From contig CALRAJ010000002.1 of assembly GCA_943350765.1 (NCBI GenBank), positions 72,951 to 136,950 on the forward strand: a stretch of 64,000 nt of DNA, written 5' to 3'. Positions 1 through 64,000 of the stretch are shown piece after piece. The position numbers and the translations under genes were made by a program. Source of the DNA: Candidatus Tayloriibacteriota bacterium (GTDB lineage Bacteria; Patescibacteriota; Minisyncoccia; Phycocordibacterales; PALSA-1337). Every line of letters begins with the position of its first letter. Positions within the stretch are counted from its first letter, which is position 1. The notes under the pieces were generated by a model that did not search any database, was not told the origin of the DNA, and saw only the letters and a list, made by a program, of their open reading frames with translations.

Positions 1-1
1 C

Positions 2-94
2 GGTAGCAGGGAATTAGCCGAGATATGGAAAACACTCCATCAGAAAATCTGGAAAGCAAAGGTATTGCCAGAGGAGGTACACACCATAAGTTAG
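2..94 (+). CDS. 3' end of an unidentified upstream gene (C-terminal ~30 aa, ...LPEEVHTIS), truncated by the window edge
   Basis: Open frame from the window edge to TAG at 92-94; no similarity recognised. Confidence 0.2.
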   Translation, partial: GSRELAEIWKTLHQKIWKAKVLPEEVHTIS

Positions 95-150
95 AAGTTA
101 GTCATTTTTGATTTAGAAATGTTTTTGCAATGATGGTTCCTGCGAAAACC

Positions 151-188
151 AACGGCTCAACACGCCTGTTGAGCCGTTCAAATGGCTC
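151..188. repeat. Dispersed palindromic hairpin repeat (H family, GGCTCAAC-N5-GTTGAGCC core, CGTTCAAATGGCT flank variant)
   Basis: aacGGCTCAACacgccTGTTGAGCCgttcaaatggctc; same motif recurs at >=12 intergenic sites in the window. Confidence 0.8.
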
Positions 189-250
189 TATATAGGCACA
201 ATATAGAATCGGTCAAGAATTACAAAAAACACTGTTTTTGAGGTAGAAAG

Positions 251-288
251 CTTCAAAGGCTCAACGGCACACCGTTGAGCCTTTGAAG
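251..288. repeat. H-family hairpin repeat (TTCAAAGGCTCAAC...GTTGAGCCTTTGAAG variant)
   Basis: Perfect extended palindrome cttcaaaggctcaacggcacaccgttgagcctttgaag upstream of lepA. Confidence 0.8.
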
Positions 289-346
289 TTAAAAGTCCCT
301 AAAAAGCTTGGAGATTGAAGTCATTTCTGTTAGTATGGACTAACTT

Positions 347-2143
347 ATGGATTTAAAGCATATACGAAACTTTAGTATTATTGCTCATATAGATCATGGT
401 AAGTCCACCCTTGCCGATCGTATGCTTGAGATTACAAACACTATAGAAAAGCGTAAAATGCAGGAACAAGTCCTCGATAGTATGGAGCTGGAACGCGAGC
501 GAGGTATTACAATAAAAATGCAACCAGTGAGGATGAAGTACCTGCTCGATGGACAAGAATATATATTAAACCTTATCGATACTCCAGGACATATCGATTT
601 CTCATACGAAGTATCCAGGGCTTTAAAGGCAGTGGAAGGCTCGATTTTGCTAGTTGATGCCACGCAAGGTGTCCAAGCACAGACCATGACTACGCTAACA
701 ATGGCTCGGGAATCAGGGCTGACTATTATCCCCGTGATAAGCAAGATTGACTCGCCACTTGCTCGGGTGGCTGATGTAAAAGGTGAGGTCTCAAAACTGC
801 TCGGTGTCTCGTTTGAGGATATATTGGAGGTATCAGGTAAAACTGGAGAAAATGTCGATCTACTTTTAAAAGAAATTATCAAAAGAGTACCACCACCACA
901 TATTCCTGTCGGTACCGAAAAGGCTTTCCAGTCACTTGTTTTTGATTTTCAGTATTCAAATCATCGTGGTGTGATTGTGTATATTCGGGTATTGTCAGGT
1001 CAGGTTACTCGTAATACGGCATTGGTTTTCAAAATCGCAAATGAGACTTTTAACGCAATAGAAGTGGGAATATTTTCTCCACAAGAAGTGCCGATGGAGT
1101 CTATTGGGGCTGGTGAGATCGGCTATATTGTAACAGGTATCAAACAGCCAGGTATTGCCTCGGTGGGAGATACTGTAGCATACGAACGAGATACCCTACC
1201 TCCACTTTCTGGATATATGAAGCCAAAGCCAGTGGTTTGGGCATCCGTCTATCCAGAAAGTCAGGATGATTTTACATTACTCAAACAGGCGCTCAGTCGC
1301 CTTTGTCTTTCGGATTCATCTTTTACACATGAGGAAGAATCGTCTGGATCACTGGGTCGTGGTTTTCGGTGTGGTTTTCTCGGTATGCTTCATCTCGAGA
1401 TTATTACTGAGAGACTTCGTCGGGAGTTTAATCTAGAGCTTATTGTAACCACACCTAGTATTACTTATGAAATCGATTACATAAATGGTAAAAGAGACAT
1501 TGTCTATTCTCCGTCAAGATTTCCAGATGATCATCAGATTAAGACTATTTTTGAACCTTGGGTAGATATTAGGATTATTGTACCAGCACAATATCTCGGG
1601 GCGATGATGCAGGCACTCTATGACCACGAGGCAGAAATCGGCGACTCCGAAAACTTTGGCGATAATAGAAATGCTTTGACTATTAAAATGCCACTACGCG
1701 AGCTGATGCGAAACTTTTTTGATGAAGTAAAAAGTATTACTTCTGGTTATGCGTCAATATCCTATGAGCTAGGAGAAATGCGTGTAGCGGATGTGGTAAG
1801 GCTCGATATTTTAGTAGCTGAGGAAGCTGTACCCGCTTTTTCTAGAGTAGTATCTAAAAGGCGAGTGCAGGAGGAGGCTGAACAGGCAGTGGGTAAGCTT
1901 GCTAAGGTACTTCCTCGGCAAATGTTTACCACTAAAATACAGGGCGTGGCACTTGGGAGGATTCTGTCATCTGAAACACTTACAGCACTTCGCAAAGATG
2001 TGACCCAGCATATGTACGGAGGAGATATTACTCGAAAAATGAAACTAAGAGAAAAGCAAAAAAAGGGTAAAAAGAGAATGCAAGAGACGGGCAAGGTAAA
2101 TATTCCTCATGATGTCTTTTTGAAAATGGTGAAGAGTGAGTAG
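347..2143 (+). CDS. lepA: Elongation factor 4 (LepA), translational GTPase
   Basis: N-terminal G domain [25 protein letters not shown], overall 598 aa LepA architecture. Confidence 0.95.
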   Translation: MDLKHIRNFSIIAHIDHGKSTLADRMLEITNTIEKRKMQEQVLDSMELERERGITIKMQPVRMKYLLDGQEYILNLIDTPGHIDFSYEVSRALKAVEGSILLVDATQGVQAQTMTTLTMARESGLTIIPVISKIDSPLARVADVKGEVSKLLGVSFEDILEVSGKTGENVDLLLKEIIKRVPPPHIPVGTEKAFQSLVFDFQYSNHRGVIVYIRVLSGQVTRNTALVFKIANETFNAIEVGIFSPQEVPMESIGAGEIGYIVTGIKQPGIASVGDTVAYERDTLPPLSGYMKPKPVVWASVYPESQDDFTLLKQALSRLCLSDSSFTHEEESSGSLGRGFRCGFLGMLHLEIITERLRREFNLELIVTTPSITYEIDYINGKRDIVYSPSRFPDDHQIKTIFEPWVDIRIIVPAQYLGAMMQALYDHEAEIGDSENFGDNRNALTIKMPLRELMRNFFDEVKSITSGYASISYELGEMRVADVVRLDILVAEEAVPAFSRVVSKRRVQEEAEQAVGKLAKVLPRQMFTTKIQGVALGRILSSETLTALRKDVTQHMYGGDITRKMKLREKQKKGKKRMQETGKVNIPHDVFLKMVKSE

Positions 2144-2149
2144 GGTATA

Positions 2150-2288
2150 GCAAATTATTAAATTTCTTTCTTAGCATATCTTTTAAATAGCACGAGTATT
2201 TCTTTGGTAAGAAATCTCTCAAGTCTCAGCTACCCGCTTCCGAAGTCTATTTAAAAGATACGCTTGCGACGAAATTTAATAATTTGCT
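2150..2288. mobile_element. MITE-like element copy 1 (subtype A core; perfect 18-bp TIR agcaaattattaaatttc)
   Basis: TIRs agcaaattattaaatttc / gaaatttaataatttgct; core gcacgagtatttctttggtaagaaatctctcaagtctcagctacccgcttccgaagtc is shared with the copies at 18157, 35029 and 53406. Confidence 0.75.
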
Positions 2289-2331
2289 ATGTTTTGTGAT
2301 GGTTGGTATGAAGGAGTGATGACTATTTTAA

Positions 2332-2375
2332 GCCACATTCAAAGGCTAAACAGGGTGTTTAGCCTTTGAATGTGG
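2332..2375. repeat. H-family hairpin variant (GGCTAAAC...GTTTAGCC)
   Basis: ccacattcaaaggctaaacagggtgtttagcctttgaatgtgg palindrome. Confidence 0.7.
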
Positions 2376-2580
2376 CTATATAGAGACATATTTAAAAAAT
2401 TGGCTTTAAACTGTAACTACCTATATAAAAACGGTGAATAAAGCAAGATCATGCTTATGATAATCAATACCGAAATAATGACCGAAACTACATTTAGTAC
2501 CTTTTTTGTTTTGTGATGAAATAGCATGGGTTTTATATCTTTTATGTTATCTTTTTGAATATGTAGTATAATATCATAAA

Positions 2581-2955
2581 ATGCTAGAATTTCAAGTAAA
2601 AAAAAGATTTAAAAGAATACTTTATTCTCGAGCGATGATCGTAATACTTATGATTGTTATTGTTTTTGCTATTAAAGCCACATGGAGTGTTTATAAAAAA
2701 CAGCAGACCAGCAGGATGAACCTAAATAGATTACAGCTGGAAATATCAGAATTGAAACAACGCGAAGATTATATAAAATCTGGTATTGATCGTCTTGGTA
2801 CGGATAAGGGGGTGGAAGAGGAGATTAGACAAAAGTTTAAGGTTGTCAAAGATGGTGAATCAATGTCGATACTTATCGATGATGAACAGGTCATGGCCAC
2901 TTCTTCCTCGCCAGAAAAAGGTTTTTGGTCTACAATTGCTGATGTGTTTCGGTAA
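2581..2955 (+). CDS. Septum formation initiator family protein (FtsB/DivIC-like): N-terminal TM plus coiled coil
   Basis: TM helix MIVILMIVIVFAI followed by a coiled-coil LQLEISELKQREDYI and an EEEIRQKFKVVKDGE motif typical of FtsB/DivIC. Confidence 0.5.
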   Translation: MLEFQVKKRFKRILYSRAMIVILMIVIVFAIKATWSVYKKQQTSRMNLNRLQLEISELKQREDYIKSGIDRLGTDKGVEEEIRQKFKVVKDGESMSILIDDEQVMATSSSPEKGFWSTIADVFR

Positions 2956-3008
2956 AATGTATATGATGGCCTAAAGCGGGCTTTGCTACGCCGAAGCTTT
3001 GAGCTATG

Positions 3009-3079
3009 GCGAGTGTAGTATAGTGGTAATACGTGTGCTTCCCAAGCATATGACGCGGGTCCGATTCCCGCCACTCGCA
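3009..3079 (+). tRNA. tRNA-Gly (anticodon CCC)
   Basis: Hand-folded cloverleaf: acceptor GCGAGTG/CACTCGC, D-stem GTAT/ATAC, anticodon stem TGTGC/GCATA with loop TTCCCAA, T-arm GCGGG-TCCGATT-CCCGC, discriminator A. Confidence 0.8.
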
Positions 3080-3125
3080 CAAAATGAGCGTCGAGAGGCG
3101 CTTTTTTGCTATACTTACTGTACCT

Positions 3126-4385
3126 ATGCCCCCGCAGTCTGAAATTAAAAAAGTACCAAAACCAAAAGTAATTCTCCATATGGATGGCGACGCTTTTTTT
3201 GTCGGTGTTGAAGTTGCTAAAAATCCAAAACTCAAGGGGTTGCCAGTAGTAACTGGTGAGGAGAGGGGGATAGTCTCGGCACTTTCGTATGAGGCAAAAG
3301 CACTCGGCGTGGTGCGTGGTATGCCAATATTTAAAATTAAAAAAGATTTCCCAAAAGTAATTATTCTACCCGGTGATTATGCCTCATATATTCGCTACTC
3401 GGCTATGATGTTTGATATTGTGCGTCGATATGTTGATGATGTGGAGGAATATAGTATTGACGAATGCTTTGCGGATCTCACTGGACTCGACCGACCATTA
3501 AAAATGACCTATCTGCAGATAGCCGAGAGGATTAAAAATGAAATAAATAAAGAACTACAGCTAAGTGTCTCTATTGGCGTTGCACCTACAAAAGTACTCG
3601 CCAAGGTAGCATCAAAGTGGGTAAAGCCAAATGGCCTGACCTCAATAGATATTAAAACCGCCCCAGATTTTCTCGCCAAAACACCTATAGAGAAAATCTG
3701 GGGTATTGGCCCGCAGACTTCAGAGTTTTTGAAAAGAAGATGTATAGATACCGCGCATGATTTTGTAAGTAAAGATATAGCTTGGGTAAAACACAACCTT
3801 TCAAAACCGTATGAGATAATCTGGCAGGAACTTTCTGGTGTATCCCTGATGAATATCGATCCAATAAAAAAGACCGTCTATTCCTCAATGCAGAAAACAA
3901 GGTCATTTCACCCCGCTACCAACGATAAAAAGTTTCTTCTGTCGCAGATTTCTAAACATGTGGAGGATGCGTGCACCAAAGCTCGGCATTTCCACCTAGT
4001 GCCGAAAAAGATATCTATTTTTCTCAAGGACAAAGATTTTAAATTTACCACTGTTTCGATTCATGTTCCGTCGCCGACCAACGCTCCGGAGATTTTGATT
4101 TCTCTTGCTAAAAAACAGTTTGATAAAATGCATGTTCGGGGGACACTCTATCGTACTACTGGCGTTGTGTTGCAAGATCTTATTTCGGGTTTAGTCTCGC
4201 AAAACGATTTGTTTGGCGGTACTGATGAGGCACACAAATTCGAACGCATACACGCGCAGATCGACTCTCTTGAAAATAAGTTTGGTCGGCATGTTGTCTA
4301 TCTCGCATCCACACACAATGCCCTGAAGCAAAAGAAGGTGGGTACGGATTCAGATGATTTGGATAGAAATTTGCTATTTCTGTAG
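3126..4385 (+). CDS. dinB: DNA polymerase IV (Y-family translesion polymerase)
   Basis: ILHMDGDAFFVGVE catalytic N-terminus, typical DinB length. The ORF-track start at 3084 abuts the tRNA; the ATG at 3126 is preferred. Confidence 0.9.
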   Translation: MPPQSEIKKVPKPKVILHMDGDAFFVGVEVAKNPKLKGLPVVTGEERGIVSALSYEAKALGVVRGMPIFKIKKDFPKVIILPGDYASYIRYSAMMFDIVRRYVDDVEEYSIDECFADLTGLDRPLKMTYLQIAERIKNEINKELQLSVSIGVAPTKVLAKVASKWVKPNGLTSIDIKTAPDFLAKTPIEKIWGIGPQTSEFLKRRCIDTAHDFVSKDIAWVKHNLSKPYEIIWQELSGVSLMNIDPIKKTVYSSMQKTRSFHPATNDKKFLLSQISKHVEDACTKARHFHLVPKKISIFLKDKDFKFTTVSIHVPSPTNAPEILISLAKKQFDKMHVRGTLYRTTGVVLQDLISGLVSQNDLFGGTDEAHKFERIHAQIDSLENKFGRHVVYLASTHNALKQKKVGTDSDDLDRNLLFL

Positions 4386-4450
4386 TTTGTGACAAAATGC
4401 CAACTAACATATTTTAACCTCGTTGGAGGATAAGGTGATATACTAGCAAA

Positions 4451-5149
4451 ATGAATGAATATGAAAAGAAATTGTCTGATGAGGCATTCCGTTGGGTTAA
4501 GGCAAATCATCGTAAAATTATAGAAGAGTTTGCTGGAAAAGCGGAGCATGTCGCTGATAATCAACCAATTACACTTTTTATGGCAGGATCTCCTGGAGCG
4601 GGTAAGACTGAGGTGTCCAAACGCCTCATTTCTCGTTTTATACAGAAACCAGTAAGAATTGATGCGGATGAAATTCGCGGAATATGCCCTGGTTATGTCG
4701 GATCAAATGCACACATATTTCAAAGAGCAGCTACTAAAGGGGTTCATATTCTCTATGATTATTCGCGAGAAAATAATTTGAATGTCATTTTGGACGGTAC
4801 ATTTGCATATGCAGATGAACAGAAAAATATACAGGGGTCATTAGATCGTCAGAGAAAAGTCGAAATCTATTTTGTGTATCAGGATCCTTCGCAAGCATGG
4901 GATTTTACAAAAAAACGTGAAGAAATTGAGTATAGAAAGGTTTCTAAAAAAGTTTTCATTGATGCTTTTATCAAATCTCGCGAAAATGTTAACCTTGTCA
5001 AAAGTTATTTCGGAGATCAAATCGAGCTCAACCTACTTATAAAAGATTTAACGAGTGATATTGAACAGCTGGAGCTTAATATACTCCTTGTTGATAGTTA
5101 TTTGAAGAAGGTGTATACTAGGTATGAATTGGAGACATTGCTTATATGA
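4451..5149 (+). CDS. Zeta-toxin-like P-loop kinase (AAA_33/zeta_toxin family)
   Basis: Walker A FMAGSPGAGKTE, a downstream IDADEIRG motif and an NVILDGTF (hhhDGT) motif characteristic of the zeta toxin/PezT fold. Confidence 0.55.
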   Translation: MNEYEKKLSDEAFRWVKANHRKIIEEFAGKAEHVADNQPITLFMAGSPGAGKTEVSKRLISRFIQKPVRIDADEIRGICPGYVGSNAHIFQRAATKGVHILYDYSRENNLNVILDGTFAYADEQKNIQGSLDRQRKVEIYFVYQDPSQAWDFTKKREEIEYRKVSKKVFIDAFIKSRENVNLVKSYFGDQIELNLLIKDLTSDIEQLELNILLVDSYLKKVYTRYELETLLI

Positions 5150-5337
5150 TTAATAAAATCAAGTCCTACTTAGGGATTAAAGAGATAAAGGAGCCAACGA
5201 CTGACTTTTCGGCGTTTTTTCATAATGCTTCTTCTGCCCAGAAAAAGAAGCTTCTAACCGAGGTTGTACGCGAAGCGAATAAGGATCAAAGAGCGGTTAT
5301 TGAGCGGTATAATCGGAGGACTACAAAGACCATCTAA
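5146..5337 (+). CDS. Small hypothetical protein (63 aa) with ATGA-overlapped start, possible partner of the upstream kinase
   Basis: Translationally coupled ORF; no recognisable domain. Confidence 0.3.
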   Translation: MINKIKSYLGIKEIKEPTTDFSAFFHNASSAQKKKLLTEVVREANKDQRAVIERYNRRTTKTI

Positions 5338-5380
5338 TCGGTGGTTTTTGTTTGGCAAAGAATTCCAACGGCTTAGTGGT

Positions 5381-5419
5381 TGAACGGCTCAACAGGGCTG
5401 TTGAGCCGTTCAAATGGCT
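5381..5419. repeat. H-family hairpin repeat
   Basis: gaacggctcaacagggctgttgagccgttcaaatggct. Confidence 0.8.
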
Positions 5420-5485
5420 TGGTTGAGAGGTTTTTAGAGTATGCTAAAAAGTGGCTATTTGGTGTAAATTTGCTATGATATTGAG

Positions 5486-6091
5486 ATGAATGAAATTGTC
5501 TATATTCTTATAAACGAAGCTATGCCAGGGTATACCAAAATTGGTATCACTACTGATTTGAAAGCTCGTCTGAAGCAATTAAGTAATACATCTGTTCCCG
5601 TTCCTTTTGAATGTTTTTTCGCAAAAAGAGTTAAAGATGCGAGGGCTATTGAGAATAGAATGCACGCTGCCTTTGCAAAGGATAGAGTTGACAGTGGAGC
5701 AGGAAGAGAATTTTTTATGATCCCCCCAGAACAAGCTGCGGCAGCATTGAGTATGGCAGAGGGAGAAGATATTCAAATTGATTCAGAAAAAACGGAACAA
5801 GAAAAGGTTGCAATCGCTGAAATCACAAGTAGACGCCCCGTTTTCAATTTTTCATTGGTTAATATAAATCCAGGTTCAACACTTCAGTTTTATATGGACG
5901 AGATAATTACTTGTACAGTCGTCGATTCAAGAAAGGTTGAATTTAATGGGAAAATCGTCTCGTTGTCCTATGCTGCTATGCAAGTATTGGAGTCAAAAGG
6001 TTTGCACTGGAAGGCTGTTTCTGGTCCCGGTATATGGATGTTTGAGGGTGAGACACTGTATGCGAGACGTATAAGGATGGAGGCTGAATAA
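5486..6091 (+). CDS. GIY-YIG superfamily protein: N-terminal T5orf172 domain plus C-terminal DUF4357-like domain
   Basis: VYILINEAMPGYTKIGITTDLKARLKQL ... GREFF matches T5orf172; C-terminal W...G..W....LYARRIR matches the DUF4357 pattern. Confidence 0.6.
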   Translation: MNEIVYILINEAMPGYTKIGITTDLKARLKQLSNTSVPVPFECFFAKRVKDARAIENRMHAAFAKDRVDSGAGREFFMIPPEQAAAALSMAEGEDIQIDSEKTEQEKVAIAEITSRRPVFNFSLVNINPGSTLQFYMDEIITCTVVDSRKVEFNGKIVSLSYAAMQVLESKGLHWKAVSGPGIWMFEGETLYARRIRMEAE

Positions 6092-6102
6092 TTGTAAGAC
6101 GA

Positions 6103-6729
6103 ATGACACCACAAGAAAGTTTCCCCGATGTCTTTCGTGTTATCCTAGATCTTTCTTCTACTATATCTAAGAAGATAGATGATTATAAAAATAATATTGA
6201 AAATAATCCCAGTATAAAGAGGGCTTTTTATAATATAGATTTTGTTTATATGCACTCTATTGTACTCGATATGGGAAAGCTACTTTCAGTAAATAATAAT
6301 GATAGGTCTGGATTAAGGGGGTTGGAAAAGTCATCACCAGATAAATTTAAAAAAGATATAAGGATATTTAGGGATAAATATAAGGATGTAATTGAAAAAA
6401 TAAAAAGCAATAGAAATAGGATAATTTCTCATGTAGATATAAGTGATGAAGGACATTTTTCTAAAATGGGTTTTTCTGAGAAAGAAGTAAATAAAAAAGT
6501 CACTGACCTCAATGATCACTTCACATTTTTGTATGGGTTGAATAAATCATTGGTAGAATCATCTATCGAACATTGGAATAAGTTAAGATCAGAGTCTATT
6601 AGGACTGAAAGATATAGTCCTTCAGATTTTTCTAAGGAAGTAGATATTTTCATAATAATGATTAGAGAAATAGTATCTATTTCGTATAAAATTAATGTGT
6701 GTTATTGTGAAAAAACAAGACTTAAGTAA
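6103..6729 (+). CDS. Hypothetical protein in an AT-rich segment; possible HEPN-like (R-x5-H motif RNRIISH)
   Basis: Local GC content is markedly lower than the flanks; an Rx4-6H motif is the only recognisable feature. Confidence 0.3.
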   Translation: MTPQESFPDVFRVILDLSSTISKKIDDYKNNIENNPSIKRAFYNIDFVYMHSIVLDMGKLLSVNNNDRSGLRGLEKSSPDKFKKDIRIFRDKYKDVIEKIKSNRNRIISHVDISDEGHFSKMGFSEKEVNKKVTDLNDHFTFLYGLNKSLVESSIEHWNKLRSESIRTERYSPSDFSKEVDIFIIMIREIVSISYKINVCYCEKTRLK

Positions 6730-6805
6730 TCAGATCGTTTTTTATGCAAAACTCTCTGTGCTATAATATAATCCCTACAAAGTAATTAAATAAATTAAAA
6801 CAAGT

Positions 6806-7039
6806 ATGAAAAAAGTTACGATATACTCGACCCCAACATGCCACTACTGTAATATGGCCAAGGATTTTTTTAAGGCAAATAAAATTATTTACACAGAATT
6901 GAATGTGGCGACTGATTTAGAAAAGCGGAAAGAGATGATTGAGAAGAGTGGGCAAATGGGTGTGCCAGTAATCGATATCGGCGGGGAGATCATGGTGGGT
7001 TTTGATCAGTCGGCGCTCTCGAAGGCTTTGGGGATGTAA
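6806..7039 (+). CDS. Glutaredoxin-like protein (NrdH/Grx family, CxxC)
   Basis: YSTPTCHYCNMAKDFF active-site motif, 77 aa thioredoxin fold. Confidence 0.85.
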   Translation: MKKVTIYSTPTCHYCNMAKDFFKANKIIYTELNVATDLEKRKEMIEKSGQMGVPVIDIGGEIMVGFDQSALSKALGM

Positions 7040-7048
7040 AGGGGGGAT

Positions 7049-7090
7049 AAAAGCCCCGCGGGCGAGTACGCCCGCGGGGCTTTTATATTT
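7049..7090 (+). terminator. Rho-independent terminator
   Basis: GC-rich hairpin aaaagccccgcgggcgagtacgcccgcggggc followed by ttttatattt. Confidence 0.85.
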
Positions 7091-7140
7091 AGCAAAAAAT
7101 GTTATAGTCTTGTAGCAGAGCTTGTGCATTCTGTATCTAT

Positions 7141-7245
7141 TCTCCCTTTGTAAAGGGAGCACCGCCAGTACTCTGGCGTGGAGGGATTTGAAATCCAAAT
7201 CCCTCGGCTTGAAGCCTGCTCCCTTTAGAAAAGGGAGAACAATGC
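7141..7245 (+). repeat. Multi-hairpin structured element R, copy 1 (immediately upstream of tRNA-Arg)
   Basis: Hairpins CTCCCTTT-gtaa-AAGGGAG, GCCAG-tact-CTGGC, AGGGATTTG-aaatc-CAAATCCCT, GGCTT-ga-AGCC and CTCCCTTT-agaa-AAGGGAG; homologous copy at 62966-63062. Confidence 0.6.
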
Positions 7246-7250
7246 TAATA

Positions 7251-7322
7251 GCCCCTGTAGTTCAATGGATAGAACAATTCCGTCCTAAGGAGGAAATCCA
7301 GGTTCGATTCCTGGTGGGGGCA
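7251..7322 (+). tRNA. tRNA-Arg (anticodon CCU)
   Basis: Acceptor GCCCCTG/TGGGGGC (two G-U pairs), D-arm GTTC-AATGGATA-GAAC, anticodon loop GTCCTAA, T-arm CCAGG-TTCGATT-CCTGG; the 27-43 pair is mismatched. Confidence 0.7.
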
Positions 7323-7383
7323 CAACAAAAATATCCAAAGGATATCTTTTTGTTGCTACCCAGCCAGAATCGAACTTATCTTT

Positions 7384-8703
7384 ATGCCCCAACTCAATCT
7401 AACCAAAATCAAAAAAGTCTATTTCATCGGTATTGGCGGTATTGGTGTTTCTGCCATTACTCGTATGATGGCACTGTCTGGAAAAGAAGTCCGAGGCTCC
7501 GACATGAGTCTTTCGGAAGTTACTAGCGAGCTCACACGGCTTGGCATACATATCGACCACGGTCAGTCTATAGATTTGATACCAAAAGATACTGAGCTAG
7601 TCATCTATACTATCGCCATTGCAAGTTTTGACCCAAAGCTCATTGAAGCCATCGACGCCCGAGGTATCCCAAGAAAAACCTATCCCGAAATACTTGGTAT
7701 TATTTCCGCGGACAGCTTCACTATCGCCATCTCAGGTACTCACGGCAAGACGACCACCACAGCCATGACTGCGAAAGTATTTCTCGATGCTGGGCTAGAT
7801 CCGACAGTAGTCGTCGGCTCATTTTTGAAAGATCAAAAGAGTAATTTTATTGCTGGTAAGAGTAAATACTTTATCGTCGAAGCTTGCGAATACCGTCGTT
7901 CTTTTTTAAACCTCACCCCGACAATTTTGGTAATTACAAACATAGACAATGACCATCTGGACTACTACAAAGACATGGCGGATATTCAAAGTGCGTTTGC
8001 AGAATTGATTTCAAAAATCCCTCCGCACGGTGCAGTAATCTGTAATCCAAACGATCCCACAGTCGCTCCCGTCCTCAAAAAAGCATCTTGTAAAATTATC
8101 GATTATACTGGCTTTTTGTACCCGAGCCTTTCGCTCAAGGTGCCGGGTATGCATAATAGAAAGAATGCTTCTGCGGTATGGGCGGTGGCAGACCTGACTG
8201 GCATATCAGAACGAGTTACCAAAGCCTCATTAGAGGCATTTTCTGGCACATGGAGACGGTTTGAGTACAAAGGTACTACTAATGCAAACGCGGTCGTCTA
8301 CGACGATTACGGTCATCATCCGACCGAGGTAGAGGCGACACTAGCTGGTGCGAGAGAGTTGTTTAAGAAAAAGCGAATTATTGTGGTTTTTCAGCCTCAT
8401 TTGTATAGTCGCACCAAAGACCACTTGGCTCATTTCGGAACAAGTTTCAAGGACGCAGATTTGGTAATTATCTCTCCAATATATCCCGCCCGAGAAGTGT
8501 TTGATCCAAGTATTACTTCGGATATGGTGGTGTCCGAAATAAACAAAAATGGAGGTAAGGCTATGGCGGTCACTGATTTTAGTGAAGCACTTTTTTTTCT
8601 CACAAATGAGGCTAAAAAAGACGATGTCATAATCACTATGGGTGCTGGAGATGTGTATAAAATAGGGGAATCATTACTCGCTCCAGATCATAAAACTTTT
8701 TAA
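7384..8703 (+). CDS. murC: UDP-N-acetylmuramate--L-alanine ligase
   Basis: N-terminal VYFIGIGGIGVSAI...GSD Rossmann motif, Mur ligase central and C-terminal domains. Confidence 0.9.
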   Translation: MPQLNLTKIKKVYFIGIGGIGVSAITRMMALSGKEVRGSDMSLSEVTSELTRLGIHIDHGQSIDLIPKDTELVIYTIAIASFDPKLIEAIDARGIPRKTYPEILGIISADSFTIAISGTHGKTTTTAMTAKVFLDAGLDPTVVVGSFLKDQKSNFIAGKSKYFIVEACEYRRSFLNLTPTILVITNIDNDHLDYYKDMADIQSAFAELISKIPPHGAVICNPNDPTVAPVLKKASCKIIDYTGFLYPSLSLKVPGMHNRKNASAVWAVADLTGISERVTKASLEAFSGTWRRFEYKGTTNANAVVYDDYGHHPTEVEATLAGARELFKKKRIIVVFQPHLYSRTKDHLAHFGTSFKDADLVIISPIYPAREVFDPSITSDMVVSEINKNGGKAMAVTDFSEALFFLTNEAKKDDVIITMGAGDVYKIGESLLAPDHKTF

Positions 8704-8715
8704 AATATATTCGCC

Positions 8716-9405
8716 ATGGCTACTTTGTATATCGTCGCAACCCCCATAGGTAATCTCAAAGACATTACTTTTCGAGCTGTCGAAATATTAAAAACAGTTG
8801 ATTGTATCTTGTGTGAAGATACACGGACAACAAAAGTTTTGCTCAACACTTATGATATTCATGTGCCGACCATGAGCTATCACGCCCAGAGTGCTCTGTC
8901 TCGTACAGAGGATATAATCAGTATGCTCAAGGACGGCAAAAACCTAGCTTTAGTTTCTGATGCTGGCACGCCATGTATTTCTGATCCCGGATCCGCGTTA
9001 CTTTCCTTGGTACGAAAAGAATGCAATGAGGACGAGGTAATGATTGTGCCTATTCCCGGACCATCTGCTTTTGTAACACTTCTTTCTGCAGGAGGACTTG
9101 ATACTAGCTCATTTGTTTTTCTAGGTTTTCTTCCACACAAGAAGGGTAGGGAGACATTGTTCAAGGAAATAGCTACCGCACCACGCACGATGGTTTTTTA
9201 TGAATCACCTCATAGGATCATGAAGACCCTAGCCTCGCTTGCGAGTGTACTTTCGGATAGTCCACGAAGAGTACTTGTGGGTAGAGAATTGACTAAGCTG
9301 TTTGAACAAATTATTTCTGGAACAGCTGGGGAAATGTTTTCATACTTTGAAAATAATCCAGACAAGGTGCGGGGCGAGTTTGTGGTCGCGGTCGAGGCAG
9401 TTTGA
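8716..9405 (+). CDS. rsmI: 16S rRNA (cytidine1402-2'-O)-methyltransferase
   Basis: Tetrapyrrole-methylase fold: LYIVATPIGNLKDIT...ILCEDTR. Confidence 0.85.
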   Translation: MATLYIVATPIGNLKDITFRAVEILKTVDCILCEDTRTTKVLLNTYDIHVPTMSYHAQSALSRTEDIISMLKDGKNLALVSDAGTPCISDPGSALLSLVRKECNEDEVMIVPIPGPSAFVTLLSAGGLDTSSFVFLGFLPHKKGRETLFKEIATAPRTMVFYESPHRIMKTLASLASVLSDSPRRVLVGRELTKLFEQIISGTAGEMFSYFENNPDKVRGEFVVAVEAV

Positions 9406-9726
9406 GTGTATAATATCAGTTGGAGTGACTATATGAACCCATTTGAAACTATAGATTGCCTACTTTGTAGGCATATGTACGCTGACGCTTTACCCTTTGT
9501 AAAACTTTTACCAACAGCAACCGAGGATGAAAGGGTAAAAAAAGATAATTACCTCATCTGTAGCATTACGGGTTTGCTCGAGCTGAATACATCTGATGAT
9601 GTCAGGATGGCTGTAGATAGCTGGTACTTTTTGTCCGAAACAGATTTAAAAAGTCAGCTTAAAAAGCGAGAACTTTATGACGGTGTTCTTGCAAGGGTAA
9701 TCATTGAACACAGGCTTCTTGATTGA
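9406..9726 (+). CDS. Hypothetical protein
   Basis: ORF followed by a hairpin plus T-tract at ~9745-9775; no domain recognised. Confidence 0.3.
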   Translation: MYNISWSDYMNPFETIDCLLCRHMYADALPFVKLLPTATEDERVKKDNYLICSITGLLELNTSDDVRMAVDSWYFLSETDLKSQLKKRELYDGVLARVIIEHRLLD

Positions 9727-9845
9727 TTTTTTAATGATAAGCAAAGCTCTCTTAATTGGGAGCTTTTTTAATTCTTTTTTTGTAAATAGTGTCTTTTAAA
9801 AAAAGTAATGTATACTATGCTGTATATAAGCTTTAATATATTTGC

Positions 9846-10085
9846 ATGACAAGACAACAAATACTGGGCGTGATCGGTCTGTGGACACTAATACTTCCTT
9901 TTTTAGGTTTTCCGAATGATTGGAAGCTCAATATGGTTGCACTGAATGGTTTAATAATTTTGATTTTGTATTGGAAAATGAGAAAAGAGTCTCAGGCTAT
10001 TTCTATTAAGACAAAGAACCATGGCGCGGGTTTTGTTGAAAATTCAATAGCAGAGAAACCAAATCAAGCAAACACGGAGGAGTAA
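9846..10085 (+). CDS. Hypothetical small membrane protein
   Basis: Two predicted TM helices; no similarity recognised. Confidence 0.3.
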   Translation: MTRQQILGVIGLWTLILPFLGFPNDWKLNMVALNGLIILILYWKMRKESQAISIKTKNHGAGFVENSIAEKPNQANTEE

Positions 10086-10153
10086 AAAGAGTTTTTTAAA
10101 AATGGATATTTTGTGTAAAAAGAGGTAAATAGCCTTGATTAGAGGCTTGTTTT

Positions 10154-10193
10154 GCTTCAAAGGCTCAACGGTACACCGTTGAGCCTTTGAAGC
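10154..10193. repeat. H-family hairpin repeat
   Basis: gcttcaaaggctcaacggtacaccgttgagcctttgaagc. Confidence 0.8.
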
Positions 10194-10245
10194 AAAAATA
10201 CTCACACTGCCTTTGTTTTTTTTATTTTTATGCTATAATCACTCT

Positions 10246-10506
10246 ATGAATCCAGAGGATAAAGCGGTCTTACAAAAAGTACTTAAAATATCAAAGGATA
10301 ATCAAGAGATTCTAGAGAAACTTCAGCGTGCAAACCGCTGGTCAGTTGTCTTTAAGATTATTTACTGGGTGTTTATCATACTGGCGGCTGGAGGTGCATA
10401 TTTTGCTATAAAGCCTTACTCAGACCAGCTCGGGGACACTTATACTGGATTCAAAGCTGAGTTGGAAGGTGCCCACTCGGTAACAAACAAGATTTTTGGT
10501 AATTAA
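10246..10506 (+). CDS. Hypothetical small membrane protein; extended -10 box TGcTATAAT lies 7 nt upstream of the ATG (leaderless-type start)
   Basis: ATG at 10246 preceded by tgctataat at 10231-10239; one TM helix. Confidence 0.35.
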   Translation: MNPEDKAVLQKVLKISKDNQEILEKLQRANRWSVVFKIIYWVFIILAAGGAYFAIKPYSDQLGDTYTGFKAELEGAHSVTNKIFGN

Positions 10507-10594
10507 TCTCTTGATTTTTTGTTGTCCTCTTAGGACAACAAAATTTACACCTAAAATAGGGTAATGTAATGTTTAGTCGAATAAATTTGATTTT

Positions 10595-10667
10595 GCCAAG
10601 ATAGCTCAGTTGGTAGAGCGCTCCCCTGAAGAGGGAGATGTCCCCAGTTCGAATCTGGGTCTTGGCA
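10595..10667 (+). tRNA. tRNA-Phe (anticodon GAA)
   Basis: GCCAAGA-TA-GCTC-AGTTGGTA-GAGC, anticodon arm CTCCC-CTGAAGA-GGGAG, T-arm CCCAG-TTCGAAT-CTGGG, discriminator A. Confidence 0.9.
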
Positions 10668-10678
10668 CCGAAACAAAA

Positions 10679-10710
10679 CAAATCACCTCACCGCATGCGG
10701 TGAGGTGATT
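10679..10710. terminator. Bidirectional terminator hairpin between tRNA-Phe (+) and hsp20 (-)
   Basis: Perfect palindrome aaatcacctcaccgcatgcggtgaggtgattt. Confidence 0.7.
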
Positions 10711-10725
10711 TGTCCCTAACATCTT

Positions 10726-11187
10726 TTAAGTAGTCGATTTTACCCTTACCTTTGTCTGTCTACCTTTGTCTACTTTGGTCAATTTTAAAATAAGTAAACC
10801 ATGTTTTTCTATGGCCTCAGCTGTGTCTACTTCTACTTCCTGTGGAAGAGTAACGGTGCGCGAAAATGAACCCCAATACAGCTCACGATAAAAGAAGTCT
10901 TCCTCGCGGATATTTCGCTCTTCCTCCCTTTTACCACGGATAGTTACCATATCTCGAGTGATAGAAATATCTAAATCTTCGGGACGCACACCAGCAACCA
11001 TGGTTTTTAGGATTATTTTATCGGCTGTCTGATGTATATCAACAGTCAGCTCGCCGTCCTTGTCCTCTTCATCTAGCCAGTCTTCTTTTTTGGTTTCAGT
11101 TAATGCCACCTCCTCATTTTCAGAATTTTCATCAAGCTTGATTGTTCCTGTTAATCTTTCAAAAAATGATTTTTTTGTTTTTGACAT
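10726..11187 (-). CDS. Hsp20/alpha-crystallin family small heat-shock protein
   Basis: ACD-type beta-sandwich with ...GLLILKLTK... C-terminal motif; 153 aa. Confidence 0.75.
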   Translation of the reverse strand: MSKTKKSFFERLTGTIKLDENSENEEVALTETKKEDWLDEEDKDGELTVDIHQTADKIILKTMVAGVRPEDLDISITRDMVTIRGKREEERNIREEDFFYRELYWGSFSRTVTLPQEVEVDTAEAIEKHGLLILKLTKVDKGRQTKVRVKSTT

Positions 11188-11203
11188 AATTTTAAATAAA
11201 TAA

Positions 11204-11929
11204 TTAACTCGTCGAGCTGACTTTTTTCTGTGAATCTATTGACCGTGCCTTTTCAAAAAAGAGCATAAGGATTATTACACCTACCCATACCAAAGCAAAA
11301 ATCTTGAAAGTATCAATACCACTTGACTGTATTATAAATAAATTAAACGCAGCATGCAATGCTGTGGCGAGGATAACTCCAAAGAGTAAGCTTGTCCTCT
11401 TTAGAAGCTTTCCCTTGAAGAAGGTTAGTGAAATACTAAAACCGATTGTTGCTGAGGCAACAACATGAAGCAGGGTGGCACCAATAAAACGGAGATTACC
11501 ACTTATAAGGGCCTGGAGTGTATTACCAAGCTCAAGTGGCTTGAGTATAAAAAAGGTGTTCTCTAGTGCTGCAAAACCGAGTGCCACAGTGATCAGATAA
11601 ATCATGGCATCGATAGGCTCATCTAGGAAACGACTGCGCAGGGCAATGAAGTAGACGACTACAAGCTTCATAATTTCCTCAATACCAGCCCAAATAATAT
11701 ATTTGAGTGTGGTAGCATAAGCTAGGGTTGACCCATCGAGCAGGTCTAATACTAATTTTTGTAGTGGTAAAACAAGTGCTACTGAAAGCATTCCACCTAA
11801 AAATGAAAATGCTAGCAAGAGTCGTGGCTCAGGATGAAGGTTGTCTTCTTTTAACCAAAACCAAAGCCAAAGTATAGCTGGTAAAATACCAGCGAGTAGT
11901 GCGTAGAAAATCTCAGTAGTACTATCCAT
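11204..11929 (-). CDS. PrsW-family intramembrane protease-like protein
   Basis: Multi-TM with EEIMK (EExxK) and HAAFN motifs characteristic of the PrsW/YpdC family. Confidence 0.5.
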   Translation of the reverse strand: MDSTTEIFYALLAGILPAILWLWFWLKEDNLHPEPRLLLAFSFLGGMLSVALVLPLQKLVLDLLDGSTLAYATTLKYIIWAGIEEIMKLVVVYFIALRSRFLDEPIDAMIYLITVALGFAALENTFFILKPLELGNTLQALISGNLRFIGATLLHVVASATIGFSISLTFFKGKLLKRTSLLFGVILATALHAAFNLFIIQSSGIDTFKIFALVWVGVIILMLFFEKARSIDSQKKVSSTS

Positions 11930-11990
11930 GTCTAGTAGTATACCTTAGAGATTTTTTATAATCTATGTGTTAAAAGTGGTGATGATAATC

Positions 11991-14234
11991 CTATGCTGGC
12001 CAATTCTCCACCATTAGTAGATTTTGCTCTGTATTATGAGGTAAGGTGAGCCAGATTTCCTCGGTAACAAATGGGATAAATGGGTGAAGGGTTTTTAGAA
12101 TGATATGAAGGGTATGGATAAGTAATTGAGCTCGAGATGATTTTTCTGAGTCTGTACCCTTACCTTCGTTAACGGGAGGGGTACCTAGAATAGTCTTACT
12201 TTCCTCTACGATTTTATCCGCAAATGTGTGCCATGTGTAATGGTAAAGCTTTTCAGCAACAAGATATAGTTTGTATTCCTCCATTTCTCGGGTAATTTCT
12301 GTAATAAGTGCGTCTCGCTCAGCAACAAGTTTTTTGTCGGCTTCTGTCCATTTGGAAAAACCTGGATCGTATTTGTAGGTCTCGGTACTTGAAAGAATAA
12401 AACGAGTAATATTCCAAAGTTTGTTGGCAAAGTTTTTGTAGCCTTTGATTTTGTTTTCATCAAAGCTAATGTCGCTACCGATAGCTGTACCAGTCAAAAG
12501 TCCCATGCGTAGAGCATCAGCACCGTATTTGTTTATAATATCGATAGGGTCGATACCGTTGTTTAGAGATTTGCTAAACTTTTGACCATCTTTTGCACGG
12601 ACTAATCCATGTATCATAACTGTACGAAAAGGGACTTGTCCAAGATGAAAACCACTCATCATGATCATGCGTGAGACCCATAGGTTTAAAATCTCGTACG
12701 CTGGGGACATAAATGATGTCGGGTGAAATGTTTTTAAATCTTTTGTTATATCAGGCCAGCCCATGGTCGAAAATGTCCATAATCCTGATGAAAACCATGT
12801 ATCAAGCACATCTTCCTCCTGTACCCAGCCTTCTCCTTTCGGAGCCTCTATTCCGACATACATCTTTGTTTTTTCTTCGTTTCCAACTTTTAACTTTTCA
12901 CTTTCGACTTTCGACTTTCGTTTATACCATACTGGGATTCGATGCCCAAACCAAATCTGTCGGGAAATACACCAGTCGTGTAGATTTTCTATCCAGTGAA
13001 AATAGGCATTACGGAAACCTTCCTGTGGCATATTTACCTGTTCGCTTGATACCGCTTTTCTCATAATTTCTTTTAATGTAGTTTCAGTACCACTTTCAAT
13101 ACCTGGTATTTCTGAGTAGGGAATAATAAAGGGTTTATTTACTGCTATCCACCACTGCTTCATTATCTGTGGCTCGATGGTCGCACCTGTCCTCTCTGCG
13201 GTTGCAATGTTGTGGGTGTATTCCTCTTCTTTTACAATCAAACCTTTGGCACGAAGCTTCTCAACAATCTTTTGTCGAGCTTCGGTAATCTTTATACCAT
13301 AAAATTCACCAGCAATTTCCAAAAGCTTTCCATATTTGTCGATAATTTGTACCTTATCGAGCTTGTGGCGTTCGGCAATGTCAAAATCAACAGCACTGTG
13401 CCATGGTGTGATTGTCATAACACCAGTCCCAAATCCCATGTCTATCGCAGAATCTTTTATAACTGTCGCAGTAAGTGGACCATTGATCCATTCAAGCTCG
13501 ATTTTTTGACCATGCTTGTATTCTGAGTAACGCTCATCGTCTGGGTGCATTACAACGTGCTTGTCGCCAAACTTTGTTTCTGGTCGAGCGGTACCAATAG
13601 TAAAAGGTCCATACTTTAGGTAATAGAATTTGGTTTTTTCTTCTTTGTATGCAATTTCATCATCAGATATTGTGGTTTGACCTTTTGGATCCCAGTTTAC
13701 TATTCTGTCGCCTTGGTAAATAAGACCAGAATTATACATATTTACAAACGCAGTAGTAACGGCTAGTGTACGAGTTTCATCCAGTGTATAGGCATAGCGT
13801 GACCAGTCGAGTGACGCTCCCATTTTTCGAACTTGGCCTAAAATAGTGTTTTCACTTTCCTTTGCAAATGTACGAACGCGTTTGACCAGCTCGTCACGAC
13901 CGAGGTCGTGACGACTTTTACCCTCGTCTTTTTGAATGTTTTTTTCAACTCGTGCTTGGGTTGCAATAGCTGCAGAGTCAGTACCAGGGATCCAAAGTAC
14001 ACGCTTGCCACGCATTCGTTGAAATCGTATGACCGCATCCTGTAACGAGTCCTCATAGGCATGTCCGAGATGTAGTATGCCAGTAACATTTGGTGGGGGA
14101 AGTACGACGGTAAAAGTTTCGGAGCGTTTGCCCGGTAAGTTGTCTAGATTAAAAAAACCGCTTTCCTCCCAGAGTTTGTAGATCTTATCTTCTGTATCCG
14201 TTGGATTATAAGGTTTTAGGAATTTATCATGCAT
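11991..14234 (-). CDS. valS: Valine--tRNA ligase (short form lacking the C-terminal coiled-coil)
   Basis: PPPNVTGILHLGHA HIGH motif and KFSKS (KMSKS) motif. Start assigned to MHDKFLKPYNP rather than the ORF-track start at 14348. Confidence 0.9.
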   Translation of the reverse strand: MHDKFLKPYNPTDTEDKIYKLWEESGFFNLDNLPGKRSETFTVVLPPPNVTGILHLGHAYEDSLQDAVIRFQRMRGKRVLWIPGTDSAAIATQARVEKNIQKDEGKSRHDLGRDELVKRVRTFAKESENTILGQVRKMGASLDWSRYAYTLDETRTLAVTTAFVNMYNSGLIYQGDRIVNWDPKGQTTISDDEIAYKEEKTKFYYLKYGPFTIGTARPETKFGDKHVVMHPDDERYSEYKHGQKIELEWINGPLTATVIKDSAIDMGFGTGVMTITPWHSAVDFDIAERHKLDKVQIIDKYGKLLEIAGEFYGIKITEARQKIVEKLRAKGLIVKEEEYTHNIATAERTGATIEPQIMKQWWIAVNKPFIIPYSEIPGIESGTETTLKEIMRKAVSSEQVNMPQEGFRNAYFHWIENLHDWCISRQIWFGHRIPVWYKRKSKVESEKLKVGNEEKTKMYVGIEAPKGEGWVQEEDVLDTWFSSGLWTFSTMGWPDITKDLKTFHPTSFMSPAYEILNLWVSRMIMMSGFHLGQVPFRTVMIHGLVRAKDGQKFSKSLNNGIDPIDIINKYGADALRMGLLTGTAIGSDISFDENKIKGYKNFANKLWNITRFILSSTETYKYDPGFSKWTEADKKLVAERDALITEITREMEEYKLYLVAEKLYHYTWHTFADKIVEESKTILGTPPVNEGKGTDSEKSSRAQLLIHTLHIILKTLHPFIPFVTEEIWLTLPHNTEQNLLMVENWPA
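12896..12925. repeat. Heptamer tandem repeat (CTTTCGA x3) inside valS
   Basis: cactttcgactttcgactttcg; encodes KSKVESEK in a probable insertion segment. Confidence 0.6.
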
Positions 14235-14685
14235 ATAGAGTATGTAAGGGTATAGTAGCAAAAAAATAGTTCTTTTGAAAGGCGCTGTAGTAGAGATATG
14301 GTGTCGGTGGAATATAAATAAAAAATTAGACCCACCTCGCTTTCGCAAGATGGGTCCGAGTCGAGATGTTTGAGTTCACTGTGCTGTTGGGATTGGTCGA
14401 TCCCTCAACTTTTTTCATTAGCCTATGCCAGCTATTACCTTTCGGTTTTGGGTAGAATTAGTCTATAACCATGTAGGTTGAGAACATATTAAACCACTAG
14501 CGTTAGCACATCATTTTTCATGTGTCCCTTCGGAGCGTTTGTTTTGTGAGGTTTGCAGACAAACACTCACTCAATAGCTCCTACCTTGGGGCGTGTGACC
14601 AATTTGACCAATGAAGGGTGTGTATTACTACAAACCCCAGTACCTCAAACATCTTAACTACATTAAGTATAGCATACCTATATTT

Positions 14686-15918
14686 TTATGCAAGTTTTTG
14701 CGAAGCGGTGGTATTTGATAGTTTTAGACATCCTTCAGCCCTCAGGGTGCTAGAATCTCCTCGAATACCAGAAATATAGCGATGATAACCTGCCACTCCT
14801 ATCATTATTGCATTGTCGGTAGTGTGAGAAATGCGAGGGATTTGTAATTGTATGTCAGGTAATACTTGCACTAGCTCCTCAAAAGATTTTCTAATACGCG
14901 TATTTGCAACAACACCTCCACCTAGGATCAGTGTTTTAGCCCCAGTGCGTTCAAGACACTTTTTTGTTTTTGAGATGATTACTTCTGTGACCGCGTCTTC
15001 AAATTGCCGAGCGATTTGCATTTGTATGTCGGGTGTCAATAAAGATATTTTTTGTACCATATACAAAACTGCCGTTTTTATTCCAGAAAAGGAAAAGTCG
15101 AAATCTTTTGAATAAATCATAGGGCGGGGGAGCTTGTATTGAGAATTTTCTCCATTCGGTCTGTGTATCCTATCTGCATCGGCTAATTTAGAAATCTCAG
15201 GTCCACCAGGATAGGGAAGTCCGAGAATGCGGGCGACCTTGTCGAAAGCCTCCCCAAGAGCATCGTCACGAGTTTGTCCTACTATTTGATATTTTCCTTC
15301 TTCTGTTATAAGTACTAGCTCAGTATGACCACCTGAAATGAGTAGAGCAAGGGCTGGATAGGCAACTTTTTTTATAGAAAATGAAGTTGTCTTTTCATCA
15401 GTTTTTTCTTCGAGCAGTGCGACAGCTATATGCCCCTCCATGTGATTGGTGGGAATAAGTGGAACACCCCAGAGTTTTGAAAGTGCTTTTGCAAAACTAA
15501 CACCAACCCACAAAGCTGGCTCGAGACCTGGTCCATGGGTAACTGCTATAGCGTCAATAGTAGGCTTTTCAAGTGTGGTAATTTCTTTACAAAAAAGCTC
15601 AGACAGATTATTTTCCCTTTCCAGAATTTTATTTATTTCGTTTAGAGAGTTTGGGTCAAGATCGGTAATATTTTGACTAAGCTTTTTTTGGTATAAATCA
15701 GCTTCTTTTAAGCATTGTATAGTGAGTGGTACGAGGTTTTTACCATGTTCCCTCTTTGCGAGCATCGGAAAAACACCGCCATATTCTCTATGAATATCAA
15801 CTTGGGAAAAGAGTGTATTACCGAGAATGGTCACGGTGATGTCGCTACCTTGCACTTCAAATTGAAGCAGACTCACCGCCGTCTCGTCGCATGATGTTTC
15901 GATAGAAAGTATAATCAT
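14686..15918 (-). CDS. tsaD: tRNA N6-adenosine threonylcarbamoyltransferase (TsaD/Kae1 family) with an internal insertion and a C-terminal extension
   Basis: MIILSIETSCDETAV N-terminus, an HMEGH metal site, and a GGVVANTRIR motif; about 70 aa longer than canonical TsaD. Confidence 0.85.
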   Translation of the reverse strand: MIILSIETSCDETAVSLLQFEVQGSDITVTILGNTLFSQVDIHREYGGVFPMLAKREHGKNLVPLTIQCLKEADLYQKKLSQNITDLDPNSLNEINKILERENNLSELFCKEITTLEKPTIDAIAVTHGPGLEPALWVGVSFAKALSKLWGVPLIPTNHMEGHIAVALLEEKTDEKTTSFSIKKVAYPALALLISGGHTELVLITEEGKYQIVGQTRDDALGEAFDKVARILGLPYPGGPEISKLADADRIHRPNGENSQYKLPRPMIYSKDFDFSFSGIKTAVLYMVQKISLLTPDIQMQIARQFEDAVTEVIISKTKKCLERTGAKTLILGGGVVANTRIRKSFEELVQVLPDIQLQIPRISHTTDNAIMIGVAGYHRYISGIRGDSSTLRAEGCLKLSNTTASQKLA

Positions 15919-15954
15919 GTTTAAAGAAATCGAAAATCCATATATTATTTGATT

Positions 15955-15977
15955 TTGTGACCCCACGGAGAGACACG
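15955..15977 (-). repeat. Duplicated 3'-end fragment of tRNA-Glu (direct repeat with 16139-16161)
   Basis: ttttgtgaccccacggagag occurs twice; the second copy is the 3' end of the tRNA-Glu gene. Confidence 0.75.
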
Positions 15978-16140
15978 AGTACGTTTTCGGTCATGGATAA
16001 TTTGCTCGCCGTCGCTCATAAATTTTCGTTACCACGACTCGCGGTTCAACTTTACTAAGTCTCATTCCGCTCCGTCTTTCGACTTTCCGTAGAGCCTACA
16101 AAAATATACTCACCAAACGCTCCACGTTAGGTTTGTTATT
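15978..16140. repeat. ~160-bp element A inserted between the tRNA-Glu 3'-end direct repeats; homologous copy (element B) at 59823-60010
   Basis: Shared blocks tttgctcgccgtcgctca-aaa, cgactcg, ctccgtct, tttttatttttgtg-acc. Confidence 0.6.
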
Positions 16141-16144
16141 TTTG

Positions 16145-16216
16145 TGACCCCACGGAGAGTCGAACTCCGCTTAACAGATTGAAAACCTGCTGTCCTAACC
16201 GATAGACGATGGGGCC
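16145..16216 (-). tRNA. tRNA-Glu (anticodon UUC)
   Basis: Reverse complement folds: GGCCCCA-TC-GTCT-ATCGGTTA-GGAC, anticodon loop TTTTCAA, T-arm CGGAG-TTCGACT-CTCCG, acceptor TGGGGTC-A. Confidence 0.8.
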
Positions 16217-16270
16217 TTTCTATAAGGCAGGAATACTATAGCATTCTTATCATTTATGTGGAAGTGAAGT

Positions 16271-17338
16271 ATGCTTGAGCGGTTTAGTATTATATTGTAT
16301 ACTTACATTATATTTAAATATCAAATGATGTCAGTATATATAGAATCAGGTCATGAAATCAGTAATTTTTTAATACAAGCAAAATCGTCTGTCGGTTCGT
16401 GGGAAAATCTTTCTAAAAAAGCGCCTGTATCCTCAAGGACACTTCGTCATTGGTATAATGGTAAGTCTTATATATCACTGAATGTTCTTGAGCTACTAAG
16501 TGACCAGCTCAAAATAGCTTTGCCTCCATATAAGCTGGTTGATTTTTTGGATCAAAAAAGAATTGCAGGCAAAAAAGGTGGTTTGGCGCGCGTTGCTCTC
16601 TATGGAAATCCAGGAACAATCGCAGGAAGATTGCGGGGTGGATTACAATCGATAAAGGTTCAAGCAAAGAATCCCGCTTCACCATTTGTGCAAAAAAAGA
16701 TTGCTATACCAGCATATTCATCTAAGTTGGCAGAATTTGTCGGGATTTTATTGGGGGATGGTCATGTTGACGAAAGACAAATTTCTATATCGATAGGAGG
16801 TGATGAGTTTGAATATACCAAATATATCTCGGATTTAAGTTTCAAACTATTTAATTATCGGCCGTCTATAAAAAAGAAAAAAGGAGTAGAAATGTATACT
16901 ATGGTTTTTTCTCGAACAGCCCTCGTTGACTATATTAAGGGGATTGGCCTAATCGATCATCATAAAGTAAGGTCGCAAAGCGAAGTCCCTTTATGGGTAC
17001 AGAGTAGTAAGAGTTATTCAAAGGCCTGTCTTCGAGGGTTGTTTGACACAGACGGTTCTTTTTTCATCGATAGACATTTAATAAAAAAGTCGTTATATTA
17101 TAATCCGGGTGTCGCGTTTACGAACTACTCATTACCGATACTTAACTTTTTCTATTCAACATTAGTTGTTTTGGGATTTCATCCAACAATATCGAATAAT
17201 AGAAATGTACTTTTGAGACGAGTCAGTGAGGTGCATCTCTTTTTTAAAGTTATTAAAAGTAACAACCCAAAGCATCTTGGAAAGTTTAAAGGATTTGTAG
17301 ATAATTATAAAAAAGGAAAGGTACCGAAGAGGTTATAA
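16271..17338 (+). CDS. Free-standing LAGLIDADG homing endonuclease (two LAGLIDADG motifs) with an N-terminal extension
   Basis: LAEFVGILLGDGHV and LRGLFDTDGSF motifs. The 3' end of the ORF overlaps tRNA-Ser by ~24 nt; the true start may be the internal Met at ~16325. Confidence 0.8.
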   Translation: MLERFSIILYTYIIFKYQMMSVYIESGHEISNFLIQAKSSVGSWENLSKKAPVSSRTLRHWYNGKSYISLNVLELLSDQLKIALPPYKLVDFLDQKRIAGKKGGLARVALYGNPGTIAGRLRGGLQSIKVQAKNPASPFVQKKIAIPAYSSKLAEFVGILLGDGHVDERQISISIGGDEFEYTKYISDLSFKLFNYRPSIKKKKGVEMYTMVFSRTALVDYIKGIGLIDHHKVRSQSEVPLWVQSSKSYSKACLRGLFDTDGSFFIDRHLIKKSLYYNPGVAFTNYSLPILNFFYSTLVVLGFHPTISNNRNVLLRRVSEVHLFFKVIKSNNPKHLGKFKGFVDNYKKGKVPKRL

Positions 17339-17404
17339 CGGCGCCGATTCGAAATCGGATGGCCGGGTCAAACCGGCACGAGGGTTCGAATCCCTCCCTT
17401 TCCG
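17315..17404 (+). tRNA. tRNA-Ser (anticodon CGA), type II with a long variable arm
   Basis: Acceptor GGAAAGG/CCTTTCC, long D-loop, anticodon loop TTCGAAA, variable arm GGCCGGG-TCAAA-CCGGC, T-arm GAGGG-TTCGAAT-CCCTC, discriminator G. Confidence 0.7.
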
Positions 17405-17436
17405 CCTGAGCAAAAACCTGCTATTCTGTGGATCAT

Positions 17437-17510
17437 GGGCGGTTAGCTCATTTAGCTAGAGCGCATCGTTGACGTCGATGAGGTAATAGGTGCAATTCCT
17501 ATACCGCCCA
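17437..17510 (+). tRNA. tRNA-Val (anticodon GAC)
   Basis: GGGCGGT-TA-GCTC...GAGC, anticodon arm CATCG-TTGACGT-CGATG, acceptor ACCGCCC-A; the T-loop TGCAATT is atypical. Confidence 0.65.
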
Positions 17511-17572
17511 CACACTAGACACAAGAATTGCGGTCGATCTTAAGATTAGTAAATGGTACAAATATATACTAA

Positions 17573-18142
17573 ATGTTTCTAGATATTGGAATAGGTTTAA
17601 TGGTTTCAAAGATTTTGATTAAAACTATGGGCTTTTATGCACCCACAGTTTTTATTATTCTTGGTGTGGTTTTCTCATTATTACCAGATATTGATTTTAT
17701 TTTTCATCTATTAAAAAAGAAAAGACTGAACGAATATAACCACAAACACCGTGACTATTTGCATTACCCGATACTGTATATTGGCGGTGGTTTTATTTTA
17801 TTTCTATTTGTTGATGTAAAAATAGCAATTTTGTTTGCTGTTGTTTCAGCTCTACATTTTTTACACGATAGTGTTGGTATCGGTTGGGGAGTAAAGTGGC
17901 TGTATCCATTCTCAAAAAATAGCTTTATGTTTTGCTATAAAATTAGAGAAAAAGGAGAGGGTTTGAGACGTGTTTTCCCATCACAACTTTATTACTCATG
18001 GACGGAGGAGCAAGTAGAACAAAAATCCTTACTATATGGTGATAAGGACTGGGTAAAAAATATTTACCTTAAATTTAGTTGGTATGCTTTTATTGAGTAT
18101 ATAGGTTTTCTGATAGGATTAGGGTTTCTTTTTTGGCTATAA
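17573..18142 (+). CDS. Membrane-bound metal-dependent hydrolase-like protein (DUF457/YdjM-like)
   Basis: Multi-TM protein with LHFLHDS...GIGWG motifs. Confidence 0.4.
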   Translation: MFLDIGIGLMVSKILIKTMGFYAPTVFIILGVVFSLLPDIDFIFHLLKKKRLNEYNHKHRDYLHYPILYIGGGFILFLFVDVKIAILFAVVSALHFLHDSVGIGWGVKWLYPFSKNSFMFCYKIREKGEGLRRVFPSQLYYSWTEEQVEQKSLLYGDKDWVKNIYLKFSWYAFIEYIGFLIGLGFLFWL

Positions 18143-18156
18143 TTTTTTGTGTAATT

Positions 18157-18300
18157 ACCCCGAATTACGAAATACCTTTCTAGGCATATCATTTTGAAAG
18201 CACGAGTATTTCTTTGGTAAGAAATCTCTCAAGTCTCAGCTACCCGCTTCCGAAGTCTTTCAAAAAGATACACCTGCGACGGTATTTTGTAATTCGGGGT
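18157..18300. mobile_element. MITE-like element copy 2 (subtype A)
   Basis: TIRs accccgaattacgaaatacc / ggtattttgtaattcggggt (19/20); same core as copy 1. Confidence 0.8.
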
Positions 18301-18302
18301 AC

Positions 18303-19030
18303 TTACTTTAAATCTAAATCTCTTCTGAAATTCAGTTCCTTTTTTTCAAAGATACTTGGTTTACCAAGTTTACCCCAGTAAGAAAGCTGTTTCCTCATAT
18401 CCGATAGATTTTTCATAGGATGCGAGTGTCTGACTGCAAATGATGGGTCAATCATTATTATGTAACCTGCGTCTCTGGCCCATTTTGCCCATTCACCATC
18501 TTCACCGCCTAGTCCGTACTTTTCGTCAAAATGATGTTTTTCCCAAAGAGATTTTCTGATGGCACAGTTGGTTGCCCCGAGTACCCCCATTTCATCCACA
18601 ACCATCCTTTTACCACGAAGCAGTAGTTTTAAATACCAGTAATTGTAAAGAAAAACTCAAGTAGGTGAGCATTTTTTCTAGGGCGACATGGCCCATAAAA
18701 TCCTGCCATTTTTGGGTTTTCGAAATTCTTAACCACAGTTTGAAGCCACTTATCCGAAGTGGGTAGGGAATGTCCCACGGTCAAAACCACATACTCGTAG
18801 GATGAGTTTTCTATACCAAGGTTCATTGATTTTGGATAGGAAAAGGCGTTTTTAGGCAGAGTGATGACTTTTGCATCAAAGCTTTCTGCGAGCTCCTTTG
18901 TCCCATCGGTGGACTCATTATCTACCACAATAATTTCGAAAGGCACACTACATTTTTGCTTTTTAAGCATAAACAAAAGCTTTTGCAGGCTATCCTTTTC
19001 GTTGAGTGTTCGTATTACGATTGATATCAT
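18303..19030 (-). pseudogene. Family-2 glycosyltransferase split by a frameshift into two ORFs (18629-19030 and 18303-18605)
   Basis: N-terminal half IVIRTLNE...VVDNESTDGT (GT-A fold, DxD region) and C-terminal half continue in different reading frames across ~18605-18630. Confidence 0.6.
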
Positions 19031-19249
19031 GAATGCTAGTATACACTACTATCGTCTACCCTCTCTTTATCTGACAACTATTCCGCCTGGAAAAATCCTA
19101 TTTACCTCGGCATCAAGCGATACCTGTTTTTTTAGGGATTGAATCTTTCGATGTACTGTTTGAATATATAACAGAATCAGCACTAGCTTTTATTCCTTAT
19201 ATTCTACCAATATAATACTGTTGATAATAAAAACTCTTAAAACACCACT

Positions 19250-19678
19250 TTACTTCCCCCTTTGTTTTTTTAAATCTGCAAACATACTGACTGCCAGAGC
19301 GATAATCACTACATTTTTAATAATATACTGCCCTTCGAGAGTGGGTACCATAAAGCCTTGCCAAGAGATCTCGGGAAGAAGAAAAAGTGGCATGATAGTC
19401 GTGATCATGTGGGGGATAAGCAGTATCATCGCTACTCTTTCCATTTTTGGAATAATAAATAAGATACCGATAAGTACCTCCCATGCACCCAGAAGCATTA
19501 TAAATGTCTGAAAGGAGATAAAAGGCAATGTCTGGCGTAATAAGTTTTCCACCAGAGGGTTGGCTGGGCTAAGGTCAAAAAACTTTAATGAGCCAAACCA
19601 AACAAAAACAATAAATAATGCAAAATGAGCAAATATAAATCCAAGATATTCTCTTCTTTGCATAACTGGAAGTGTCAT
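19250..19678 (-). CDS. Small integral membrane protein (4 TM, DoxX-like)
   Basis: Four hydrophobic helices; weak DoxX-like pattern. Confidence 0.35.
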   Translation of the reverse strand: MTLPVMQRREYLGFIFAHFALFIVFVWFGSLKFFDLSPANPLVENLLRQTLPFISFQTFIMLLGAWEVLIGILFIIPKMERVAMILLIPHMITTIMPLFLLPEISWQGFMVPTLEGQYIIKNVVIIALAVSMFADLKKQRGK

Positions 19679-19892
19679 AGTTTTAATTATAAAATGATTC
19701 TTTGATTATAGCTAGTATCATCTGTGTATATGTTGGTTTGTTTACTATTTCAGTAGACTGTATAATGTTAATTGAAATTATGAACTTATCTCAAAAAAGA
19801 CTTGTTTGGTTTTTCTTTATTTGTGTCTGTTTTTCTATTTTCTATACATACTATAATTTAGTTGTTCTGAAAAACTTTAACATCATATACCC

Positions 19893-21638
19893 ATGATTGA
19901 TTTCTCTCAATATTGTCAGTGGGAGCCAGTAAGGGCGATATTCTTTTCAGGTAATGTACCTGATGCACTGGTGTATTATGCCCATTTTACTTCATTTGTG
20001 TCTGCTGTTGCATATGCGGTTTGGTTTTACATAAAAAGCAAGGGAAGCACATCAGCAAAAATATTTGCCACAGCAATAGTTGCATTTTGTTTTTGGAATC
20101 TTTCTGACATGGTGCTTTTTGCGACAGACCGACCAGAGTATGTGATGTTTTTCTGGTCACTATTATCGCTTTTTGAGCCTTTGATCTACGCCGGGCTTTT
20201 TTTCTTTTTCTATACATACGCTCTCAAAAAGCCTGTATCATTTAAAGCACTCGAAGCAACATTTTTGGCTTTTGTACCGATACTTATTCTTTTGGGTACG
20301 ACATATAATCTACAAGCTTTTGATCTGTCTGATTGTGGGCGAGATGCAATCGAAGGATGGCTGATCAAATATGTTTATCTACTCGATATTATTTTTGCCT
20401 TGGGAATAGTCGCGACTGCGATCTATGCATATCGAAAAGATGACGGTGCATTTCGTCCTAAGGTTATTTCAGTAGCGATTGCACTTCTATGTTTTATGAC
20501 GATTTTTGGTCTAGGAAACTTTATCGGTTCATATACAGATTTGCAGTGGCGTTTTGCTCAGTATGGTTTACTAGGGTTGCCATTGTTTATTCTTATAATT
20601 CTATTTATTTCAACAAAGTTTAAACTTTTTGTGGGGCAGACTATACGACCTATTTTACTTGTGGCAATAATGTGGTTTACAGTATTCTCGCTATTATTTG
20701 CAGATCTAAATTTCATAACACGGATTCTGGTAATGATTTTGCTTATTCTAGTTTCCTTTTCATCATATTTCTTTGTGAGAACAGTAAACGATGATTTAAA
20801 AAAGTCTAAAGAAATCAAATGGCTTAATTCACAATTAAATAATTTCAATGACAATCTTCAAGATAAGGTAAAAGAACAGACTAGAGAGCTCGTAAGTGCT
20901 TATGAAATAGAGCGAAAGGCCAGAGTAGAGCTTCAAAAAATCAGTGATGAAAAGGATAGATTTATTATGATAACGCAACATGAGCTACGCACCCCATTGA
21001 CTGCTTTAAGATGGGGAGCCGAAACTATGCTCGAGGGTGGTTTTGGGGTCATCAATCAAGCCCAAAATGACTATTTTAAATCAGCAAAGGAAAGTGCCAA
21101 TCGGCTAATTAAAGTGGTAAATAGAATGGCGGACAGTGTAAATAAAAATCTATACAGTGCTACTGGTGTTGTGGAGAAATCACTTTTTTCAGAAGTTCTT
21201 GATCAGGCATTAGTAGCATTATCACTATATGCCACAGAAAAACATATTAAAATTGAAAAAAATATTCATATAGATACAAATATCCCCCTTCAAATATCTC
21301 AGGAAAAGCTGTATCATGTTATTTCAAATCTTGTAGATAATTCGTTAAAGTATACCCCGGTGGGCGGTACTATATCTATTAGTTTCTACTCAGACGATGA
21401 GAAGACGGTTACAATGAAGGTGGCTGATAATGGGATCGGAATACCTGCGGAGTCCACCAGGTTTATTTTTTCAAAGTTTTATCGAGCCACAAACGCCATA
21501 TCTTCACACCCTGATGGGTCTGGACTCGGACTATGTATTGTAAAATCACTTGTGGAGCAAACCGGAGGTACTGTCAAGGTGGAAAGTGGTGGGGAAGGTA
21601 AGGGGACTACAGTGATAGTGGTGTTTCCGAGGGCTTAG
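19893..21638 (+). CDS. Sensor histidine kinase with a multi-TM N-terminal sensor domain
   Basis: H-box ITQHELRTPLTAL; HATPase N-box and G-boxes (DNGIGIP, GSGLGLCIV). Confidence 0.9.
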   Translation: MIDFSQYCQWEPVRAIFFSGNVPDALVYYAHFTSFVSAVAYAVWFYIKSKGSTSAKIFATAIVAFCFWNLSDMVLFATDRPEYVMFFWSLLSLFEPLIYAGLFFFFYTYALKKPVSFKALEATFLAFVPILILLGTTYNLQAFDLSDCGRDAIEGWLIKYVYLLDIIFALGIVATAIYAYRKDDGAFRPKVISVAIALLCFMTIFGLGNFIGSYTDLQWRFAQYGLLGLPLFILIILFISTKFKLFVGQTIRPILLVAIMWFTVFSLLFADLNFITRILVMILLILVSFSSYFFVRTVNDDLKKSKEIKWLNSQLNNFNDNLQDKVKEQTRELVSAYEIERKARVELQKISDEKDRFIMITQHELRTPLTALRWGAETMLEGGFGVINQAQNDYFKSAKESANRLIKVVNRMADSVNKNLYSATGVVEKSLFSEVLDQALVALSLYATEKHIKIEKNIHIDTNIPLQISQEKLYHVISNLVDNSLKYTPVGGTISISFYSDDEKTVTMKVADNGIGIPAESTRFIFSKFYRATNAISSHPDGSGLGLCIVKSLVEQTGGTVKVESGGEGKGTTVIVVFPRA

Positions 21639-21653
21639 GTTTTTGACTCTAGA

Positions 21654-21884
21654 TTATTTTTCTCTCACAAATATAAACCTCGGCTTTTTCACTCCATCAA
21701 TCAGTACTTCTTCGGTAAACATATTCGCTGGTCGAACCCAGAATTTTGACTTGTCATTTTCATAAAGTGCCTCATACACCACCATGTCCTCCAGCGTCTC
21801 TGAGTGCTTTGCAATAAAATGAACTCGGTACTGGTTACCACTTTTAACGTGCTGATAAATGCCTAGTTTTATAGATTGATTCAT
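21654..21884 (-). CDS. DUF1653 family protein
   Basis: GIYQHVKSGNQYRV...AKHSETLEDMVVYEALY...WVRP..MF matches the DUF1653 pattern; start placed at the internal Met. Confidence 0.5.
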   Translation of the reverse strand: MNQSIKLGIYQHVKSGNQYRVHFIAKHSETLEDMVVYEALYENDKSKFWVRPANMFTEEVLIDGVKKPRFIFVREK

Positions 21885-22218
21885 GTGAATATGATATACC
21901 ATGCGAAGCAAAATAAAAAGCAAAACCGTCAGCAGAGAAAATGTGTCGGTTTGCTATTATGGTTGGGTATCTAATCCAAGCACAAACCAAACACACCCAG
22001 TATCCGATGACGGTCTGATCACCACGCCGTTATCATATCGCACGAGCTGATCCCGCGGAGAAATGATAATTAGACCTACTAGCAGGCGAAGGTATCACAA
22101 AACACTGGTTTATCTCTACCGACGGCAAAATCAAATGTTCAACTGACATTTATATTAGCATATGTACTAAAAATATCATAGCAAGCGGTGATTTTATCAA
22201 ATGGCTGTATAGAGCCAT

Positions 22219-22256
22219 ATTCAAAGGCTAAACACTAGCGTTTAGCCTTTGAATAT
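22219..22256. repeat. H-family hairpin variant (GGCTAAAC...GTTTAGCC) downstream of trxB
   Basis: attcaaaggctaaacactagcgtttagcctttgaatat. Confidence 0.7.
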
Positions 22257-22259
22257 ATA

Positions 22260-23183
22260 CTACTTCGTATGCAAAAAGTTATAAATATCCTCAATGGCCT
22301 TTACGGCATCTCCCGCAGCGATGTTGTTTTGGTGGTATAGTCCGTCAGTGCAGTCTCCAGCAGCCCAGATGCCAGCAGTGGTTGCCTTTTGGGTGCGTGG
22401 ATCTACCATTATGTGGTTCCATTTGTCGAGCGTGGTAGCATCTTTTACAAAAAGGGTATTAGGAAGGAGTCCAATTTCTACAAAAATACCTGTGGTCGGT
22501 ATCTCGACATTTTTACCAGTTTTCTTATCTGTATATACAAAGGCTGAAACAAATTTATCGCCCTTTACTTCGGCTGGTACTGCTTCAGTGATAGCACGCA
22601 TTTTTGGATTTTTAAGAACCCTTTCTACTGTTATTGGATCAGCCCTAAAGATACTACTTCGGTTTAAAAGTGTAACACTTTTGCAATATGCCAAAAGCTG
22701 GGAGGCACTTTCAAAAGCTGCATTTCCACCTCCAAGCACTACCACATCTTGGTCGGCAAAAAGTGGTCCATCGCAGGTGGCACAGTAGGTAAGACCCTTG
22801 TGTTCAAAAGTGTCTGCACCAGGGATACTGAGCTTTTGGCGATAGCTACCAGTGCATATCAGAATAGTTTTGGTCAGGTATTCACCCGCGTTTGTTTTTA
22901 CACTAAAGCCATCAGTATTTTTAGATACTGACTCACACAGCTCACCCTCTTTTATGGTGAGTATTTCTCCAGCGTAAGCCTTTAGGTGATTTTCGAGATT
23001 TTTGGCAAGATCTGCACCCGAAATCTTGATATTTCCAATCCAGTTTTCAATACCTTCCGAGACGGCACTTTGACCTTGGAAATCTTTAGTAATGAAAAGT
23101 GTTTTGAGACGCTTTCGAGCAGCGTAAACACCTCCAGCTACACCAGCAGGACCACCACCAATGATTATAAGGTCGTAAAGCAT
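22260..23183 (-). CDS. trxB: Thioredoxin-disulfide reductase
   Basis: FAD motif IIGGGPAG; redox-active CATCDG. Confidence 0.92.
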   Translation of the reverse strand: MLYDLIIIGGGPAGVAGGVYAARKRLKTLFITKDFQGQSAVSEGIENWIGNIKISGADLAKNLENHLKAYAGEILTIKEGELCESVSKNTDGFSVKTNAGEYLTKTILICTGSYRQKLSIPGADTFEHKGLTYCATCDGPLFADQDVVVLGGGNAAFESASQLLAYCKSVTLLNRSSIFRADPITVERVLKNPKMRAITEAVPAEVKGDKFVSAFVYTDKKTGKNVEIPTTGIFVEIGLLPNTLFVKDATTLDKWNHIMVDPRTQKATTAGIWAAGDCTDGLYHQNNIAAGDAVKAIEDIYNFLHTK

Positions 23184-23185
23184 TG

Positions 23186-24352
23186 CTATTTCTTATTCCT
23201 TCTTAAGAATGCTGGTACTGCACCCCAGTCGTCGTCTACTTCTGGGACTTCCTTTTTCTCTTCGGTTCTAACCTCTTTTATAATAGGTGCTTGTTGCACT
23301 GGCATTTGTGGAAGTGAGTTGTAGATTCTACCTTTTTTGTCTTCAGTATTAGTGTTGGTACTTATCGGTGTCTGGAAAAGTGTCTTTTTTAGAGGTGCTT
23401 CAGGAAATCCAGATGCTATTACAGTAACCTTGACCTCATTTTTCTTTAATTTTTCATCACGGACAGTTCCAAAAATAACTTTTGCTTGTGGATCAATAGA
23501 TTCTGTGATGATCTTGGCTGCATCTTGGATTTCAAACATTGTTAAATCATCGCCACCAGCGATAGAGAAAAGTACACCTTTTGCACCGGTAATAGAAAGA
23601 TCGAGTAAGGGGGAGTTGATAGCTAGTCGTGCTGCCTCCTCAGCTCGTTTTTCACCAGTGGCACAGCCGATACCCATGAGTGCAGAGCCAGCATTTTCCA
23701 TCACTGCACGAATATCGGCAAAGTCGATGTTTATAATACCAGGAGTAGTAATCAAATCTGAGATACCTTCGACTGCCGACTTTAGGATTTCATCACACAT
23801 AGCGAAGGCGTTTTTAGCGGTCGTGTTTTTGTCGATAGTACTCAAAAGTCGGTCGTTGGGGATAACAATAATAGCATCTACTTCTTTTCTAAGTTCCTCG
23901 AGTGCTTGCTCGGCAACCTTCATCCTCTGAAGCCCCTCAAAAAAGAAGGGTTTGGTAACCACAGCTACTGTAAGCGCACCCAGCTCCTTTGCGGTGCGAG
24001 CCACAGAAGGGCTAGCACCAGAGCCAGTACCTCCACCTAGTCCACAAGCAATAAATACCATATCCGCACCTTTTATGGCTTCTTGTACTTCTTCTTTTGT
24101 TTCCTCCACAGCTCGCTTGCCGAGGTCGGGGTTCATACCTGTACCTAGTCCACGGGTAAGATTTTTACCAATGTGGATTTTCTTTTTGGCAAGAGAGTGG
24201 TGCAGGTCCTGCGAGTCGGTATTTACTGCGATAAAATCAACCCCTTTTACTTTTGAGTTGATCATATGGTTTACGGCATTTTTGCCAGAGCCTCCAACTC
24301 CGAGTACCTTGATGCGGGCGAATGCTTCGATTTCTGGTGTAATGTGGGGCAT
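23186..24352 (-). CDS. ftsZ: Cell division GTPase FtsZ
   Basis: Tubulin signature GGGTGSG; N-terminal GVGGSGKNAVNHM. Confidence 0.95.
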   Translation of the reverse strand: MPHITPEIEAFARIKVLGVGGSGKNAVNHMINSKVKGVDFIAVNTDSQDLHHSLAKKKIHIGKNLTRGLGTGMNPDLGKRAVEETKEEVQEAIKGADMVFIACGLGGGTGSGASPSVARTAKELGALTVAVVTKPFFFEGLQRMKVAEQALEELRKEVDAIIVIPNDRLLSTIDKNTTAKNAFAMCDEILKSAVEGISDLITTPGIINIDFADIRAVMENAGSALMGIGCATGEKRAEEAARLAINSPLLDLSITGAKGVLFSIAGGDDLTMFEIQDAAKIITESIDPQAKVIFGTVRDEKLKKNEVKVTVIASGFPEAPLKKTLFQTPISTNTNTEDKKGRIYNSLPQMPVQQAPIIKEVRTEEKKEVPEVDDDWGAVPAFLRRNKK

Positions 24353-24458
24353 ATGGTTACGATTAATTTCTATGATGATATGTGGTCAATAATACCAAAT
24401 AGCGAGAAAAAAGGGAAATTAAATAAGTTAGAACACGCTATTTGTTAAGAGTGGTATT

Positions 24459-25643
24459 TTATGGTAAAAAAGGTCTCGATAGTTTGAGGATTGTTTTTAT
24501 TAATTTTTTTAAAAAACTTTTACCATCTGGCTTAAATCCAGTAGAGCTATCGCTATTTAGACCGAGAATACAGAGACCATAAGCCACTGCGGACGAAGCA
24601 TCTTTGATCTCTTTGTTACTCTCTTTAAAATTAATACTTGCAATACGGGAGGGAAGTCTGAGAGTAACTTTTGCTAGATCCTCAATGTTGCCGATCCCTG
24701 AGCCACCGCCAGTAATCACAATACCAGCAGGCAAAAGTCCATTTCGATTTATTTTTTTAAGATGGACTTCGATCAATTCAAAAATATCTGATAGTCTGGC
24801 TCCTACAATCTCTTCAAGCTTTTTTCGCGGGTAAGTAGCACTGGTGATCGCACCGATTTTAATCTGCTCAGCTTCTTCGAGTGGTACTTTGAGTCCCAGA
24901 GCGATGTCATTGGTAATATCAGTACTACCGATAGGAAAAACCTCGAGAGAAATCGGTATATTATTTTCAAATACTGCTATCGAAACCGTTTCGGCCCCGA
25001 TATTTGCAAGCATACAGCCAGCGACTTTTTGTTGTTTCGTAAGAGTTACAAGACTGGCAGCAATAGGAGAAGCCACAATATCCTGTACCTCGACCCCAGA
25101 TTTTTCAATTGCTTCGATTAGGTCGTTTAGGTGATGCTCAAGACAGCTGACAAAAAGTGTTCGGACTTCGAGCTTAGTGCCTTTGGTGCCTTCTGGATTG
25201 CCAAGTACGATTTTACCATCGACTTTGTATTGGAGTGGAATGGTATGGATGATTTTTTTGTTGATCGAGGCGGATTGGGGTATTTCATCCTCACTAGCTT
25301 CTATTGCTTTTTGGATATCCAGATCAGTGATTTCCGAATCAGCTCTAGAAATAATAGCTGAGCCATGTGAGACTATACTAGATAGTCCAATCCCACCGAC
25401 AGATACAAAAGCCTTTCGGATTTTTATTTTTGCTATTTTTTCGGCTTCGGCTACGGCGAGTTTAATACTCTCGACCACCTCAGCAGGTTGGGTAATATAG
25501 CCGTGTCTCACCCCGTGAGTTTCAGAGGCAGCAGCGGCTATGATTCTAGGAGTGTTTCCCTGATTATCCCCTCCACGCTCCGCGACCAGGACTTTTACCT
25601 GGTAAGTACCAATATCAATGCCCGTAACGATAGTGCGACTCAT
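24459..25643 (-). CDS. ftsA: Cell division protein FtsA (actin-like ATPase)
   Basis: IVTGIDIGTYQVKVLVAE N-terminus, actin-fold phosphate motifs. Start placed at MSRTIV so as not to overlap ybeY. Confidence 0.85.
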   Translation of the reverse strand: MSRTIVTGIDIGTYQVKVLVAERGGDNQGNTPRIIAAAASETHGVRHGYITQPAEVVESIKLAVAEAEKIAKIKIRKAFVSVGGIGLSSIVSHGSAIISRADSEITDLDIQKAIEASEDEIPQSASINKKIIHTIPLQYKVDGKIVLGNPEGTKGTKLEVRTLFVSCLEHHLNDLIEAIEKSGVEVQDIVASPIAASLVTLTKQQKVAGCMLANIGAETVSIAVFENNIPISLEVFPIGSTDITNDIALGLKVPLEEAEQIKIGAITSATYPRKKLEEIVGARLSDIFELIEVHLKKINRNGLLPAGIVITGGGSGIGNIEDLAKVTLRLPSRIASINFKESNKEIKDASSAVAYGLCILGLNSDSSTGFKPDGKSFLKKLIKTILKLSRPFLP

Positions 25644-25710
25644 GGTGGTGATTGGAGATACCACGCGTTTACACTTTATAAATCTAGTTTCGGGCGAACC
25701 TACTGTATTA

Positions 25711-26112
25711 CTAGATGCTAAATTGTTTGCGGATCTTCTCTTCTTCACTATCCATTATACTACTATGATCGAATCCCTTCAAATGTGTCAAACCGTGGAT
25801 AAATAAAAATGCTAGAAAGTTTTCATATGTACGGTCAAAATTCACTGCTTCTTTTTTAGTTTCTTCAAGATTTATAAAAATCTCACCTTCTGTATTTGAA
25901 ATAGGAAAGCTCAAAATATCGGTTGGTTTGTTTATCTTACGATACTGTAGGTTTAAAGCAGTGATGTACTCAATATCTACAAAAAGAACACTCAGCTCGT
26001 ATTCAGATCCTAGCACGGCTTCCTTCATGGCAACAAAAGACACGCGTGGAAGCGTGCTTTTGGTGAGATTTTGTATACTACAGTTTTCAGCACCTTTTGG
26101 CTTTACGGTCAT
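25711..26112 (-). CDS. ybeY: rRNA maturation endoribonuclease YbeY
   Basis: Zinc-binding HGLTHLKGFDH motif. Confidence 0.85.
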   Translation of the reverse strand: MTVKPKGAENCSIQNLTKSTLPRVSFVAMKEAVLGSEYELSVLFVDIEYITALNLQYRKINKPTDILSFPISNTEGEIFINLEETKKEAVNFDRTYENFLAFLFIHGLTHLKGFDHSSIMDSEEEKIRKQFSI

Positions 26113-26119
26113 CTAGCTT

Positions 26120-26371
26120 TTATTTCTTTGGTCCACCCCTCACTGGCTTTTCGGGCATTTTGCCAAGCTTGATTAGCTCCTGAATGTTTTTCTTGTACTC
26201 AATACTCTCAAGTGTCTTCATTTTTGTTTTGTAATGAGAAAGTACACGCTGATTGTACCTTAGGGAACGAACCCTCGGCAAGATACCTGACCCTTGGACT
26301 CGCTTGGTAAATCTTCGAATAAGGCTGACTGGGTTTTCGTTGCTATTCTTTGTTACTTCTACATTTATCAT
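26120..26371 (-). CDS. rpsU: 30S ribosomal protein S21
   Basis: MINVEVTKNSNENPVSLIRRFTKRV... bS21 pattern; start at the internal Met. Confidence 0.75.
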   Translation of the reverse strand: MINVEVTKNSNENPVSLIRRFTKRVQGSGILPRVRSLRYNQRVLSHYKTKMKTLESIEYKKNIQELIKLGKMPEKPVRGGPKK

Positions 26372-26473
26372 AGTGGAGTTTATCCTATCATGGAGTAATG
26401 GAAAGTGCAAACGGCGTTTGGTGCGGAGTCCTTTTAAAGATACACCTGCGACAGCATTTCATGATCCTTTGTT

Positions 26474-26512
26474 GAACGGCTCAACAGGGCTGTTGAGCCG
26501 TTCAAATGGCTC
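26474..26512. repeat. H-family hairpin repeat
   Basis: gaacggctcaacagggctgttgagccgttcaaatggctc. Confidence 0.8.
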
Positions 26513-26562
26513 TACATAGGCTCAGCAAAGAATCAGCCAAAGGTGATTTTGTGGTAAAAAAG

Positions 26563-26602
26563 TTTCAAAGGCTCAACGGTGTACACTGTTGAGCCTTTGA
26601 AG
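26563..26602. repeat. H-family hairpin repeat
   Basis: tttcaaaggctcaacggtgtacactgttgagcctttgaag. Confidence 0.8.
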
Positions 26603-26640
26603 TGTTTAGTCCCGAAATTTTCAGTAGAAAATTTCGGGGA
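26603..26640. repeat. P-family palindrome (CCCGAAATTTTC-agtag-GAAAATTTCGGG)
   Basis: Related to the palindromes at 36168, 43500 and 48913. Confidence 0.7.
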
Positions 26641-26683
26641 ACCCCTACTCATATATCACATTTTGTAATTTGCCTAGTTCTAC

Positions 26684-26772
26684 TTTATTGCAATTGTGGA
26701 GAATACCCCGACGGCTTGCCGCGGGGATGAATCCGCAAGAATGAAGATGAAGTCGGCGGAGCCGACACTCCT
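26684..26772 (+). ncRNA. Structured element E copy 1 (candidate small RNA or cis element); near-identical copy at 48782-48870
   Basis: ~85 nt sharing about 95% identity with copy 2; hairpins CCCCGaCGG-cttg-CCGcGGGG and GTCGGC-gga-GCCGAC. Confidence 0.45.
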
Positions 26773-26886
26773 GCAACAAAGTTTACCCTGTCGTCTCGCC
26801 TAATACCCCGCCGAGGTAATCCGAGGGAATAGCTTGCTACAGGGATAGGACGAGGCTAAACTTTATTGTAACTTAGTCAAAACTTT

Positions 26887-28161
26887 TTATGCTCCTAATC
26901 TTCTCACATACCGCACTAGCTCCGAGATGGGTACGGTTTCTTGGGATCTTGTATTCATATCTCGAACAATAGCAGACTCTTCCATAGCTTCTTTTTTGCC
27001 GATTAGTATCATGTGAGGGATTTTTAATCTTTCTGCTACAGAGAGCTGTGCGGTCAGCTTGTCTTTGGAAAGTGCTTGATGCACCATAATGTTTTCTCTT
27101 CTCAGTATATTTATTATCTGTAGACTGTATAGCTTGGCTTCAAAACCAAGTTGTACAAAGTATAAGATCGGAGTTTTGACTTTTGCCACAACCATTTCTT
27201 TTGCTGGTCTTTTGAAAAGTAATGAAATACCTACTCCAGAAACTTCTTTCTTGAGACCAATCTTTCTCGCAAGACCATCATAACGAATACCGAGTGCTAG
27301 GATCTCACATTCAGTTTTTTTCTTTCCATTTGCTGGGTGTATGATTTCAAAGATAGTCTCAGAACAGTATTTTTTGTTTCCTATTAGATGATGGTTGATT
27401 TTATAAGGAATGTCCAACTTTTCTAAAAACTCAAGTACCTCTTTGAAGTGAATACGGCTGGGTTCCGAAAGGAAGGTTATTGATTTTGGAGCATCTTCTT
27501 TTAGAGAATCACTTTTTTTATCAGAATGAGTAAGTAGCTCGAAAACATCTTTTTTTAAAAGCTGTCTACCGTGGGTAGAAAGATGTTCTATGTTTTTTCT
27601 ATAATATGCAGTGAGTTCTTTGGTAAATTTAGTAATCGACTCACGATCACCGATGCTATTTATTTCTACGCATAGATCCTTGTATCCATAATCTTCTAAA
27701 ATGACTAGTGCGGTTTTTATGAGGGTAGCCTCGGCAATACTTTTTGGATTACCAATAATCTCTAGGTCGCCGTATCTAGGGTAGGAATGATTTTTCTTGA
27801 CCAGTGAACCTTTGAAAGAGCTTTTGAAGTACATCATTACTGGCTGTGGAAGGGTGTGCATATTGCGTTCAATATATGTCCTTAGAACAGCTACTTTTTC
27901 CTCAACATGGAGTGGTAAAATGGCATGGTTTTCGCCTTCGTTTTCTACAAAATCACCATCGAGTAATGTTTTGGAATGATCGAGGTCTACTTTTTTTATT
28001 TCAGGAGTTTCTGTGGGGGTAAATCCGTAATGAAGTGCGACATAAGCACCTATGTCCAGATTTTTATATGGCAAATGTTTTGCCGTTTTTGCTGGTTTAG
28101 GTTCCGAAGCTTTTTCCGGGTTTCTCTTGTTGTTTGGGTTGTATCTGGTAAAGGCGGTCAT
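26887..28161 (-). CDS. hisS: Histidine--tRNA ligase (divergent, class II)
   Basis: LGIRYDGLARKIG (HisA-type GGRYDxL motif) and C-terminal anticodon-binding domain; motif 1/2 are divergent, so a HisZ-like paralog cannot be excluded. Confidence 0.65.
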   Translation of the reverse strand: MTAFTRYNPNNKRNPEKASEPKPAKTAKHLPYKNLDIGAYVALHYGFTPTETPEIKKVDLDHSKTLLDGDFVENEGENHAILPLHVEEKVAVLRTYIERNMHTLPQPVMMYFKSSFKGSLVKKNHSYPRYGDLEIIGNPKSIAEATLIKTALVILEDYGYKDLCVEINSIGDRESITKFTKELTAYYRKNIEHLSTHGRQLLKKDVFELLTHSDKKSDSLKEDAPKSITFLSEPSRIHFKEVLEFLEKLDIPYKINHHLIGNKKYCSETIFEIIHPANGKKKTECEILALGIRYDGLARKIGLKKEVSGVGISLLFKRPAKEMVVAKVKTPILYFVQLGFEAKLYSLQIINILRRENIMVHQALSKDKLTAQLSVAERLKIPHMILIGKKEAMEESAIVRDMNTRSQETVPISELVRYVRRLGA

Positions 28162-28183
28162 GGGGTAAAATGTTATTTGATAG

Positions 28184-28855
28184 CTAATTATATTCTTCCT
28201 GACGACCTGGGAATACGCTTATTTTTTGAATAGGCAAAAGTCTGAGAACAGGTCTTCCTATGATAAGATTTTCGGTGATTGGTCCCCAAATCCTCGAGTC
28301 CGAGCTACTTGCTCTGTTGTCACCCATTACAAAGTACTGTTCATTATTAAGAACAATATGGGAGCTGTCGATTTTCTTGTTTACTTCATCGATGTACGGC
28401 TCAATTAAAATTTGTCCTGCGGGATACTGGGTATTGATAATAGTTACGATGCCATTTTTAATCTCTACTGTTTCTCCAGGCAGACCTATGATGCGTTTGA
28501 TAAAAAAACGAGTAGTGTCAAGTGGATATTTGAAAATAATTATATCGCCACGCTCAGGTGACTGAAAACGGTGTGAAATCTCATCCACGATTAGATACTG
28601 ACCAGAGCTAAATGTTGTGTCCATAGATGGTCCACTTACGATAAATGGCCCGATCACATAGGCACGCACAAATAACACAAGTGGCAGTGCTATTAACGCA
28701 AATTTGAGTAGCTCTTTGAACTCATTTCTTTTTTGTAAAACAGGAGTGGTGGAAGGTGGTGTGGGATTTTCTGACAGAGAATTATTTTTTGTGATATTTT
28801 CCATTTGATTTATATTTCTGCTTACATTGTATCTTGTCTTAGTGGTTTGACACAA
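28184..28855 (-). CDS. lepB: Signal peptidase I
   Basis: SGPSMDTTF catalytic Ser box, GDIIIFKYP, YFVMGDNRASSSDSRIWGPI box E. Confidence 0.92.
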   Translation of the reverse strand: MCQTTKTRYNVSRNINQMENITKNNSLSENPTPPSTTPVLQKRNEFKELLKFALIALPLVLFVRAYVIGPFIVSGPSMDTTFSSGQYLIVDEISHRFQSPERGDIIIFKYPLDTTRFFIKRIIGLPGETVEIKNGIVTIINTQYPAGQILIEPYIDEVNKKIDSSHIVLNNEQYFVMGDNRASSSDSRIWGPITENLIIGRPVLRLLPIQKISVFPGRQEEYN

Positions 28856-28883
28856 TAGATGAAAGCAATGTAAAATGTTTTAT

Positions 28884-29501
28884 ATGACATATATTATTGT
28901 TGGACTCGGAAATCCAGGGGAGGAATATAAAGACACGCGACATAATGCGGGAAGAATTGTGCTGGAAGAGTTTGCCAGAGCTATCGATGCTGAAGAGTTT
29001 GTGTTTGATAAAAAAAGAAATGCTTTGGTGGCTGACGGTGCAGTAAAAAAGGAAAAAGTGATGCTTATTTCGCCGGAAACTTTTATGAATAAGTCGGGCA
29101 GTGCTTTAGGCAAGCTCGTGAAAGTGGCAAAGTCTAAGATATATAAAAAAGGTGTGGCAGGGAATCTGGTAGTGATTCACGATGACCTCGATATACCGCT
29201 CGGTAAATTTAAAATTTCTTTCAACAAAAGCTCGGGTGGACACAAGGGAGTCGAGTCTATTATTAAAACGTTAGGGACGGAGGCCTTTGTACGAGTGCGC
29301 ATGGGTATTTCTCCTGAGACTGCAGGAGGGAAATTAAAAAAGCCGACTGGAGGGGAAGTGGTCGGGGACTTTATCGTGGCACCCTTTAAAAAGGCTGAGC
29401 TTGAGTTGATAAAAAAGACTGCGAAAAAAGTGAGTGAAGGACTCGCGGTACTTATAGAGCACGGCCGAGAAAAAGCGATGAGTGAGTTTAATGGACTTTA
29501 A
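28884..29501 (+). CDS. pth: Peptidyl-tRNA hydrolase
   Basis: IIVGLGNPG...TRHNAGR motifs. Confidence 0.9.
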   Translation: MTYIIVGLGNPGEEYKDTRHNAGRIVLEEFARAIDAEEFVFDKKRNALVADGAVKKEKVMLISPETFMNKSGSALGKLVKVAKSKIYKKGVAGNLVVIHDDLDIPLGKFKISFNKSSGGHKGVESIIKTLGTEAFVRVRMGISPETAGGKLKKPTGGEVVGDFIVAPFKKAELELIKKTAKKVSEGLAVLIEHGREKAMSEFNGL

Positions 29502-29507
29502 AAATTA

Positions 29508-30434
29508 ATGCCACAGAATTTAATTACTGAATCAGAATTATCCAAAATAGAGAGGGTGAAAGATATGATCCTAACCCCTACCCAGTATCTAAAAAGTTCT
29601 TTTGTGGAAGGCGAACAAAAAAAGTCACAGAGCGATCTTTGTGGACTATACACATATCATCTCAAAAACAAATCAAGACAGGAAATATACTATTTTGGTA
29701 GTCGGCATAGTAATGATCCTGCAGACCCGATGTTTACCGAGATTAAAAAAGCATTTGTTGCAGTGCGTCCAGACATTGTTCTTGTTGAGGGGTGTGAAGG
29801 CATTAATTTGAACAAGGCTAGTGTGATAGAAAAGGGTAAAAAAGAAGCAGACGTCACAAGCCTCATTTGTTGCGGTGGGGAATCACACTATACATTGAAA
29901 CTTGCTGTTGATGCTGGTGTTGATTTTGAATCACCCGAACCAGATTTGAAAGATGAAATTGCCTATCTTGAAGAGAAGGGTTTCGAAAGAGATGCGGTGT
30001 TTGCTTTTTATGTGTTTCGACAGCTAAACCAATACACCCGAGAAAAACCACAGCAGGATTCTACGAAGGCCCAGAAATCTATCTCTCAATATCTTGAGAC
30101 TTTGTTCTACGAACTTCAGTCAGCAACAAAGTGGGAAGGTTTTGAATATTCTGTTGAGCATGTTCAGAGGGTAGGTAGAACATTTTGGAAACATGAGCTC
30201 GACTTTATAGATCCCAAGGTACCCATTCAGTATGTTGACCCTATTCCGTGGCCAGATAGTCTGGATTCCTATACAAAAATAAACGAAGTAGCTGCTGTTT
30301 CAAGTATGTTTCGAGACAGGTATATAGTAGGACGAGTTGCGGAAAATCTAAAAGAGCACAAGAAAATATTTATAGTTTATGGTTCGGCACATGCAGTAGT
30401 AGAGGAGCCTGCGTTGCGCGAGATTATGAGATAA
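29508..30434 (+). CDS. TraB/GumN-family-like protein
   Basis: N-terminal YYFGSRHS and C-terminal IVYGSAHAV resemble the GTxH...GxxH pattern of TraB/GumN; weak. Confidence 0.35.
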   Translation: MPQNLITESELSKIERVKDMILTPTQYLKSSFVEGEQKKSQSDLCGLYTYHLKNKSRQEIYYFGSRHSNDPADPMFTEIKKAFVAVRPDIVLVEGCEGINLNKASVIEKGKKEADVTSLICCGGESHYTLKLAVDAGVDFESPEPDLKDEIAYLEEKGFERDAVFAFYVFRQLNQYTREKPQQDSTKAQKSISQYLETLFYELQSATKWEGFEYSVEHVQRVGRTFWKHELDFIDPKVPIQYVDPIPWPDSLDSYTKINEVAAVSSMFRDRYIVGRVAENLKEHKKIFIVYGSAHAVVEEPALREIMR

Positions 30435-30478
30435 TACCACCCCCAGCTAACTAATCCGAACTATGCTATACTATAGGC

Positions 30479-30985
30479 ATGTTAATACCATTAGAAGACA
30501 AGCATAGTTACCTTGAACTCAAGGCTTTGCTTGTAAAAAACAATGATGAGCTGATGAAAACTCGTATTAAAATACTATTATTAATTAAGCAGAGTTTTAG
30601 TCGAAAAGATATTAGTGAGAGATTATCAGTAAATATAGATACCGTTACTGATGTAGTCAAAAGATACAATAAAAATGGAATTGATAGTTTAAAAACTAAT
30701 AAAGGAGGTAGACCGGGAGGGAATCCTGTTTGGGACAGTAGAATATTTGAAGAATTAATTAAAGATATTGATAAACAGGATCAGTATTGGTCAATACCCA
30801 TAATGCAAGAATGGATACAGAAGCATTACAAAAAATCAATTCCAGAACAGACTGTGTGGTATCGAATGAATAAAATGAATAATTTTTCCTACAAATCTTC
30901 TAGACCACACCCGTATTTAGGGAACATAAAAAAGCAGGAGAATTTTAAAAAAAAGGGTTATCGAATATTATCAAAAACTCATTGA
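30479..30985 (+). CDS. IS630 transposase N-terminal HTH part (orfA)
   Basis: Helix-turn-helix region; stops at a TGA overlapped by the orfB frame. Confidence 0.8.
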   Translation: MLIPLEDKHSYLELKALLVKNNDELMKTRIKILLLIKQSFSRKDISERLSVNIDTVTDVVKRYNKNGIDSLKTNKGGRPGGNPVWDSRIFEELIKDIDKQDQYWSIPIMQEWIQKHYKKSIPEQTVWYRMNKMNNFSYKSSRPHPYLGNIKKQENFKKKGYRILSKTH

Positions 30986-31500
30986 TATATTTTACTGATG
31001 AAATGCGTTACGGACTCATGTCTAACTTTAGAAGAAGTTGGAGCAGGATAGGTACAAGATCAATACTTCCTCAAAAACAAGGTTATGAAAACAGCTATTT
31101 GTTCACAGCCATACAACCAACAACTGGTGAAAATTTTTCGTTACTTTCGTTTGATGAGATGTCCACAAATACAGAATTAATATTTTTAACAGAACTCAAG
31201 AAGTTACACCCAGACAAACAGGTTTATGTGGTTATGGATAACGCACCATGTCACAAACCAAAAGTCCTACATATTTTAGAAGGTCTTTCCATAATTTACT
31301 TGCCACCGTATTCGCCAGAATTAAATCCTGTTGAAAGATACTTTGAGGAAATGCGAAGAGCCACTGCAAATCAAATATTTACAACTCTAGAAGAATTAGA
31401 AACAAGACTAACTACCGTTATCAACTCTTGGTCAAATGAAATGGTTAAGAAATTAACCTGCTATGGTTGGATAAAAGAACAAGTCGGATTGGTTAGTTAG
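30982..31500 (+). CDS. IS630 transposase DDE catalytic part (orfB, no ATG; -1 frame relative to orfA)
   Basis: DDE triad in IYFTDE, VVMDNAPCH and PELNPVERYF. Frame begins with TTG inside a TCAAAAACTC stretch, consistent with a programmed -1 frameshift or a decaying copy. Confidence 0.8.
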   Translation: MIYFTDEMRYGLMSNFRRSWSRIGTRSILPQKQGYENSYLFTAIQPTTGENFSLLSFDEMSTNTELIFLTELKKLHPDKQVYVVMDNAPCHKPKVLHILEGLSIIYLPPYSPELNPVERYFEEMRRATANQIFTTLEELETRLTTVINSWSNEMVKKLTCYGWIKEQVGLVS

Positions 31501-31533
31501 GGATGGTATAATTTGGTAAAATCAAGCTCTAAT

Positions 31534-31932
31534 CTAGGAAACAAGATCTCGTAGTGTCTGGGTAATATTTTTTCTGGTAGATTTCTTCTTTCTATTTTGA
31601 AATATTTTGTTTGCGATGATTGAAACGACCGCTGTCAGGATTGTCACGGCAATGGCGTAAATCAATTTTTGCATATCCGATTCTGTATTTGCAAAAAGTT
31701 TATTCACAACTGTCTTTAGAACTTGATCCCATGCCACAGCTGCAATCAAACCAAAAGCACCGATGACAAGTAGTGAAACTTTTTCAGTTAGATCTATATG
31801 TATTTTCTCTAATTCATACTGTTTGAGGAAGCCTTCGAGCTTATCAATTTTTACCTCTATTTTTCCTTTTGTAAATTCTTTTAAATTATCCAATTGTTCC
31901 ATGTTGGTTATTATAACATAAGTTTTTTTCAA
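31534..31932 (-). CDS. Hypothetical membrane protein
   Basis: Two C-terminal TM helices; no domain recognised. Confidence 0.3.
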   Translation of the reverse strand: MKKTYVIITNMEQLDNLKEFTKGKIEVKIDKLEGFLKQYELEKIHIDLTEKVSLLVIGAFGLIAAVAWDQVLKTVVNKLFANTESDMQKLIYAIAVTILTAVVSIIANKIFQNRKKKSTRKNITQTLRDLVS

Positions 31933-31973
31933 CCACTAAAAAATCGCCTTTAGGGGCGATTTTTTTAGTGGTT
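31931..31973 (-). terminator. Terminator hairpin downstream of rpsA
   Basis: aaccactaaaaaatcgcctttaggggcgatttttttagtggtt. Confidence 0.65.
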
Positions 31974-32130
31974 GTACTTCTATTTAATTTGTCCCAGCTT
32001 TTTTTTAATTTCTAATATCTACTGTCTGACTACTAATATCTCTCTAAAACATTTTGTACTCAAAATGTTCGGGCTAGCCCGGGAGTACCCATCGCCTTAG
32101 GGCGACCAAATTAGTAAATTTGGTTTAGCT

Positions 32131-33342
32131 CTACTTCTTCCCTCCCACAAAAGACAATGCCATTTTCTGCTCCTTTGGATCAAAGAGGGTAATCTTGAAG
32201 CTGTAGGTTTTGCCAAGCTCGAGCTGAGCTTTCATTTTCATTTCATTGCCAAACTCAGAAATATGTACCAGACCCGCAATACCCTCCTCAACACTGGCGA
32301 GAGCACCGTGTTTGTTGAATTTGATAATGACACCGTCTACCACACTGTCCTTTTTATACTTTGTCGCCGCCTCTACCCATGGGTTTTCCTGAAGTGCTTT
32401 GAGTGAAAGTGAGATTTTGTTTTCTTTGATCTCAATAATTTTCACCTGCACTTTTTCACCTACCTTAAAGAGTAGTCGAGGATCTTCTACTAATGACCAG
32501 TTGATCTCTGAAATATGCACAAGACCTTCGAGACCTTCCTCGAGTTTTACAAATACTCCGAAGTCCACCATACCGGTGACTGTACCAGACACTTCATCAC
32601 CTATTTTGTATTTACCAACAATCTTTTCCTTTTCTTTGTGTTCAGGACTTTTTTCAGAGAAGATGAGCTTGCCTTCTTTTGGAAGTGCAGAAATCATACA
32701 TACTGAGATTTTTTGACCCACCATTTTCTTTAGTTCCTCGAGGATTTTGTCCTTGTCTCCATCAGCTACCCGAGGATAGTGTTCTGTCTTGAGCTGGGAA
32801 GCTGGTAGGAATCCGACGATGCCTTGCCATGAGATAATGAGGCCTCCTTTGTTTGCCTCCTGTACAGGAAGTTCGAGGGCGGTTTTGTTTTTGATTAGCT
32901 CCTCTGCCTCACTCCAGATAAGTGCTTGGCGAGCCTCCTTTAGAGACAGCTCAATGTAACCTTCTTTGTTGTCAGTATCTACGACTTTGGCACTCACTTT
33001 GTCGCCAATATTCATCTTTTTGACTACATCTCGAGCGCTGATGTATTCACGGCCATAAATAATACCAGTACCATAAGGTGCTAGGTCAATATACACACCA
33101 GACTTTTCAATAGCGATGACGGGACCCTCGACAATATCACCCACACCTGGTGGGGTAACACTATCACTCACGATTTTTGACATAACAGTGTCCTTTTTTA
33201 GACGAAGCTCTTTTTCGGCTTCTGTATTGTCGTCAGACAAAGCTTTATTTGCCGATGCTTTTTTTGGCGCAACGACAGTTTCTAATTCTTCTGCTTTTGC
33301 CCCTGTAATATCCGCAAACTTCTCTTTTAATTTTTTTAACAT
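32131..33342 (-). CDS. rpsA: 30S ribosomal protein S1 (multiple S1 domains)
   Basis: Four S1-like OB folds (GDIVEGPV..., GDKVSAKVV..., GQKISVCMI..., GEKVQVKII...); start at MLKKLKEK. Confidence 0.8.
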   Translation of the reverse strand: MLKKLKEKFADITGAKAEELETVVAPKKASANKALSDDNTEAEKELRLKKDTVMSKIVSDSVTPPGVGDIVEGPVIAIEKSGVYIDLAPYGTGIIYGREYISARDVVKKMNIGDKVSAKVVDTDNKEGYIELSLKEARQALIWSEAEELIKNKTALELPVQEANKGGLIISWQGIVGFLPASQLKTEHYPRVADGDKDKILEELKKMVGQKISVCMISALPKEGKLIFSEKSPEHKEKEKIVGKYKIGDEVSGTVTGMVDFGVFVKLEEGLEGLVHISEINWSLVEDPRLLFKVGEKVQVKIIEIKENKISLSLKALQENPWVEAATKYKKDSVVDGVIIKFNKHGALASVEEGIAGLVHISEFGNEMKMKAQLELGKTYSFKITLFDPKEQKMALSFVGGKK

Positions 33343-33394
33343 ATTTTTATGGTAGATGCTCCGCTTTTTATATAAAATGTGTCGGTTGGATGCC

Positions 33395-33500
33395 CTTCGA
33401 GGCGCGAGCGAGGCTTGCGACCAAAATGTATAAGTATACATTGCGGGAACAAACGAGCGAAGCAACAAAGAAGGGCGCCGACCTACATATTTTATTTCTA
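33395..33500 (-). promoter_or_regulatory. GC-rich structured 5' leader of rpsA (possible autoregulatory element)
   Basis: Long-range pairing GTCGGCGCCCTTC...GAAGGGCatccaaCCGAC enclosing ~70 nt, in an otherwise AT-rich genome. Confidence 0.3.
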
Positions 33501-33697
33501 ATAATCAAATGTGCGGGGTTACATCTACCTATTATTAATAGGTGCTGGGAGTATATATGAAAAGTGGGGAAATGTCTATTTTTCGTTTTTATATAAAAAA
33601 GATTGGTTTTCTGGGGAGTTTTGCTATTTTAAACATAAATAAAAAATTGCATAGTACGGAAGGGTGTCCATCTATGCAATATTGCCGAGTGATATTA

Positions 33698-33961
33698 TTA
33701 TCTGAGGTACCAAGGCACCTCCACCTTTACTTCTCGTCGGATTTCTGCCAACTCCAAGCGAGAATTCATAGGACTATCTGTCGCTGGTGCAAAGTTGCCA
33801 TTTCTGCCGACAGCATAGAGTTTACAATTCTTCCAATAGCATGGAACCTTGAGGAGTTTCTCCATCGAGCGTCGAATGGCTTTGCGAGCGGAACGACGCT
33901 TTGAAACTGCGGTCTTGGTGTGATTGTGTCGGCGACTTTGCCGTTTGGATCCAGTTGTCAT
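33698..33961 (-). CDS. Small basic protein, possibly ribosomal (bL32-like N-terminus?)
   Basis: K/R-rich 87 aa (MTTGSKRQSRRHNHTKTAVSKRRSARK...); identity unresolved. Confidence 0.3.
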   Translation of the reverse strand: MTTGSKRQSRRHNHTKTAVSKRRSARKAIRRSMEKLLKVPCYWKNCKLYAVGRNGNFAPATDSPMNSRLELAEIRREVKVEVPWYLR

Positions 33962-34086
33962 AGGGTCAGTCTCCTGATTGGGGGTGATTCATTTTATCCT
34001 TTCTATTCTCTGGAGAGGATTATACACAAATTTCGGTGTAAATCAATACTGATGATATGCTAGTTGTAGTCTCTAAGTTTATATTT

Positions 34087-34175
34087 GAACGGCTCAAGGA
34101 GCGGAGGCGACGAAGATAACGAATCTTGCTAGATTCGTTATAAGGCTTTTGAAGCCTGTTGAGCCGTTCAAATGG
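34087..34175. repeat. H-family hairpin with a ~50-nt internal insertion
   Basis: gaacggctcaa[ggagcgg...aacgaatcttgctagattcgtt...gaagcct]gttgagccgttcaaatggct. Confidence 0.7.
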
Positions 34176-34227
34176 CTTGTTTGAGGCTCCGTACAGAATA
34201 TACTAAAGGTGTATTTTAGACCAAAAA

Positions 34228-34268
34228 CCCTTCAAAGGCTCAACCAGCATGGTTGAGCCTTTGAAGGG
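34228..34268. repeat. H-family hairpin repeat
   Basis: cccttcaaaggctcaaccagcatggttgagcctttgaaggg. Confidence 0.8.
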
Positions 34269-34275
34269 TCTAGAC

Positions 34276-34968
34276 TTACTTTTTTAGGTATGCCAGCCAA
34301 AAATTGCGTTTGTAGCTCTGATTATTAAAACGAGTGTACTGAGTACTTTTTTCGAGTGATAGGATAGTAAAAAATGGCGAATAGGTGGCAATAAAATCCT
34401 CTCGGCTAAACACTCGTTCAAAGAGGTCTAGCTCGGGCATGTAGTAGGTCTCAGGCTCTGGTCCCGGACTTTGTTTGAGTAGATTTTTGGCATTTTCATC
34501 ACCGTCCTTGCAGAGGGCGCGGACAAAAAAGTGTCCGTGAGTGGCAAGTACTCGATGACATTCTTTTAGATATACACCTCGCTCGCTTTTGTCAAGGGAG
34601 TTGGAGGAGGTAATATCGAGAAGTAGGTCAAATGACTGATCAGTAAAAGGGTAGAGTGTGCCGATGGAGTGTTTGAGGAAAGTGGGGGAGGAGGCTGTGG
34701 GGAGCCCGAGCTCGCGTACGCGAGCTCGGGCTTTTGCTATCGCTGTATCAGCAATCTCCATTCCAGTCACTATTGCACCATGTTCTGCTAAATAGATGCT
34801 GTTTTTGCCCCCACCTGAGCCAAGGTCGAGTACACGAAGATTGTCGAGGTTTACCTTTGCCACTTTTCTCAGAAATCTCACAAAATCTCGTACGCATGTT
34901 TGTGGCTCATCACCACCAGTGACGAGTTTTGGTTTACGATATTCTTTTTCCCATGCGTGTTCTTGCAT
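34276..34968 (-). CDS. Class I SAM-dependent methyltransferase
   Basis: Motif I VLDLGSGGGKNSIYLAEHG. Confidence 0.75.
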   Translation of the reverse strand: MQEHAWEKEYRKPKLVTGGDEPQTCVRDFVRFLRKVAKVNLDNLRVLDLGSGGGKNSIYLAEHGAIVTGMEIADTAIAKARARVRELGLPTASSPTFLKHSIGTLYPFTDQSFDLLLDITSSNSLDKSERGVYLKECHRVLATHGHFFVRALCKDGDENAKNLLKQSPGPEPETYYMPELDLFERVFSREDFIATYSPFFTILSLEKSTQYTRFNNQSYKRNFWLAYLKK

Positions 34969-35028
34969 TTTTTTGGTGAAATGATTTTAAGATTTATGAT
35001 ACTCGAATATTAAAGCTACCTACCCAAA

Positions 35029-35168
35029 ATTACAAAATACCGTCGCAAGCGTATCTTTTAAATAGACTTCGGAGGCGGGTAGCTGAGACTTGAGAGATTT
35101 CTTACCAAAGAAATACTCGTGCTATTTAAAAGATATGCTAAGAAAGGTGTTTTATAATTTGGGGTACC
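35029..35168. mobile_element. MITE-like element copy 3 (subtype A, inverted orientation)
   Basis: TIRs acccaaaattacaaaatacc / ggtgttttataatttggggt; core is the reverse complement of copies 1 and 2. Confidence 0.8.
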
Positions 35169-35214
35169 CAAGTCTCTATTGTCTACTATCTGTTCCTAAG
35201 CTATACTACGATAT

Positions 35215-35850
35215 ATGATTATAACACATCACGGAGGTGAGTTTTTTAAAGTTCAGTTTGGTGATATTACTCTAGCACTCAATCCTGTCTCAAAGGATTC
35301 AAAATTAAAGCCAAGTCGTTTTGGTGCGGATATTTCGCTTGTAACCGCCAATCACCCAGATTTTAACGGTGCTGATCAGGTAGCTCATGGAGAAAAAGAG
35401 CCATTTGTGATATCTGGTCCAGGTGAATACGAGACCAAAGGAGTTTTTATCAAGGGTTTTCTTTCTTCGACTGAATACGGTGGTGGTAAAAAGGTAAACA
35501 CGATTTATTCTGTGGCGTTGGAGAGTATGAATCTATGTTTTTTGGGTGCCATTTCATCAAAGGATTTGAAAAGTGAGACAAAAGAGGCACTCGATGAGAT
35601 TGATGTGCTTTTTGTGCCTATAGGTGGGGCTGGGGTGCTTTCTCCAGCCGATGCCTACAAGCTCGCTGTGTCATTAGAGCCAAAGCTTATCATTCCGATG
35701 CATTACGAGGGTGTGGGAGAAAAGGATTCGCTCAAGATATTTCTCAAGGAAGCGGGTGAGAACCCAACACCTATGGAAAAGCTAACACTAAAGAAAAAAG
35801 ACCTAGAAGGAAAGGAAGGAGATGTGGTAGTATTAAGCTCAGTAGTTTAA
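35215..35850 (+). CDS. MBL-fold metal-dependent hydrolase
   Basis: MIITHHGGEFFKV...PMHYEGVGE pattern typical of MBL-fold hydrolases. Confidence 0.55.
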   Translation: MIITHHGGEFFKVQFGDITLALNPVSKDSKLKPSRFGADISLVTANHPDFNGADQVAHGEKEPFVISGPGEYETKGVFIKGFLSSTEYGGGKKVNTIYSVALESMNLCFLGAISSKDLKSETKEALDEIDVLFVPIGGAGVLSPADAYKLAVSLEPKLIIPMHYEGVGEKDSLKIFLKEAGENPTPMEKLTLKKKDLEGKEGDVVVLSSVV

Positions 35851-35866
35851 AATTGCTTTTATTTTA

Positions 35867-36130
35867 ATGCTTCATAAACTTCGCCAAAAAACAGAATATC
35901 AAAAGAGGAAGATTGCACTGACCGTGTCTATTTTGCTGACCGGACTTATGTTTATTGTTTGGCTTTCCACCACAATACATTCTTTTTCTGCCTTAAACTC
36001 TGATAATGAAGGTGGGGAGATAAGTAAAAGTGCAGATAGTCCTTTTACTTTGGTAAAAGATAGTGTGGCCACGGTTTACGAAAGCATGAAGAAAAATGTA
36101 GGACAGCTCAATAATCAGGTTTCGGAGTAG
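35867..36130 (+). CDS. Hypothetical small membrane protein
   Basis: Single TM; no similarity recognised. Confidence 0.3.
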   Translation: MLHKLRQKTEYQKRKIALTVSILLTGLMFIVWLSTTIHSFSALNSDNEGGEISKSADSPFTLVKDSVATVYESMKKNVGQLNNQVSE

Positions 36131-36167
36131 TGGGGTGGGGGTGATTATTGATGATTGTAATTTTTAA

Positions 36168-36201
36168 ACTCCCAGATTTTTGAGTACAAAAATCTGGGAG
36201 T
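36168..36201. promoter_or_regulatory. Perfect 15-bp-arm palindrome upstream of giant protein G1 (operator-like, P family)
   Basis: ACTCCCAGATTTTTG-agtac-AAAAATCTGGGAGT. Confidence 0.5.
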
Positions 36202-36254
36202 TATCCACAGGACTACTGTGGAAGTACTATACGAATTTAATGTATACTAATGAT

Positions 36255-39200
36255 ATGCATTCTGTAAAAAAGTCATTACTCTCTTTATTTTTTCTTCTTA
36301 ATTTATTTCTAATACCCACCTCTTCTGTCCATGCTGAAGATTTCCTCTTTAATTTCGATAGAGGTTTACTAGATGGTGTGGGTGGTCGAGTAAAGGCTAG
36401 TAACAATGGAGATCTTACTTACTATACAGGTTCGCCATTACCGACTATAAGCTCGTCAGAGCACAAATTTGGTACGGGAAGTCTTTTCTATGACCCAGCT
36501 GGTGGAAATAAACATTCTCTCATATATGGTCTTGTTTCAAGCAAAGAAATATCACTCGATGGCGAATATACGATAGATTTTTGGGTGAAGCCTGTTGAGC
36601 CGTATGCAATAAATGGACAATACACTTTTTTTGTAATAGCAAACTCTAATCATAGTAATCTTGCGATGATGATGGAGTTTCCCTGGAGTGGTGGAGGTGC
36701 ATCCCCAGATTCAAAAGGTTTGATAGGAGACTATGCTTATACAAATTCTCAGCCATTTTTTACACAGCGTGAGGAGAATACACCAACAAATACAACTAAT
36801 CTTTATAGATCAAACTCTTCTCCAAAATTTCATCACCCTTTTAATGGTCCCTGGAATGGTAACGGTGCATCACAATTTAGACAAAAGGCAAATGGAGTAC
36901 CACACAAAGATACCGCGGGTCCTATTGTCGGACAATGGAATCATATAGCAGTTCAAAAGAAACTAGTCAGTAACCAGCCATGGATAAATGTGGCGATAAA
37001 TGGCCAGATGGGTAAATGGATTCCATATTTTGCCTATCCAACATCAGGAATAAAATATAGCGAAATAGTTTTCGGGGAGTGGCACAACAATACACCACCA
37101 TTTTATGGCTATATCGATAATTTCCGTATTACCGAGGGTACAGCTCGTTGGCGAGATATACCAGACAACGGTACATTTACCTTACCTACTTCCCAAGACT
37201 ATTCAGGTGTTACTATTTCAGATAGTGATAAAAATAAAGAAGTACAGCTAGGTGCCGAGGATTTTGTCTCAAACACCACCTCACTGGATAACAATACATA
37301 CCCAGCTGATGGAGTCTATACTAGCTGTCCTACTGTTGTCGGAAGTGGTCGAGATTCTGTCAGAGAGGAATATGTTCAAAAAATAGATGGTAATCCAAAG
37401 TTTACCAGCTATTTTGACACAAATCACAAACTCATCTGTACTTTATACTGGGCAGGCACTTCTACTACGACGGGTAGTAAGGTAACCAAAAGATTTGAAT
37501 ACGACACAAATGGTCAAATAGCAAGAGAAATATATTATGGGATCAGTGGTGAAAGTAGCGACATCACAGATATTATTGCCTACTACCCAAAACCTTCAGG
37601 GGGTACTCGTTACAAAGAAATCCAAAATCGAAATGGTACCGAATACTACAAGCGATATACAACAGACGGTAAACTTCTTTATGAACACGAGTATAAAAAC
37701 GGTACTTATATAGTTTCTAGGAATTATACATACAATGGCTTAGGAAAACTGCTGAGCAAGCTAGAATACTACAACGCTAGTAAGTATGAAAAAGTCTTGT
37801 ATACTCGAGATGGAACAGGTACCATAACCCGAGTAGATAGTTACAGAGCATATACACCAGAAGGTACCGATATCGCCAATTATGTTCACACAGCCACTAC
37901 TTATGTCGGGACACATGTTGCAAGTATCACAAACACCTTTTTTAATAAAAACACTCAATCTCCGACCGCTCTGCGTAGAGAGGTGACCCGATATGTTACG
38001 GCAGGTCCAACACTCGGTACAGTCATTGACCAACGAACATTTGATTATAATGCTTCAGACCCAAATCTCAATAAACAAAGATTCACCACTTTCATCGGAA
38101 CAGATGGTAATACACTAGGTAAAACAAAAACAGATGAGGAGTGGGTAGGGACAAATTATGCCACCTCGTCTTTTTCGTACGATATAAACACAGGAGACCT
38201 TACATCATGGAAAAGGACAGATGATGATGGTACCAAAATTACTAAACAAACTGCATATAATGTAAAAAATGGACTTATAAAACAGGAAGAGTCGGCTACC
38301 TATAGGAATAACCTATCTTTAGAAAAAATAATTCGCAAGGACTATAATGATGAGGGTGAGCTGATTGAAGTGTATGTGGATGATTTTCATGAGAGTAAAG
38401 GTTTCTCTTATCGTTATACAAAAAGCACTAAAGACGGTCTACCTGTTTCTTTGGTTAGACTAAACGAGTCAAATGGCAGAGTTATTTCTGAAGAACAGTA
38501 TTATCAAAATGGTGATATTTGGTACAAGACAGATTATACTGATTCTGGTTCAAATTATACTGCTACTGGATATTATGTAAATAAGGCAAATGATTTTATT
38601 TTAGATCAGACAAAAACACTTAAGCCAAATTTCGAGTTTATTAGTCAAGGCAGTAGTGATCCTCTCGCAAGACAAAAACTCGGTGCCAGAATCATTGCAG
38701 ATTTTACGGATAGCACCTTGCGTTTACAGGCTCAGGGTAGCAACGAAAAAGTCGCAATACTTGCAGTATTAAAAGCTATTCTACCAAGATACAAAATCGC
38801 CTTGAACGCAGTTTCTGTGAGTGATCCTTTAAGCGAGCAAAAAAGATTTGCGATATATTCAGCTTATTCAGATAAAATAAGATTTGCTATATATGATATT
38901 GAGTACCGAAAGTATAGTGGACAAGGTAAACATTTGGATACTGATATTGCCCTGGGTACGACTGTTACGAGCTGGTATGGTTTGGATGAAAGTAATAATA
39001 AGTTTTGGGGCATATATACAAAACCTGGTGCTACAGACGGTAAAATAAATGCGGATACTGCATATGTTGATATGGATATTATGAACCCAGATTTAGTGGA
39101 TCGGACTATAAATGCAAGTACTTATGACACTCTAGCTAATGCTGTAAAGAAAAAAGAAAAATGGGACTCGATACTTTCTAATACAGGGGCTCTATATCTA

Positions 39201-42200
39201 AATGGGGATTTCTTACTCTATAATATATCTGGTGGCAGTGGAAGGTATGTTACCCTCAATAATCTGACAAAAGAAAGTCCTATTGTAAATCTCACACTCG
39301 ATAGATTTGAGGAGGACATGGAGGTATTGGGAGTCAATCTATCTGCTTTGGGTGAGACAGCTCTAATAAACAAAATGTATGAGTATTTCTATGCAAAAAA
39401 TTATTTCGGTTATTTGTATGACCTGTCTCAGACTGCCCAGACGATAGAGCAGACTTTGACACGAGGTGGTGGTGACTGTGAAGACTTTGCTATTTTTATG
39501 ATAAGCCTTTTGAGAAATGAGTTTACTCGAAGAGGAATAACTTCTACAACCTTTGGTATGATGATAGGAAATGTTGATTCTCGTAGCCAAGCATTTGCCA
39601 ATAGTCAGGGTGTTGGTCACGCATCTATAGGTGTGAAAATAGACTCTAGCTATTATTATCTAGACGCTAGCTTCCTCTTTTTGGGTGCAGGTGCAGACCC
39701 TACACGCAGAGCTCCTATGGGACTAAATTCATTGTCTAGCAGTGGAGAAACATTTGCTGGGCCGATAGGTAGTGGTAACGGTGGCTGGTATGTAAAAGTT
39801 GCACATTTCTTTCCGACAAACGGAGCGAAAGTAGATTTCTATAATCGAGTCGGAGATCAATTTTACGATACAGCTAATATTGCAAATACTCCTATCTCTG
39901 TAGATACTGCGGTTACCAGAGTTTCAAATATCTCAACATATATAGAGCCATACAACCCGCTTGTTATTACCCTTGCATCATCTACGGTCAAGACTATTCC
40001 AGATTTTAAGAATAAAAATACGAGTTTTGTGGTGGGTAGTGTGCATAGCTTTTTTGCGGGACTTGCTCAATATGCACCGGAGACTGGTGGTGCTGATGTG
40101 TGGCGTGGAGTAGGACAAACCCTGCCAAATGTTATTAATTCAGATGGTACCGTCAGACTAGGGGCAAATATCTCTGGTGATTGTGAGGATCTCGCTTTTG
40201 CTGAGGCAAGTCTATTGGAGAATGTTCTTTTACGGCACTATCTTGCACGAGGTGAGCTACCAGTAAATGCTGTCGCCAAAGCAAAGAAAAATGTGATTAT
40301 TATTGCTGAGAAAAATTATAAAGGAATTGAGGGTAGACAGTCACATCTCTATGTGGGTTATTTGATTCCAAAAACATCTGCTACTCCAGCGACCGTGCGA
40401 CTAATAGACCCTCAGGATAAAAGCATTGGCGAACCACAACCACTCTCTGACTTTTTTAATGATAAGTATCTATTTTATGCTGATATAGAAAATGTGACAG
40501 CTATCACACCATACGACTGGAGTATGCTCAGTCTATCATCTGCTGTATCAGCCTCTTTGACACCTTCGGTTTCAGTAAATCCAGAGTCTGTGGCACCTGA
40601 TGCGTGGGTGGATACAAATAATCTTACTTTGACTACGGCTCAGATAGAAACTATTGCCGCAGCAGAAAGAGCCGCTCAGCCGACGACATCAGTCATTGGA
40701 AGAATTGGTAATTTTCTCCTAAAAGTTACGGGTATTAAAGATCTCATCAATTCTACGAGTGTTGGTGATTTTCTAACAAAGCTTGCCATAAAAGCCGGTC
40801 TGAGTTTAGCACCTACTCCTGTGTCTGTTGCGTCTACTGGTATTTCTCTTATAAACGGACTTTCTGAAATAATATCGGGAGAGCCATTGGTGGTAACACC
40901 AGGACAAATAGGATATTCACTGGTTAATGATATGGGTCAGTTTGTAAATGACTTTGGAGCTGCTATCGATAGTATAACCATTGGAGCTGAGTCCGGTGGT
41001 CAGATTTCATTTGAGGCCGCATCAGCCCAGAGTGCTTTCTCTGCTGGTAGTATACTTCCTGTACCAGAAGGTGGAGTAGATAGCTTTGCGGCAGCATCAT
41101 CTATTGAAGCTGGAATGGTATTTGTCAGAAATGAAAGCGTAACCCTGTCAGGTGGTCCAGGAGAAAACCGATCCTATGATCTGAGGGGGTATGATGCTAG
41201 TACCAATACTATCACTATCACCACTGTTGAGGTGGTCGGTGGTCCAGCTCTATCATTTAATTTTTCTACACCAGTAATCTCTAGACCACCACCAAGACCA
41301 GTGTCATGTCCTGCAGGTATACCACTTTGCTCATCTGTAAATACAGGTATCATCCCACCACTAAATGCTAGTTTCTCTGGCGCTATGGCGACATGCTATG
41401 TAGATGGTCAGGCACCTTCATGTAATACTCGCCAGTACAACACAGGGTGGATATGTAATGCTCCAGACTATGTGTCAAACGGCACTCCAGCAACAGGCTG
41501 TACCTGTATTAATATAAATGCAACAAATAGAGGTAGTGTGGGAACTTGTGAGTACGGTGCGACCATTTCATGTTCAGGAGGTACTCTGCCGTCTCAACCT
41601 ACAGCAACAAATCCAACAGGTGGTGTAGGTAATGTGGGGGTCTCATCATTCCCTGCACCTGTTGGAACACCTTCAGGCACGATTCTTTGGGGTTATGATG
41701 CAACTGCAATAGCGGGTAATACATCTTGTAAGTGGTCATGTGCTAGTGTGTATACTTATAATACAGATACAAAGCAGTGTGATTCTAACACTCGATATTC
41801 TTGTACTGAAATACCTGCAACCGATAATAATACCCAAAATTGTTCAAATACTAGTGTGAGAAATACAGTAAGCAGTAATGCCCATAGTGCATTTGTTGCA
41901 CTATGTACCGTGTCGCCTAGTACTGATGCACAAAAATGTGAATACAAGTGTGCGAGTGGTTTTATTAGAGGTACTAATACTTGTATTGTTGATCCATCTA
42001 GTACCTGTCCAATAGCAGGTCAGGTGTATAGGTTAGATACTTTAGGTGGAGGAAGTCGCATTTGTTGTAACCTCACACAGATTAATGTCGGAGGTACTTG
42101 TCTGAATAATACGACAGTGATTTCAGATGTAAATCTATTTGCTCATAAAAACACTGGAGGTACTACATATGAATCTCCTGGACACGACGATAAGATTACT

Positions 42201-42491
42201 ATCAGAAAAAATCAATCATTTAAACTATCATGGACACAGACTAATCCGTTATACACAGACACTTGTACACATAATGTTACGAGTCCGTCTCTAGCAATTC
42301 CAGAAGAGTTGGGAAAATGGACATCACCATTATTACCTGAAGACATAGGTGTGTCTGGAGATATAGATGGCTTAATTTTAAGTCGCACTGGTAAGTATGT
42401 ATTTTCAATTTCTTGTAATAATGGTGGCGTAGCGTCAGATTCCTCAGTCGAAGTAAATGTCAGTCCATCAGGCTCATTTATAGAATTTTAA
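36255..42491 (+). CDS. Giant secreted surface protein (~2078 aa): signal peptide, LamG-like lectin domain, YD-repeat region, two transglutaminase-like cysteine protease cores, Cys-rich module, shared C-terminal domain ending in GSFIEF
   Basis: Signal peptide MHSVKKSLLSLFFLLNLFLIPTSSVHA; DFWVKP/WNHIAV LamG-like; Y-x-YD-x-x-G-type repeats (RFEYDTNGQIAREIYYG...); GGGDCEDFAIFMISLL and SGDCEDLAFAEASLL cores; C-terminus homologous to that of 44967-47657. Confidence 0.8.
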   Translation: MHSVKKSLLSLFFLLNLFLIPTSSVHAEDFLFNFDRGLLDGVGGRVKASNNGDLTYYTGSPLPTISSSEHKFGTGSLFYDPAGGNKHSLIYGLVSSKEISLDGEYTIDFWVKPVEPYAINGQYTFFVIANSNHSNLAMMMEFPWSGGGASPDSKGLIGDYAYTNSQPFFTQREENTPTNTTNLYRSNSSPKFHHPFNGPWNGNGASQFRQKANGVPHKDTAGPIVGQWNHIAVQKKLVSNQPWINVAINGQMGKWIPYFAYPTSGIKYSEIVFGEWHNNTPPFYGYIDNFRITEGTARWRDIPDNGTFTLPTSQDYSGVTISDSDKNKEVQLGAEDFVSNTTSLDNNTYPADGVYTSCPTVVGSGRDSVREEYVQKIDGNPKFTSYFDTNHKLICTLYWAGTSTTTGSKVTKRFEYDTNGQIAREIYYGISGESSDITDIIAYYPKPSGGTRYKEIQNRNGTEYYKRYTTDGKLLYEHEYKNGTYIVSRNYTYNGLGKLLSKLEYYNASKYEKVLYTRDGTGTITRVDSYRAYTPEGTDIANYVHTATTYVGTHVASITNTFFNKNTQSPTALRREVTRYVTAGPTLGTVIDQRTFDYNASDPNLNKQRFTTFIGTDGNTLGKTKTDEEWVGTNYATSSFSYDINTGDLTSWKRTDDDGTKITKQTAYNVKNGLIKQEESATYRNNLSLEKIIRKDYNDEGELIEVYVDDFHESKGFSYRYTKSTKDGLPVSLVRLNESNGRVISEEQYYQNGDIWYKTDYTDSGSNYTATGYYVNKANDFILDQTKTLKPNFEFISQGSSDPLARQKLGARIIADFTDSTLRLQAQGSNEKVAILAVLKAILPRYKIALNAVSVSDPLSEQKRFAIYSAYSDKIRFAIYDIEYRKYSGQGKHLDTDIALGTTVTSWYGLDESNNKFWGIYTKPGATDGKINADTAYVDMDIMNPDLVDRTINASTYDTLANAVKKKEKWDSILSNTGALYLNGDFLLYNISGGSGRYVTLNNLTKESPIVNLTLDRFEEDMEVLGVNLSALGETALINKMYEYFYAKNYFGYLYDLSQTAQTIEQTLTRGGGDCEDFAIFMISLLRNEFTRRGITSTTFGMMIGNVDSRSQAFANSQGVGHASIGVKIDSSYYYLDASFLFLGAGADPTRRAPMGLNSLSSSGETFAGPIGSGNGGWYVKVAHFFPTNGAKVDFYNRVGDQFYDTANIANTPISVDTAVTRVSNISTYIEPYNPLVITLASSTVKTIPDFKNKNTSFVVGSVHSFFAGLAQYAPETGGADVWRGVGQTLPNVINSDGTVRLGANISGDCEDLAFAEASLLENVLLRHYLARGELPVNAVAKAKKNVIIIAEKNYKGIEGRQSHLYVGYLIPKTSATPATVRLIDPQDKSIGEPQPLSDFFNDKYLFYADIENVTAITPYDWSMLSLSSAVSASLTPSVSVNPESVAPDAWVDTNNLTLTTAQIETIAAAERAAQPTTSVIGRIGNFLLKVTGIKDLINSTSVGDFLTKLAIKAGLSLAPTPVSVASTGISLINGLSEIISGEPLVVTPGQIGYSLVNDMGQFVNDFGAAIDSITIGAESGGQISFEAASAQSAFSAGSILPVPEGGVDSFAAASSIEAGMVFVRNESVTLSGGPGENRSYDLRGYDASTNTITITTVEVVGGPALSFNFSTPVISRPPPRPVSCPAGIPLCSSVNTGIIPPLNASFSGAMATCYVDGQAPSCNTRQYNTGWICNAPDYVSNGTPATGCTCININATNRGSVGTCEYGATISCSGGTLPSQPTATNPTGGVGNVGVSSFPAPVGTPSGTILWGYDATAIAGNTSCKWSCASVYTYNTDTKQCDSNTRYSCTEIPATDNNTQNCSNTSVRNTVSSNAHSAFVALCTVSPSTDAQKCEYKCASGFIRGTNTCIVDPSSTCPIAGQVYRLDTLGGGSRICCNLTQINVGGTCLNNTTVISDVNLFAHKNTGGTTYESPGHDDKITIRKNQSFKLSWTQTNPLYTDTCTHNVTSPSLAIPEELGKWTSPLLPEDIGVSGDIDGLILSRTGKYVFSISCNNGGVASDSSVEVNVSPSGSFIEF

Positions 42492-42499
42492 ATAATCAA

Positions 42500-42877
42500 A
42501 TGAAAAAACCATCACAAAAACAAATTATTGAGATACTTATTACAATACTTTTAATAAGTATTGTTGGTATTGTTATTTACTACTTCTTTTTTTATAAGCA
42601 AAGACCAGCACCGCTACACCAGCCAGAGTTTCAGCTATCAGAAAAACAACAAAAGGAAATAGATAGGGCAGTAGAACAGGTAGCCACCGCAGAAGCCACT
42701 CAGGAAAATCTTTTTGCAGAACAAGAAAAACAACTAGATAAAAAAATAAATACAAAGAGAAATATCGATGTTAGGGCGTATAATCAACAGCAGAAAAATA
42801 TAAATCAGTTGCAAAGCTCAATGAATAGGCAAGGGGCTGTACTACCTGGTGGTCGTCTAGATTTTAATCCCCAGTAA
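42500..42877 (+). CDS. Hypothetical protein: N-terminal TM plus coiled-coil
   Basis: TM ILITILLISIVGIVIYYFFF; Q/E/K-rich helix. Confidence 0.35.
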   Translation: MKKPSQKQIIEILITILLISIVGIVIYYFFFYKQRPAPLHQPEFQLSEKQQKEIDRAVEQVATAEATQENLFAEQEKQLDKKINTKRNIDVRAYNQQQKNINQLQSSMNRQGAVLPGGRLDFNPQ

Positions 42878-43014
42878 AACTGTAAATCAAGGTGCCAAAC
42901 ACTGATAGTAAAAGCCCACGCATGGTGTGTGGTAGTACTTGACTTTATATACAAATGGGTGTATAATAAGCTGTTAAGCATAGGAGCGTCCTTCTATGCG
43001 CACTTTTAGATTAT

Positions 43015-43428
43015 ATGAGAAAAAGCTTGTTTTTGATGGTTTGTATCATGGGCATTAGTGTTGTCGGGTGCAAGAGCACTAGCCCACAGCGTGGCTCGAG
43101 TACTATCCTCCCCATCAGGACTACCCCAACAGGGGCAACGGTGCAGACCAACGGGGTGACCGTTGGTGTCTCCCCGCTAGACATTGTCCTGCCGAGAATG
43201 ATTGGTAGGGAAGGCTTGGTCATCAAAATCATCTGTGACGGCTATGAGCCTGTCCTGACCACGGTCGTATCGAGGCTGTCGATGGAAGGGTTTGTATTCC
43301 TCTTCCCGCGTCTGCCTATGGCGATGATACTCGATGTGCCGGCTGGACCAAAGGGCTCGAGCCTCGATCTAATCCCGAGGAGTATAGATATTTCGATGAC
43401 TCCAGTTTCTTTGCCACATGTTGAGTAG
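43015..43428 (+). CDS. PEGA-domain lipoprotein (GC-rich, possibly horizontally acquired)
   Basis: Lipobox ...VVGC; TTPTGATVQTNGVTVGVSP...ICDGYEP resembles PEGA; local GC content is much higher than the surroundings. Confidence 0.45.
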   Translation: MRKSLFLMVCIMGISVVGCKSTSPQRGSSTILPIRTTPTGATVQTNGVTVGVSPLDIVLPRMIGREGLVIKIICDGYEPVLTTVVSRLSMEGFVFLFPRLPMAMILDVPAGPKGSSLDLIPRSIDISMTPVSLPHVE

Positions 43429-43499
43429 CGAGTTCACTACTTGTCACTTTACATCACCCGCACAACTTCAAGTTGGCGGTTTTTATTTTTTAATTTCAT

Positions 43500-43535
43500 A
43501 ATCCCCCGATTTTTGTACTCAAAAATCGGGGGATT
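43500..43535. promoter_or_regulatory. Perfect palindrome upstream of the surface protein gene (P family)
   Basis: AATCCCCCGATTTTTG-tactc-AAAAATCGGGGGATT, preceded by a T-rich tract. Confidence 0.5.
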
Positions 43536-43621
43536 AGGAAAGTTATACACAGTTAAAACAACAGGACTTTTATAAAAAAATGCTACAATTTACTACACTA
43601 ATTTAAGAATACATATTTATT

Positions 43622-44980
43622 ATGATAAAAAATACAGCCTTAGGACTATTTTTATTTTTATTTAGCATTATTGTACTATCTCCGTTTTTAACTTTTGCCC
43701 AGACATCACCAGCATCTACTACCCCAGAAAGTAAGATAACTGCTGTTACTGTAGCCACTGTCAATATCTACGACGCCAAAATTATTTCTCAAAGTGGAAA
43801 TACATTCGCTATTTCCTTCGATATTTCCAACCGAGTCGGTGTGCAGTCTGGTATCAAGTACTCAGTCACACTAGTGAAGCCTAAAACAGGTGATGTTGCT
43901 GATGAACATGTATATAGCGAAGTGTTGGCATTAGGCGAAAACCAAACAATCACAAAGACCATCACATATACAGCGCCAGCATCCGTATCTAGTGGCACAT
44001 ACCAACTCTGGCTCCGAAGCAACAACGACCGAGGTCTCCCTCTAGCCCTAGCCAATCTCGGAAATATCACCATCACATCATCCAATACTCCAAAAGTCGA
44101 TATTCTCGGAGACACCTGCTACCTCACAGTCGATGGAGAGAAGTCTGTCAAGAAATACACCCTGAGACAGGGAGTCGACATTGCGAATACAGAATCATTG
44201 ACCGCTACATGCAAGGTATTCAGTACTATGCCTATTTCAAAAACAACACCGAAAATCTTCCCATTTTTTACCCCCACCTTCGAAACCCATTTTAGAACAT
44301 TGTACGGTGATATTGTTCCTCAAACAGGTGGAGCGACAACTTCGATTGCCATTAGTGCAGGAACATCCACCATATCAGTCAGCCTCCCTAAAGCCTTCAA
44401 GCCACAAGCATACGATGTCCTATTTTCATTAGTCCCTAATAGTTCAGCCAAGGCCACAGTATCAGAATCTAATAAGGTAAACTTTCACTATGTCCTCCGC
44501 GGTCTAAGTGGCACTGTTCAAAACACTGTCTTCGACAAGCTTTCATACAAGAAAGGGGATATAGCCCAACTCCAGATATTTACATCAGAATCCGCTGATA
44601 GTTTTGAACGCTCTCGTGCGGGGTCAGGAACAAAATCAGAGAAACAAAAACTCGATGTCACTGTCACTGATACAGTAGGAATTATATGTGGATCATATTC
44701 AAATAAAGAAACTAGGTTAGATCCACGAGGTAATAATATTGCTATCACTATGCTTGAAGATTGTAATGGGCCAATAGCAAAAGTTACTTTAGGTGCGGCT
44801 GTTGATGATAATTCTGATTTACAAACTCTTGATTCCAAAAGCTTCGAGAATCCACTACCGCTTCCACTGGCTCCTACTCCAGTTAATATAATAAATAAAT
44901 ATACAGTAATATTTTTGGTCGCTGGTTTGTTTATTGTATTAATCGTTTTACTAAAAAAGCGTTTTTATGAAAATAAATAA
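43622..44980 (+). CDS. Cell-surface protein with signal peptide and C-terminal TM anchor
   Basis: Signal peptide LGLFLFLFSIIVLSPFLTFAQ; beta-rich Thr/Ser-rich body; C-terminal TM VIFLVAGLFIVLIVLL + KKRF. Confidence 0.45.
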   Translation: MIKNTALGLFLFLFSIIVLSPFLTFAQTSPASTTPESKITAVTVATVNIYDAKIISQSGNTFAISFDISNRVGVQSGIKYSVTLVKPKTGDVADEHVYSEVLALGENQTITKTITYTAPASVSSGTYQLWLRSNNDRGLPLALANLGNITITSSNTPKVDILGDTCYLTVDGEKSVKKYTLRQGVDIANTESLTATCKVFSTMPISKTTPKIFPFFTPTFETHFRTLYGDIVPQTGGATTSIAISAGTSTISVSLPKAFKPQAYDVLFSLVPNSSAKATVSESNKVNFHYVLRGLSGTVQNTVFDKLSYKKGDIAQLQIFTSESADSFERSRAGSGTKSEKQKLDVTVTDTVGIICGSYSNKETRLDPRGNNIAITMLEDCNGPIAKVTLGAAVDDNSDLQTLDSKSFENPLPLPLAPTPVNIINKYTVIFLVAGLFIVLIVLLKKRFYENK

Positions 44981-47657
44981 TTTTTTAAAAATTTCACTTT
45001 TTTCTTTTTTCCTTTTGATTGGAGTTTTCTCGGTGGGGGTGGGGGAGGTAAAAGCGGATACGGTAGATCTTTGTTTTGAATATGGAACAGAGATCGTTTC
45101 AGCAGGACCAGGAAGAATAAAAAGAGTACCGCGAATTTGGTGTGTTTCCACTTTCGTATTTAATTTAGATAAAGCTACCTACAATGTCGGTGAACCAATC
45201 GTAATGAGCGGAAGCGCTTCATCAAAAGTGTGCTCTAATCAAGAGGTGGGAATATACGCAAAATATCATATAGATAATTCTAGTGATGTTTCTATTTTTA
45301 GTGGTAGTGGGACTTCTGGTAGTGGTTCAGCAATATATAACGGTAATTTGTTGCCCGGAATTCATAATGCTGTTTTTAGTGCTTGCAATAATTTGACTGG
45401 ATTTTGTACTCAAATAAGCATCCCCTTCACCGTCGTCGCACCCCCACCCCCTCCGCCCATCGTCACTCTGACAGCCACCCCAACATCCGTCCCTATTGGT
45501 GGCTCATCTGTGCTTTCATGGAGTTCAACCAATGCAACACAGTGTACCGCTTCAGGAGATTGGTCAGGTAATGATAAGTCCGTAGCTCCAGGTACACACA
45601 CAGAAAATACTGCTACTTTAAATACTGAAGGTACGGATGCATACAGCTATACACTTACTTGTACTGGTCCAGGCGGTTCGAGAGCTGAAACTGCCAGAGT
45701 AAGTGTTACCGCTCCGCATGTTACTTTGGACCCACCCAATAGCTCGATAATGGCTGGAGAGTCAGTTGATCTTATTTGGTCATCAAAAAATACCACTCTA
45801 TGCACCGCCAGCGCCTCTGGCCCAAATCCCGTTACAAATTGGACTAGTGGAATAAAAAGTCCAAATCCTACTTCAAACTATGTTGTAAATACACCCATAA
45901 ACACAGGTGCTTTGAATACACCGGGCGATCAAACCTACACTATTACCTGTGAGGGTGCTAGTAACGGTGTTGTGGCAGCACCTACTCCAGCCACACCGAT
46001 TATTTTTGATTATGCGACAGCTTCCAATGGTCAAACATCTGCGAATGGCCAGTACACATGGACGGTGCCTGCGGGAGTGACTAGTGTGAAAGTGAAAGCG
46101 TGGGGGGCTGGTGGGGCAGTGGCTAATCTAGGCGCAGGTGGAGGTTATACTGAATCAATAATTACTGTTACACCAGGTGAAAATCTGTCCGTTTTTGTCG
46201 GTGCAGGAGGAGTAAGTAGAAGTATTGACCACGGTGCTGATTATGGCTCTTGTCGTGTATCAATAGTTGGTAGTGGTGGACAGCCTAGTTATCTGTCGCG
46301 TAGCACTTCTATTATTCAAATGGCTGGTGGAGGTGGTGCGGGAGTGACTTCTGGTGCAGGTTGTGTTCCGAATGAATGGGATACAACATCACCGGTCTCA
46401 GTGGTGGGATCTCCGGGTGGTTACGATTATTATGCAGCACTCAGTCAACCGTATCCAAGCCTCCCAGATATAATCAAGGGTAGTGGTGGAGGGTCTAATT
46501 CAGTTCTTGCCCCAGTCTGTCTAGGTTTTGGAACTCCTTGTCATGTATTACCTGCGGTAGTGAAAACAAAAAGTTTCTGGGGTGGTTTAAACTTCTCTCT
46601 ATTGGGAGGCGTTAAAACAAATGCAACTGGCATTACCCCGGCCAATTCAGCTGATGCAAATCGTGGCACTGCTGGTAATACTGAAACGGCAGGTCGCATC
46701 GTGCTCATCCCTCAAAACGGCACTATTCCTCCACCAGTCACACCCACCGTTTCCTCTACAGCTGTCGTGACAGTCAATCGGGTACTACCACCAGAAGCTA
46801 CCCTAGAAACTAGTCGTTTAAGCGTACTACTCAGTGATACATACATCCTATCTTGGAAATCTAAAAATTCGGTCTCATGTGTTGCGGGTGGTACTGAGGG
46901 TGTTTGGACAGCAGATACAAGAGCAAATGGAACGGATACTGAACAAGCGTATAATACGGTGACCAAAACTGCAGGTTCTACAGGAGACAAAAGATATACT
47001 CTTACATGTACGGGTGCAGGTACTACCGGGTCTGTTACAAAAGAGGTGACTGTAAATGTTTATGATCCATCTATATCGTCATGCAGTACTTTGAGTATTA
47101 GTAATACGATTCAATGTCCGTATTCTCAATTAGGACCAGGTAACAGGACAAGTACACTTGAGCCTAGTTGCCCAGTTAATCCAGGTTGTTATTACAGTTG
47201 TAATACTGGTTACAATCTAGTTGCTGGAAGTTGTGTACGCATATCAACCCCCGCTTCAATCGTAACTCTTATGGCTCATAAAAAGATAAGTCAAAATCTT
47301 CTTTATGATGTTGGAAATACTACGGAAATAAAAATCAAAAAGAATCAGCCGTTTAAATTATCATGGACACAGTCTGATGTATCAAATGCTGGTATATGTA
47401 CGCGAAGTACCTTGGGTTCTTTTAAAGCGGGTAATGATACAGGTATAATGAATTACTGGAAAAATCCTTTAACTATACCAGCATCAATTACAAAAACAAT
47501 TAACCTCGATGGCTCTGAGGGTGAAATAGAAGGCTTCAAACTAGAAAATACAGGTACCTATACCTTTAAAATTTCTTGTCAAAAAGCTGGCTACAGAGCC
47601 TCGGAAAAAACAGTAAATGTAGTCGTGGATCCCGCGGGCTCGTTTATAGAATTCTAG
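44967..47657 (+). CDS. Giant secreted protein 2 (896 aa): signal peptide, Ig-like repeats, Gly-rich region, Cys-rich module and the shared C-terminal domain ending in GSFIEF
   Basis: Repeats LSWSSTNATQCTASGDWSG / LIWSSKNTTLCTASASG; C-terminal ~120 aa (KNQPFKLSWTQ...YTFKISC...PAGSFIEF) homologous to the C-terminus of 36255-42491. Confidence 0.7.
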   Translation: MKINNFLKISLFSFFLLIGVFSVGVGEVKADTVDLCFEYGTEIVSAGPGRIKRVPRIWCVSTFVFNLDKATYNVGEPIVMSGSASSKVCSNQEVGIYAKYHIDNSSDVSIFSGSGTSGSGSAIYNGNLLPGIHNAVFSACNNLTGFCTQISIPFTVVAPPPPPPIVTLTATPTSVPIGGSSVLSWSSTNATQCTASGDWSGNDKSVAPGTHTENTATLNTEGTDAYSYTLTCTGPGGSRAETARVSVTAPHVTLDPPNSSIMAGESVDLIWSSKNTTLCTASASGPNPVTNWTSGIKSPNPTSNYVVNTPINTGALNTPGDQTYTITCEGASNGVVAAPTPATPIIFDYATASNGQTSANGQYTWTVPAGVTSVKVKAWGAGGAVANLGAGGGYTESIITVTPGENLSVFVGAGGVSRSIDHGADYGSCRVSIVGSGGQPSYLSRSTSIIQMAGGGGAGVTSGAGCVPNEWDTTSPVSVVGSPGGYDYYAALSQPYPSLPDIIKGSGGGSNSVLAPVCLGFGTPCHVLPAVVKTKSFWGGLNFSLLGGVKTNATGITPANSADANRGTAGNTETAGRIVLIPQNGTIPPPVTPTVSSTAVVTVNRVLPPEATLETSRLSVLLSDTYILSWKSKNSVSCVAGGTEGVWTADTRANGTDTEQAYNTVTKTAGSTGDKRYTLTCTGAGTTGSVTKEVTVNVYDPSISSCSTLSISNTIQCPYSQLGPGNRTSTLEPSCPVNPGCYYSCNTGYNLVAGSCVRISTPASIVTLMAHKKISQNLLYDVGNTTEIKIKKNQPFKLSWTQSDVSNAGICTRSTLGSFKAGNDTGIMNYWKNPLTIPASITKTINLDGSEGEIEGFKLENTGTYTFKISCQKAGYRASEKTVNVVVDPAGSFIEF

Positions 47658-47849
47658 ATAATTCCATATAACCTTTTTTTAGCAAAATAACCCTATTTCT
47701 AGGGTTATTTTGCTATTATCTTGGCTGTGGATAATTCCACTTGACTTTTATATCATAAAGTAGTATACTGAGGGGTAGGCGAACCTTGACATCAATGAAG
47801 GTGTTTGAGGTTTCTCGTTGAAACTTTAGTCGGAAGTCGGAGGAAATTT

Positions 47850-48752
47850 ATGTACAAAATAGTTGCCACTTTGGCATTACTCTGTGCATGGACAATCCAT
47901 GCCGCAGAGCTACCCAGCTCTCTGCCTGTCGGAGACGACACGGTGAGAGCCTACAGGATAGCTAGTATCCAAAAACTAGTCATCAATCTCCTTTACTCGC
48001 CTACCCCGACCACAAACGGTCAAATGTGGATAATCGGGTACTACCAGACCAACTATATCGCCACAAACGGTGTGGTGAATATGGTGTATGTGAGAGAGGA
48101 AATCAGAAAGTTCGCGGAGTTGGCTCCTAAAAACTCGACCAATGTGTATGCCATCATTGCGGGCTTCAATTGCTCAGGTGGCGATGGAGCTTACGCAGGA
48201 ATGAACTCAGGTGAGTATTCTTGGATAGTAAATCCTGACGGGAGCTATTCGCTCCCAGCTCAGGCGACCAATGCTCCGCTCGTGGAGTATGATTGGACCA
48301 TAATTACTATTCCAGGTATCACTCAAGCCAGAGTAGAGGTGTATTGGCGGGGAAGGGTTGACTACACATGGGACAGTGAGCCTGGTGGTATCAGCACCCA
48401 GCGCGGTGTCTGCGCCTTTCCCACATGGATGCTGACTAGCGACTACGAAGGGGTTATCACTATCTGGTCAAAGTCTGGCACGCAGACTACCCAAACAAGG
48501 TATGATCTCAAGACTGGACAAAGGGAAGTCCCTCTAGTCCTCTCGTCGCCAGTGATGACCTCGCAGGGTATGAGGTTTGTCATTACGGGAAAAGCGGGTA
48601 AAGATGTGTTTGTTCAGCGTTCCAGCGATTTAAAGGTCTGGAATACTGGGACCAACCTGTCAAACCCGACAGGTACGATCACCTTCGTTGATACAGTGGC
48701 TACAGGTACATGTTCCTATTATCGGGTAGGGTACCTGGAGACATCACAGTGA
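47850..48752 (+). CDS. Secreted hypothetical protein (GC-rich)
   Basis: Signal peptide MYKIVATLALLCAWTIHA; elevated GC; ORF-track start is a TTG. Confidence 0.4.
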   Translation: MYKIVATLALLCAWTIHAAELPSSLPVGDDTVRAYRIASIQKLVINLLYSPTPTTNGQMWIIGYYQTNYIATNGVVNMVYVREEIRKFAELAPKNSTNVYAIIAGFNCSGGDGAYAGMNSGEYSWIVNPDGSYSLPAQATNAPLVEYDWTIITIPGITQARVEVYWRGRVDYTWDSEPGGISTQRGVCAFPTWMLTSDYEGVITIWSKSGTQTTQTRYDLKTGQREVPLVLSSPVMTSQGMRFVITGKAGKDVFVQRSSDLKVWNTGTNLSNPTGTITFVDTVATGTCSYYRVGYLETSQ

Positions 48753-48781
48753 TCCGTCGCACAGGGTTGTGCAGCGGATTT

Positions 48782-48870
48782 TTTATTGCAATTGTGGATT
48801 CATCCCCGACGGCTTGCCGCGGGGATGAATCCGCAAGAATGAGGATGAAGTCGGCGGAGCCGACACTACT
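48782..48870 (+). ncRNA. Structured element E copy 2, bracketed by two terminator hairpins
   Basis: Preceded by gcacagggttgtgc + T-tract (48755-48785) and followed by terminator 48913-48960. Confidence 0.5.
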
Positions 48871-48912
48871 ACATCCGCTCAATTCTGATTGAGCGAGCAG
48901 TAGTCGTATGAC

Positions 48913-48960
48913 GATTCCCCCGAAATTGCAGTAGCAATTTCGGGGGAATCGGATTTTTTT
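48913..48960 (+). terminator. Rho-independent terminator (P-family palindrome plus T-tract)
   Basis: gattcccccgaaattgcagtagcaatttcgggggaatc followed by ggattttttt. Confidence 0.8.
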
Positions 48961-48971
48961 CTGTAAAAAAC

Positions 48972-49028
48972 ATAACGGCTCAACAGAGCCATTCTCATCG
49001 GCTAAACCCCGTGTTTAGCCGATGATAC
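48972..49028. repeat. Degenerate H-family pair (GGCTCAAC half plus GGCTAAAC...GTTTAGCC hairpin)
   Basis: acggctcaacagagccat ... atcggctaaaccccgtgtttagccgatga. Confidence 0.6.
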
Positions 49029-49127
49029 TTTTGGGTAAAAAAACATGGTGCCAGAGGTATATACGCCATGGCGTATATACCTCTGGTTTTTTGTAATTCT
49101 GTTTATAATGTGCTACTATATCTATGT

Positions 49128-50654
49128 ATGAAAAAAATAATAACATCTATCGTCGGCGTCTTTGTGTTATCAATAATGCTGTTTCCTCTGGTATCTACCG
49201 CTCAAATCAATCCTCCACCAGAGGATGTAGTATTGCAGGCACAGATAGCATCTCTTTTGGCTCAGATTAAACGCCTACAGGAGCAACTCGCACAGTTGCA
49301 GGGCGGTTCGGGACAGTTTTGTCATGATTTTAATACAAATCTAAAAATATACTCTAGTGGCGATGAGGTTACCGCACTTCAGACGGCTCTTACGAAAGAG
49401 GGTATTACGCTCAATATTTCTGGTTCATTCGATAGATTTACTGAAACTGCTGTCAAATGGTTTCAGGAAAAATATAGTGGTGAAGTACTGACTCCATCAG
49501 GATTAACACGAGGTACAGGCTTTGTGGGTGTTAGTACTCGTGCAAAACTCAATCAGCTTTATAGGTGTGGTAACAGTGGCTCTTCTCTCCGTGTCATCTC
49601 ACCAAACGGTGGCGAGTCATGGCAGTTGGGAACTACGCAGACTATCAGGTGGAATGCTCCGCAGTATTTTAGAGCAACTTACGCAGATATTTCTTTGGTG
49701 CCTTATTATCCAGATAGGGTGTGTACAGGTACAGTGTGTCCAATGGAAGCTCAACAGTCAATGCGGTATCCATATCAAGGACCGTACACGATTGCTAACA
49801 GTGTAAGTATCAATCAGAATTATTATAGCTGGCCTGTGGGTAGGTATATCATAGGCTATGTGGCGCATGGCGAGGTATCAAATCCGACAGGTATTGTTCC
49901 TAATGGTCAATACAAAATAAAAATCTGCGAAACTGGGACATCAAACTGTGATACTAGCGATAATAATTTTACTATCACTGATAGTCCCCAAGCGAGTATT
50001 TTTCCAGCTGTACTAAATCCAGCTGTAGTTTCAGAATACTATCGTCAGGAGCTTACTATAGACAACGCTTCATCAGCAGGTTTATATCTAGCAGCAGGTG
50101 AGCTTCCTCCTGGGCTTCAGATCATATCAATGATTCCGTCTTGTGCTTATCCACCTGCTGGACAAGTAGCCAATACTTGCTCTGGACAATCTACCATTCT
50201 CGGTACGCCAACCACAGCAGGTTACTATACTTTCACTATCTCTAACAGAAACCCAAGTGCATCGAGAACATATACCCTCAGAGTTAGTCCATCAAACAAC
50301 AACAATCGCACTATCAGTGTCATCTCACCAAACGGCGGTGAAACTTGGAGTATGGGATCTGCTCGCCAAATCATCTGGAATTATTTAAATGCTACTTTAG
50401 ATAGTAGGGTAGATATGTATTTACTAACCAATTATGCCTGCCCAACAAATTATTCTCCGACAGAAATCGTTTGTGTGCCAAATGGGGAAAGAGTCCTCGA
50501 TAAAGATATTTCTGCCAGTGCAATCTATAATTGGGTCGTCGGTACAGATACAGTAGGCAATTATGTACCAACAGGAAGCTACAAGGTTAAGATTTGTGTA
50601 GCTGGTACTTCGGATTGTGATACGAGTAATGCTTCGTTCACTATTACAAATTAG
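49128..50654 (+). CDS. Secreted protein with a peptidoglycan-binding domain and two Kre9/KNH-like Ig domains
   Basis: Signal peptide; PG_binding_1-like GDEVTALQTAL...AVKWFQ; repeats ISPNGGESWQLGTTQTIRW and ISPNGGETWSMGSARQIIW. Confidence 0.55.
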   Translation: MKKIITSIVGVFVLSIMLFPLVSTAQINPPPEDVVLQAQIASLLAQIKRLQEQLAQLQGGSGQFCHDFNTNLKIYSSGDEVTALQTALTKEGITLNISGSFDRFTETAVKWFQEKYSGEVLTPSGLTRGTGFVGVSTRAKLNQLYRCGNSGSSLRVISPNGGESWQLGTTQTIRWNAPQYFRATYADISLVPYYPDRVCTGTVCPMEAQQSMRYPYQGPYTIANSVSINQNYYSWPVGRYIIGYVAHGEVSNPTGIVPNGQYKIKICETGTSNCDTSDNNFTITDSPQASIFPAVLNPAVVSEYYRQELTIDNASSAGLYLAAGELPPGLQIISMIPSCAYPPAGQVANTCSGQSTILGTPTTAGYYTFTISNRNPSASRTYTLRVSPSNNNNRTISVISPNGGETWSMGSARQIIWNYLNATLDSRVDMYLLTNYACPTNYSPTEIVCVPNGERVLDKDISASAIYNWVVGTDTVGNYVPTGSYKVKICVAGTSDCDTSNASFTITN

Positions 50655-50697
50655 GTTACTGGAAAGACGCTTTTTTCCTGTAATTTTTTTCAAGAGC

Positions 50698-50839
50698 ATC
50701 AAATTACGAAATACTGTCGCAGGCGTATCTTTTAAAGGGGGTTCGCAGGCGGGTAGCCGAGATTTCAGGAAAAAATTAGTAAATTTTTATCCGTACCCTT
50801 TAAAAGATATGCCAAGAAAAGTATTTTGTAATTTGGGGT
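50698..50839. mobile_element. MITE-like element copy 4 (subtype B)
   Basis: TIR aaattacgaaatact / agtattttgtaatttgggg; core gggggttcgcaggcgggtagccgagatttcagg. Confidence 0.75.
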
Positions 50840-50906
50840 AAGAAAATTAAAAAGTATCGTATCGTATTTGTAATCCAGTCAGCGTTTTGTTATACTTAGG
50901 AGCATT

Positions 50907-53402
50907 ATGGCAAAGGAAAAAGATGACAAAATAGTCCCTGAAAATGAGGGGGTAGTACCCGAAGCTGTCCGTGGAGTGGTCAATAGAAATATCACTACCG
51001 AAATGCGTGAGTCGTACCTAGACTACGCCATGTCGGTGATCACTTCTCGTGCTTTGCCCGATGTCAGAGATGGTCTAAAGCCCGTGCATCGACGCATACT
51101 TTTTGCGATGAATGAAATGGGTCTCACTTCGTCGTCGCGTTTTCGAAAGTCAGCAACTGTAGTGGGAGAAGTACTAGGTAAATACCACCCACACGGTGAT
51201 GTAGCTGTATACGAGTCCATGGTCAAAATGGCTCAGACTTTTTCTTTTAGATATCCACTTATACTCGGTCAGGGAAACTTCGGCTCTATAGACGGAGACG
51301 GTGCTGCAGCACACAGATATACTGAGGCAAAGATGTCTCGACTTTCCAGCGAGCTTCTAAAAGATATCGAAAAAGATACGGTAGATTTTCGACCAAACTA
51401 CGATAATACCAAAAAAGAGCCGACCGTACTTCCTTCAGCTGTACCCGCTCTGCTTTTAAACGGTACTCTCGGTATTGCTGTCGGTATGGCAACAAATATC
51501 CCTCCCCACAATCTAAAAGAAGTGGTAGATGCGACTATCCACATGATTGAAAACAAAGACGCATCTACGGAAGATTTATTACAGTTTATAAAAGGTCCAG
51601 ATTTCCCAACAGGTGCTGTGATCTATGGCGAAAAAGACATTCAGCACGCCTACTCGACAGGTCGTGGAGGTATTGTCGTGCGTGGCGAGGCAGAGGTTAT
51701 TGAAGACAAAAAGGAAAACTTTCAAATCATCATTACTTCTATTCCTTATCGTGTAAACAAAGCCGAGCTGATTATGCGTATTGCTGACCTAGTACGAGAA
51801 AAGGAAATCGACGGTATCAAGGGACTTAGAGATGAGTCTAGCAAAGACATTCGCATCGTAATCGACCTAAAAGGTGGGGCGCATCCACAAAAAGTTTTAA
51901 ACTATATCTACAAACACACCCAGCTCGAGGAAAAGTTTCACCTCAATGTAGTGGCACTTGTTGATGGTGTACCAAAAACGCTTTCACTCAAATCAATACT
52001 AGAGGAGTTTGTATCCCATCGAGTGATCGTGGTTCGTCGTCGTACCCAGTTTGATTTAAACAAAGCCGAGGAGAGGGAGCACATTTTACTTGGTTTGAAA
52101 AAGGCACTAGACCATATCGATGCTATTATCAAGCTTATCCGTGCATCCAAAGACGCTCCAGAGGCTCATAAAAATCTGATGAAGGAGTTCAAGTTTTCAG
52201 ACAAACAAGCTACTGCTATCCTAGAAATGCGTTTGCAAAAGCTGGCTGGACTTGAGCGTAAAAAGATTGAGGACGAGCTAATAGAAGTGCAAGCTCTGAT
52301 TATCGCACTCAAGGAGATCCTAGGTAGTCCTAAAAAGATTTTAAGTATTATCAAAGACGAGCTTCGGGAGATCGCTACCAAATACGGTGATGATAGACGC
52401 ACAAAGGTAGTCAAGAGAGGTGTGCAGGCGATGTCTGATGAGGATCTTATACCCGATGTTGACTCAGTGCTAGTTTTGACCTCGGGTGGATATATCAAAC
52501 GCACTGCCCCAGAGGAATATCGCAGACAAAAGCGTGGGGGAGTAGGTGTGGTTGATCTGGATACAAAAGAGGAGGATTTTATTACTCATATTGTCAATGC
52601 CAACACTCACGCCGATCTACTTTTCTTTACAAACAAAGGCAAGGCGTACCAGATCAAAATGCACGAAATTCCCGAAGGGAAACGCGCTACCAAAGGCAAG
52701 TCAGTAGTAAACTTTATTCAAATCACTGATGATGAGCGGGTTACCTCTATCTTGCCGATGTCAAAAGAGGTAAAGAAAAGCGGACTAAGCCTCTTTATGG
52801 TTACTAAAAATGGTGTAGGTAAAAAGGTAAATGCTGAGTCTTTCCATGATGTTCGACGAAGTGGTCTGATAGCTATCGGTCTCGACTCAGGAGATAGTCT
52901 GGTCTCAGTGCGGTTTGTGGAAAAAGGTGATGATCTAGTGCTGGCTTCGAGTGAGGGTCAATCTATTCGTTTCAAGGAGTCTGATATTCGAGAGATGGGT
53001 CGTACTGCTATGGGTGTGATCGCGATGCGACTGGAAAAGGATGATATGGTGATTGGAGCCGAAGTGGTCAAAAAGGACATGAAAAATCCAGCCCTACTGG
53101 TAATCATGGCCAACGGCTATGGTAAGCAGACTGAGCTTTCTGAATACAAGACCCAAAAGCGTGGTGGCTCTGGTGTGCTGACTGCAAAGATAACCAGTAA
53201 AACAGGAAAAGTTATCACTTCTAGTGTGGTAGAAAGCGGGGAGTCTGTCGAGGAAGTGGCGGAGCTGGTGGCTATTTCAAAAAAGAGTCAGGTGATTCGT
53301 TGTGATATAAAGGAGATACCAGTCCTAGGTCGTCAGACTCAAGGTGTGCGTATTATGCGACTTCGAGAAGGGGATTCTCTAGCGAGTGCGGTGTGTCTGT
53401 AA
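50907..53402 (+). CDS. gyrA: DNA gyrase subunit A
   Basis: [28 protein letters not shown] active-site region (catalytic Tyr context), C-terminal beta-pinwheel repeats. Confidence 0.95.
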
Positions 53403-53405
53403 TAG

Positions 53406-53536
53406 ATTAAAATACCTTTCTGGGTATATTTTTTTGAAAGCACGAGTATTTTTCTGGTGAAAAATCTCTCAAGTCTCAGCTACCCGCTTCCGAAGTCTTT
53501 CAAAAAGATATACCCAGAAAGGTATTTTAATTCGGT
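53406..53536. mobile_element. MITE-like element copy 5 (subtype A)
   Basis: TIR aaaatacctttctgggtatat / atatacccagaaaggtatttt (perfect); subtype A core. Confidence 0.8.
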
Positions 53537-53620
53537 ATAAATTAAGTTTTATCTATATGTCTTTTCAGAAATATAGTCTCCAGCAAAGGCATATTTTGAC
53601 TTGATTGCTTATGTGGTATA

Positions 53621-53762
53621 CCCCAAATTACGAAATACTGTCGCAGGCGTATCTTTTAATGGGGGTTCGCAGGCGGGTAGCCGAGATTTCAGGAATTTTC
53701 TACCAAGAAAATATCCGTACCCTTTAAAAGATATACCCAGAAAGGTATTTCGTAATTTGGGG
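53621..53762. mobile_element. MITE-like element copy 6 (subtype B)
   Basis: Perfect TIR ccccaaattacgaaatac / gtatttcgtaatttgggg; core matches copy 4. Confidence 0.8.
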
Positions 53763-53806
53763 TATTAATGAGAAAAATATCATTTATTAGAGGCATATTT
53801 TACCTC

Positions 53807-53847
53807 AACGGCTCAATGCTTTTATCCTAAAAGCATTGAGCCGTTGC
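53807..53847. repeat. H-family hairpin variant
   Basis: caacggctcaatgcttttatcctaaaagcattgagccgttg. Confidence 0.7.
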
Positions 53848-53900
53848 CTTCTCCACAGGTGCTATTTGGTATACAGTGGTCACTACTGTATAATATAAGT

Positions 53901-54416
53901 ATGTTTTCAAACCCAGAACATAATGTTGATCAGTTTGACATATATCCTGGCATGTCTATCGCAGACTTTGGTGCGGGGTCTGGATACTATACTATTGCTG
54001 GGGCAAAAGCAGTGGGTGGATCAGGTAGGGTCTACGCGATAGAAGTCCAAAAAGATTTGCTAGAGAAAATCAAATCACAGGCGACACATCAACATCTACA
54101 AAATATCGAGTACATCTGGGGAGATATCGAAAAGCTCGGTGGTACTCGTATAAAAGATGCGTCTATCGATCGTGTGATCGCTTCCAATGTCCTATTTCAG
54201 CTCCATGACAAAAAGTCTTTTTGTAATGAGATAAAGAGAGTGCTCAAGCCTGGTGGCAAGGCACTCTGTATTGATTGGTCGGATACCAGCCCGCTCGGTC
54301 CACAGTCTCTCATAACCACAGAGACAGCAAAGGAGCTTTTTCATTCGGCGGGTTTTGCATTTAGTTCATCAATAAATGCGGGAGATCATCATTATGGGCT
54401 TATTTTTATAAAATAA
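53901..54416 (+). CDS. Class I SAM-dependent methyltransferase
   Basis: Motif I IADFGAGSGYYTIAGA; extended -10 box tgtataat at 53887-53894 just upstream of the ATG. The ORF-track start at 53844 is a TTG inside the hairpin repeat. Confidence 0.7.
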   Translation: MFSNPEHNVDQFDIYPGMSIADFGAGSGYYTIAGAKAVGGSGRVYAIEVQKDLLEKIKSQATHQHLQNIEYIWGDIEKLGGTRIKDASIDRVIASNVLFQLHDKKSFCNEIKRVLKPGGKALCIDWSDTSPLGPQSLITTETAKELFHSAGFAFSSSINAGDHHYGLIFIK

Positions 54417-55705
54417 TGAAAGCTTTTCAAACAATTTTACTTGGTATATTTATTTTTTTTATTATTGTCGGTGTAGCATTGTTTGCAACCATGAAAAGCA
54501 AATCCTCAGGTGATGAGCTAGCACCCATAGTTCTCTGGGGTACGGTATCATCTGAGATATTTGAGCAATATCTGAGCAAATTAAATCTATCGCAAGAGCA
54601 AGAGTTAAATGTAACTTATATAGAAAAGCGTGCGGAGTCATTTGATCGAGAGTATATCGAGGCACTCGCTCGTGGCTATGGTCCAGATGCTATCTTGCTT
54701 CCACAAGATTTGATTTTGCGACATTGGGATACTATTTTACCTGTACCGTACGAGGCTTTTACGGAGAGGGATTTCAAGGATACTTTTATACCTGAGGGGG
54801 AGATGTACTTGACTTCAGCGGGGATATTGGCGTTTCCGTTTAGTATTGACCCACTTGTGATGTATTGGAATAGGGATAGCTTTACCAATGCGGGACTGCC
54901 TACTTACCCAAAGACATGGGCGGATATCAGCAATCTCACCAAATCATTGACCAGTCGAGATGTTTCTTCAAATGTCAGCAGTAGTGCTGTGGCACTTGGA
55001 GAATTTAAAAATATAAATCACGCCAAGGAGATTTTGAGCGCTTTGATCATGCAGGCAGGCAATCCTATCGTGACTATTGACTCACAGAATACAATAAACA
55101 ATCTACTCGCCGATAGGCTGGGCTATGCGGTATCGCCGACAGAGACAGCCCTCTCCTTTTATACCAAGTTTTCAAATCCTGTTGATCCTCTTTATTCATG
55201 GAATAAGTCTCTCTCGTCGTCTAAAAACTCATTCTTGAGTGGCAAGCTCGCTACCTATTTTGGTTTCGCATCGGAGTTGGCAGATATCAGAAATAAAAAC
55301 CCAAACATAAACTTTGATGTAGCACTCTTACCCCAAGCGTTGAATGCTAAAAATAGAGTAACTTTTGGTACCATGCTCGGTCTGGCTATTGCAAAAAGTA
55401 CTGGCGATAGTACCAACACCTTCGCCGTAATATCAAGTCTTTTTACACAGTCATCTATTGCTATATGGGCGGATACCACAAAACTTCCGCCTGTTCGTAG
55501 AGATCTATTGCTCACACGCCCACAAGATCCCTACCTTTCGGTATTTTATGATTCGGCACTTATCTCAAAGGCGTGGTTAGATCCACGGCGAGAGCAGACC
55601 GATACTATTTTCCAAAATATGGTCGAATCGGTCATTAGTGGTAGGAGTCGTGCGTCTGAGGCAGTGAGTACCGCAGGTCAGCAGATGGATAATCTCTTAG
55701 AATAG
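54416..55705 (+). CDS. Extracellular solute-binding-protein-like protein with N-terminal TM anchor
   Basis: N-terminal TM; periplasmic-binding-protein-like size and pattern (weak); start overlaps the upstream stop (TAATG). Confidence 0.35.
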   Translation: MKAFQTILLGIFIFFIIVGVALFATMKSKSSGDELAPIVLWGTVSSEIFEQYLSKLNLSQEQELNVTYIEKRAESFDREYIEALARGYGPDAILLPQDLILRHWDTILPVPYEAFTERDFKDTFIPEGEMYLTSAGILAFPFSIDPLVMYWNRDSFTNAGLPTYPKTWADISNLTKSLTSRDVSSNVSSSAVALGEFKNINHAKEILSALIMQAGNPIVTIDSQNTINNLLADRLGYAVSPTETALSFYTKFSNPVDPLYSWNKSLSSSKNSFLSGKLATYFGFASELADIRNKNPNINFDVALLPQALNAKNRVTFGTMLGLAIAKSTGDSTNTFAVISSLFTQSSIAIWADTTKLPPVRRDLLLTRPQDPYLSVFYDSALISKAWLDPRREQTDTIFQNMVESVISGRSRASEAVSTAGQQMDNLLE

Positions 55706-55711
55706 CTATAT

Positions 55712-56161
55712 ATGTCATTTTTTTCACTTACGGATTCTCAAAAAAGACTTTGGCGAGGGGGAGTGACTTTTTGTCTGGCACTTTTTCTATTACTTGCCCC
55801 AGTACTTGTTTTACACGCTCAGGTTACAAGTGGTACTGGACTGGTGCCGTGTGATGGTCCTAGGTCGGTGGCTGGGTCTGATGCTCGTACCTGCAACTTT
55901 CAGACTTTGATCAAAGGTCTGGAGGAGATTATAAAATGGATGTTTATTATCGCTATTCCACTTTCACTTGTTTCCTTTGCCTACGCTGGTATTCTTTTTA
56001 TGTCAGGCAAAGAGGCAAATATCAGCACGGGCAAGGAGATATTTACAAAGGTCATCTGGGGACTAGTCTTTATGGCGGGTGGCTGGCTACTCGTCCATAC
56101 TATTGTCGGTGGTCTACTTGATCCAGATAAGGGTTTTCGACCTTATTTCTTTGGTATATAA
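55712..56161 (+). CDS. VirB2/TrbC-like small membrane protein, paralog 1 of 5
   Basis: Signal peptide, Cys pair, then TM-charged loop (SGKEANISTGKE)-TM hairpin. Confidence 0.5.
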   Translation: MSFFSLTDSQKRLWRGGVTFCLALFLLLAPVLVLHAQVTSGTGLVPCDGPRSVAGSDARTCNFQTLIKGLEEIIKWMFIIAIPLSLVSFAYAGILFMSGKEANISTGKEIFTKVIWGLVFMAGGWLLVHTIVGGLLDPDKGFRPYFFGI

Positions 56162-56168
56162 TATCTTT

Positions 56169-56543
56169 ATGATAGCAAAAATGACACAAAAATATAAAAG
56201 TATGCTAGTGGCAGGGTTTGTCATGATGGTGCTGGTGTCTGTGGGTATTGTCTCCGCGGCACCCGGCGATGGCTCGGCTGGTGTGACCAATCCTATCAAA
56301 GCCAATACTATCCAAGACCTTATTTTTCAGCTGGCAGATATTGTGCTGACCATAGCGGTGCCTGTATCGGCGATATTGCTTATATATTCTGGGTTCCTTT
56401 TTGTAATGGCGAGGGGCAATGAGTCTGAGGTAACCAAAGCAAAAGAAACATTTCTGTGGACTGTGGTCGGTATAGCAGTACTTTTTGGAGCTCGCTTCTT
56501 GTCAGAGATAGTTCGTGGTACAATAAATCAATTAAAAGGATAA
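56169..56543 (+). CDS. VirB2/TrbC-like small membrane protein, paralog 2
   Basis: Signal peptide, then TM-loop (RGNESEVTKAKE)-TM. Confidence 0.5.
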   Translation: MIAKMTQKYKSMLVAGFVMMVLVSVGIVSAAPGDGSAGVTNPIKANTIQDLIFQLADIVLTIAVPVSAILLIYSGFLFVMARGNESEVTKAKETFLWTVVGIAVLFGARFLSEIVRGTINQLKG

Positions 56544-56559
56544 TTATTATTTAGCATAT

Positions 56560-57006
56560 ATGCAAAAATGTATAATGTTTCTAGGTCGTATGGGTGTTGT
56601 TTTAGGAGCTACTTTACCAGTGTTTGCTTTGGCTCAGGAGAGAATAAGTACATTTGAGGGTTTGGTAAACAAGTTTATCAATATAATACAACTGGTTGTA
56701 CCGCTCATCTTTGCTATCGCTCTGGTGGCTTTTCTCTGGGGGATTTTTCAGTACTTCTTCTCTGGAGAGGAGAAGAAGGAGGAGGCAAAGAGTTTTTTAC
56801 TCTATAGTCTCATCGGACTTTTTGTGATGGTTTCTGTGTGGGGTTTGGTAAGAGTTTTGACAGGCACTTTTGTTTTGGATACTACTATACCAGATTATCC
56901 GTCATTGAGGGGTGGGGGAGGGAGTGGTACTCAGCCCATTAATTATGTAAACCCAGGTACAGATTTATTTCCTGGCGGTGCGGGACTACAAATAAGACCT
57001 AATTAA
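56560..57006 (+). CDS. VirB2/TrbC-like small membrane protein, paralog 3 (Gly-rich tail)
   Basis: Signal peptide, then TM-loop (GEEKKEEAKS)-TM; close paralog of 57157-57543. Confidence 0.5.
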   Translation: MQKCIMFLGRMGVVLGATLPVFALAQERISTFEGLVNKFINIIQLVVPLIFAIALVAFLWGIFQYFFSGEEKKEEAKSFLLYSLIGLFVMVSVWGLVRVLTGTFVLDTTIPDYPSLRGGGGSGTQPINYVNPGTDLFPGGAGLQIRPN

Positions 57007-57156
57007 CGACAACTTAAATTAAAAGTGTATTTATAATTGTTTGGCACATCTTATCCACAGTTATATTTGTAGACTTATTTAAATGTGATAGTATTAGTAT
57101 ATAGACCTCGTGTCCCATTATTAGAAATTATTATTAAGAAGTAAAATATACATATT

Positions 57157-57543
57157 ATGAAAAAAGCGTTACTAGCCATTTCAGCGTTTGCACTTCCAGT
57201 ATTTGCGTTTGCAGCTACAGCACAATCATTCAATACTCTTCTAGTAAAGTTTAATAGCATTCTAAACGCTATTATCCCATTTATTATTGCTATCGCAGTT
57301 GTATTTTTCATCTGGGGAGTATTTCAGTACATGATTGCAGGAGATGAGGACAAGAAGAAGGAGGCAAAGGGTATGATTTTATACGGTATTATCGGTATTT
57401 TTGTGATGGTTTCAGTATATGGATTGGTAAATATCCTAGTCAGAACACTTGATTTGGAAAATAGTATTATACCAGGCACGATTCCAACAGTTCCAACGAG
57501 GGCAAATAACAGTGGAGCTAGTAATACTCAGTTAGGTGCCTAA
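57157..57543 (+). CDS. VirB2/TrbC-like small membrane protein, paralog 4
   Basis: Signal peptide MKKALLAISAFALPVFAFA; TM-loop (GDEDKKKEAKG)-TM. Confidence 0.55.
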   Translation: MKKALLAISAFALPVFAFAATAQSFNTLLVKFNSILNAIIPFIIAIAVVFFIWGVFQYMIAGDEDKKKEAKGMILYGIIGIFVMVSVYGLVNILVRTLDLENSIIPGTIPTVPTRANNSGASNTQLGA

Positions 57544-57573
57544 TAGCTAATAGATAAAGCAATAAGTATAAAA

Positions 57574-57855
57574 ATGTTTGGAAAGTTTATCTCTGTAGCT
57601 GAAGCCAGTGCCGTATCTGACATGATGGGTCGGGTCAATGTTGCGATACTCAACCCCATCATGAAGCTTTTGTTTGCTCTAGCCTTTCTCTATTTTCTAT
57701 ATGGTGTCGCAGTGTACTATTTAAATCCGCTGGATACAGAAAAAAGAGCAGAGGGCGGGCAACATATTCTCTGGGGACTGGTCGGGCTGTTTATAATGTT
57801 TTCCGTGTACGGTATCATCAGACTAGTTTTGGGAACATTCGGGATTCAGTATTAG
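57574..57855 (+). CDS. VirB2/TrbC-like small membrane protein, paralog 5
   Basis: TM-loop (NPLDTEKRAEGGQH)-TM. Confidence 0.45.
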   Translation: MFGKFISVAEASAVSDMMGRVNVAILNPIMKLLFALAFLYFLYGVAVYYLNPLDTEKRAEGGQHILWGLVGLFIMFSVYGIIRLVLGTFGIQY

Positions 57856-57875
57856 GTTTGTCGGGTAGGTAGAAT

Positions 57876-57920
57876 AAAAAACAAAAAGCTTTTATCATAT
57901 GATAGAAGCTTTTTGTTTTT
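57876..57920 (+). terminator. Terminator after the pilin-like array
   Basis: aaaaacaaaaagcttttatcatatgatagaagctttttgttttt. Confidence 0.7.
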
Positions 57921-57940
57921 AAATTTTGAATAAATAAAAA

Positions 57941-57990
57941 AGAAAAGCCGGGGTTTGAGATGTGATCTCAAATTACCCGGCTTTGTTGTT
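57941..57990 (-). terminator. Terminator for the minus-strand gene 57999-58640
   Basis: gccgggg-tttgagatgtgatctcaaa-ttacccggc nested palindrome, followed on the minus strand by a T-tract. Confidence 0.65.
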
Positions 57991-57998
57991 TGAACCGT

Positions 57999-58640
57999 TT
58001 AGATTGCCTTGAAGGCAATCTCGAACTGCACTGGCTCGCTCGCAGTAAAGCGTATCGCCCTTGGTAAGGCTTTTTCGCCTTCTCGCCTCGGGTGCCAGAC
58101 CTCACTACTGTCCTGCCACTCGATCTTCACACTGTTTGGCACATCCGCCACGATCCTGCGAAGGAGAGGGACCGTCTTGACGATGACCTGCCCAGCCTTC
58201 ATCGTGATGGTTTCTGACAGGTACTGACCATGTGCCATCCCGTTGCTGGGTACCGTTGTGTAGGTGACTGGTCCGGTGTTTACAGTGCCACCAACGCTCA
58301 CTACGGCGCTGTCGTTTGCGAGGATGGATGTCACTGAACCATCGGTTGCAACCGGGCTGTTGGTCGAGACACCTTCAGCCTTTGTGATAGGTGCAGGAGC
58401 TTTGGGCTCCTCGTTGGTCGAGGCTTGGGGCGGAGGTGTGGTGGATATAGACGGGGTTGCATTCTGAGCCATAACCCCAATTTTGCTACCCCACTTCAGC
58501 CAGCATCCACCACTCACAAGTGCCACCATCATCATGCTGATCAGGATGACTCGCCACCAGTTGGCGGGTACTGCGGGCTGGGCTGCCTGGGCGGGTACAG
58601 CCTCTTTTGCTCCGCTTAGCAATTTCCAAATGAATTTCAT
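57999..58640 (-). CDS. Membrane-anchored hypothetical protein in a GC-rich island
   Basis: N-terminal TM; Pro/Ala/Thr-rich linker; GC content is far above the window average. Confidence 0.4.
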   Translation of the reverse strand: MKFIWKLLSGAKEAVPAQAAQPAVPANWWRVILISMMMVALVSGGCWLKWGSKIGVMAQNATPSISTTPPPQASTNEEPKAPAPITKAEGVSTNSPVATDGSVTSILANDSAVVSVGGTVNTGPVTYTTVPSNGMAHGQYLSETITMKAGQVIVKTVPLLRRIVADVPNSVKIEWQDSSEVWHPRREGEKALPRAIRFTASEPVQFEIAFKAI

Positions 58641-58921
58641 AGATTTCCTCTTGTTTGATTTCTTCCAACACCACCCACAATGGGTAGTCCCTCACACTGT
58701 TTGCGTATTGTTCACAGATAGAGGAGAGGGGAGGCTTTGTGAAGTATCACCTCTTCTCTATCTGTGTTGTTTTGTGCCAAAGAGCTAAAATCTATCCTCT
58801 CATACCATTATAGCATACTATATACCTACTTGTCAAGCGTTTATATATAATATGGCTTAGTTGAGCCAGAAAGATTGTTTTCACGATAAGTGGAGATGTT
58901 CGATTTTTGCTTATGATCTAA

Positions 58922-58950
58922 ATAAAATAAAAAGCCATCATTTGAGATGG
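58922..58950 (-). terminator. Terminator downstream of the receiver-domain gene
   Basis: gccatcatttgagatggc hairpin with a T-tract on the minus strand. Confidence 0.55.
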
Positions 58951-58979
58951 CGACAACTAGTAAGGTGTGGTATTTCGGT

Positions 58980-59360
58980 TTAGGCAACCTCAGCTTCGAC
59001 ACCCTGTATCTTGTCTGGTATAGCCTGTGCCACGATGTGAAATAGGCTGTCCCATGTAGACACCGTTCGTAAAAATAAGGGATGCAAAGAAGAATCATCC
59101 GAGTCAATACTTGTCAGAATTACTGGTGTTTCTGGAGCATTTACGGCTAGCCAGTCAATCAGATCAGTGTTAGAGGGGTGGTCGCAGATCGCAAGGTCAA
59201 AATCAACACCACAGAGGATTTTATCCTTAGCACTACTACCGTGCTCGAAAGTAGTAACTGTGGCACCAAAACTCTCAAGCGCCTCCCTGAGTGCATACCC
59301 AAGGTTACCATTAGCATTTACCACGACCACCCGTGTTCCGCCATTTAATTTTTTTGCCAT
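58980..59360 (-). CDS. Orphan CheY-like receiver domain protein (GC-rich)
   Basis: RVVVVNANGNLG...DFDLAICDH receiver-like pattern; no output domain. Confidence 0.45.
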   Translation of the reverse strand: MAKKLNGGTRVVVVNANGNLGYALREALESFGATVTTFEHGSSAKDKILCGVDFDLAICDHPSNTDLIDWLAVNAPETPVILTSIDSDDSSLHPLFLRTVSTWDSLFHIVAQAIPDKIQGVEAEVA

Positions 59361-59439
59361 ACCTCACCCTTTGTTTTTTTGTTTTCTACCCTGTACCGAC
59401 TAATAGTAAATCATATAGGTGGAGGTCATGCAAGGATTA

Positions 59440-59700
59440 GTCGTGGGTGGGAGAGGGAGAGGAAGAGGAATCTTTCCCCTTACAGGGGCAGTATCCCGAT
59501 TGGGTTTTTTATTTGCGAGTACGCTTTACAAAACCTCAATCGGGCTTCAAGTCCTCTCCGCAAGTCGAACACAGAGCGGGAGAGGAGTCTTTTTCCTTAC
59601 AGGAACGGTTACCGTCGCTGGACTTTTTTTTGCTTGATTACAAGCTCAAAAAAGTGCTCAGCGAGGCTTCAAGTCCTCTCCGCAAAGCGTTCCACGCTTT
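59440..59700. repeat. Two tandem ~125-bp repeat units, each ending in a tRNA-Leu T-arm-like segment (GGCTTCAAGTCCTCTCCGCAA)
   Basis: Units gggagaggaagagg...ggcttcaagtcctctccgcaag and gcgggagaggagtc...ggcttcaagtcctctccgcaaa; 15-nt match to the tRNA-Leu(UAG) T-arm/acceptor in inverted orientation. Confidence 0.6.
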
Positions 59701-59737
59701 GCTCCCGGCACAAAAAAATCCCTTTCGGGATTTTTGA

Positions 59738-59822
59738 TGGTGCCGGGGAGAGGACTTGAACCTCCATGAGTTACCTCGCTTGCTCCTAAGGCAAGTGCGT
59801 CTGCCAATTTCGCCACCCCGGC
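59738..59822 (-). tRNA. tRNA-Leu (anticodon UAG), type II, CCA encoded
   Basis: Reverse complement: GCCGGGG..., anticodon arm CTTGC-CTTAGGA-GCAAG, long variable arm, T-arm GGAGG-TTCAAGT-CCTCT, CCCCGGC-A-CCA. Confidence 0.85.
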
Positions 59823-60010
59823 GTGTATTATCGAATTATTTCTATTGATTGTGGTCACGAATATTTTGCTCGCCGTCGCTCACAAAATTTCTCGACCCCG
59901 ACTCGTCAATATTTCTTGCTAGAAATATTGCTCCGTCTCGCACAAGTCTCAAAAAATCTACAGCCGTGTAAATTTTTATTTTTGTGGACCACAACTTTTT
60001 CACTTCGTGA
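59823..60010. repeat. Element B (homolog of element A at 15978-16140) between tRNA-Leu and tRNA-Lys
   Basis: tttgctcgccgtcgctcacaaaa...cgactcg...ctccgtct...tttttatttttgtggacc. Confidence 0.55.
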
Positions 60011-60118
60011 ACTCAGTGAAAAGTCGCAGCCCCCGCCTCCTTTCGCTCTGCTCCAGTCCGGCCCGCACATTGCAAAGAAAATTGTCGAGGATTGGGACAA
60101 TTTTTAATATTTGCAATG

Positions 60119-60191
60119 TGCGCCCAGTTGGAGTCGAACCAACGACCAATCGCTTAAGAGGCGAGTGCTCTACCAGCTGAGCTATGGGCGC
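60119..60191 (-). tRNA. tRNA-Lys (anticodon CUU)
   Basis: Reverse complement: GCGCCCA-TA-GCTC-AGCTGGTA-GAGC, anticodon arm CTCGC-CTCTTAA-GCGAT, T-arm GTTGG-TTCGACT-CCAAC, TGGGCGC-A. Confidence 0.85.
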
Positions 60192-60253
60192 AGGTATGAC
60201 TAGCGCCTAGAGAATATAACAAATTTTTATAGGATTGGCAATAAGGGATATTT

Positions 60254-60340
60254 TGGTGCTCGAGGTGGGAATCGAACCCACACGACCTTGCGGTCAACAG
60301 ATTTTAAGTCTGGCGCGTATACCAATTCCGCCACTCGAGC
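60254..60340 (-). tRNA. tRNA-Leu (anticodon UAA), type II, CCA encoded
   Basis: Reverse complement: GCTCGAG..., anticodon loop CTTAAAA, variable arm GTTGACCGCAAGGTCGTGT, T-arm GTGGG-TTCGATT-CCCAC, CTCGAGC-A-CCA. Confidence 0.8.
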
Positions 60341-60402
60341 GTGTAAGGCAGTTGTGTGTCAAATGACTAAAATATTTTGCGATTTAGCAAAATCTTTAGG
60401 GA

Positions 60403-60476
60403 GGCGTAGGCCGGGATCGAACCGGCGCATAACAGTTTTGCAGACTGTCGCGTTGACCAGCTTCGCCACTACGCCG
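60403..60476 (-). tRNA. tRNA-Cys (anticodon GCA)
   Basis: Reverse complement: GGCGTAG..., anticodon arm ACAGT-CTGCAAA-ACTGT, T-arm GCCGG-TTCGATC-CCGGC, CTACGCC-U. Confidence 0.8.
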
Positions 60477-60496
60477 TGGTTAGCGAGAGTATAGCA

Positions 60497-60823
60497 TTAT
60501 TGAGTATTATTTGAAATACGATCTATCTTTTGGCGGTTTTTCTCGCCACCATCTATAATAAAGTCAAAAAATGGTATTCGCATCAATCGAGAGTTATCCT
60601 TTACATATTGTCTAAACTCACTTCTTTTTCTTCTTACAAAATCAAGTACTCCCACCTCCTTGTTTTCAGGAAAAACCGAGAATAAAATCCTTGCACTTTT
60701 ACCATCGTCAGAAAGCAATACATCAGTAACAGTGATGAGAGAGATATGGTTGGACTCCATTTGTAGAAACTTTGCAGCAAGGCCCTTTATGATTTCTTTT
60801 ATTTTTTCATTGCGTACTTCCAT
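60497..60823 (-). CDS. rbfA: Ribosome-binding factor A
   Basis: KH-like 108 aa; typical infB-rbfA arrangement. Confidence 0.75.
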   Translation of the reverse strand: MEVRNEKIKEIIKGLAAKFLQMESNHISLITVTDVLLSDDGKSARILFSVFPENKEVGVLDFVRRKRSEFRQYVKDNSRLMRIPFFDFIIDGGEKNRQKIDRISNNTQ

Positions 60824-60827
60824 GGGT

Positions 60828-62354
60828 TTATTTGGTTACTGTTCGATATGACTCTATTTTGTCGCCGATAGCTATCTCGGTTTTGGATTCTATCATGGTG
60901 CCAAATTCGTAGCCCATATTAACCTCCTCTGCACGGACTTTTTGCTGTTGGAGCTCCTTTATTTTGCCTCGCCCAATCTCCACATCTCGTCGCAATATTC
61001 GCACATCGCCTCCGAGAGTAACACTTCCTTCTTGGACTTTACCACCGAGTATTTGACGATCTTTATTTTTACTAAAGACACGAAGGATTTTAGCCTTACC
61101 TGTGCTTTCTTCTACCTGAATCTTTGGGGTACGCAGGGAGATGACTTCCTCAAGGTATTCTATGAGTTTGTAGATGATATTGTATAGCTCAACTTTTATT
61201 TCCATTCTTTCTATAGCACTTTGGGCCTTTGGATCAACTTTCACATTGAAGCCGAGTATGAGTGTTCCTGGGATACCGCTTGCTGCCTTGATGTCACTTT
61301 CAGAAATATCACCAACACCTTCATGGATAACTCTCACGACTACCACACTGTCTTTACCTCGTGCATCTGAAATCTTTTTAAATTCGTGATGAATTGCTTC
61401 TAGGCTACCACCAGCATCAGCTTTTATCACTATCGGTATAATGATTTTAGTATCATCAAACTGGGCATAAGTTTTTGACGGATTTATATTTTGTGTATTT
61501 TTATCTGCGTATGCATCCGCCTCCTTTTTAGTTGAAAAGGCATGAAAGAGCGCTCCTGCAACTGGCATCGTACAGAGACCGATTATTTTTATAGGCATTG
61601 ATGCGGTAGCTTGGGTTACATTTTTACCCTGAGCATTTTCGAGCATACGAATAGGGGATACTACTCCGTCTATCACAGCAAACATTTGAGTTTTGAGTTC
61701 ACCGTCTTTTACTATCAAGGTCGCTGAAACACCCTTCCTTTTGTCTAAGGTTGCTTCTAGTATTACGCCGTGGGTCTGACCCTGTGTATTTGCAGTAAGT
61801 CCTTCGAGGTCTGACATGAGTACAATCATGTCTAGTAGAGCAGGTATACCCTCGCCAGTGATAGCTGACACTGGGACAGCTGGTACAGTACCACCGTACC
61901 CCTCGATATATATTTCATTTTCAGCTAGAGCTTGTTTTGTCTTTTCAACATTTGCTCCCGGCTTATCTATTTTTGTCATTGCTACTATGTATGGAGTCTT
62001 GGTTTCCTGAATACATTTGAGTGCCTCTAGGGTTTGTTTTTTAACTCCATCCTCAGCTGATATTACAAGTATCGCGATGTCTGCTACATTTACACCTCGA
62101 GTACGAATACCACAAAACGCTTCGTGTCCAGGTGTGTCTAGGAAGGTAATAGTTTGAGGTTTTCCTGACTCATCTGCATGTGCGACTTCATAGGCACCGA
62201 GGTGTTGGGTAATCCCACCAGCCTCTTTGTCTGTAATATTTATTTTTTTGATATAGCCTAGGAGGGTGGATTTGCCATGATCAATATGACCCATGATAAC
62301 TACCACAGGTGGTCGAGGAGAGAGCGTCGGCTTTTGTGGGGTAGTTTTTTTCAT
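60828..62354 (-). CDS. infB: Translation initiation factor IF-2 (short form lacking the N-terminal domains)
   Basis: G1 [22 protein letters not shown]; C-terminal beta-barrels. Confidence 0.92.
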
Positions 62355-62404
62355 TTAGGTAGATAAGTAATCGATACATCAGATTTCTATATTTTATTAT
62401 ATTC

Positions 62405-62914
62405 CTACTGACGAATAGTTTTTTTGGCCTCACTGATTGCTTCTTTTTCCTCTTTTGTAAGCTCGTATTCTGAGGCGTGCTTTTTTAAGGGCTTGGCAAA
62501 GATGCTACTGTGTTCACGGGTATAGATAGTAGATATGACTGCACCATCACCTTTTTCGTCTATAAGTGCTGTAGCAAAGCTCTGGTTGCCACCCGAGCCA
62601 GTGCCTTTGAATGGGTTGAAGCGTATTGTGTGTACGCTCTGGATACTTCTTCCTAATCGTTTTTCTACCCTGATTAAATACTCTTCCATACCTTTGCGAA
62701 AATCAGCGATTTCCTTTAATTCCCCTCGAAAGTGTTTGAGGGAGTCCTCGAGATTTTTTGCCCCTCCTCCTGCGAGTAGACGGTGAATGCGTATTTCCAA
62801 GCAAATGACCCAAATCAGAAGAAGTAGTACTATTACCCCAAGACCTATTTCTATAACTTGTGTAGTCTCAAAAATCATACTATATAAGTGTACCATGTTT
62901 TTACAATTTTGCAA
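62405..62914 (-). CDS. DUF4446-like membrane protein
   Basis: N-terminal TM; RFNPFKGTGSGGNQSFA motif resembles DUF4446. Confidence 0.4.
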   Translation of the reverse strand: MQNCKNMVHLYSMIFETTQVIEIGLGVIVLLLLIWVICLEIRIHRLLAGGGAKNLEDSLKHFRGELKEIADFRKGMEEYLIRVEKRLGRSIQSVHTIRFNPFKGTGSGGNQSFATALIDEKGDGAVISTIYTREHSSIFAKPLKKHASEYELTKEEKEAISEAKKTIRQ

Positions 62915-62965
62915 AAAGTGGAATACTGACTATAATGATGGAACTTATATATTTTAGCATTTATT

Positions 62966-63062
62966 TCTCCTTTTCTAAAGGAGGCAGCGAGTACTCTAGA
63001 CGGAGGATTTTAGAATCCAAATCCCTCGGCTAGCGCCTGCTCCCTTTAGGAAAGGGAGAATC
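62966..63062 (+). repeat. Multi-hairpin structured element R, copy 2 (upstream of the cysteine desulfurase gene)
   Basis: First hairpin CTCCTTT-tcta-AAAGGAG shows a compensatory C/G to T/A pair relative to copy 1; last hairpin CTCCCTTT-agg-AAAGGGAG is conserved. Confidence 0.6.
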
Positions 63063-63081
63063 GATACGATTTCTGTAAGTG

Positions 63082-64000
63082 ATGTATATGAAACAAGTCT
63101 ATCTAGATCACGCTTCGATAACACCTACTGACAAGCGGGTTTTTAGGATTATGAAAAAATATTACAGTGCGGAGTATGGCAATCCGTCATCTATTCATGG
63201 TGTGGGAGTTTCTTCAAAAAAGGTGGTAGATGAAGCCCGCAAAAAGTGTGCTCACTTTTTGCGGGCCCATGCAGATGAAATAATTTTCACCTCTTCTGGT
63301 ACCGAGTCCAATGTTTTAGCTATCGAAGGTGTTGTCCGTAAGCTATTAGAAAATGGCAGGGCATATACTGACATGCATGTCATTACTTCTCGGATAGAGC
63401 ATCAGTCGGTACTCGAGCCTGTTGCTCGTCTGGTACACCTCGGTGTAAAGGTGGATTATGTTAATGTGGATGAAAATGGGATTTTTGACCTTGTTGATTT
63501 GAAACATAAACTTCGACCAGAGACTGTACTAGTGTCGCTTATGACGGTAAATAATGAAATCGGTACAATACAGCCGATACGAGAGATTGCAAAGGTAATC
63601 AGACAGGCATGGACTCACGACTCACGACTCACGACTTTCGACTCGAAAATTGGGAATCGTAAACCGATTTTCCACACCGACGCTAGTCAGGCACCACTTT
63701 ACATTGAGCTAGATACGACAGTACTTGGAGTAGACATGATCACCCTCGATGGACATAAGGTTTACGGACCAAAGGGTATTGGCATGCTTTATCTAAAAAG
63801 AGGGACAGAGCTCAGTACAATAATCTCTGGTGGTGGGCAGGAAAGTGGTCTGCGCTCGGGTACCGAAAATGTCCCAGCGATTGCTGGTCTTGCTACGGCA
63901 TTTGAAATCGCTGAAAAAGAACGCGGTGGGGAGATCGATCGACTAGGTATGCTTCGCGACTACGCTATTTCAAAAATTCTTGCCCAGATTACGGGAGTAG
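63082..64000 (+). CDS. Cysteine desulfurase (NifS/IscS/SufS family), 3' end beyond the window
   Basis: Class V aminotransferase N-terminus MKQVYLDHASITP...; PLP-Lys region ...TLDGHKVYGPKG. Confidence 0.85.
   Translation, partial: MYMKQVYLDHASITPTDKRVFRIMKKYYSAEYGNPSSIHGVGVSSKKVVDEARKKCAHFLRAHADEIIFTSSGTESNVLAIEGVVRKLLENGRAYTDMHVITSRIEHQSVLEPVARLVHLGVKVDYVNVDENGIFDLVDLKHKLRPETVLVSLMTVNNEIGTIQPIREIAKVIRQAWTHDSRLTTFDSKIGNRKPIFHTDASQAPLYIELDTTVLGVDMITLDGHKVYGPKGIGMLYLKRGTELSTIISGGGQESGLRSGTENVPAIAGLATAFEIAEKERGGEIDRLGMLRDYAISKILAQITGV
63613..63645. repeat. Heptamer tandem repeat (ACTCACG x3, then related units) inside the cysteine desulfurase gene
   Basis: gactcacgactcacgactcacgactttcgactcg; in-frame (21 nt); encodes THDSRLTTFDS. 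Confidence 0.6.

Follow-up and report, generated by a model that had tools for sequence, protein, structure and literature searches.

A large, apparently undescribed family of palindromic elements with a conserved three-way junction core in Patescibacteria

Rickettsia palindromic elements (RPEs) are non-coding palindromes of about 100-150 bp for which no transposase is known. A genome contains several families, and copies lie both between genes and in frame within protein genes, where the added peptide is tolerated. The ERIC, Correia (CREE), RUP and BOX repeats are imperfect palindromes of 100-150 bp that sit in either orientation in intergenic space or just past genes, come in subtypes, form long RNA or DNA hairpins and are moved by enzymes that are mostly unknown; TA flanks are found in Correia, RUP and ERIC. 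In all four, the whole element or its terminal repeats are conserved within a genus. REPs, whose REPIN-RAYT systems include a gene for the RAYT (Y1) transposase that the repeats usually flank, are palindromes defined by structure and thought to act as single-stranded DNA, but they are simple hairpins of 20-40 nt with a tag at the 5' foot; GTAG and CGTC are named as the tags of the two REP super-families in a passage of PMC3733652. Finally, template switching at quasi-palindromes, which is a mutational process and not an element family, is known to generate perfect hairpins (PMC8794818, PMC7202029).

The window analysed here, a 64-kb stretch from a Parcubacteria-type genome of the Patescibacteria (CPR bacteria), contains six copies of a palindromic element and one fragment, together about 1.4% of its length. 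A first-pass annotation had described these six copies as a MITE-like family, and every one of them was found where it had been placed. Its finer observations also held: copy 1 has an outer stem of its own, perfectly paired over the outer 20 bp and unlike that of the other copies; the GT2 glycosyltransferase gene beside copy 2 is split into ORFs 18629-19030 and 18303-18605 in differing frames; and copies 5 and 6 are closely spaced, with a measured gap of 84 nt. The copies and the parts used as examples below are as follows.

Copy 1, 2147-2290, plus strand: full hairpin element with a subtype A core; model hit 2171-2264.
Copy 2, 18151-18306, plus strand: subtype A core; model hit 18181-18274.
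P2 example in copy 2, 18204-18228, plus strand: GAG-T-ATTTCTT-TGGT-AAGAAAT-CTC, in which 3 bp and a bulged T lead into a hairpin of 7 bp closed by a T-R-N-T loop.
Conserved 21-mer example in copy 2, 18234-18254, plus strand: the P3 hairpin AGC-TACCC-GCT (18238-18248) plus the flanking junction strands.
Truncated seventh copy, about 26418-26465, plus strand: reduced to the right arm and the core's 3' end (..GGAGTCCTTTTAAAGATACACCTGCGACAGCATTTC..).
Copy 3, 35021-35168, minus strand: subtype A core; model hit 35048-35141.
Copy 4, 50696-50841, minus strand: subtype B core, upstream of gyrA; model hit 50722-50815.
Copy 5, 53403-53536, plus strand: subtype A core; model hit 53421-53514.
Copy 6, 53618-53765, minus strand: subtype B core, inverted relative to copy 5; model hit 53646-53739.

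After reverse-complementing copies 3, 4 and 6, all six align in one register with a mean column identity of 79%. The 21-mer TCTCRGCTACCCGCYTSCGAA has six exact matches in the window against 0.00 expected from 100 shuffles, and a search of the window with a covariance model built from 102 family members returned exactly the six copies at 85-92 bits, the next matches being plain hairpins at about 20 bits. On either strand, every copy forms a long hairpin, with z-scores of -6.3 to -11. The three copies flanking gyrA are also present in L101, an independent assembly of the same genome. Copies 1 and 5 begin 4 nt past the stop codons of lepA (2143) and gyrA, respectively, copy 2 lies between convergent genes (a YdjM-like ORF with its stop at 18142 and the 3' fragment of the split GT2 gene with its stop at 18303), and copy 3 occupies the divergent promoter spacer between a methyltransferase and an MBL-fold gene. 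The window also carries at least two further hairpin families.

The terminal inverted repeats had been put at 18-20 bp, which proved too short: the paired arms extend over 40-50 nt and include an internal loop. Across the family, elements of about 85-180 bp share one architecture, in which a long variable stem (P1) closes an asymmetric three-way junction of about 60 nt. Within it, P2 consists of 3 bp, a bulged T, 7 bp and a T-R-N-T loop, P3 is a GC hairpin of 3-4 bp, and the joining strands are conserved as ..YAC, CTC-NN(N)-(T)CTC and T-S-CGAAG... The P3 loop of the main type reads GGGTA followed by G on one strand, with GTAG inside, and divergent types have CGTC. The proposed subtypes A and B do differ in their cores, but they represent a single structure with compensatory changes at the base of P2 (GAG/CTC versus GGA/TCC) and in P3 (AGC/GCT versus GGC/GCC). 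The conserved unit is this core and not the termini, since it is nearly unchanged across lineages whereas the outer stems vary by copy, by locus and by lineage; in other genomes, such as SLM_LV1_02b-J04, the stems differ from copy to copy.

Proposed pairs are paired in 86-93% of cases, compared with about 59% in shuffles and 42-57% when the partners are slid, and none of 500 shuffles reaches the observed covariation score. P2 is paired in 97-98% of cases, 9-10 of its 10 pairs show double changes, and P3 covaries in divergent sub-families (GCGC/GCGC, GGCC/GGCC, CCGC/GCGG, ACAC/GTGT). Covariation extends to a non-Watson-Crick contact in the junction, C:U versus U:C.

The exact core occurs at more than 100 genome loci, nearly all in metagenome-assembled Patescibacteria bins, and no viral contig was found to carry it. 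The covariance model confirmed 97 exact-core loci, to which about 20 copies with a divergent core can be added. Rfam at its gathering thresholds reported only tRNAs in the window, and relaxing the search to E<=10 gave no family match, only generic long-hairpin matches far below threshold. These elements form a large, widespread, so far uncatalogued and apparently undescribed palindromic family of the ultra-small Patescibacteria (Parcubacteria/Paceibacteria). They lie just past stop codons, between convergent genes or in promoter spacers, in either orientation.

The family resembles RPEs in length, in its non-coding character, in the coexistence of several families per genome and in its placement both between genes and in frame, here within RNase R, and likewise has no known transposase; the likeness is one of kind. 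The host group is a different one, however, and the arms, which here are in part copies of the flank, are conserved far less than the junction core of about 60 nt. ERIC, Correia, RUP and BOX share the size, the indifference to orientation, the placement, the subtypes and the long hairpins, and TA flanks as in Correia, RUP and ERIC also occur in the window's lineage. In contrast to these repeats, the termini here are variable and an internal core is conserved over many families of a very deep group.

Insertion behaviour is evident among relatives. The surroundings of gyrA lack copies in L103, L104, L106 and L108, whose GyrA proteins are 90-92% identical, and at a place without copies in the window L103 carries a pair. 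Nearly the same whole element is found in different gene contexts in L017 and L030, and copy number differs greatly among relatives. In L085, L110 and L111 an essential gene, that of RNase R, carries the element in frame at one site, adding 102-108 nt while all Pfam domains are retained (P0121), and the same site is empty in the RNase R of L112, L113 and L114. The element behaves as an insertion, absent around gyrA in four relatives and, in RNase R, present in three genomes while a sister gene is empty. No clear target-site duplication accompanies the RNase R insertions. The cores of L110 and L111 are identical at 61 of 62 positions yet inverted relative to one another, in host proteins that are 71.5% identical. 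In L111, the 102 inserted nucleotides consist of the core, an inner stem of 9 bp and 22 nt that repeat the upstream codons in inverted orientation, which makes the outer stem partly flank-derived; in L110, the direction of copying between the arms is ambiguous, as the arm motifs usual in the family are also recognisable in both.

The strength of the covariation in P1, P2 and P3 raises the possibility that the elements are structured non-coding RNA genes or cis-acting RNAs with the three-way junction as a functional core. Candidates would be an RNA that binds a protein, one that governs processing or stability, or a self-cleaving ribozyme, so far unrecognised, within a long hairpin. The conserved hairpin loops, the bulged U, the junction strands with their C:U versus U:C exchange, the fold z-scores of -6 to -11 and the extreme conservation of the core between lineages point the same way, as does the somewhat greater stability of the G-rich strand in five of the six window copies. 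It had been proposed that orthologous copies with compensatory substitutions would mark a conserved RNA. Such a copy exists elsewhere in the family, beside RF1 proteins that are 81% identical in L007 and L030, with a change of GCA/UGC to GUA/UAC, but the gyrA copies of the window are not orthologous. Template switching at the level of DNA would produce the same covariation.

Pairing cells in P2 comprise 978 Watson-Crick, 7 G·T, 11 A·C and 23 other combinations; wobble pairs are enriched on neither strand and are no commoner than other mismatches. This observation argues against RNA selection, although it is not decisive, because frequent correction by template switching could erase G-U pairs even under such selection. 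Orientation relative to genes is random (31, 22, 16 and 9 in four classes), no promoter or terminator consensus was matched inside the element, and the near-identical cores within the RNase R coding sequence run both ways. Together with the lack of an Rfam match and the variable presence among close relatives, these results weaken the RNA alternative of the first-pass annotation, which the covariation strongly supports, and we regard an RNA function as rather unlikely.

The explanation we favour, at a probability of roughly 0.5, is a non-autonomous selfish palindromic element comparable to RPE, ERIC and Correia repeats and maintained at the DNA level, in which the core would be the heritable conserved unit and the stems lineage- or locus-specific. 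Signs of DNA-level processes are visible in the window. In copy 5, the right arm carries the internal loop of the left arm in complementary form, an overwriting of one arm from the other that leaves the two 97% complementary over 35 nt. The outer stem of copy 1 is perfect although both of its arms are divergent. Template switching at quasi-palindromes accounts for perfect but differing arms, for one-step compensatory changes and for outward growth of the stem from the flank (PMC8794818, PMC7202029), while it leaves the conserved core and the spread of the family unexplained.

From these patterns, we infer that template switching operates, that DNA rather than RNA is the active form and that a recognising factor exists. 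Folded single-stranded DNA at the replication fork would be the form in which the elements act and persist; there, intra-strand template switching would keep the arms perfectly Watson-Crick and would lengthen the stem with an inverted copy of the adjoining flank. Recombination between the arms would flip the core. New copies would probably arise by copy-in, through a template switch to a donor copy or through a trans-acting enzyme, and cut-and-paste by a terminus-binding transposase seems unlikely. Near-invariance of the core may reflect recognition of its folded shape and loops by a conserved host or trans-acting factor; no partner protein for the element was found among the window ORFs or the neighbours of about 100 copies.

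The MITE-like interpretation stands insofar as the element is small, non-coding, multi-copy, bounded by inverted repeats and inserted, but not in the sense of a classical MITE moved in trans by a DDE transposase that binds its terminal repeats, here of the IS630/Tc1-mariner type with a duplicated TA target. In favour of such a partner are the TA flanks, present at both ends in copies 2, 3 and 6, at the right end in copies 4 and 5, and at both ends in the related copy L049, as well as the termini CCCCRAATTACRAAAT, which are common to the copies of this lineage and partly to distant ones. The window also contains a TA-flanked IS630-family element (30435-31508) with a frameshifted HTH plus DDE_3 transposase, and together with the TA flanks it preserves a small chance of classical mobilisation here. 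Its terminal repeat TACCAYCCCYARCTAACYAATCCGA, however, occurs in the window only at the IS itself and does not match the element ends; this IS carries the sole transposase of the window, where no autonomous partner with matching ends is present. TA..TA ends were seen in only 2 of 100 family members, and such flanks in this lineage alone. Because TA is self-complementary, a TA flank is not separable from a longer stem, and the palindrome of copy 2 indeed extends 7 nt past its own. Copy 4 is degenerate at one terminus, with GCAT in place of CCCC. Better conservation of the core than of the termini, stems that differ between genomes, and neighbours of about 100 copies in which clustering by similarity revealed no enriched gene or transposase further render classical transposition improbable.

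As in REP/REPIN or IS200/IS605-derived (PATE) elements, a Y1/HUH transposase (RAYT or TnpA) might recognise the folded core, nick perhaps at the P3 loop and move the element in single-stranded form. Such movement would fit the pure Watson-Crick pairing and the stems that keep structure instead of sequence, and it requires no target-site duplication. The GTAG and CGTC of the small GC hairpin loops recall the REP tags, but they are located in the P3 loop and not at the foot of the palindrome, and the three-way junction is not a REP feature. A Pfam scan of the 53 window ORFs detected no Y1_Tnp or HUH protein and no RAYT gene, nor did similarity clustering reveal such a gene among the neighbours of about 100 copies. 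Copies are distributed three per strand without bias, despite a GC skew of one sign throughout the window. Mobilisation by this route is accordingly considered very unlikely.

A different kind of proposal is that each copy is a DNA site of benefit to the host, either a cruciform or hairpin to which a protein of the nucleoid, of replication, of recombination or of DNA uptake would bind, or a barrier to transcription from both sides, set behind genes in a compact genome. Its attraction lies in the copies directly past stop codons and between convergent genes, in the recurrence beside the same housekeeping genes (downstream of lepA in three genomes and of gyrA in three), in a core kept regardless of orientation and in the retention of some orthologous sites. 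At the same sites, close relatives nevertheless have no copies but other hairpin families, copy numbers differ widely among relatives, no terminator-like T run is present, and a site function does not readily account for insertion within a coding sequence. The probability of this proposal is judged to be lower still.

Some observations count against the selfish-element reading itself. The near-invariant asymmetric core of 60 nt has no explanation in a selfish hairpin, and the conserved bulged T, the loop sequences and the junction strands would also be expected of a functional RNA. The long-kept orthologous copies and the recurrence at housekeeping genes could reflect host function rather than selfishness. 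A more speculative reading, which we consider unlikely, is that the core of about 60 nt represents a new self-propagating module, a three-way junction of single-stranded DNA or RNA that would spread without an element-encoded or terminus-binding transposase, copy itself into new sites and build its stem from the target flank. Its near-invariance across Patescibacteria would then come from a conserved catalytic or recognition activity that it either exploits or itself constitutes, for instance as a new ribozyme- or DNAzyme-like fold or as a substrate for some universal enzyme of the host.

The genomes of Patescibacteria rank among the smallest and most streamlined of any bacteria, and such a genome still spends the above share of the window on one hairpin family. 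For annotation, the elements offer a practical handle, as they give rise to spurious ORFs and make real proteins, RNase R for one, longer; they also break assemblies, as in L102, which ends about 90 nt either side of gyrA, and provide a marker of strain-level variation in uncultured organisms. The combination of a core conserved across deep lineages, stems that are free and partly copied from the flank, and a core that flips in place does not fit the standard MITE, REP or RNA-motif models. The family thereby makes two questions testable: how palindromic repeats spread without a transposase, and whether a conserved factor reads the core.

The six copies of the repeat all lie in intergenic spacers of the window and stand where the first-pass annotation had placed them. 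A covariance model built from 102 family members recovers exactly these six, at 85–92 bits, and the rest of the window scores at most 20 bits. With copies 3, 4 and 6 reverse-complemented, the six align in a single register with a mean column identity of 79%, and the 21-mer TCTCRGCTACCCGCYTSCGAA is identical in all of them, where chance would be expected to yield none. Every copy folds into a long hairpin on either strand (z-scores of -6 to -11).

Copies of the element in the window
2147–2290, plus strand: copy 1, beginning 4 nt past the lepA stop
18151–18306, plus strand: copy 2, between convergent genes, touching the stop of a split GT2 gene
about 26418–26465: truncated seventh copy (core end and right arm)
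35021–35168, minus strand: copy 3, between divergent genes
50696–50841, minus strand: copy 4, upstream of a gene
53403–53536, plus strand: copy 5, beginning 4 nt past the gyrA stop
53618–53765, minus strand: copy 6, upstream of a gene

The contact between copy 2 and a frameshifted glycosyltransferase was confirmed; this GT2 gene (18303–19030, minus strand) is split into two ORFs in different frames, 18629–19030 with the GT2 domain and 18303–18605. The three copies around gyrA are also present in an independent assembly of the same genome (L101), and the short-read assembly L102 is broken about 90 nt either side of gyrA, as expected of repeats. The surrounding DNA has a G+C content of about 40%, a GC skew of the same sign throughout, 10 tRNAs and housekeeping genes including lepA, a murC-like gene, a valS/ileS-type tRNA ligase, tsaD, ftsZ, ftsA, ybeY, pth, an rpsA-like gene, gyrA and infB. 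Relatives by GyrA carry the labels Parcubacteria, Taylorbacteria or Patescibacteria, the closest, FW305_bin.8 among them, being 90–92% identical. Other features of the window include a LAGLIDADG_3 ORF of 355 aa (16271–17338) between tRNA-Glu (16144–16216) and tRNA-Ser (17315–17406), whose start it overlaps; it may be a homing-endonuclease remnant. A Zeta-toxin-like kinase (4451–5149) is followed by a T5orf172/MUG113 (GIY-YIG-like) protein (5486–6091), and the pair, flanked by repeat hairpins, may form a small island with a mobile or defence role. A row of small T4SS-pilin-like genes (55712–57543; PF18895 by the relatives' annotation) contains an internal 85-nt repeat (56767–56851 and 57346–57430) and is kept downstream of gyrA in all relatives.

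Each element consists of a variable stem, P1, that closes a three-way junction core with two hairpins, P2 and P3; the whole has a median length of about 118 nt (range 60–180 nt). Its consensus is given on the C-strand, which reads ..AGCACG..TCTCRGCTACCCGC.., and runs P1, YAC, P2, (T)CTC, two or three variable bases, (T)CTC, P3, T-S-CGAAG-Y and the second P1 strand. P2 comprises 3 bp, a bulged T, 7 bp and a T-R-N-T loop, and P3 is GGC-TACCC-GCC. The complementary arms are 35–50 nt long and 80–97% complementary, rather than the 18–20-bp terminal inverted repeats originally described. The sequence differences that had separated subtypes A and B are real, but they are compensatory in P2, P3 and inner P1, so that both subtypes share one structure. 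The different, perfect outer stem ascribed to copy 1 is also borne out: its outer 20 bp are fully paired and both arms are unlike those of the other copies.

Covariation supports this fold, as mutual information selects exactly the proposed pairs. In an independent MAFFT alignment, 86% of cells are paired, against 60% in shuffles and 43–57% with slid partners; P2 is 97% paired there, with double changes at nine of its ten pairs. The model-fitted alignment of 121 copies is 93% paired overall and 98% in P2. In some 20 additional copies with divergent cores, P3 is a covarying 4-bp hairpin (GCGC-CGTC-GCGC, GGCC-CGAC-GGCC, CCGC/GCGG, ACAC/GTGT or GCTC/GAGC). Where P1 meets the junction, one position shows covariation that is not of the Watson-Crick type (C:T 35, T:C 30, A:G 13). 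Many copies have in common an asymmetric internal loop in P1, which is reversed relative to the core in locus L006 compared with L005 of the same genome. A kissing interaction between the P2 and P3 loops was considered and dropped, since the P2 loop varies without a matching change in P3. Separate hairpins of the form CCCCCGAAAATCTGCTGATTTTCGGGGG recur intergenically (window 36171–36204 and 43498–43531, and loci L103–L108); in their loop sequence (CTGCTG or CTACTG) and in the A/T-rich inner part of the stem they are similar to the P2 hairpin.

The family extends well beyond this genome. The 21-mer occurs in at least 100 blocks of genome contigs, and among the matches listed nearly all blocks are Patescibacteria MAGs (Nomura-, Yanofsky-, Zambryski-, Vogel- and Taylorbacteria, Paceibacterota, and bins assigned to Saccharibacteria by bin label only). 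Three matches in GC-rich non-CPR contigs are attributable to chance, as they are without the remaining motif and are missed by the covariance model. The true LepA and GyrA proteins adjoining copies in other genomes are about 69–75% identical to those of the window, so the family covers a group of at least class rank. The core has no match in viral contigs, which leaves a phage origin unsupported. Neither strand is known to resemble the hammerhead, twister, twister-sister, pistol, hatchet or hairpin ribozyme cores. Rfam, searched with the whole window at gathering thresholds and with the copy 5/6 region at E<=10, returned only tRNAs and generic miRNA-like hairpin matches. In the searchable literature the core sequence (both strands, both alphabets) was found in no paper, searches on CPR with MITE, palindromic elements or RNA motifs gave nothing relevant, and a 2024 survey of prokaryotic MITEs leaves Patescibacteria unmentioned. 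Judging from Rfam 15 and the searchable literature, the family has so far gone undescribed.

The first-pass annotation had offered two readings, a MITE-like element family or a structured RNA family. For the former, an autonomous partner was sought, that is, a transposase with matching terminal repeats. The Pfam scan of 53 window ORFs found a single mobile-element enzyme, an IS630-family transposase.

The IS630-family element
30435–31508: insertion sequence with 25-bp imperfect inverted repeats (TACCAYCCCYARCTAACYAATCCGA), TA-flanked, single copy in the window
30479–30985: HTH ORF
30982–31500: DDE_3 ORF, overlapping the former in a different frame

The frame overlap suggests a programmed frameshift or a pseudogene. 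The repeats of this IS differ from the element ends, and the window contains no other copy of them. When 312 neighbouring proteins of about 100 copies were clustered, no gene family was enriched beside the copies, only housekeeping genes. Most window copies, like the related copy L049, are flanked by TA; this does not characterise the family as a whole, and because TA is self-complementary it may be mere stem. Anchored arm alignment, the better-working method, found no consistent target-site duplication; hairpin ends taken from minimum-free-energy folds over-extend the stems and are unreliable for this purpose. The unmatched IS repeats and the restricted TA speak against a classical MITE.

A functional RNA is the main rival to a DNA element, and the strong covariation of paired positions would, taken alone, fit a structured RNA. 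Functional RNAs favour wobble pairs, unlike P2 here, where aligned columns hold 978 Watson-Crick, 7 G·T, 11 A·C and 23 other cells, so that wobbles are unfavoured on either strand. A wobble excess on the G-rich strand (108 vs 67 in a crude count) was discarded as a strand indicator, since the aligned-column count gives no meaningful excess in P2, P3 or inner P1. Copy orientation relative to flanking genes is also random (C-strand sense 31, other strand 22, convergent spacers 16, divergent 9), and no promoter or terminator consensus was found inside the element. In copy 5 the internal loop is gone because the right arm has become the complement of the left, the arms now being 97% complementary over 35 nt. 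Such correction of arms against each other, seen in copies 5 and 1, argues for pairing at the DNA level, as do the lack of wobble preference and the random orientation. Template switching during replication at quasi-palindromes is an established process yielding this pattern (PMC8794818, PMC7202029). The same process could also erase the G-U pairs of a genuine RNA, and the argument for DNA is thus strong but not decisive. Integron attC, retron, TIGR array, tRNA-like and terminator readings were rejected on architecture, since the copies are dispersed and found in either orientation, with neither an RT nor an integrase beside them and without a T run.

Insertions within a coding sequence show how stems may arise. 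In ELA422 an element with a 120-nt palindrome lies in frame within RNase R, giving a protein of 699 aa against the usual 640–650 aa with all domains retained. In an alignment of 14 CPR RNase R proteins, only P0121, P0125 and P0130 have inserts at this position; at the DNA level, the covariance model matches the element for P0125 (L110, minus strand, 64.8 bits) and P0130 (L111, plus strand, 75.5 bits) and detects none for P0124 (L112); L113 and L114 are likewise empty at the site. P0130 shares 81% identity with the empty P0124 and only 71.5% with P0125. The cores of L110 and L111 nevertheless match at 61 of 62 positions and lie in opposite orientations in the gene, which implies either a flip of the core in place via arm recombination or two hits on the same site. 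Within the 102-nt insert of L111, the core sits between the halves of a 9-bp inner stem, and these are followed by an inverted 22-nt copy of the upstream codons (K-I-S-G-E-E-L-S), which are homologous to K-N-S-G-K-E-F-S of the empty allele. Its outer stem therefore derives partly from the target flank. In 14 of 100 copies the stem reaches into the 3′ end of the upstream gene, and in Parcubacteria SLM_LV1_02b-J04 each copy has its own long, nearly perfect stem; both observations fit a flank-derived outer stem. Which arm was copied from which is not always certain, as the arms of L110 also resemble the usual family arm motifs. Further lineage-specific in-frame inserts of 15–30 residues at other RNase R loop positions (P0122, P0130, P0140, P0144, P0162) may be additional palindromic elements within the gene.

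Comparison of relatives reveals both loss or gain and persistence. Within 10–14 kb around gyrA, four relatives (GyrA 90–92% identical, gene order conserved) have no copy. Conversely, in L103 two family members, inverted relative to each other, occupy a spacer that is vacant in the window. L017 and L030 contain nearly the same whole element, stems included, in differing gene contexts. L007 and L030, by contrast, share a copy at the same place (100-aa ORF, element, prfA) despite an RF1 identity of only 81%; its stems have drifted apart, and P2 shows compensatory change. The positions downstream of lepA and of gyrA are each occupied by copies in three genomes, far above the expectation from about 100 random picks out of some 700 genes. 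Within the LepA neighbour cluster, two members proved to be other GTPases (28–33% identity), reducing the lepA association from six loci to four. Turnover therefore coexists with long retention or insertion hot spots. The idea that orthologous positions with compensatory substitutions would mark a conserved structured RNA thus finds a mixed answer: L007 and L030 show both, and the gyrA copies are absent from four close relatives. Copies lying close together are mutually inverted and of different sub-families in all six pairs less than 150 nt apart, copies 5 and 6 included, and in 11 of 12 pairs within 1 kb. In SLM_LV1_02b-J04 (L036, L048, L088), paralogous secreted or pilin-like genes (about 240–370 aa) are interleaved with inverted copies (element, gene, element, gene, element), which suggests segmental duplication involving the repeats.

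Other repeat families were encountered in the window and its relatives.

Further repeats
L104:8503–8620, L106:4320–4440, L108:8506–8670: second long-hairpin family, directly after the gyrA stop in three of the four relatives without a copy around gyrA
window about 7140–7245 and about 62960–63065, L104:4036–4230, L108:4236–4440: third palindromic family, around AAATCCCTCGGC..GCCTGCTCCCTTTAGAAAAGGGAGAA
window 151–303, 5380–5448, 10150–10207, 26472–26617, 34141–34244, 53805–53845: paired GC-rich hairpins AACGGCTCAACnnnnnGTTGAGCCGTT and GCTTCAAAGGCTCAACGGnACACCGTTGAGCCTTTGAAG, after genes
window 26684–26775 and 48782–48873: two 92-nt GC-rich copies, 91% identical, with internal hairpins (CCCCGACGGCTTGCCGCGGGG.., GTCGGCGGAGCCGAC)

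The second family has the core ..TTCCGTxTxxTCCCGCG-hairpin-TTGGTCRCAAxxCTCAxCAGC.., and its stems, which include the stop codon, are wholly different between the three genomes yet complementary. One window copy of the third family lies just upstream of tRNA-Arg (7251); in L104 and L108 this family fills the spacer, vacant in the window, that holds the inverted pair of L103. Hairpins similar to AACGGCTCAACnnnnnGTTGAGCCGTT and GCTTCAAAGGCTCAACGGnACACCGTTGAGCCTTTGAAG occur in relatives and may be local terminators or another repeat family. The 92-nt repeat has no Rfam match.

The feature proves genuine and does not qualify as a classical MITE. The best description is that of a new, Patescibacteria-specific family of palindromic repeat elements of the same kind as RPE, ERIC and Correia, unusual in that a strongly conserved three-way junction core is set in free, partly flank-derived stems. 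Such an element would be maintained, and probably also spread, as folded single-stranded DNA through template switching and arm recombination, with a putative factor reading the core.

Follow-up and report, generated by a model that had tools for sequence, protein, structure and literature searches.

We analysed a 64,000-nucleotide stretch of DNA (the window) from a Taylorbacteria-like lineage of Patescibacteria and focused on the variable 2.4-kb interval between dinB and a glutaredoxin gene (grx). The first-pass annotation had placed four plus-strand ORFs here, at 4451-5149, 5146-5337, 5486-6091 and 6103-6729, and we recovered all four. The ORFs are co-directional and tightly packed, with gaps of −4, 148 and 11 nt. 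The locus contains the following features:

3084..4385, + strand: dinB, Y-family polymerase, conserved core gene and left flank (Pfam IMS, IMS_C, IMS_HHH)
4370..6774, no strand: variable dinB-grx interval, the whole islet (blastn against L001)
4451..5149, + strand: zeta-toxin-family P-loop kinase, 232 aa, putative toxin (Pfam Zeta_toxin)
5146..5337, + strand: 63-aa kinase partner, putative antidote (4-nt ATGA overlap with the kinase stop)
5380..5413, no strand: perfect 16-bp-stem hairpin of a dispersed palindrome family (arms TTGAACGGCTCAACAG / CTGTTGAGCCGTTCAA, 2-nt loop)
5486..6091, + strand: T5orf172 (GIY-YIG-superfamily) protein, 201 aa (Pfam T5orf172, PADLOC PDC-S57)
6103..6729, + strand: AbiU2-like HEPN protein, 208 aa, in the AT-richest stretch (Pfam HEPN_AbiU2, borderline)
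6806..7039, + strand: glutaredoxin gene, conserved core gene and right flank (Pfam Glutaredoxin, E = 9e-19)

The islet had been described as an accessory segment wedged between conserved genes, and comparison with the nearest relative (L001; DinB 88% identical) bore this out. By blastn, the window and L001 were collinear over 321-13904 (13.6 kb) with a single gap, exactly at 4369..6775. The L001 order is divIC-dinB-[359-aa ORF]-grx-murC-rsmI: one 359-aa ORF, unrelated to the islet genes of the window, fills the gap, and none of the four islet genes is present. Nor were the four genes conserved at the dinB-grx position in related genomes. Both flanks are what the first-pass annotation had called them, as the Pfam matches attest; the window glutaredoxin is 87% identical to its L001 counterpart, and the actual start of dinB is probably 3126.

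We observed a GC content of 0.26-0.29 over 6151-6900, compared to ~0.40 nearby, in line with the AT-richer stretch that had been noted around the 208-aa protein. The wider claim of a distinct composition shift held only for the drop itself: a second, similar dip occurs at 2401-2700, and the drop at 6151-6900 is therefore not unique. A search of the islet borders for flanking direct repeats found none, and we saw no target-site duplication, no interrupted host gene, and no integrase gene in the islet. Insertion scars were considered and rejected; of the tRNA genes (3009-3080 and 7251-7323), neither lies at an islet border.

The first islet gene belongs to the zeta-toxin family. Its 232-aa product matched Pfam Zeta_toxin (E = 9e-32, 110.5 bits; cut-off 22.3) and carries the motifs GSPGAGKTE and ILDGTF, the zeta-toxin/PezT signature for which it had been singled out; when the alternative of a metabolic kinase family was checked, the protein fell in the zeta family instead. 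The AF2 model (pLDDT 91.6) was closest in the PDB to zeta (1gvn_B; Foldseek E = 5e-9, TM 0.70). The top folds 1gvn_B, 3q8x and 2p5t spanned E = 5e-9 to 3e-7 and TM 0.60-0.70, and AvrRxo1 (TM 0.55-0.59) and ng_zeta1 were also among the best. A single-sequence search of PDB chains gave no match, so that the family profile was required for alignment. With the NCBIfam PezT model the score was 14.8 bits, where the cut-off is 470.

Among 32 homologs, the Walker A motif (G46-x-P-G-x-G-K52-T53) and D71/D73 were invariant; further invariant residues were D115-G-T-F-A119, R135 and R156/R162. The profile alignment to PezT placed D73 on the catalytic Asp, the second Asp of the PezT I-I-D-G-D motif (Asp66, PMC6362051), and A119 on the arginine of GTxR, the motif that binds UDP-GlcNAc (UNAG; PMC6362051). 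This arginine is replaced by an invariant Ala in the family, which reads G116-T117-F118-A119, and the Glu100-equivalent position is His or Asn. The kinase thus retains its ATP site and the catalytic Asp but lacks the UNAG-binding Arg. Because this arginine has been lost, the kinase probably phosphorylates an essential nucleotide-type metabolite other than UNAG.

The ATG of the second gene overlaps the kinase stop (ATGA, 5146-5337), as the first-pass annotation had pointed out, and this position had been called unusual for an antitoxin. It is unusual, but within this family it is the normal arrangement, and AvrRxo1:Arc1 provides a precedent (PMC4938570). Where at least 150 nt were available downstream of the kinase, a homologous ORF of 44-74 aa followed it at −26 to +18 nt in 88/89 loci, a count made with an HMM built from these same loci, whose alignment itself displays the shared motif. 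The 4-nt overlap occurred in 50 of 83 loci, and a six-frame HMM search showed the small ORF to be present in L118, L129 and L145. Upstream of the window kinase there is no small ORF; dinB ends 65 nt before it.

The partner family comprises at least 106 representative clusters (50% identity), nearly all of 51-95 aa, with the conserved core dfs.FF...ss.ekkk....v.r.AN.dQr.l...y. We found no family for the 63-aa protein in Pfam, NCBIfam, PHROG or PADLOC at the thresholds used, and its best Pfam match at E <= 10 was at chance level (0.11). No DNA-binding domain could be detected in it, and it does not resemble epsilon, PezA or Arc1. When 71 small-ORF sequences were aligned, the Arc1 motif KExFD(x25-27)(Y/L)ExxYY did not appear.

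The pairing of kinase and partner is obligate, and their identities co-vary (Mantel r = 0.71, 0/999 permutations). The 230 ORFs flanking the pair fell into 210 clusters, so a third conserved partner was rejected. Neighbours were mostly housekeeping genes (Pfam, 150 neighbours) with scattered RM or mobile genes; defence-island enrichment was considered and was not seen among the Pfam families of these neighbours. A functional link between the pair and dinB, hinted at by L049 and L085, was likewise rejected. We found dinB near 0/80 metagenomic kinase loci, and the hint from L049 and L085 is therefore coincidence or sampling bias. A literature search returned no relevant paper on a zeta toxin in Patescibacteria and nothing under COG4185.

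These observations suggest that the pair is probably a reversed-order toxin-antidote system with the antidote encoded downstream, by analogy with AvrRxo1:Arc1. The ~60-aa protein, predicted to be helical and translationally coupled to the kinase, would most likely bind and neutralise it, giving a type II pair in reversed order; position and co-inheritance are what mark it as the putative antidote. If a labile antidote were lost or shut off, through cassette loss or phage-induced shut-off, the freed kinase would cause growth arrest.

A physiological role would explain some of the same data. The pair could be a conserved Patescibacteria enzyme accompanied by a small subunit that regulates it or presents its substrate. 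One example would be a kinase of salvage or of the cell envelope whose position has shifted over time in genomes of low synteny. Homologs are 55-84% identical over hundreds of full-length 232-aa proteins, a conservation unusually high for a toxin and with a uniform length; the catalytic residues are all invariant, and damaged copies are few (one truncated and two decayed among ~90 loci and 106 clusters). The family is also abundant (at least 817 clusters at 90% identity, >445 metagenomic loci), sits mostly among housekeeping genes and has dropped the UNAG-specific Arg. An enzyme of this kind would not, however, be expected to be missing from the syntenic position in L001, to have no recurring neighbour, or to have toxins as all of its nearest folds. 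The contexts of the pair are varied and take in phage and plasmid-like contigs. It also occurs on phage/MGE-like contigs of high-GC organisms outside Patescibacteria, and distant pairs on IMG/VR contigs adjoin tape-measure and tail genes, a rolling-circle Rep with FtsK, or an antirepressor. Furthermore, the two decayed kinases (P0363 and P0360) each keep an intact small ORF, and toxin-antitoxin (TA) cassettes typically show such a tight 4-nt overlap between a gene and a very small partner. We therefore consider the physiological reading rather unlikely. Whether the toxin-antidote reading extends to its full form is, in our judgement, evenly poised: the kinase and its ~60-aa partner would be undescribed, widespread, reversed-order zeta-type cassettes with a new antidote family (core DFSxFF...EKKK...ANxDQR), centred on Patescibacteria and also carried by phages and by rolling-circle/conjugative elements of high-GC bacteria. 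Such cassettes would poison a different essential metabolite because the kinase lost its UNAG-binding Arg.

A hairpin at 5380-5413 (fold z-score −3.8) separates the 63-aa ORF from the T5orf172 gene. It had been read as a member of a repeat family, and this palindrome family indeed had 10 arm matches in the window where 0.28 were expected, with further full copies at ~150-179 and 26474-26503. The terminator scan did not call the hairpin because no T-run follows it.

The third gene was correctly recognised as encoding a T5orf172 protein. Pfam matched T5orf172 (E = 4e-16) and MUG113 (E = 7e-15) on its 201-aa product. The PADLOC check that had been proposed gave a full-length match to PDC-S57 (PDLC05041, E = 2e-64), covering residues 2-199/201 and profile positions 5-207 of 212. 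The DUF4357-like C-terminus of the first-pass annotation did not hold up and was rejected: residues 100-201 had no Pfam match even at E <= 10, and DUF4357 occurred in 0/120 listed homologs, whose precomputed domains were only PF10544 and PF13455. PDC-S57 is one of 145 listed predicted candidates, and a literature search on it found nothing.

The gene may thus encode a free-standing nuclease of candidate class PDC-S57, and this nuclease may serve defence or may be a selfish, homing-type enzyme. T5orf172 genes are reported to behave like homing endonucleases in phages (PMC10448857), and the PHROG matches of the window protein include homing endonuclease and endonuclease families. The >208 homologs are scattered singly across many contexts, beside MTase, resolvase or SLFN/ResIII genes (named neighbours: N6/N4 MTase, resolvase, SLFN_AlbA_2 with ResIII). 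If the gene served no defence and encoded a selfish homing-type endonuclease that stands free, nuclease-driven gene conversion at this spot might account for part of the islet. This is unlikely in our view, given a single relative in 2.9 million viral contigs, the full-length match to a class whose defining trait is that it lies within defence systems, and the lack of any visible target-site duplication or interrupted host gene.

The fourth gene encodes a 208-aa protein (p208) in which an R-x5-H motif had been noticed. The motif proved to be N103-R104-N105-x-I-I-x-H110, with R104 and H110 invariant in 17/17 homologs and N105 near-invariant (at least 90% of sequences); no other block in the family is as well conserved as R104, N105 and H110. 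The motif described for HEPN proteins is Rx4-6H at a helix end, the Arg being followed by a polar residue (PMC3710099). The p208 model is all-helical (pLDDT 86.6), and its motif ends the helix 94-111, before a floppy loop. The family is tiny, at 17 clusters, and every recovered locus looked patescibacterial in gene content.

Could p208 be an unrelated helical protein, with a fortuitous R-x5-H and no HEPN RNase activity? Its own match to Pfam HEPN_AbiU2 (E = 0.006, 16.5 bits) is below the 26.8 cut-off. Foldseek returned no significant HEPN match for the model in the PDB (E = 3.1, rank 30), nor a significant match among viral protein structures. PADLOC had no match for the window protein and only scattered weak ones for its family. 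Against this, HEPN_AbiU2 was matched at E <= 0.1 by 17/17 family members (best 2.2e-6) and was the only consistent Pfam match for all 17, over the same region; three relatives carry a precomputed PF18734 match. The best-conserved block also lies where a helix gives way to a loop, an arrangement shared with HEPN domains. We judge the non-HEPN reading improbable, to about the same degree as the homing reading above. We classify p208 as a borderline AbiU2-type HEPN protein with an invariant R-N-x4-H motif. As a solo gene of this type, it would probably encode an abortive-infection-type RNase that works without metal.

All three large genes thus fall into conflict-type families (zeta-toxin fold, T5orf172/PDC-S57, AbiU2-like HEPN), as the first-pass annotation had anticipated. 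Its proposal of a single four-gene module failed. In ~100 related loci, the four islet genes never occurred together. The kinase and small ORF are found together where the T5orf172 and 208-aa genes are missing: a T5orf172 or p208 homolog was found in 0/80 metagenomic kinase loci, and both were absent from kinase loci L081-L087. The p208 homologs (L088-L094) and T5orf172 homologs (L095-L098, L183) each stand alone. An integrated defence system, in which a kinase sensor/effector and a small regulatory protein cooperate with a nuclease and an RNase, would suit the co-directional, tight packing and the conflict-type families of the genes, but it is largely refuted by this survey and very improbable, as none of ~90 kinase loci has either other gene, the p208 and T5orf172 homologs are solitary in differing contexts, a strong repeated hairpin sets the kinase pair apart from the T5orf172 gene, and the GC content of p208 is sharply unlike the rest of the islet. 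The islet is three unrelated accessory modules and not one system.

Overall, our data suggest, with a confidence somewhat above even, that the dinB-grx gap is a cargo hotspot of this Taylorbacteria-like Patescibacteria lineage and holds three independent, horizontally mobile conflict modules. The presence of the genes, their families and folds, the conserved motifs, the obligate pairing, the independence of the modules and their absence from L001 are shown by the data; toxicity, neutralisation, the substrate and any phage-defence role are inferences.

Patescibacteria (CPR) have tiny genomes and depend on host cells, and their toxin-antitoxin and anti-phage systems are poorly characterised. The kinase-partner pair is the most interesting of the three modules, and its ~60-residue partner is undescribed. 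With an apparent substrate switch and a new small partner, the pair offers a tractable two-gene system that could be cloned in E. coli. It raises the questions of which other substrates zeta-fold toxins may use, how a downstream antidote prevents toxin leakage, and what role such cassettes have in ultra-small genomes. The other two modules are naturally occurring cases of PDC-S57 and of an AbiU2-like HEPN, both of them candidate defence genes that have been little characterised, and the dinB-grx gap is identified as a probable cargo hotspot of the lineage. These findings extend known families and do not overturn current ideas.

The modules differ in how closely they resemble known systems. The third gene resembles PDC-S57 in being a one-gene candidate, in its N-terminal T5orf172 domain and in matching PDLC05041 over its full length. 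That class was predicted ('guilt by embedding') because its members lie inside BREX, DISARM, type I RM and Hma systems, whereas the window gene is embedded in none of these. The p208 gene resembles the AbiU2 HEPN of lactococcal abortive infection (Anantharaman et al. 2013) in its Rx4-6H motif with Asn after Arg, its all-helical model and its stand-alone state, but the window protein remains under the Pfam cut-off. AbiU2 contexts include Sel1-repeat or R-M partners (PMC3710099), and p208 has neither beside it.

The kinase shares with epsilon/zeta and PezAT, which are UDP-GlcNAc 3'-kinases, the Pfam Zeta_toxin family, the closest fold (zeta/PezT; 1gvn, 2p5t, 3q8x), the Walker A lysine, the catalytic Asp of the I-D-x-D motif and a small helical partner gene within the operon. 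Unlike in those systems, the partner is downstream rather than upstream and is not similar to epsilon or PezA, and the UNAG-binding Arg of GTxR is an invariant Ala. The kinase is also shorter (232 aa, compared to PDB chains of 253 and 287 residues for PezT and zeta). The non-canonical PezAT-like pair Rv0366c-Rv0367c of M. tuberculosis similarly keeps the catalytic Asp and is missing GTXR, and its substrate may therefore not be UNAG (PMC6362051); its antitoxin is ParD-like and upstream, whereas the window partner is downstream and in no known family. AvrRxo1:Arc1, with a zeta-like NAD 3'-kinase, matches the gene order of the window, in which a short ORF on the same strand comes immediately after the gene of a zeta-fold kinase. 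Its kinase is longer (414-421 aa vs 232 aa), the window kinase is less similar to it than to zeta (TM-score 0.55-0.59 vs 0.70), and Arc1 (81-98 aa) carries KExFD...ExxYY where the ~60-aa partner has DFSxFF...ANxDQR. Arc1, encoded downstream, neutralises AvrRxo1 and acts as an antitoxin/chaperone, and avrRxo1 pseudogenes retain an intact arc1 (PMC4938570), much as P0363 and P0360 retain an intact small ORF beside a decayed kinase.

The four ORFs between dinB and the glutaredoxin gene (grx) all lie on the + strand and were found with the coordinates and ATGA overlap assigned to them in the first-pass annotation:

3009-3080, tRNA-Gly, followed by dinB (left flank)
4451-5149, + strand, zeta-toxin-family kinase ORF, 232 aa
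5146-5337, + strand, partner ORF, 63 aa; its ATG overlaps the kinase stop as ATGA
5486-6091, + strand, T5orf172 ORF, 201 aa
6103-6729, + strand, p208 ORF, 208 aa
7251-7323, tRNA-Arg, preceded by glutaredoxin and followed by murC (right flank)

Judged by DinB relatives in GTDB genomes, the source organism is a Taylorbacteria-like member of the Patescibacteria. The closest genome found (L001, contig CALRBR010000001; DinB identity 88%) has the order divIC-dinB-grx-murC-rsmI and lacks the four islet genes. We observed that nucleotide alignment to this contig was collinear from 321 to 13904, with homology lost at 4369 and back at 6775; the islet position in L001 holds one unrelated ORF, 359 aa long and hydrophobic at its N-terminus. 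The break and the unrelated ORF indicate, by sequence comparison, that the dinB-grx gap is a cargo-replacement spot. Neither flanking direct repeats nor an integrase was found. The AT-rich stretch reported at the p208 ORF was evident as a GC content of 0.26-0.29 over 6151-6900 vs ~0.40 in the surroundings, with a similar dip at 2401-2700.

The longest dinB ORF (start 3084) begins 4 nt past the tRNA-Gly. Its ortholog in L001 begins at the equivalent of 3126 (MPPQSEIKK...), so the true dinB start is probably 3126. Directly past the glutaredoxin stop, a GC-rich palindrome at 7043-7086 (AAAAGCCCCGCGGGCGAGTACGCCCGCGGGGCTTTT; L001 95% over 39 nt) probably serves as the terminator of grx and marks the conserved block's right-hand limit. 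A second synteny break (9995-10211 vs L001 14494-16042, with ~1.5 kb extra in L001) lies just upstream of tRNA-Phe (10595-10669) and is another variable spot.

The islet had been described as one horizontally acquired toxin-antitoxin, abortive-infection or defence module. This was right in kind, but the neighbourhoods show three modules. We surveyed kinase loci on long contigs (L081-L087), in a 35%-identical relative (L049), in 80 metagenomic loci (L099-L178) and in 4 IMG/VR loci (L179-L182). The partner ORF was kept downstream of the kinase in these loci, and no T5orf172 or p208 homolog was nearby. p208 homologs were solitary in differing contexts (L088-L094), as were T5orf172 homologs, whose neighbours included N6/N4 methyltransferase, serine recombinase, SLFN_AlbA_2 and ResIII genes (L095-L098). 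A single four-gene system was rejected, since homologs of the kinase pair, the T5orf172 protein and p208 were not found together in the surveyed loci. Their separate occurrence argues that the islet is a juxtaposition of three modules.

The hairpin noticed between the partner ORF and the T5orf172 gene proved to be a perfect 16-bp stem at 5380-5413 (fold z-score -3.8), at the boundary of these two modules. Having no T-run, it was passed over by the terminator scan. It is a repeated element: a 40-nt palindrome with core TTGAACGGCTCAACAG-GG-CTGTTGAGCCGTTCAA(ATGGCT) has three full copies in the window (~150-179, 5380-5413, 26474-26503). Its arm had 10 matches in the window vs 0.28 expected by chance, including 26586, 34156, 36592 and 48973 besides the full copies. 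The palindrome looks like a dispersed REP-like intergenic element of this genome.

Homologs of p208 formed only 17 clusters. Pfam HEPN_AbiU2 scored 16.5 bits on the window protein, under the 26.8 cut-off, and matched 17/17 family members (best 2.2e-6). The R-x5-H motif seen earlier (R104...H110) falls within the most conserved block of the family, N103-R104-N105-x-I-I-x-H110, which conforms to the HEPN pattern Rx4-6H, in which the R is followed by a polar residue (PMC3710099). The p208 model (pLDDT 86.6) was all-helical, with the motif at the end of helix 94-111 followed by a flexible loop; Foldseek against PDB and BFVD gave no significant match. p208 is a probable solo AbiU2-like HEPN RNase, and its membership in the AbiU2 HEPN family is plausible. 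Within one lineage (L088-L091, ~4438-5615), an unrelated AAA_33/AAA_18 kinase of 162-171 aa, itself a weak Zeta_toxin match, is encoded 47 nt upstream of the p208 homolog; this could be chance, or another pairing of a kinase with a HEPN protein.

The 201-aa protein has a T5orf172/MUG113 domain at its N-terminus. Of the features noted at first, the proposed fusion to DUF4357 was the only one that did not stand: Pfam gave no match to the C-terminal half at E <= 10, and DUF4357 was absent among the 120 homolog matches listed. PADLOC PDLC05041 (PDC-S57) matched over the full length (2e-64). PDC systems are 145 candidates, predicted only, on the basis of genes located inside BREX, DISARM, type I RM or Hma systems (bioRxiv 10.1101/2024.01.29.577857). 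Among 2.9 million viral contigs, a single relative turned up. The protein is possibly a defence nuclease or a selfish homing-type nuclease. A 189-aa version (P0365) occurs among cluster members (NCBI, ENA sources; start region 5486-5521); homologs covering 100% of the query support the 201-aa start, which takes in the GIY-like 'VYIL' strand.

The zeta-toxin-like assignment of the kinase held up (Pfam Zeta_toxin, 110 bits, E = 9e-32). A confident AlphaFold2 model from 32 homologs (pLDDT 91.6) best matched zeta toxin 1gvn_B among solved structures (E = 5e-9, TM 0.70). Further top matches were the zeta-UNAG (UDP-GlcNAc) complex 3q8x, PezT 2p5t, AvrRxo1 4z8q and gonococcal zeta_1 6eph; PFKFB and polynucleotide-kinase domains ranked lower. 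The ATP site (G46..K52-T53) and catalytic base were conserved across the family. Alignment of the family profile to PezT (E = 3e-6) placed invariant D73 on the catalytic Asp and invariant D115-G-T-F-A119 on E-G-T-L-R. The GTxR arginine, reported necessary for UDP-GlcNAc binding (PMC6362051), is an invariant alanine in this family, and the NCBIfam PezT equivalog scored 14.8 bits vs a cut-off of 470. Taken with the fold, these data indicate a zeta-fold kinase that is probably not a UNAG kinase.

The downstream position of the 63-aa ORF, thought unusual for an antitoxin, has a precedent in Arc1 (PMC4938570) and recurs here. A homologous 44-74 aa protein started -26 to +18 nt from the kinase stop in 88/89 kinase loci that had 150 nt or more of downstream sequence, as counted with an HMM built from these same loci; the alignment itself displays a common core (dfs.FF...ss.ekkk....v.r.AN.dQr.l...y). 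The genes overlapped by 4 nt in 50/83, and the kinase was truncated at the sole locus without a partner (L172). The ORF is a real gene and an obligate companion to the kinase. Identities between pairs of kinases co-varied with those between their partners (Mantel r = 0.71, 0/999 permutations), which argues that the pair is inherited as a unit. The partner matched none of the models in Pfam, NCBIfam, PHROG or PADLOC. Exhaustive phmmer of 1.84 billion representatives returned 106 clusters, nearly all stand-alone proteins of 51-95 aa. In the representative library, P0363 (237 aa) is a kinase that has lost two internal segments and is fused in frame to an intact partner; P0360 (95 aa) joins a kinase N-terminal stub to an intact partner in the same way. 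These proteins suggest toxin decay with the partner retained.

No recurrent third gene was found, since the 230 ORFs flanking kinase-partner pairs fell into 210 clusters. By Pfam, 150 neighbours were mostly housekeeping genes (aminoacyl-tRNA synthetases, ribosomal protein S7, RRF, RuvC, DnaB), and a few were of mobile-element or defence type (EcoRI methylase, RhuM, SLFN helicase, GIY-YIG). Such neighbours, and the high conservation of the kinase (55-84% identity across hundreds of 232-aa homologs), leave room for the main rival, that the kinase is a conserved physiological enzyme and the partner its regulatory subunit, which we consider rather unlikely. Distant pairs (37-45% identity) were found on IMG/VR contigs, adjoining tape-measure and tail-collar genes (L179, GC 0.55), FtsK/SpoIIIE, Dcm and rolling-circle Rep (L180/L181, GC 0.38) or an ANT/KilAC antirepressor (L182, GC 0.64). 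These pairs indicate that the cassette is mobile and that its range extends beyond Patescibacteria, on mobile elements. Elsewhere, some cassettes adjoin restriction-type genes: a fragment of an EcoRI-type methylase plus an ORF of 363 aa with a DUF262-HNH (GmrSD-like) look by eye only (L049, 139-1879), and SNF2-, MutH- and Dcm-domain genes (L085, 176-4850).

The pair most likely forms a type II toxin-antidote cassette whose gene order is reversed: the kinase would be the toxin and the downstream, translationally coupled partner the antidote. This reading is favored by a self-contained, coupled two-gene unit with no fixed genomic address, missing at the syntenic site of the closest relative; by its occurrence on phages and plasmid-like elements; by a toxin fold whose active site is intact; and by occasional decay of the toxin with the partner retained. 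The cassette, abundant in Patescibacteria by our searches and undescribed as far as literature searches go, is the part of the islet that deserves follow-up. From sequence, it represents a new variation on zeta toxin-antitoxin systems, in which the gene order is reversed, the partner belongs to a new family and the UNAG motif is lost. AvrRxo1, a zeta-like NAD 3'-kinase, has its antitoxin, Arc1, encoded downstream, and arc1 remains intact beside avrRxo1 pseudogenes (PMC4938570). Both systems place a partner gene after a zeta-type kinase, and both include decayed kinases with an intact partner. However, the Arc1 motif KExFD...ExxYY is missing from the partner described here, and AvrRxo1 is twice as large as the kinase. 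These differences indicate that the cassette is analogous to AvrRxo1:Arc1 rather than a member of it.

Follow-up and report, generated by a model that had tools for sequence, protein, structure and literature searches.

The tRNA cluster described here has probably been colonised by two unrelated elements that settle on tRNA gene ends, namely a homing cassette built around tRNA-Ser and a mobile structured RNA located in the tail of tRNA genes. Both occur on one tRNA cluster of an ultrasmall bacterium of the Patescibacteria (CPR), within the 64-kb stretch of DNA that was analysed (the window; Table 1). A sequence-only reading had marked this cluster as a hotspot for selfish elements, and the comparison with relatives bears this out, as tRNA gene ends are insertion targets in the lineage.

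Table 1. Features of the two tRNA-associated regions, in positions of the 64-kb window
Feature	Position	Strand	Remarks
Distal sense copy (S) of the tRNA-Glu 3' end and trailer; 3' strand of closing helix P0	15953..15972	-	
Element A core	15982..16078	-	Three-way junction, two hairpins; junction A.G.CGGA ... GAG.C.G.G.C
Antisense copy (AS) of the tRNA-Glu 3' end and trailer; 5' strand of P0	16079..16104	-	
Spacer with small hairpin, between tRNA-Glu and tail element	16105..16143	-	Fold
tRNA-Glu(UUC), gene anticodon ttc	16144-16216	-	ARAGORN; Rfam 52.1 bits
Promoter-like site upstream of tRNA-Glu	16235..16262	-	TCCACA-16-TATAGT, TG before; consensus match only
Probable degenerate relic of a displaced tRNA-Ser 5' segment	16260..16287	+	ggaagtg...gcttgagcggtttag
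Maximal endonuclease ORF	16271-17338	+	355 aa; carries LLGDGHV and LFDTDGSF
Promoter-like site, endonuclease gene	16275..16303	+	TTGAGC-17-TATACT; overlaps tRNA-Ser relic
Putative HTH-LAGLIDADG homing endonuclease gene, from likely true start M20	16328..17338	+	336 aa
Promoter-like site of tRNA-Ser, within the endonuclease ORF 3' end	17277..17305	+	TTGGAA-17-GATAAT; consensus match only
tRNA-Ser(CGA), endonuclease-linked type	17315-17406	+	D-arm GTACCGAAGAGGTTATAACGG; tRNA scan and Rfam
tRNA-Val(GAC), last gene of tRNA module	17437-17511	+	tRNA scan and Rfam
Tail elements with a second type of core, two in tandem behind tRNA-Leu(UAG)	59440..59700	-	Folds z = -4.95, -3.62
Element B core, best match to family model	59846..59939	-	R1 105.6 bits, R2 88.2 bits
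Weak third core B', directly behind tRNA-Lys	59979-60064	-	R2 27.9 bits, E=3e-4

A probable structured RNA behind tRNA-Glu

The sequence-only reading had noted that 21 nt of the tRNA-Glu 3' end are repeated 165 bp away; the repeat itself was recovered, but measures exactly 20 nt (TTTTGTGACCCCACGGAGAG, at 15953-15972 and 16140-16159), with 167 bp between the copies and 187 nt from start to start. It consists of 15-16 nt of the tRNA-Glu 3' end and 4-5 nt of trailer, and 100 shuffles gave no match even with 3 mismatches allowed. The distal copy pairs with the antisense copy over 22 bp (dG -25.7) in a helix that is present in the MFE fold, and the three paired positions at which the antisense copy departs from perfect antisense are all G-U wobble pairs. 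The element A core scored 95.7 bits with covariance model R1 and 67.5 bits with R2. Folded alone, element A was no more stable than its shuffles (z = -0.95 and -1.3), and the full element folded as a closed three-way junction (z = -2.46 in the window and -6.34 in relative L124); the fold signal is absent without the flanking antisense and sense tRNA copies. At the gathering score, the only Rfam matches in the entire window were tRNAs; with permissive settings, the two element regions gave nothing beyond chance-level matches. A small peptide encoded by element A was considered and rejected, the 24-codon frame found in A and B being broken by a 1-nt insertion in L026.

The same architecture recurred in relatives. 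The covariance model identified 43 tail members, 30 of which are located no more than 250 nt downstream of a tRNA on the same strand (3.6% expected), behind six tRNA species (Glu, Val, Ser, Phe, Arg, and Lys), with tRNA-to-tail spacers of typically 33-101 nt and always in the orientation of their tRNA. On the alignment fitted to the model, 94.7% of cells were paired, compensatory changes occurred in 25 of 27 pairs, and the covariation score was 0.654, against 0.07-0.12 in slid controls. G-U pairs outnumbered A-C pairs by 51 to 5, a strand-specific bias of the RNA type; compensatory changes and strand-specific G-U pairing, the two marks sought for a structured RNA, are thus both found on this model-fitted alignment. 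A copy of the tRNA 3' end, 12-22 nt long and mostly starting in the T-loop near C56, follows at least 17 members, and an antisense copy that pairs with this sense copy lies 5' of the core. Set against MITEs, which have terminal inverted repeats common to a family and duplicate a short, fixed length of any target, the inverted arms are copied from each host tRNA and are not family-wide, and the duplication spans 12-22 nt, mostly from about C56. A single viral contig (L085) matched a conserved 18-mer; the match was treated as chance because the covariance model does not recognise L085.

These observations changed the interpretation of the repeat, which the sequence-only reading had taken for an att-type duplication left by an integration event. 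The 20-mer is not a bare att scar: it supplies the 3' strand of the helix that closes a conserved, covarying RNA structure, one that also carries an antisense copy, and no integrase was found in the inserts inspected. The finding that the sequence-only reading had named as refuting it was a longer duplicated tRNA pseudogene; the 20-mer does belong to a longer element shared across the lineage, yet this element is not a tRNA pseudogene. The 167-bp insert is most likely a structured RNA, predicted to be co-transcribed with tRNA-Glu, in which a spacer, an antisense copy running from C56 to the 3' end and trailer, a three-way-junction core, and the sense copy follow one another outward from the tRNA, the pairing of the two copies closing the structure.

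Further copies at 59-60 kb

Element B had been described as a diverged homolog of element A situated next to tRNA-Lys. The homology holds, with 83% identity between 59853-59905 and 15989-16041 and 105.6 bits in the family model, but the placement does not, since B is found 178 nt downstream of tRNA-Lys, directly against the 5' side of tRNA-Leu(UAG). Its closing helix and repeat have decayed, leaving no significant P0. The weak core B' sits between tRNA-Lys and B and follows an antisense copy of the tRNA-Lys 3' end (TTTGCAATGTGCG). In each of the two tandem elements of the second core type, the closing helix is formed by a tRNA-Leu T-arm-like sequence and its complement, and this region matches the tRNA-Leu end over 13 nt in antisense and over 9 nt in sense. 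By core sequence, B falls together with Val- and Glu-linked copies, and the Phe-linked copies of different genomes form a cluster.

Has the tail element moved?

The tRNA-Val|tsaD junction is filled in L118, L124, and L132 and empty in L104 and L129, and tandem tail arrays occur in L123 and L142; the element therefore probably spreads or once spread. We propose that its spread, present or past, would be that of a non-autonomous insertion at tRNA position 55/56, which would restore the tRNA 3' end, with the antisense copy masking the displaced fragment. Mobility falls short of proof because the empty sites could have arisen by deletion between the direct copies and need not be ancestral. In the window's own lineage the 167-bp insert is old, because L087, the nearest relative, holds an orthologous copy behind tRNA-Glu. 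The tRNA module is found in both orientations relative to tsaD among relatives (14 versus 26). An origin of the repeat through one inversion in the window's lineage was ruled out, the module occurring in both orientations and L087 being oriented as the window and carrying the tail. Inverted tail copies flank the tRNA module of L087.

It is unlikely, though deserving of some weight, that the tail element is immobile, an ancient cis-acting RNA module of tRNA operons with a role in processing, stability, insulation, or control of read-through into tsaD or other downstream genes. Gene conversion would then keep the sense copy identical to the tRNA, and the empty sites would be deletions between the direct repeats, which would restore the empty allele exactly. 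The orthologous Glu copy in L087, the clustering of Phe-linked copies across genomes, the constant orientation, and the selection at the RNA level on the closing helix, wobble-only changes included, all accord with such a module. Against it, the element must have spread at some time for a homologous core to stand behind six non-homologous tRNA species, there are tandem arrays, and cores at different tRNAs of one genome can be close relatives. The Glu-linked copy of L087, like B, has lost its closing helix, suggesting weak constraint.

An origin from a tyrosine integrase appears improbable. The 20-nt repeat and element A would, on that account, be the remnant of an island integrated into the tRNA-Glu 3' end between attL and attR and since stripped of nearly all its DNA, a CIME-like relic whose core was an attP arm. 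A direct repeat running from the T-loop to the tRNA 3' end, 20 nt here and 12-22 nt in at least 17 relatives, is the classic att signature, and filled and empty alleles, the tandem accretion in L123 and L142, and the larger inserts of L072 (1.35 kb) and L086 (>2.3 kb) that end with the same core and repeat point the same way. However, no integrase, transposase, or reverse transcriptase was seen among the ORF translations inspected for the L072 and L086 inserts, and the 167-bp window insert contains no integrase gene. A single core behind six tRNA species, each with its matching repeat, fits a fixed attP poorly; a minimal unit of ~110-190 bp recurs more than 30 times; and the core shows strand-specific RNA covariation and G-U bias, with an antisense copy pairing with the repeat. 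A mobile structured RNA is the reading that we retain for the tail element.

A LAGLIDADG endonuclease joined to tRNA-Ser

The 355-aa ORF with both LAGLIDADG motifs that had been reported between tRNA-Glu (-) and tRNA-Ser (+) was confirmed (Pfam LAGLIDADG_3, 32.7 bits; cutoff 22.5), and its 336-aa product is identical to database protein P0001. Across 26 diverse members, G143-D144-G145 and D240-T241-G243 do not vary, and conservation of D242 is 90% or more; D144 and D242 are the inferred catalytic residues. The AlphaFold2 model (pLDDT 89) and Foldseek revealed the tandem alpha-beta-beta-alpha-beta-beta-alpha core domains of this enzyme class; the best 50 matches listed were all LAGLIDADG enzymes or intein endonuclease domains (E down to 4e-11), with I-Tsp061I (TM 0.75), intein endonucleases, I-AniI, and I-DmoI at the top. 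According to this model, the window protein is a LAGLIDADG endonuclease that has both motifs in one monomer and bears a helix-turn-helix (HTH) domain at its N-terminus. It is housed in neither an intron nor an intein, as the ORF stands free between tRNA-Glu and tRNA-Ser and Rfam gave no intron match. It encodes a free-standing and apparently active homing endonuclease of the LAGLIDADG type.

The sequence-only reading had also noticed that the ORF end runs into the 5' part of tRNA-Ser. The overlap is 24 nt, the first 24 nt of the tRNA being the last 7 codons and the stop of the enzyme. It is not incidental, and the direct linkage holds family-wide. The family is large in Patescibacteria (at least 451 loci), and a same-strand tRNA-Ser of one isoacceptor or another lies directly 3' of the enzyme at 76 of the 80 species-representative loci analysed, as well as in L001-L004. 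Endonuclease clades follow the tRNA-Ser isoacceptor and keep mostly to a single one. Within the subfamily of the window enzyme, it is the 5' end of the tRNA that codes for the C-terminus (G-x-VPK-R/W-S/L). The distribution is nevertheless sporadic: the gene is conserved as a family but is not a core cellular gene, and an ORF conserved with a cellular function was what the sequence-only reading had named as refuting it.

The comparison of orthologous tRNA loci that had been proposed earlier, described above for the tail at tRNA-Val|tsaD and behind the tRNA-Glu of L087, was made for the enzyme on 40 orthologous divergent Glu/Ser(cga) pairs near tsaD, in relatives whose TsaD is 47-71% identical. 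The enzyme was present in 3 of these pairs and absent from 37, with spacers of 868-923 nt when occupied and 66-394 nt (one of 1181 nt) when enzyme-free, a presence/absence polymorphism at one conserved site. The nearest relative, L087, is without the enzyme (TsaD 71%, ValRS 82%, tRNA-Ser 61% identical to those of the window), whereas the distant L005 (TsaD 55%, ValRS 50%) shares 68% of enzyme residues and 95.7% of tRNA-Ser nucleotides. These identities reveal a phylogeny incongruent with that of the hosts, together with co-conversion of flanks. The earlier assignment as a free-standing homing endonuclease is therefore supported by polymorphism at a fixed site and by signs of horizontal movement.

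The tRNA itself bears traces of exchange. Enzyme-linked tRNA-Ser genes have a distinctive D-arm (GTACCGAAGNGGTYATAACGG or GTCGCATAGTGGTCTAGTGCG; GTGGCTGAGTGGTTGAAGGCAC in enzyme-free genes), and for tRNA-Ser(CGA) L087 carries the enzyme-free type (GGAAGAGTGGCTGAGTGGTCGAAAGCACTGG...) and the window the linked type (GGAAAGGTACCGAAGAGGTTATAACGGCGCC...). Truncated tRNA-Ser 5' fragments that cover positions 1 to about 22 are seen 40-120 nt upstream of the enzyme; they were found in 27 of 86 enzyme-positive tRNA-Ser upstream regions and in 3 of 70 enzyme-free ones, and those three look like relics. A recognisable old fragment is thus present at only about one-third of enzyme-positive loci. The relic in the window, which is placed relative to its enzyme as the clear fragments of the 27 enzyme-positive loci are, gave a weak nhmmer match (16269-16286, E=6), and that of L001/L005, in which the promoter-like sequence of the endonuclease is kept, a stronger one (E=0.76). 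No consistent signal of an antisense copy of the displaced tRNA-Ser 5' fragment was seen within endonuclease cassettes. Two enzyme-less relics, L131 and L164, do hold such antisense copies.

We propose that the endonuclease gene (16328-17338) and the following tRNA-Ser(CGA) form a single mobile homing cassette that carries replacement tRNA sequence. Enzymes of this class cleave a specific site of about 20 bp and leave 4-nt 3' overhangs. The window enzyme would cut endonuclease-free tRNA-Ser genes in or near the D-arm, and repair off the occupied allele would copy the enzyme gene plus the donor tRNA-Ser into the recipient, the conserved tRNA-Glu and tRNA-Ser providing the homology arms on the two sides. 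The differing D-arm of the donor would destroy the target, and in the window's subfamily the donor tRNA segment would also encode the enzyme C-terminus. The old tRNA 5' piece of the recipient would remain upstream, decay, and perhaps supply a promoter. Both the site of cutting and the immunity of the linked tRNA are deduced from the end points of the displaced fragments. The fidelity of clades to one isoacceptor also fits long vertical co-descent with occasional loss.

We consider it quite improbable that the protein is instead a domesticated endonuclease, that is, an HTH-LAGLIDADG regulator or processing factor for tRNA-Ser expression (cf. WhiA and LAGLIDADG maturases) that is inherited vertically with its tRNA and has been lost in many lineages. 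Its favourable points are the near-universal tight linkage to tRNA-Ser, the fidelity of clades to one isoacceptor, the DNA-binding HTH domain, the promoter-like site of tRNA-Ser inside the ORF, and the intactness of most copies, a share biased upward because the 80 loci analysed are the best-scoring ones. WhiA-like regulators have lost the catalytic residues, carry the HTH at the C-terminus, and show near-universal vertical conservation. The window protein departs from them on all three counts, with the catalytic Asp kept, an N-terminal HTH, and a sporadic distribution; its inferred catalytic aspartates are invariant or nearly so across the family, unlike those of WhiA and pure maturases. The gene is missing at the 37 orthologous sites, the nearest relative with its tRNA context included, enzyme and tRNA-Ser are more alike between distant hosts than TsaD and ValRS, and displaced tRNA fragments and enzyme-less relics exist. 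A homing cassette remains our preferred reading of the enzyme and its tRNA.

The probability that chance in an AT-rich genome produced the repeat and the ORF/tRNA overlap is negligible, with nothing in favour of this reading beyond the low-complexity trailer TTTTG and, against it, the shuffle result and the recurrence of both architectures at dozens of independent loci.

Relation to known systems

Seg and Mob enzymes exemplify intronless homing, in which flanking markers are co-converted and neither intron nor intein is involved. The SegB endonuclease gene of phage T4 is described as free-standing within a tRNA gene cluster (PMC13096335). The window enzyme shares this placement, and the adjacent tRNA region is likewise inherited with the enzyme. 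However, SegB is a GIY-YIG enzyme of a phage, whereas the window enzyme is a LAGLIDADG protein in a cellular Patescibacteria chromosome; its family is tied to one tRNA amino-acid class, its ORF terminates within the tRNA, and the insertion is marked by a displaced piece of the tRNA 5' end. Insertion sequences in CPR rRNA, from the same phylum as the window's host, carry LAGLIDADG endonucleases (PMC11270868), and that report mentions tRNA nowhere. The fold and the LAGLIDADG_3 motif type are shared with those enzymes, with I-Tsp061I, with PI-PfuI, and with the TliVMA intein. Such rRNA-insertion, intron, and intein enzymes reside within inserts that are removed from the product; the window enzyme lies outside the tRNA, has an extra N-terminal HTH, and would leave its host gene intact by means of replacement tRNA sequence.

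A similar logic is known from mitochondrial free-standing endonuclease genes of the Allomyces atp6/ORF360 type, which carry a duplicate gene terminus: the mobile ORF is fused to a replacement gene end, and the original end is left as a pseudo-fragment. Those cases concern the 3' ends of organellar protein genes and mostly GIY-YIG enzymes, whereas the window case concerns the 5' end of a bacterial tRNA, whose replacement RNA-gene sequence doubles as coding sequence. The tail element resembles tRNA-targeting integrative elements and CIMEs in its T-loop-to-3'-end repeat bracketing an insert, the intact tRNA at one end, and tandem accretion. Unlike them, it showed no integrase in the inserts inspected, has a unit of ~110-190 bp, and uses many tRNAs with one core family, an antisense target copy, and a covarying RNA structure. 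With integron attC sites and REPIN-type repeats it shares a definition by structure, a long imperfect inverted repeat around a variable or branched centre, non-autonomy, and a frequent position 3' of genes; in contrast to these, its closing arms are copied from the adjacent tRNA and not from a family consensus, its centre is conserved in sequence, and no IntI or RAYT partner was seen.

No earlier account of either the LAGLIDADG genes linked to tRNA-Ser or the tail RNA was found in the literature covered, which was incomplete, so that this absence is not proof. At somewhat less than even confidence, we tentatively suggest that Patescibacteria harbour two undescribed kinds of end-replacing invader: an intronless, tRNA-Ser-homing LAGLIDADG family that carries the tRNA or its 5' segment, part of which is reused as coding sequence, and a family of small tRNA-trailer RNAs in which the closing helix imitates the acceptor/T-stem of the host tRNA. 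This helix, with its sense and antisense strands, may undergo tRNA-like processing, or may guide or mask insertion at position 55/56 of the T-loop.

Implications

According to the usual view, homing endonucleases can enter essential genes without harm only by way of an intron or intein. If the proposed cassette is real, it would represent another route of invasion, in which replacement tRNA sequence is brought along and doubles as the code for the enzyme C-terminus, and it would explain the odd tRNA-Ser D-arms and the tRNA fragments of CPR genomes. The enzymes would constitute a natural set of meganucleases with predictable targets of ~20 bp in tRNA-Ser isoacceptors. Tail elements affect tRNA annotation because they create partial tRNA copies, and the inverted copies around the L087 tRNA module could drive the repeated inversions of this module among relatives. 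In a phylum of very small genomes, the tail elements are candidates for a new structured RNA class with ties to tRNA genes.

An endonuclease gene joined to tRNA-Ser

Our annotation bore out the sequence-only reading that a 355-aa ORF with both LAGLIDADG motifs lies between tRNA-Glu and tRNA-Ser, and Pfam assigned this ORF to LAGLIDADG_3 with a score over the curated cutoff. The reported overlap with tRNA-Ser also stood, the first 24 nt of the tRNA being the final 24 nt of the ORF, but the start shifted: because an identical database protein begins at codon 20, the gene is likely to encode 336 aa. Promoter-like sites were found for tRNA-Glu, the endonuclease gene and tRNA-Ser, the last within the 3' end of the ORF. 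The genomes closest to the window are Patescibacteria MAGs.

Features of the tRNA cluster, the tail elements and other repeats in the window
Feature	Position	Strand	Remark
tRNA-Glu(UUC)	16144-16216	-	ARAGORN and Rfam concordant
tRNA-Ser(CGA)	17315-17406	+	ARAGORN and Rfam concordant
tRNA-Val(GAC)	17437-17511	+	ARAGORN and Rfam concordant
Endonuclease, maximal ORF	16271-17338	+	355 aa; LLGDGHV and LFDTDGSF; between Glu and Ser tRNAs
Endonuclease, likely gene	16328-17338	+	336 aa
tsaD and valyl-tRNA synthetase gene	tsaD start 15918	-	neighbours of tRNA cluster
ydjM-like membrane protein gene	3' of tRNA-Val	+	neighbour of tRNA cluster
20-mer TTTTGTGACCCCACGGAGAG	15953-15972, 16140-16159		exact repeat, 167 bp between copies
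Element A core	15982-16078	-	behind tRNA-Glu
Element B core	59846-59939	-
Second core type	59440-59700	-	twice in tandem behind tRNA-Leu(UAG)
tRNA-Arg(CCU)	7251-7323
Antisense match GAATCGAAC	~7366	+	9 nt, ~43 nt past tRNA-Arg
Hairpin repeats, ~160 bp	2132-2290, 18142-18313, 35009-35180, 50695-50840, 53403-53534, 53619-53778		six copies in 64 kb
Palindromic repeat families AACGGCTCAACAGGGCTGTTGAGCCGTTCAA and GCTTCAAAGGCTCAACGG...CCGTTGAGCCTTTGAAGC	151-216, 5383-5448, 26475-26540, 34141-34206; also 250-294, 10154-10198		intergenic, scattered
92-nt direct repeat	26684-26775, 48782-48873		91% identical, 22 kb apart; contains GC-rich hairpin CCCCGACGGCTTGCCGCGGGG

The window protein is a real LAGLIDADG enzyme. 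In an alignment of 26 relatives (27-68% identical), G-D-G of motif 1 and D-T-(D)-G of motif 2 were invariant or nearly so, and the AlphaFold2 model built on it (mean pLDDT 89) showed two alpha/beta core domains preceded by a helical N-terminal domain. The 50 Foldseek matches listed against the PDB were LAGLIDADG enzymes and intein endonuclease domains only, headed by I-Tsp061I, the TliVMA intein endonuclease, PI-PfuI, I-AniI and I-DmoI. NCBIfam matched only intein-bearing proteins, through their LAGLIDADG domain, and PHROGs an endonuclease family. Precomputed XRE-type HTH domains occur at the N-terminus of several relatives, and an exhaustive profile-free search with the endonuclease returned 261 clusters at 50% identity (E up to 1e-30).

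The linkage of endonuclease and tRNA-Ser holds for the whole family. The order tRNA-Glu(-), endonuclease(+), tRNA-Ser(CGA)(+) recurred in the contigs of the first three homologues (68%, 42% and 40% identical), with the same 24-nt overlap in the first two (L001-L003); in the third, L004, the called ORF reads through tRNA-Ser, and the protein genes on either side are wholly different. Scanning a single genome for each species gave at least 451 loci encoding relatives; among the best 80, a same-strand tRNA-Ser lay -24 to ~+70 nt from the aligned coding end in 76, and at least three of the four lacking it were at or near a contig end. Four isoacceptors (CGA, GGA, UGA and GCU) occur among the linked tRNAs, and clades in a neighbour-joining tree of the proteins largely follow the isoacceptor, with a few switches. 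In the window subfamily, the tRNA acceptor and D-arm encode the C-terminal G-x-V-P-K-R/W-S/L. In seven loci (L035, L046, L057, L061, L063, L072, L084), ARAGORN also called a tRNA-Ser whose anticodon, ACU, is unusual; it is divergent from and upstream of the endonuclease (e.g., L072 3175-3264, minus strand), which has tRNA-Ser(GCU) on its 3' side.

Probable movement of the cassette

The comparison of orthologous tRNA loci that the sequence-only reading had called for revealed that the endonuclease gene is sporadic and has moved. Of 80 metagenomic loci fetched through the window TsaD (47-74% identical), 40 carried the divergent tRNA-Glu/tRNA-Ser(CGA) pair, with the endonuclease present in three (spacers 868-923 nt) and absent from 37 (66-394 nt, one 1181 nt). 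The nearest relative with tRNA context, L087, has the gene order and orientation of the window, a 96-nt spacer and no endonuclease. Identities to L087 were 71% for TsaD, 82% for ValRS, 86% for tRNA-Glu and 61% for tRNA-Ser; those to the distant, endonuclease-bearing genome L005 were 55%, 50%, 81% and 95.7%, respectively, with 68% for the endonuclease, indicating that tRNA-Glu tracks the host and tRNA-Ser tracks the endonuclease. Joint transfer of the endonuclease with its tRNA-Ser between lineages would be expected to leave such a pattern.

Comparison of the tRNA genes gave evidence that tRNA sequence travels in the cassette. The D-arm of tRNA-Ser(CGA) is GTACCGAAGNGGTYATAACGG or GTCGCATAGTGGTCTAGTGCG in endonuclease-linked genes and mostly GTGGCTGAGTGGTTGAAGGCAC in endonuclease-free ones. 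A profile representing the tRNA-Ser 5' ends of endonuclease-free loci detected truncated copies (spanning positions 1 to 15-27, mode 22) at 40-120 nt upstream of the endonuclease, on its coding strand. Such copies were present in 27 of 86 tRNA-Ser upstream regions with the endonuclease versus 3 of 70 without it; the three look like relics. In several fragments, the acceptor strand agrees with the current tRNA and the D-arm does not. The equivalent position in the window (16260-16287) is degenerate, matching only at E=6, and overlaps the promoter-like site TTGAGC-17-TATACT upstream of the endonuclease gene. From the D-arm differences and the upstream fragments we infer that the enzyme would cleave endonuclease-free tRNA-Ser genes at the D-arm region, that the cassette would be copied in by repair, and that occupied alleles would be protected by their different D-arm. 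Of the three relic-like, endonuclease-free loci, L154 (3742-3898) carries GGAAGGGTGGCTGAGT and a 47-nt insert ahead of an endonuclease-type tRNA-Ser. In L131 (745-988) and L164 (708-1888), the intact tRNA is preceded by an old tRNA-Ser 5' fragment, then hairpins, then an antisense copy. These small 5'-side insertions mirror the tail elements of tRNA 3' ends; the L164 spacer also contains a membrane-protein ORF.

A structured RNA element behind tRNA genes

The repeated tRNA-Glu end was confirmed as an exact direct repeat, with no match in shuffled sequence, although it spans 20 nt rather than the 21 nt claimed. The core of element A is homologous, as had been proposed, to element B, and also to sequence behind tRNA-Glu in the related locus L026; the hairpins vary in sequence and keep their shape. 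A covariance model from these three sequences found 43 members in ~1.2 Mb of related loci, 30 of them no more than 250 nt downstream of a tRNA on the same strand (3.6% expected), namely Glu, Ser, Val, Phe, Lys or Arg. In the aligned matches, 94.7% of cells were paired, 25 of 27 pairs showed double changes, and covariation scored 0.654 versus 0.07-0.12 with partners slid; the alignment is model-fitted and the figures are inflated, though fitting alone would hardly account for so large a contrast. The excess of G-U (51) over A-C (5) pairs indicates that the folding strand is the tRNA-sense strand.

At least 17 members have a 12-22-nt copy of the upstream tRNA 3' end directly after the core, mostly beginning in the T-loop at ~C56 and often extending a few nt into the trailer, and the reverse complement of this stretch lies directly 5' of the core. 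The two copies pair in a closing helix of 11-24 bp, making the distal 20-mer its 3' strand. With its arms, the window element folds into a closed three-way junction (z = -2.46), as does that of L124 (z = -6.34, one dominant structure). The three departures from perfect complement in the paired stretch of the window antisense arm are all G-U pairs, a pattern that points to selection acting on the RNA. No Rfam match to the element was found, with the window searched at the gathering score and both element regions permissively.

The reading as a family of structured RNAs associated with the 3' ends of tRNAs is therefore well supported, and there is a substantial chance that the tail RNA forms a new class. 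The repeat had been read as an att-type duplication from an integration event; the tRNA-end repeat remains from that reading, but the distal copy is a strand of the closing helix, and the 167 bp between the copies belong to a structured RNA element rather than to a bare scar. The earlier observation is confirmed and its interpretation partly right.

A second core type of the same design lies behind tRNA-Leu(UAG), each unit having an antisense tRNA-end copy, a branched centre and a sense-like copy (z = -4.95 and -3.62). The antisense match to the T-loop region of tRNA-Arg may mark another, decayed tail element. In L087 (4809-4850), TAGGGTCACAAAA, the tRNA-Glu 3' end, is repeated in tandem directly after tRNA-Glu and then inverted, which yields a perfect 13-bp palindrome before the core.

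Possible mobility of the tail element

The tail element is likely, though unproven, to be a non-autonomous mobile element. Of the orthologous tRNA-Val|tsaD junctions, those of L118, L124 and L132 are filled and those of L104 and L129 empty; where filled, the original flank continues exactly past the distal copy. These junctions, tandem arrays (in L123, L142 and the window behind tRNA-Lys) and the service of six tRNA species by one core family favour mobility. On the other side, empty sites could be recreated by deletion between direct copies, and we can name no mechanism by which each target would be copied in inverted as well as direct form, which counts against mobility or leaves it undecided. 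Neither of the two larger inserts examined (L072, L086) yielded a mobilising gene. The window element groups with the L087 copy behind tRNA-Glu and is thus old in this lineage, and Phe-linked elements cluster across genomes.

In L086 (2353-2462), a 20-nt tRNA-Val 3' fragment stands directly after a core and adjoins the tsaD start codon, with no tRNA-Val in the 2.3 kb upstream; either a large piece of DNA was inserted here or the tRNA was lost. Relative to tsaD-valS, both orientations of the divergent tRNA-Glu/tRNA-Ser module are found (14 versus 26 loci, L086-L165), implying repeated local inversions; L087 has inverted tail elements on both sides of the module, and such elements could mediate its flips. 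The ~160-bp hairpin repeats of the window (inverted arms 45-50 nt, centre 56 nt) are MITE- or REPIN-like, and one copy lies directly 3' of ydjM, beside the tRNA cluster.

Relation to known systems

In mitochondrial cases such as Allomyces atp6, a mobile element brings in a replacement gene end, which the proposed replacement tRNA sequence of the cassette resembles. Functionally, the window endonuclease comes closest to phage enzymes that are free-standing and home without an intron, T4 SegB among them. SegB lies within a phage tRNA cluster (PMC13096335). Closest by fold and phylum are the LAGLIDADG enzymes carried by CPR rRNA insertions, in an account that never mentions tRNA (PMC11270868). 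Integrase-left partial-tRNA repeats and structure-defined sites (such as attC or REPINs) are the nearest known parallels to the tail element, which lacks defining features of each. We found no earlier description of tRNA-Ser-linked LAGLIDADG genes or of the tail RNA in the literature searched, whose coverage was incomplete. The locus shows a more specific and more interesting arrangement than selfish DNA piled up by chance.
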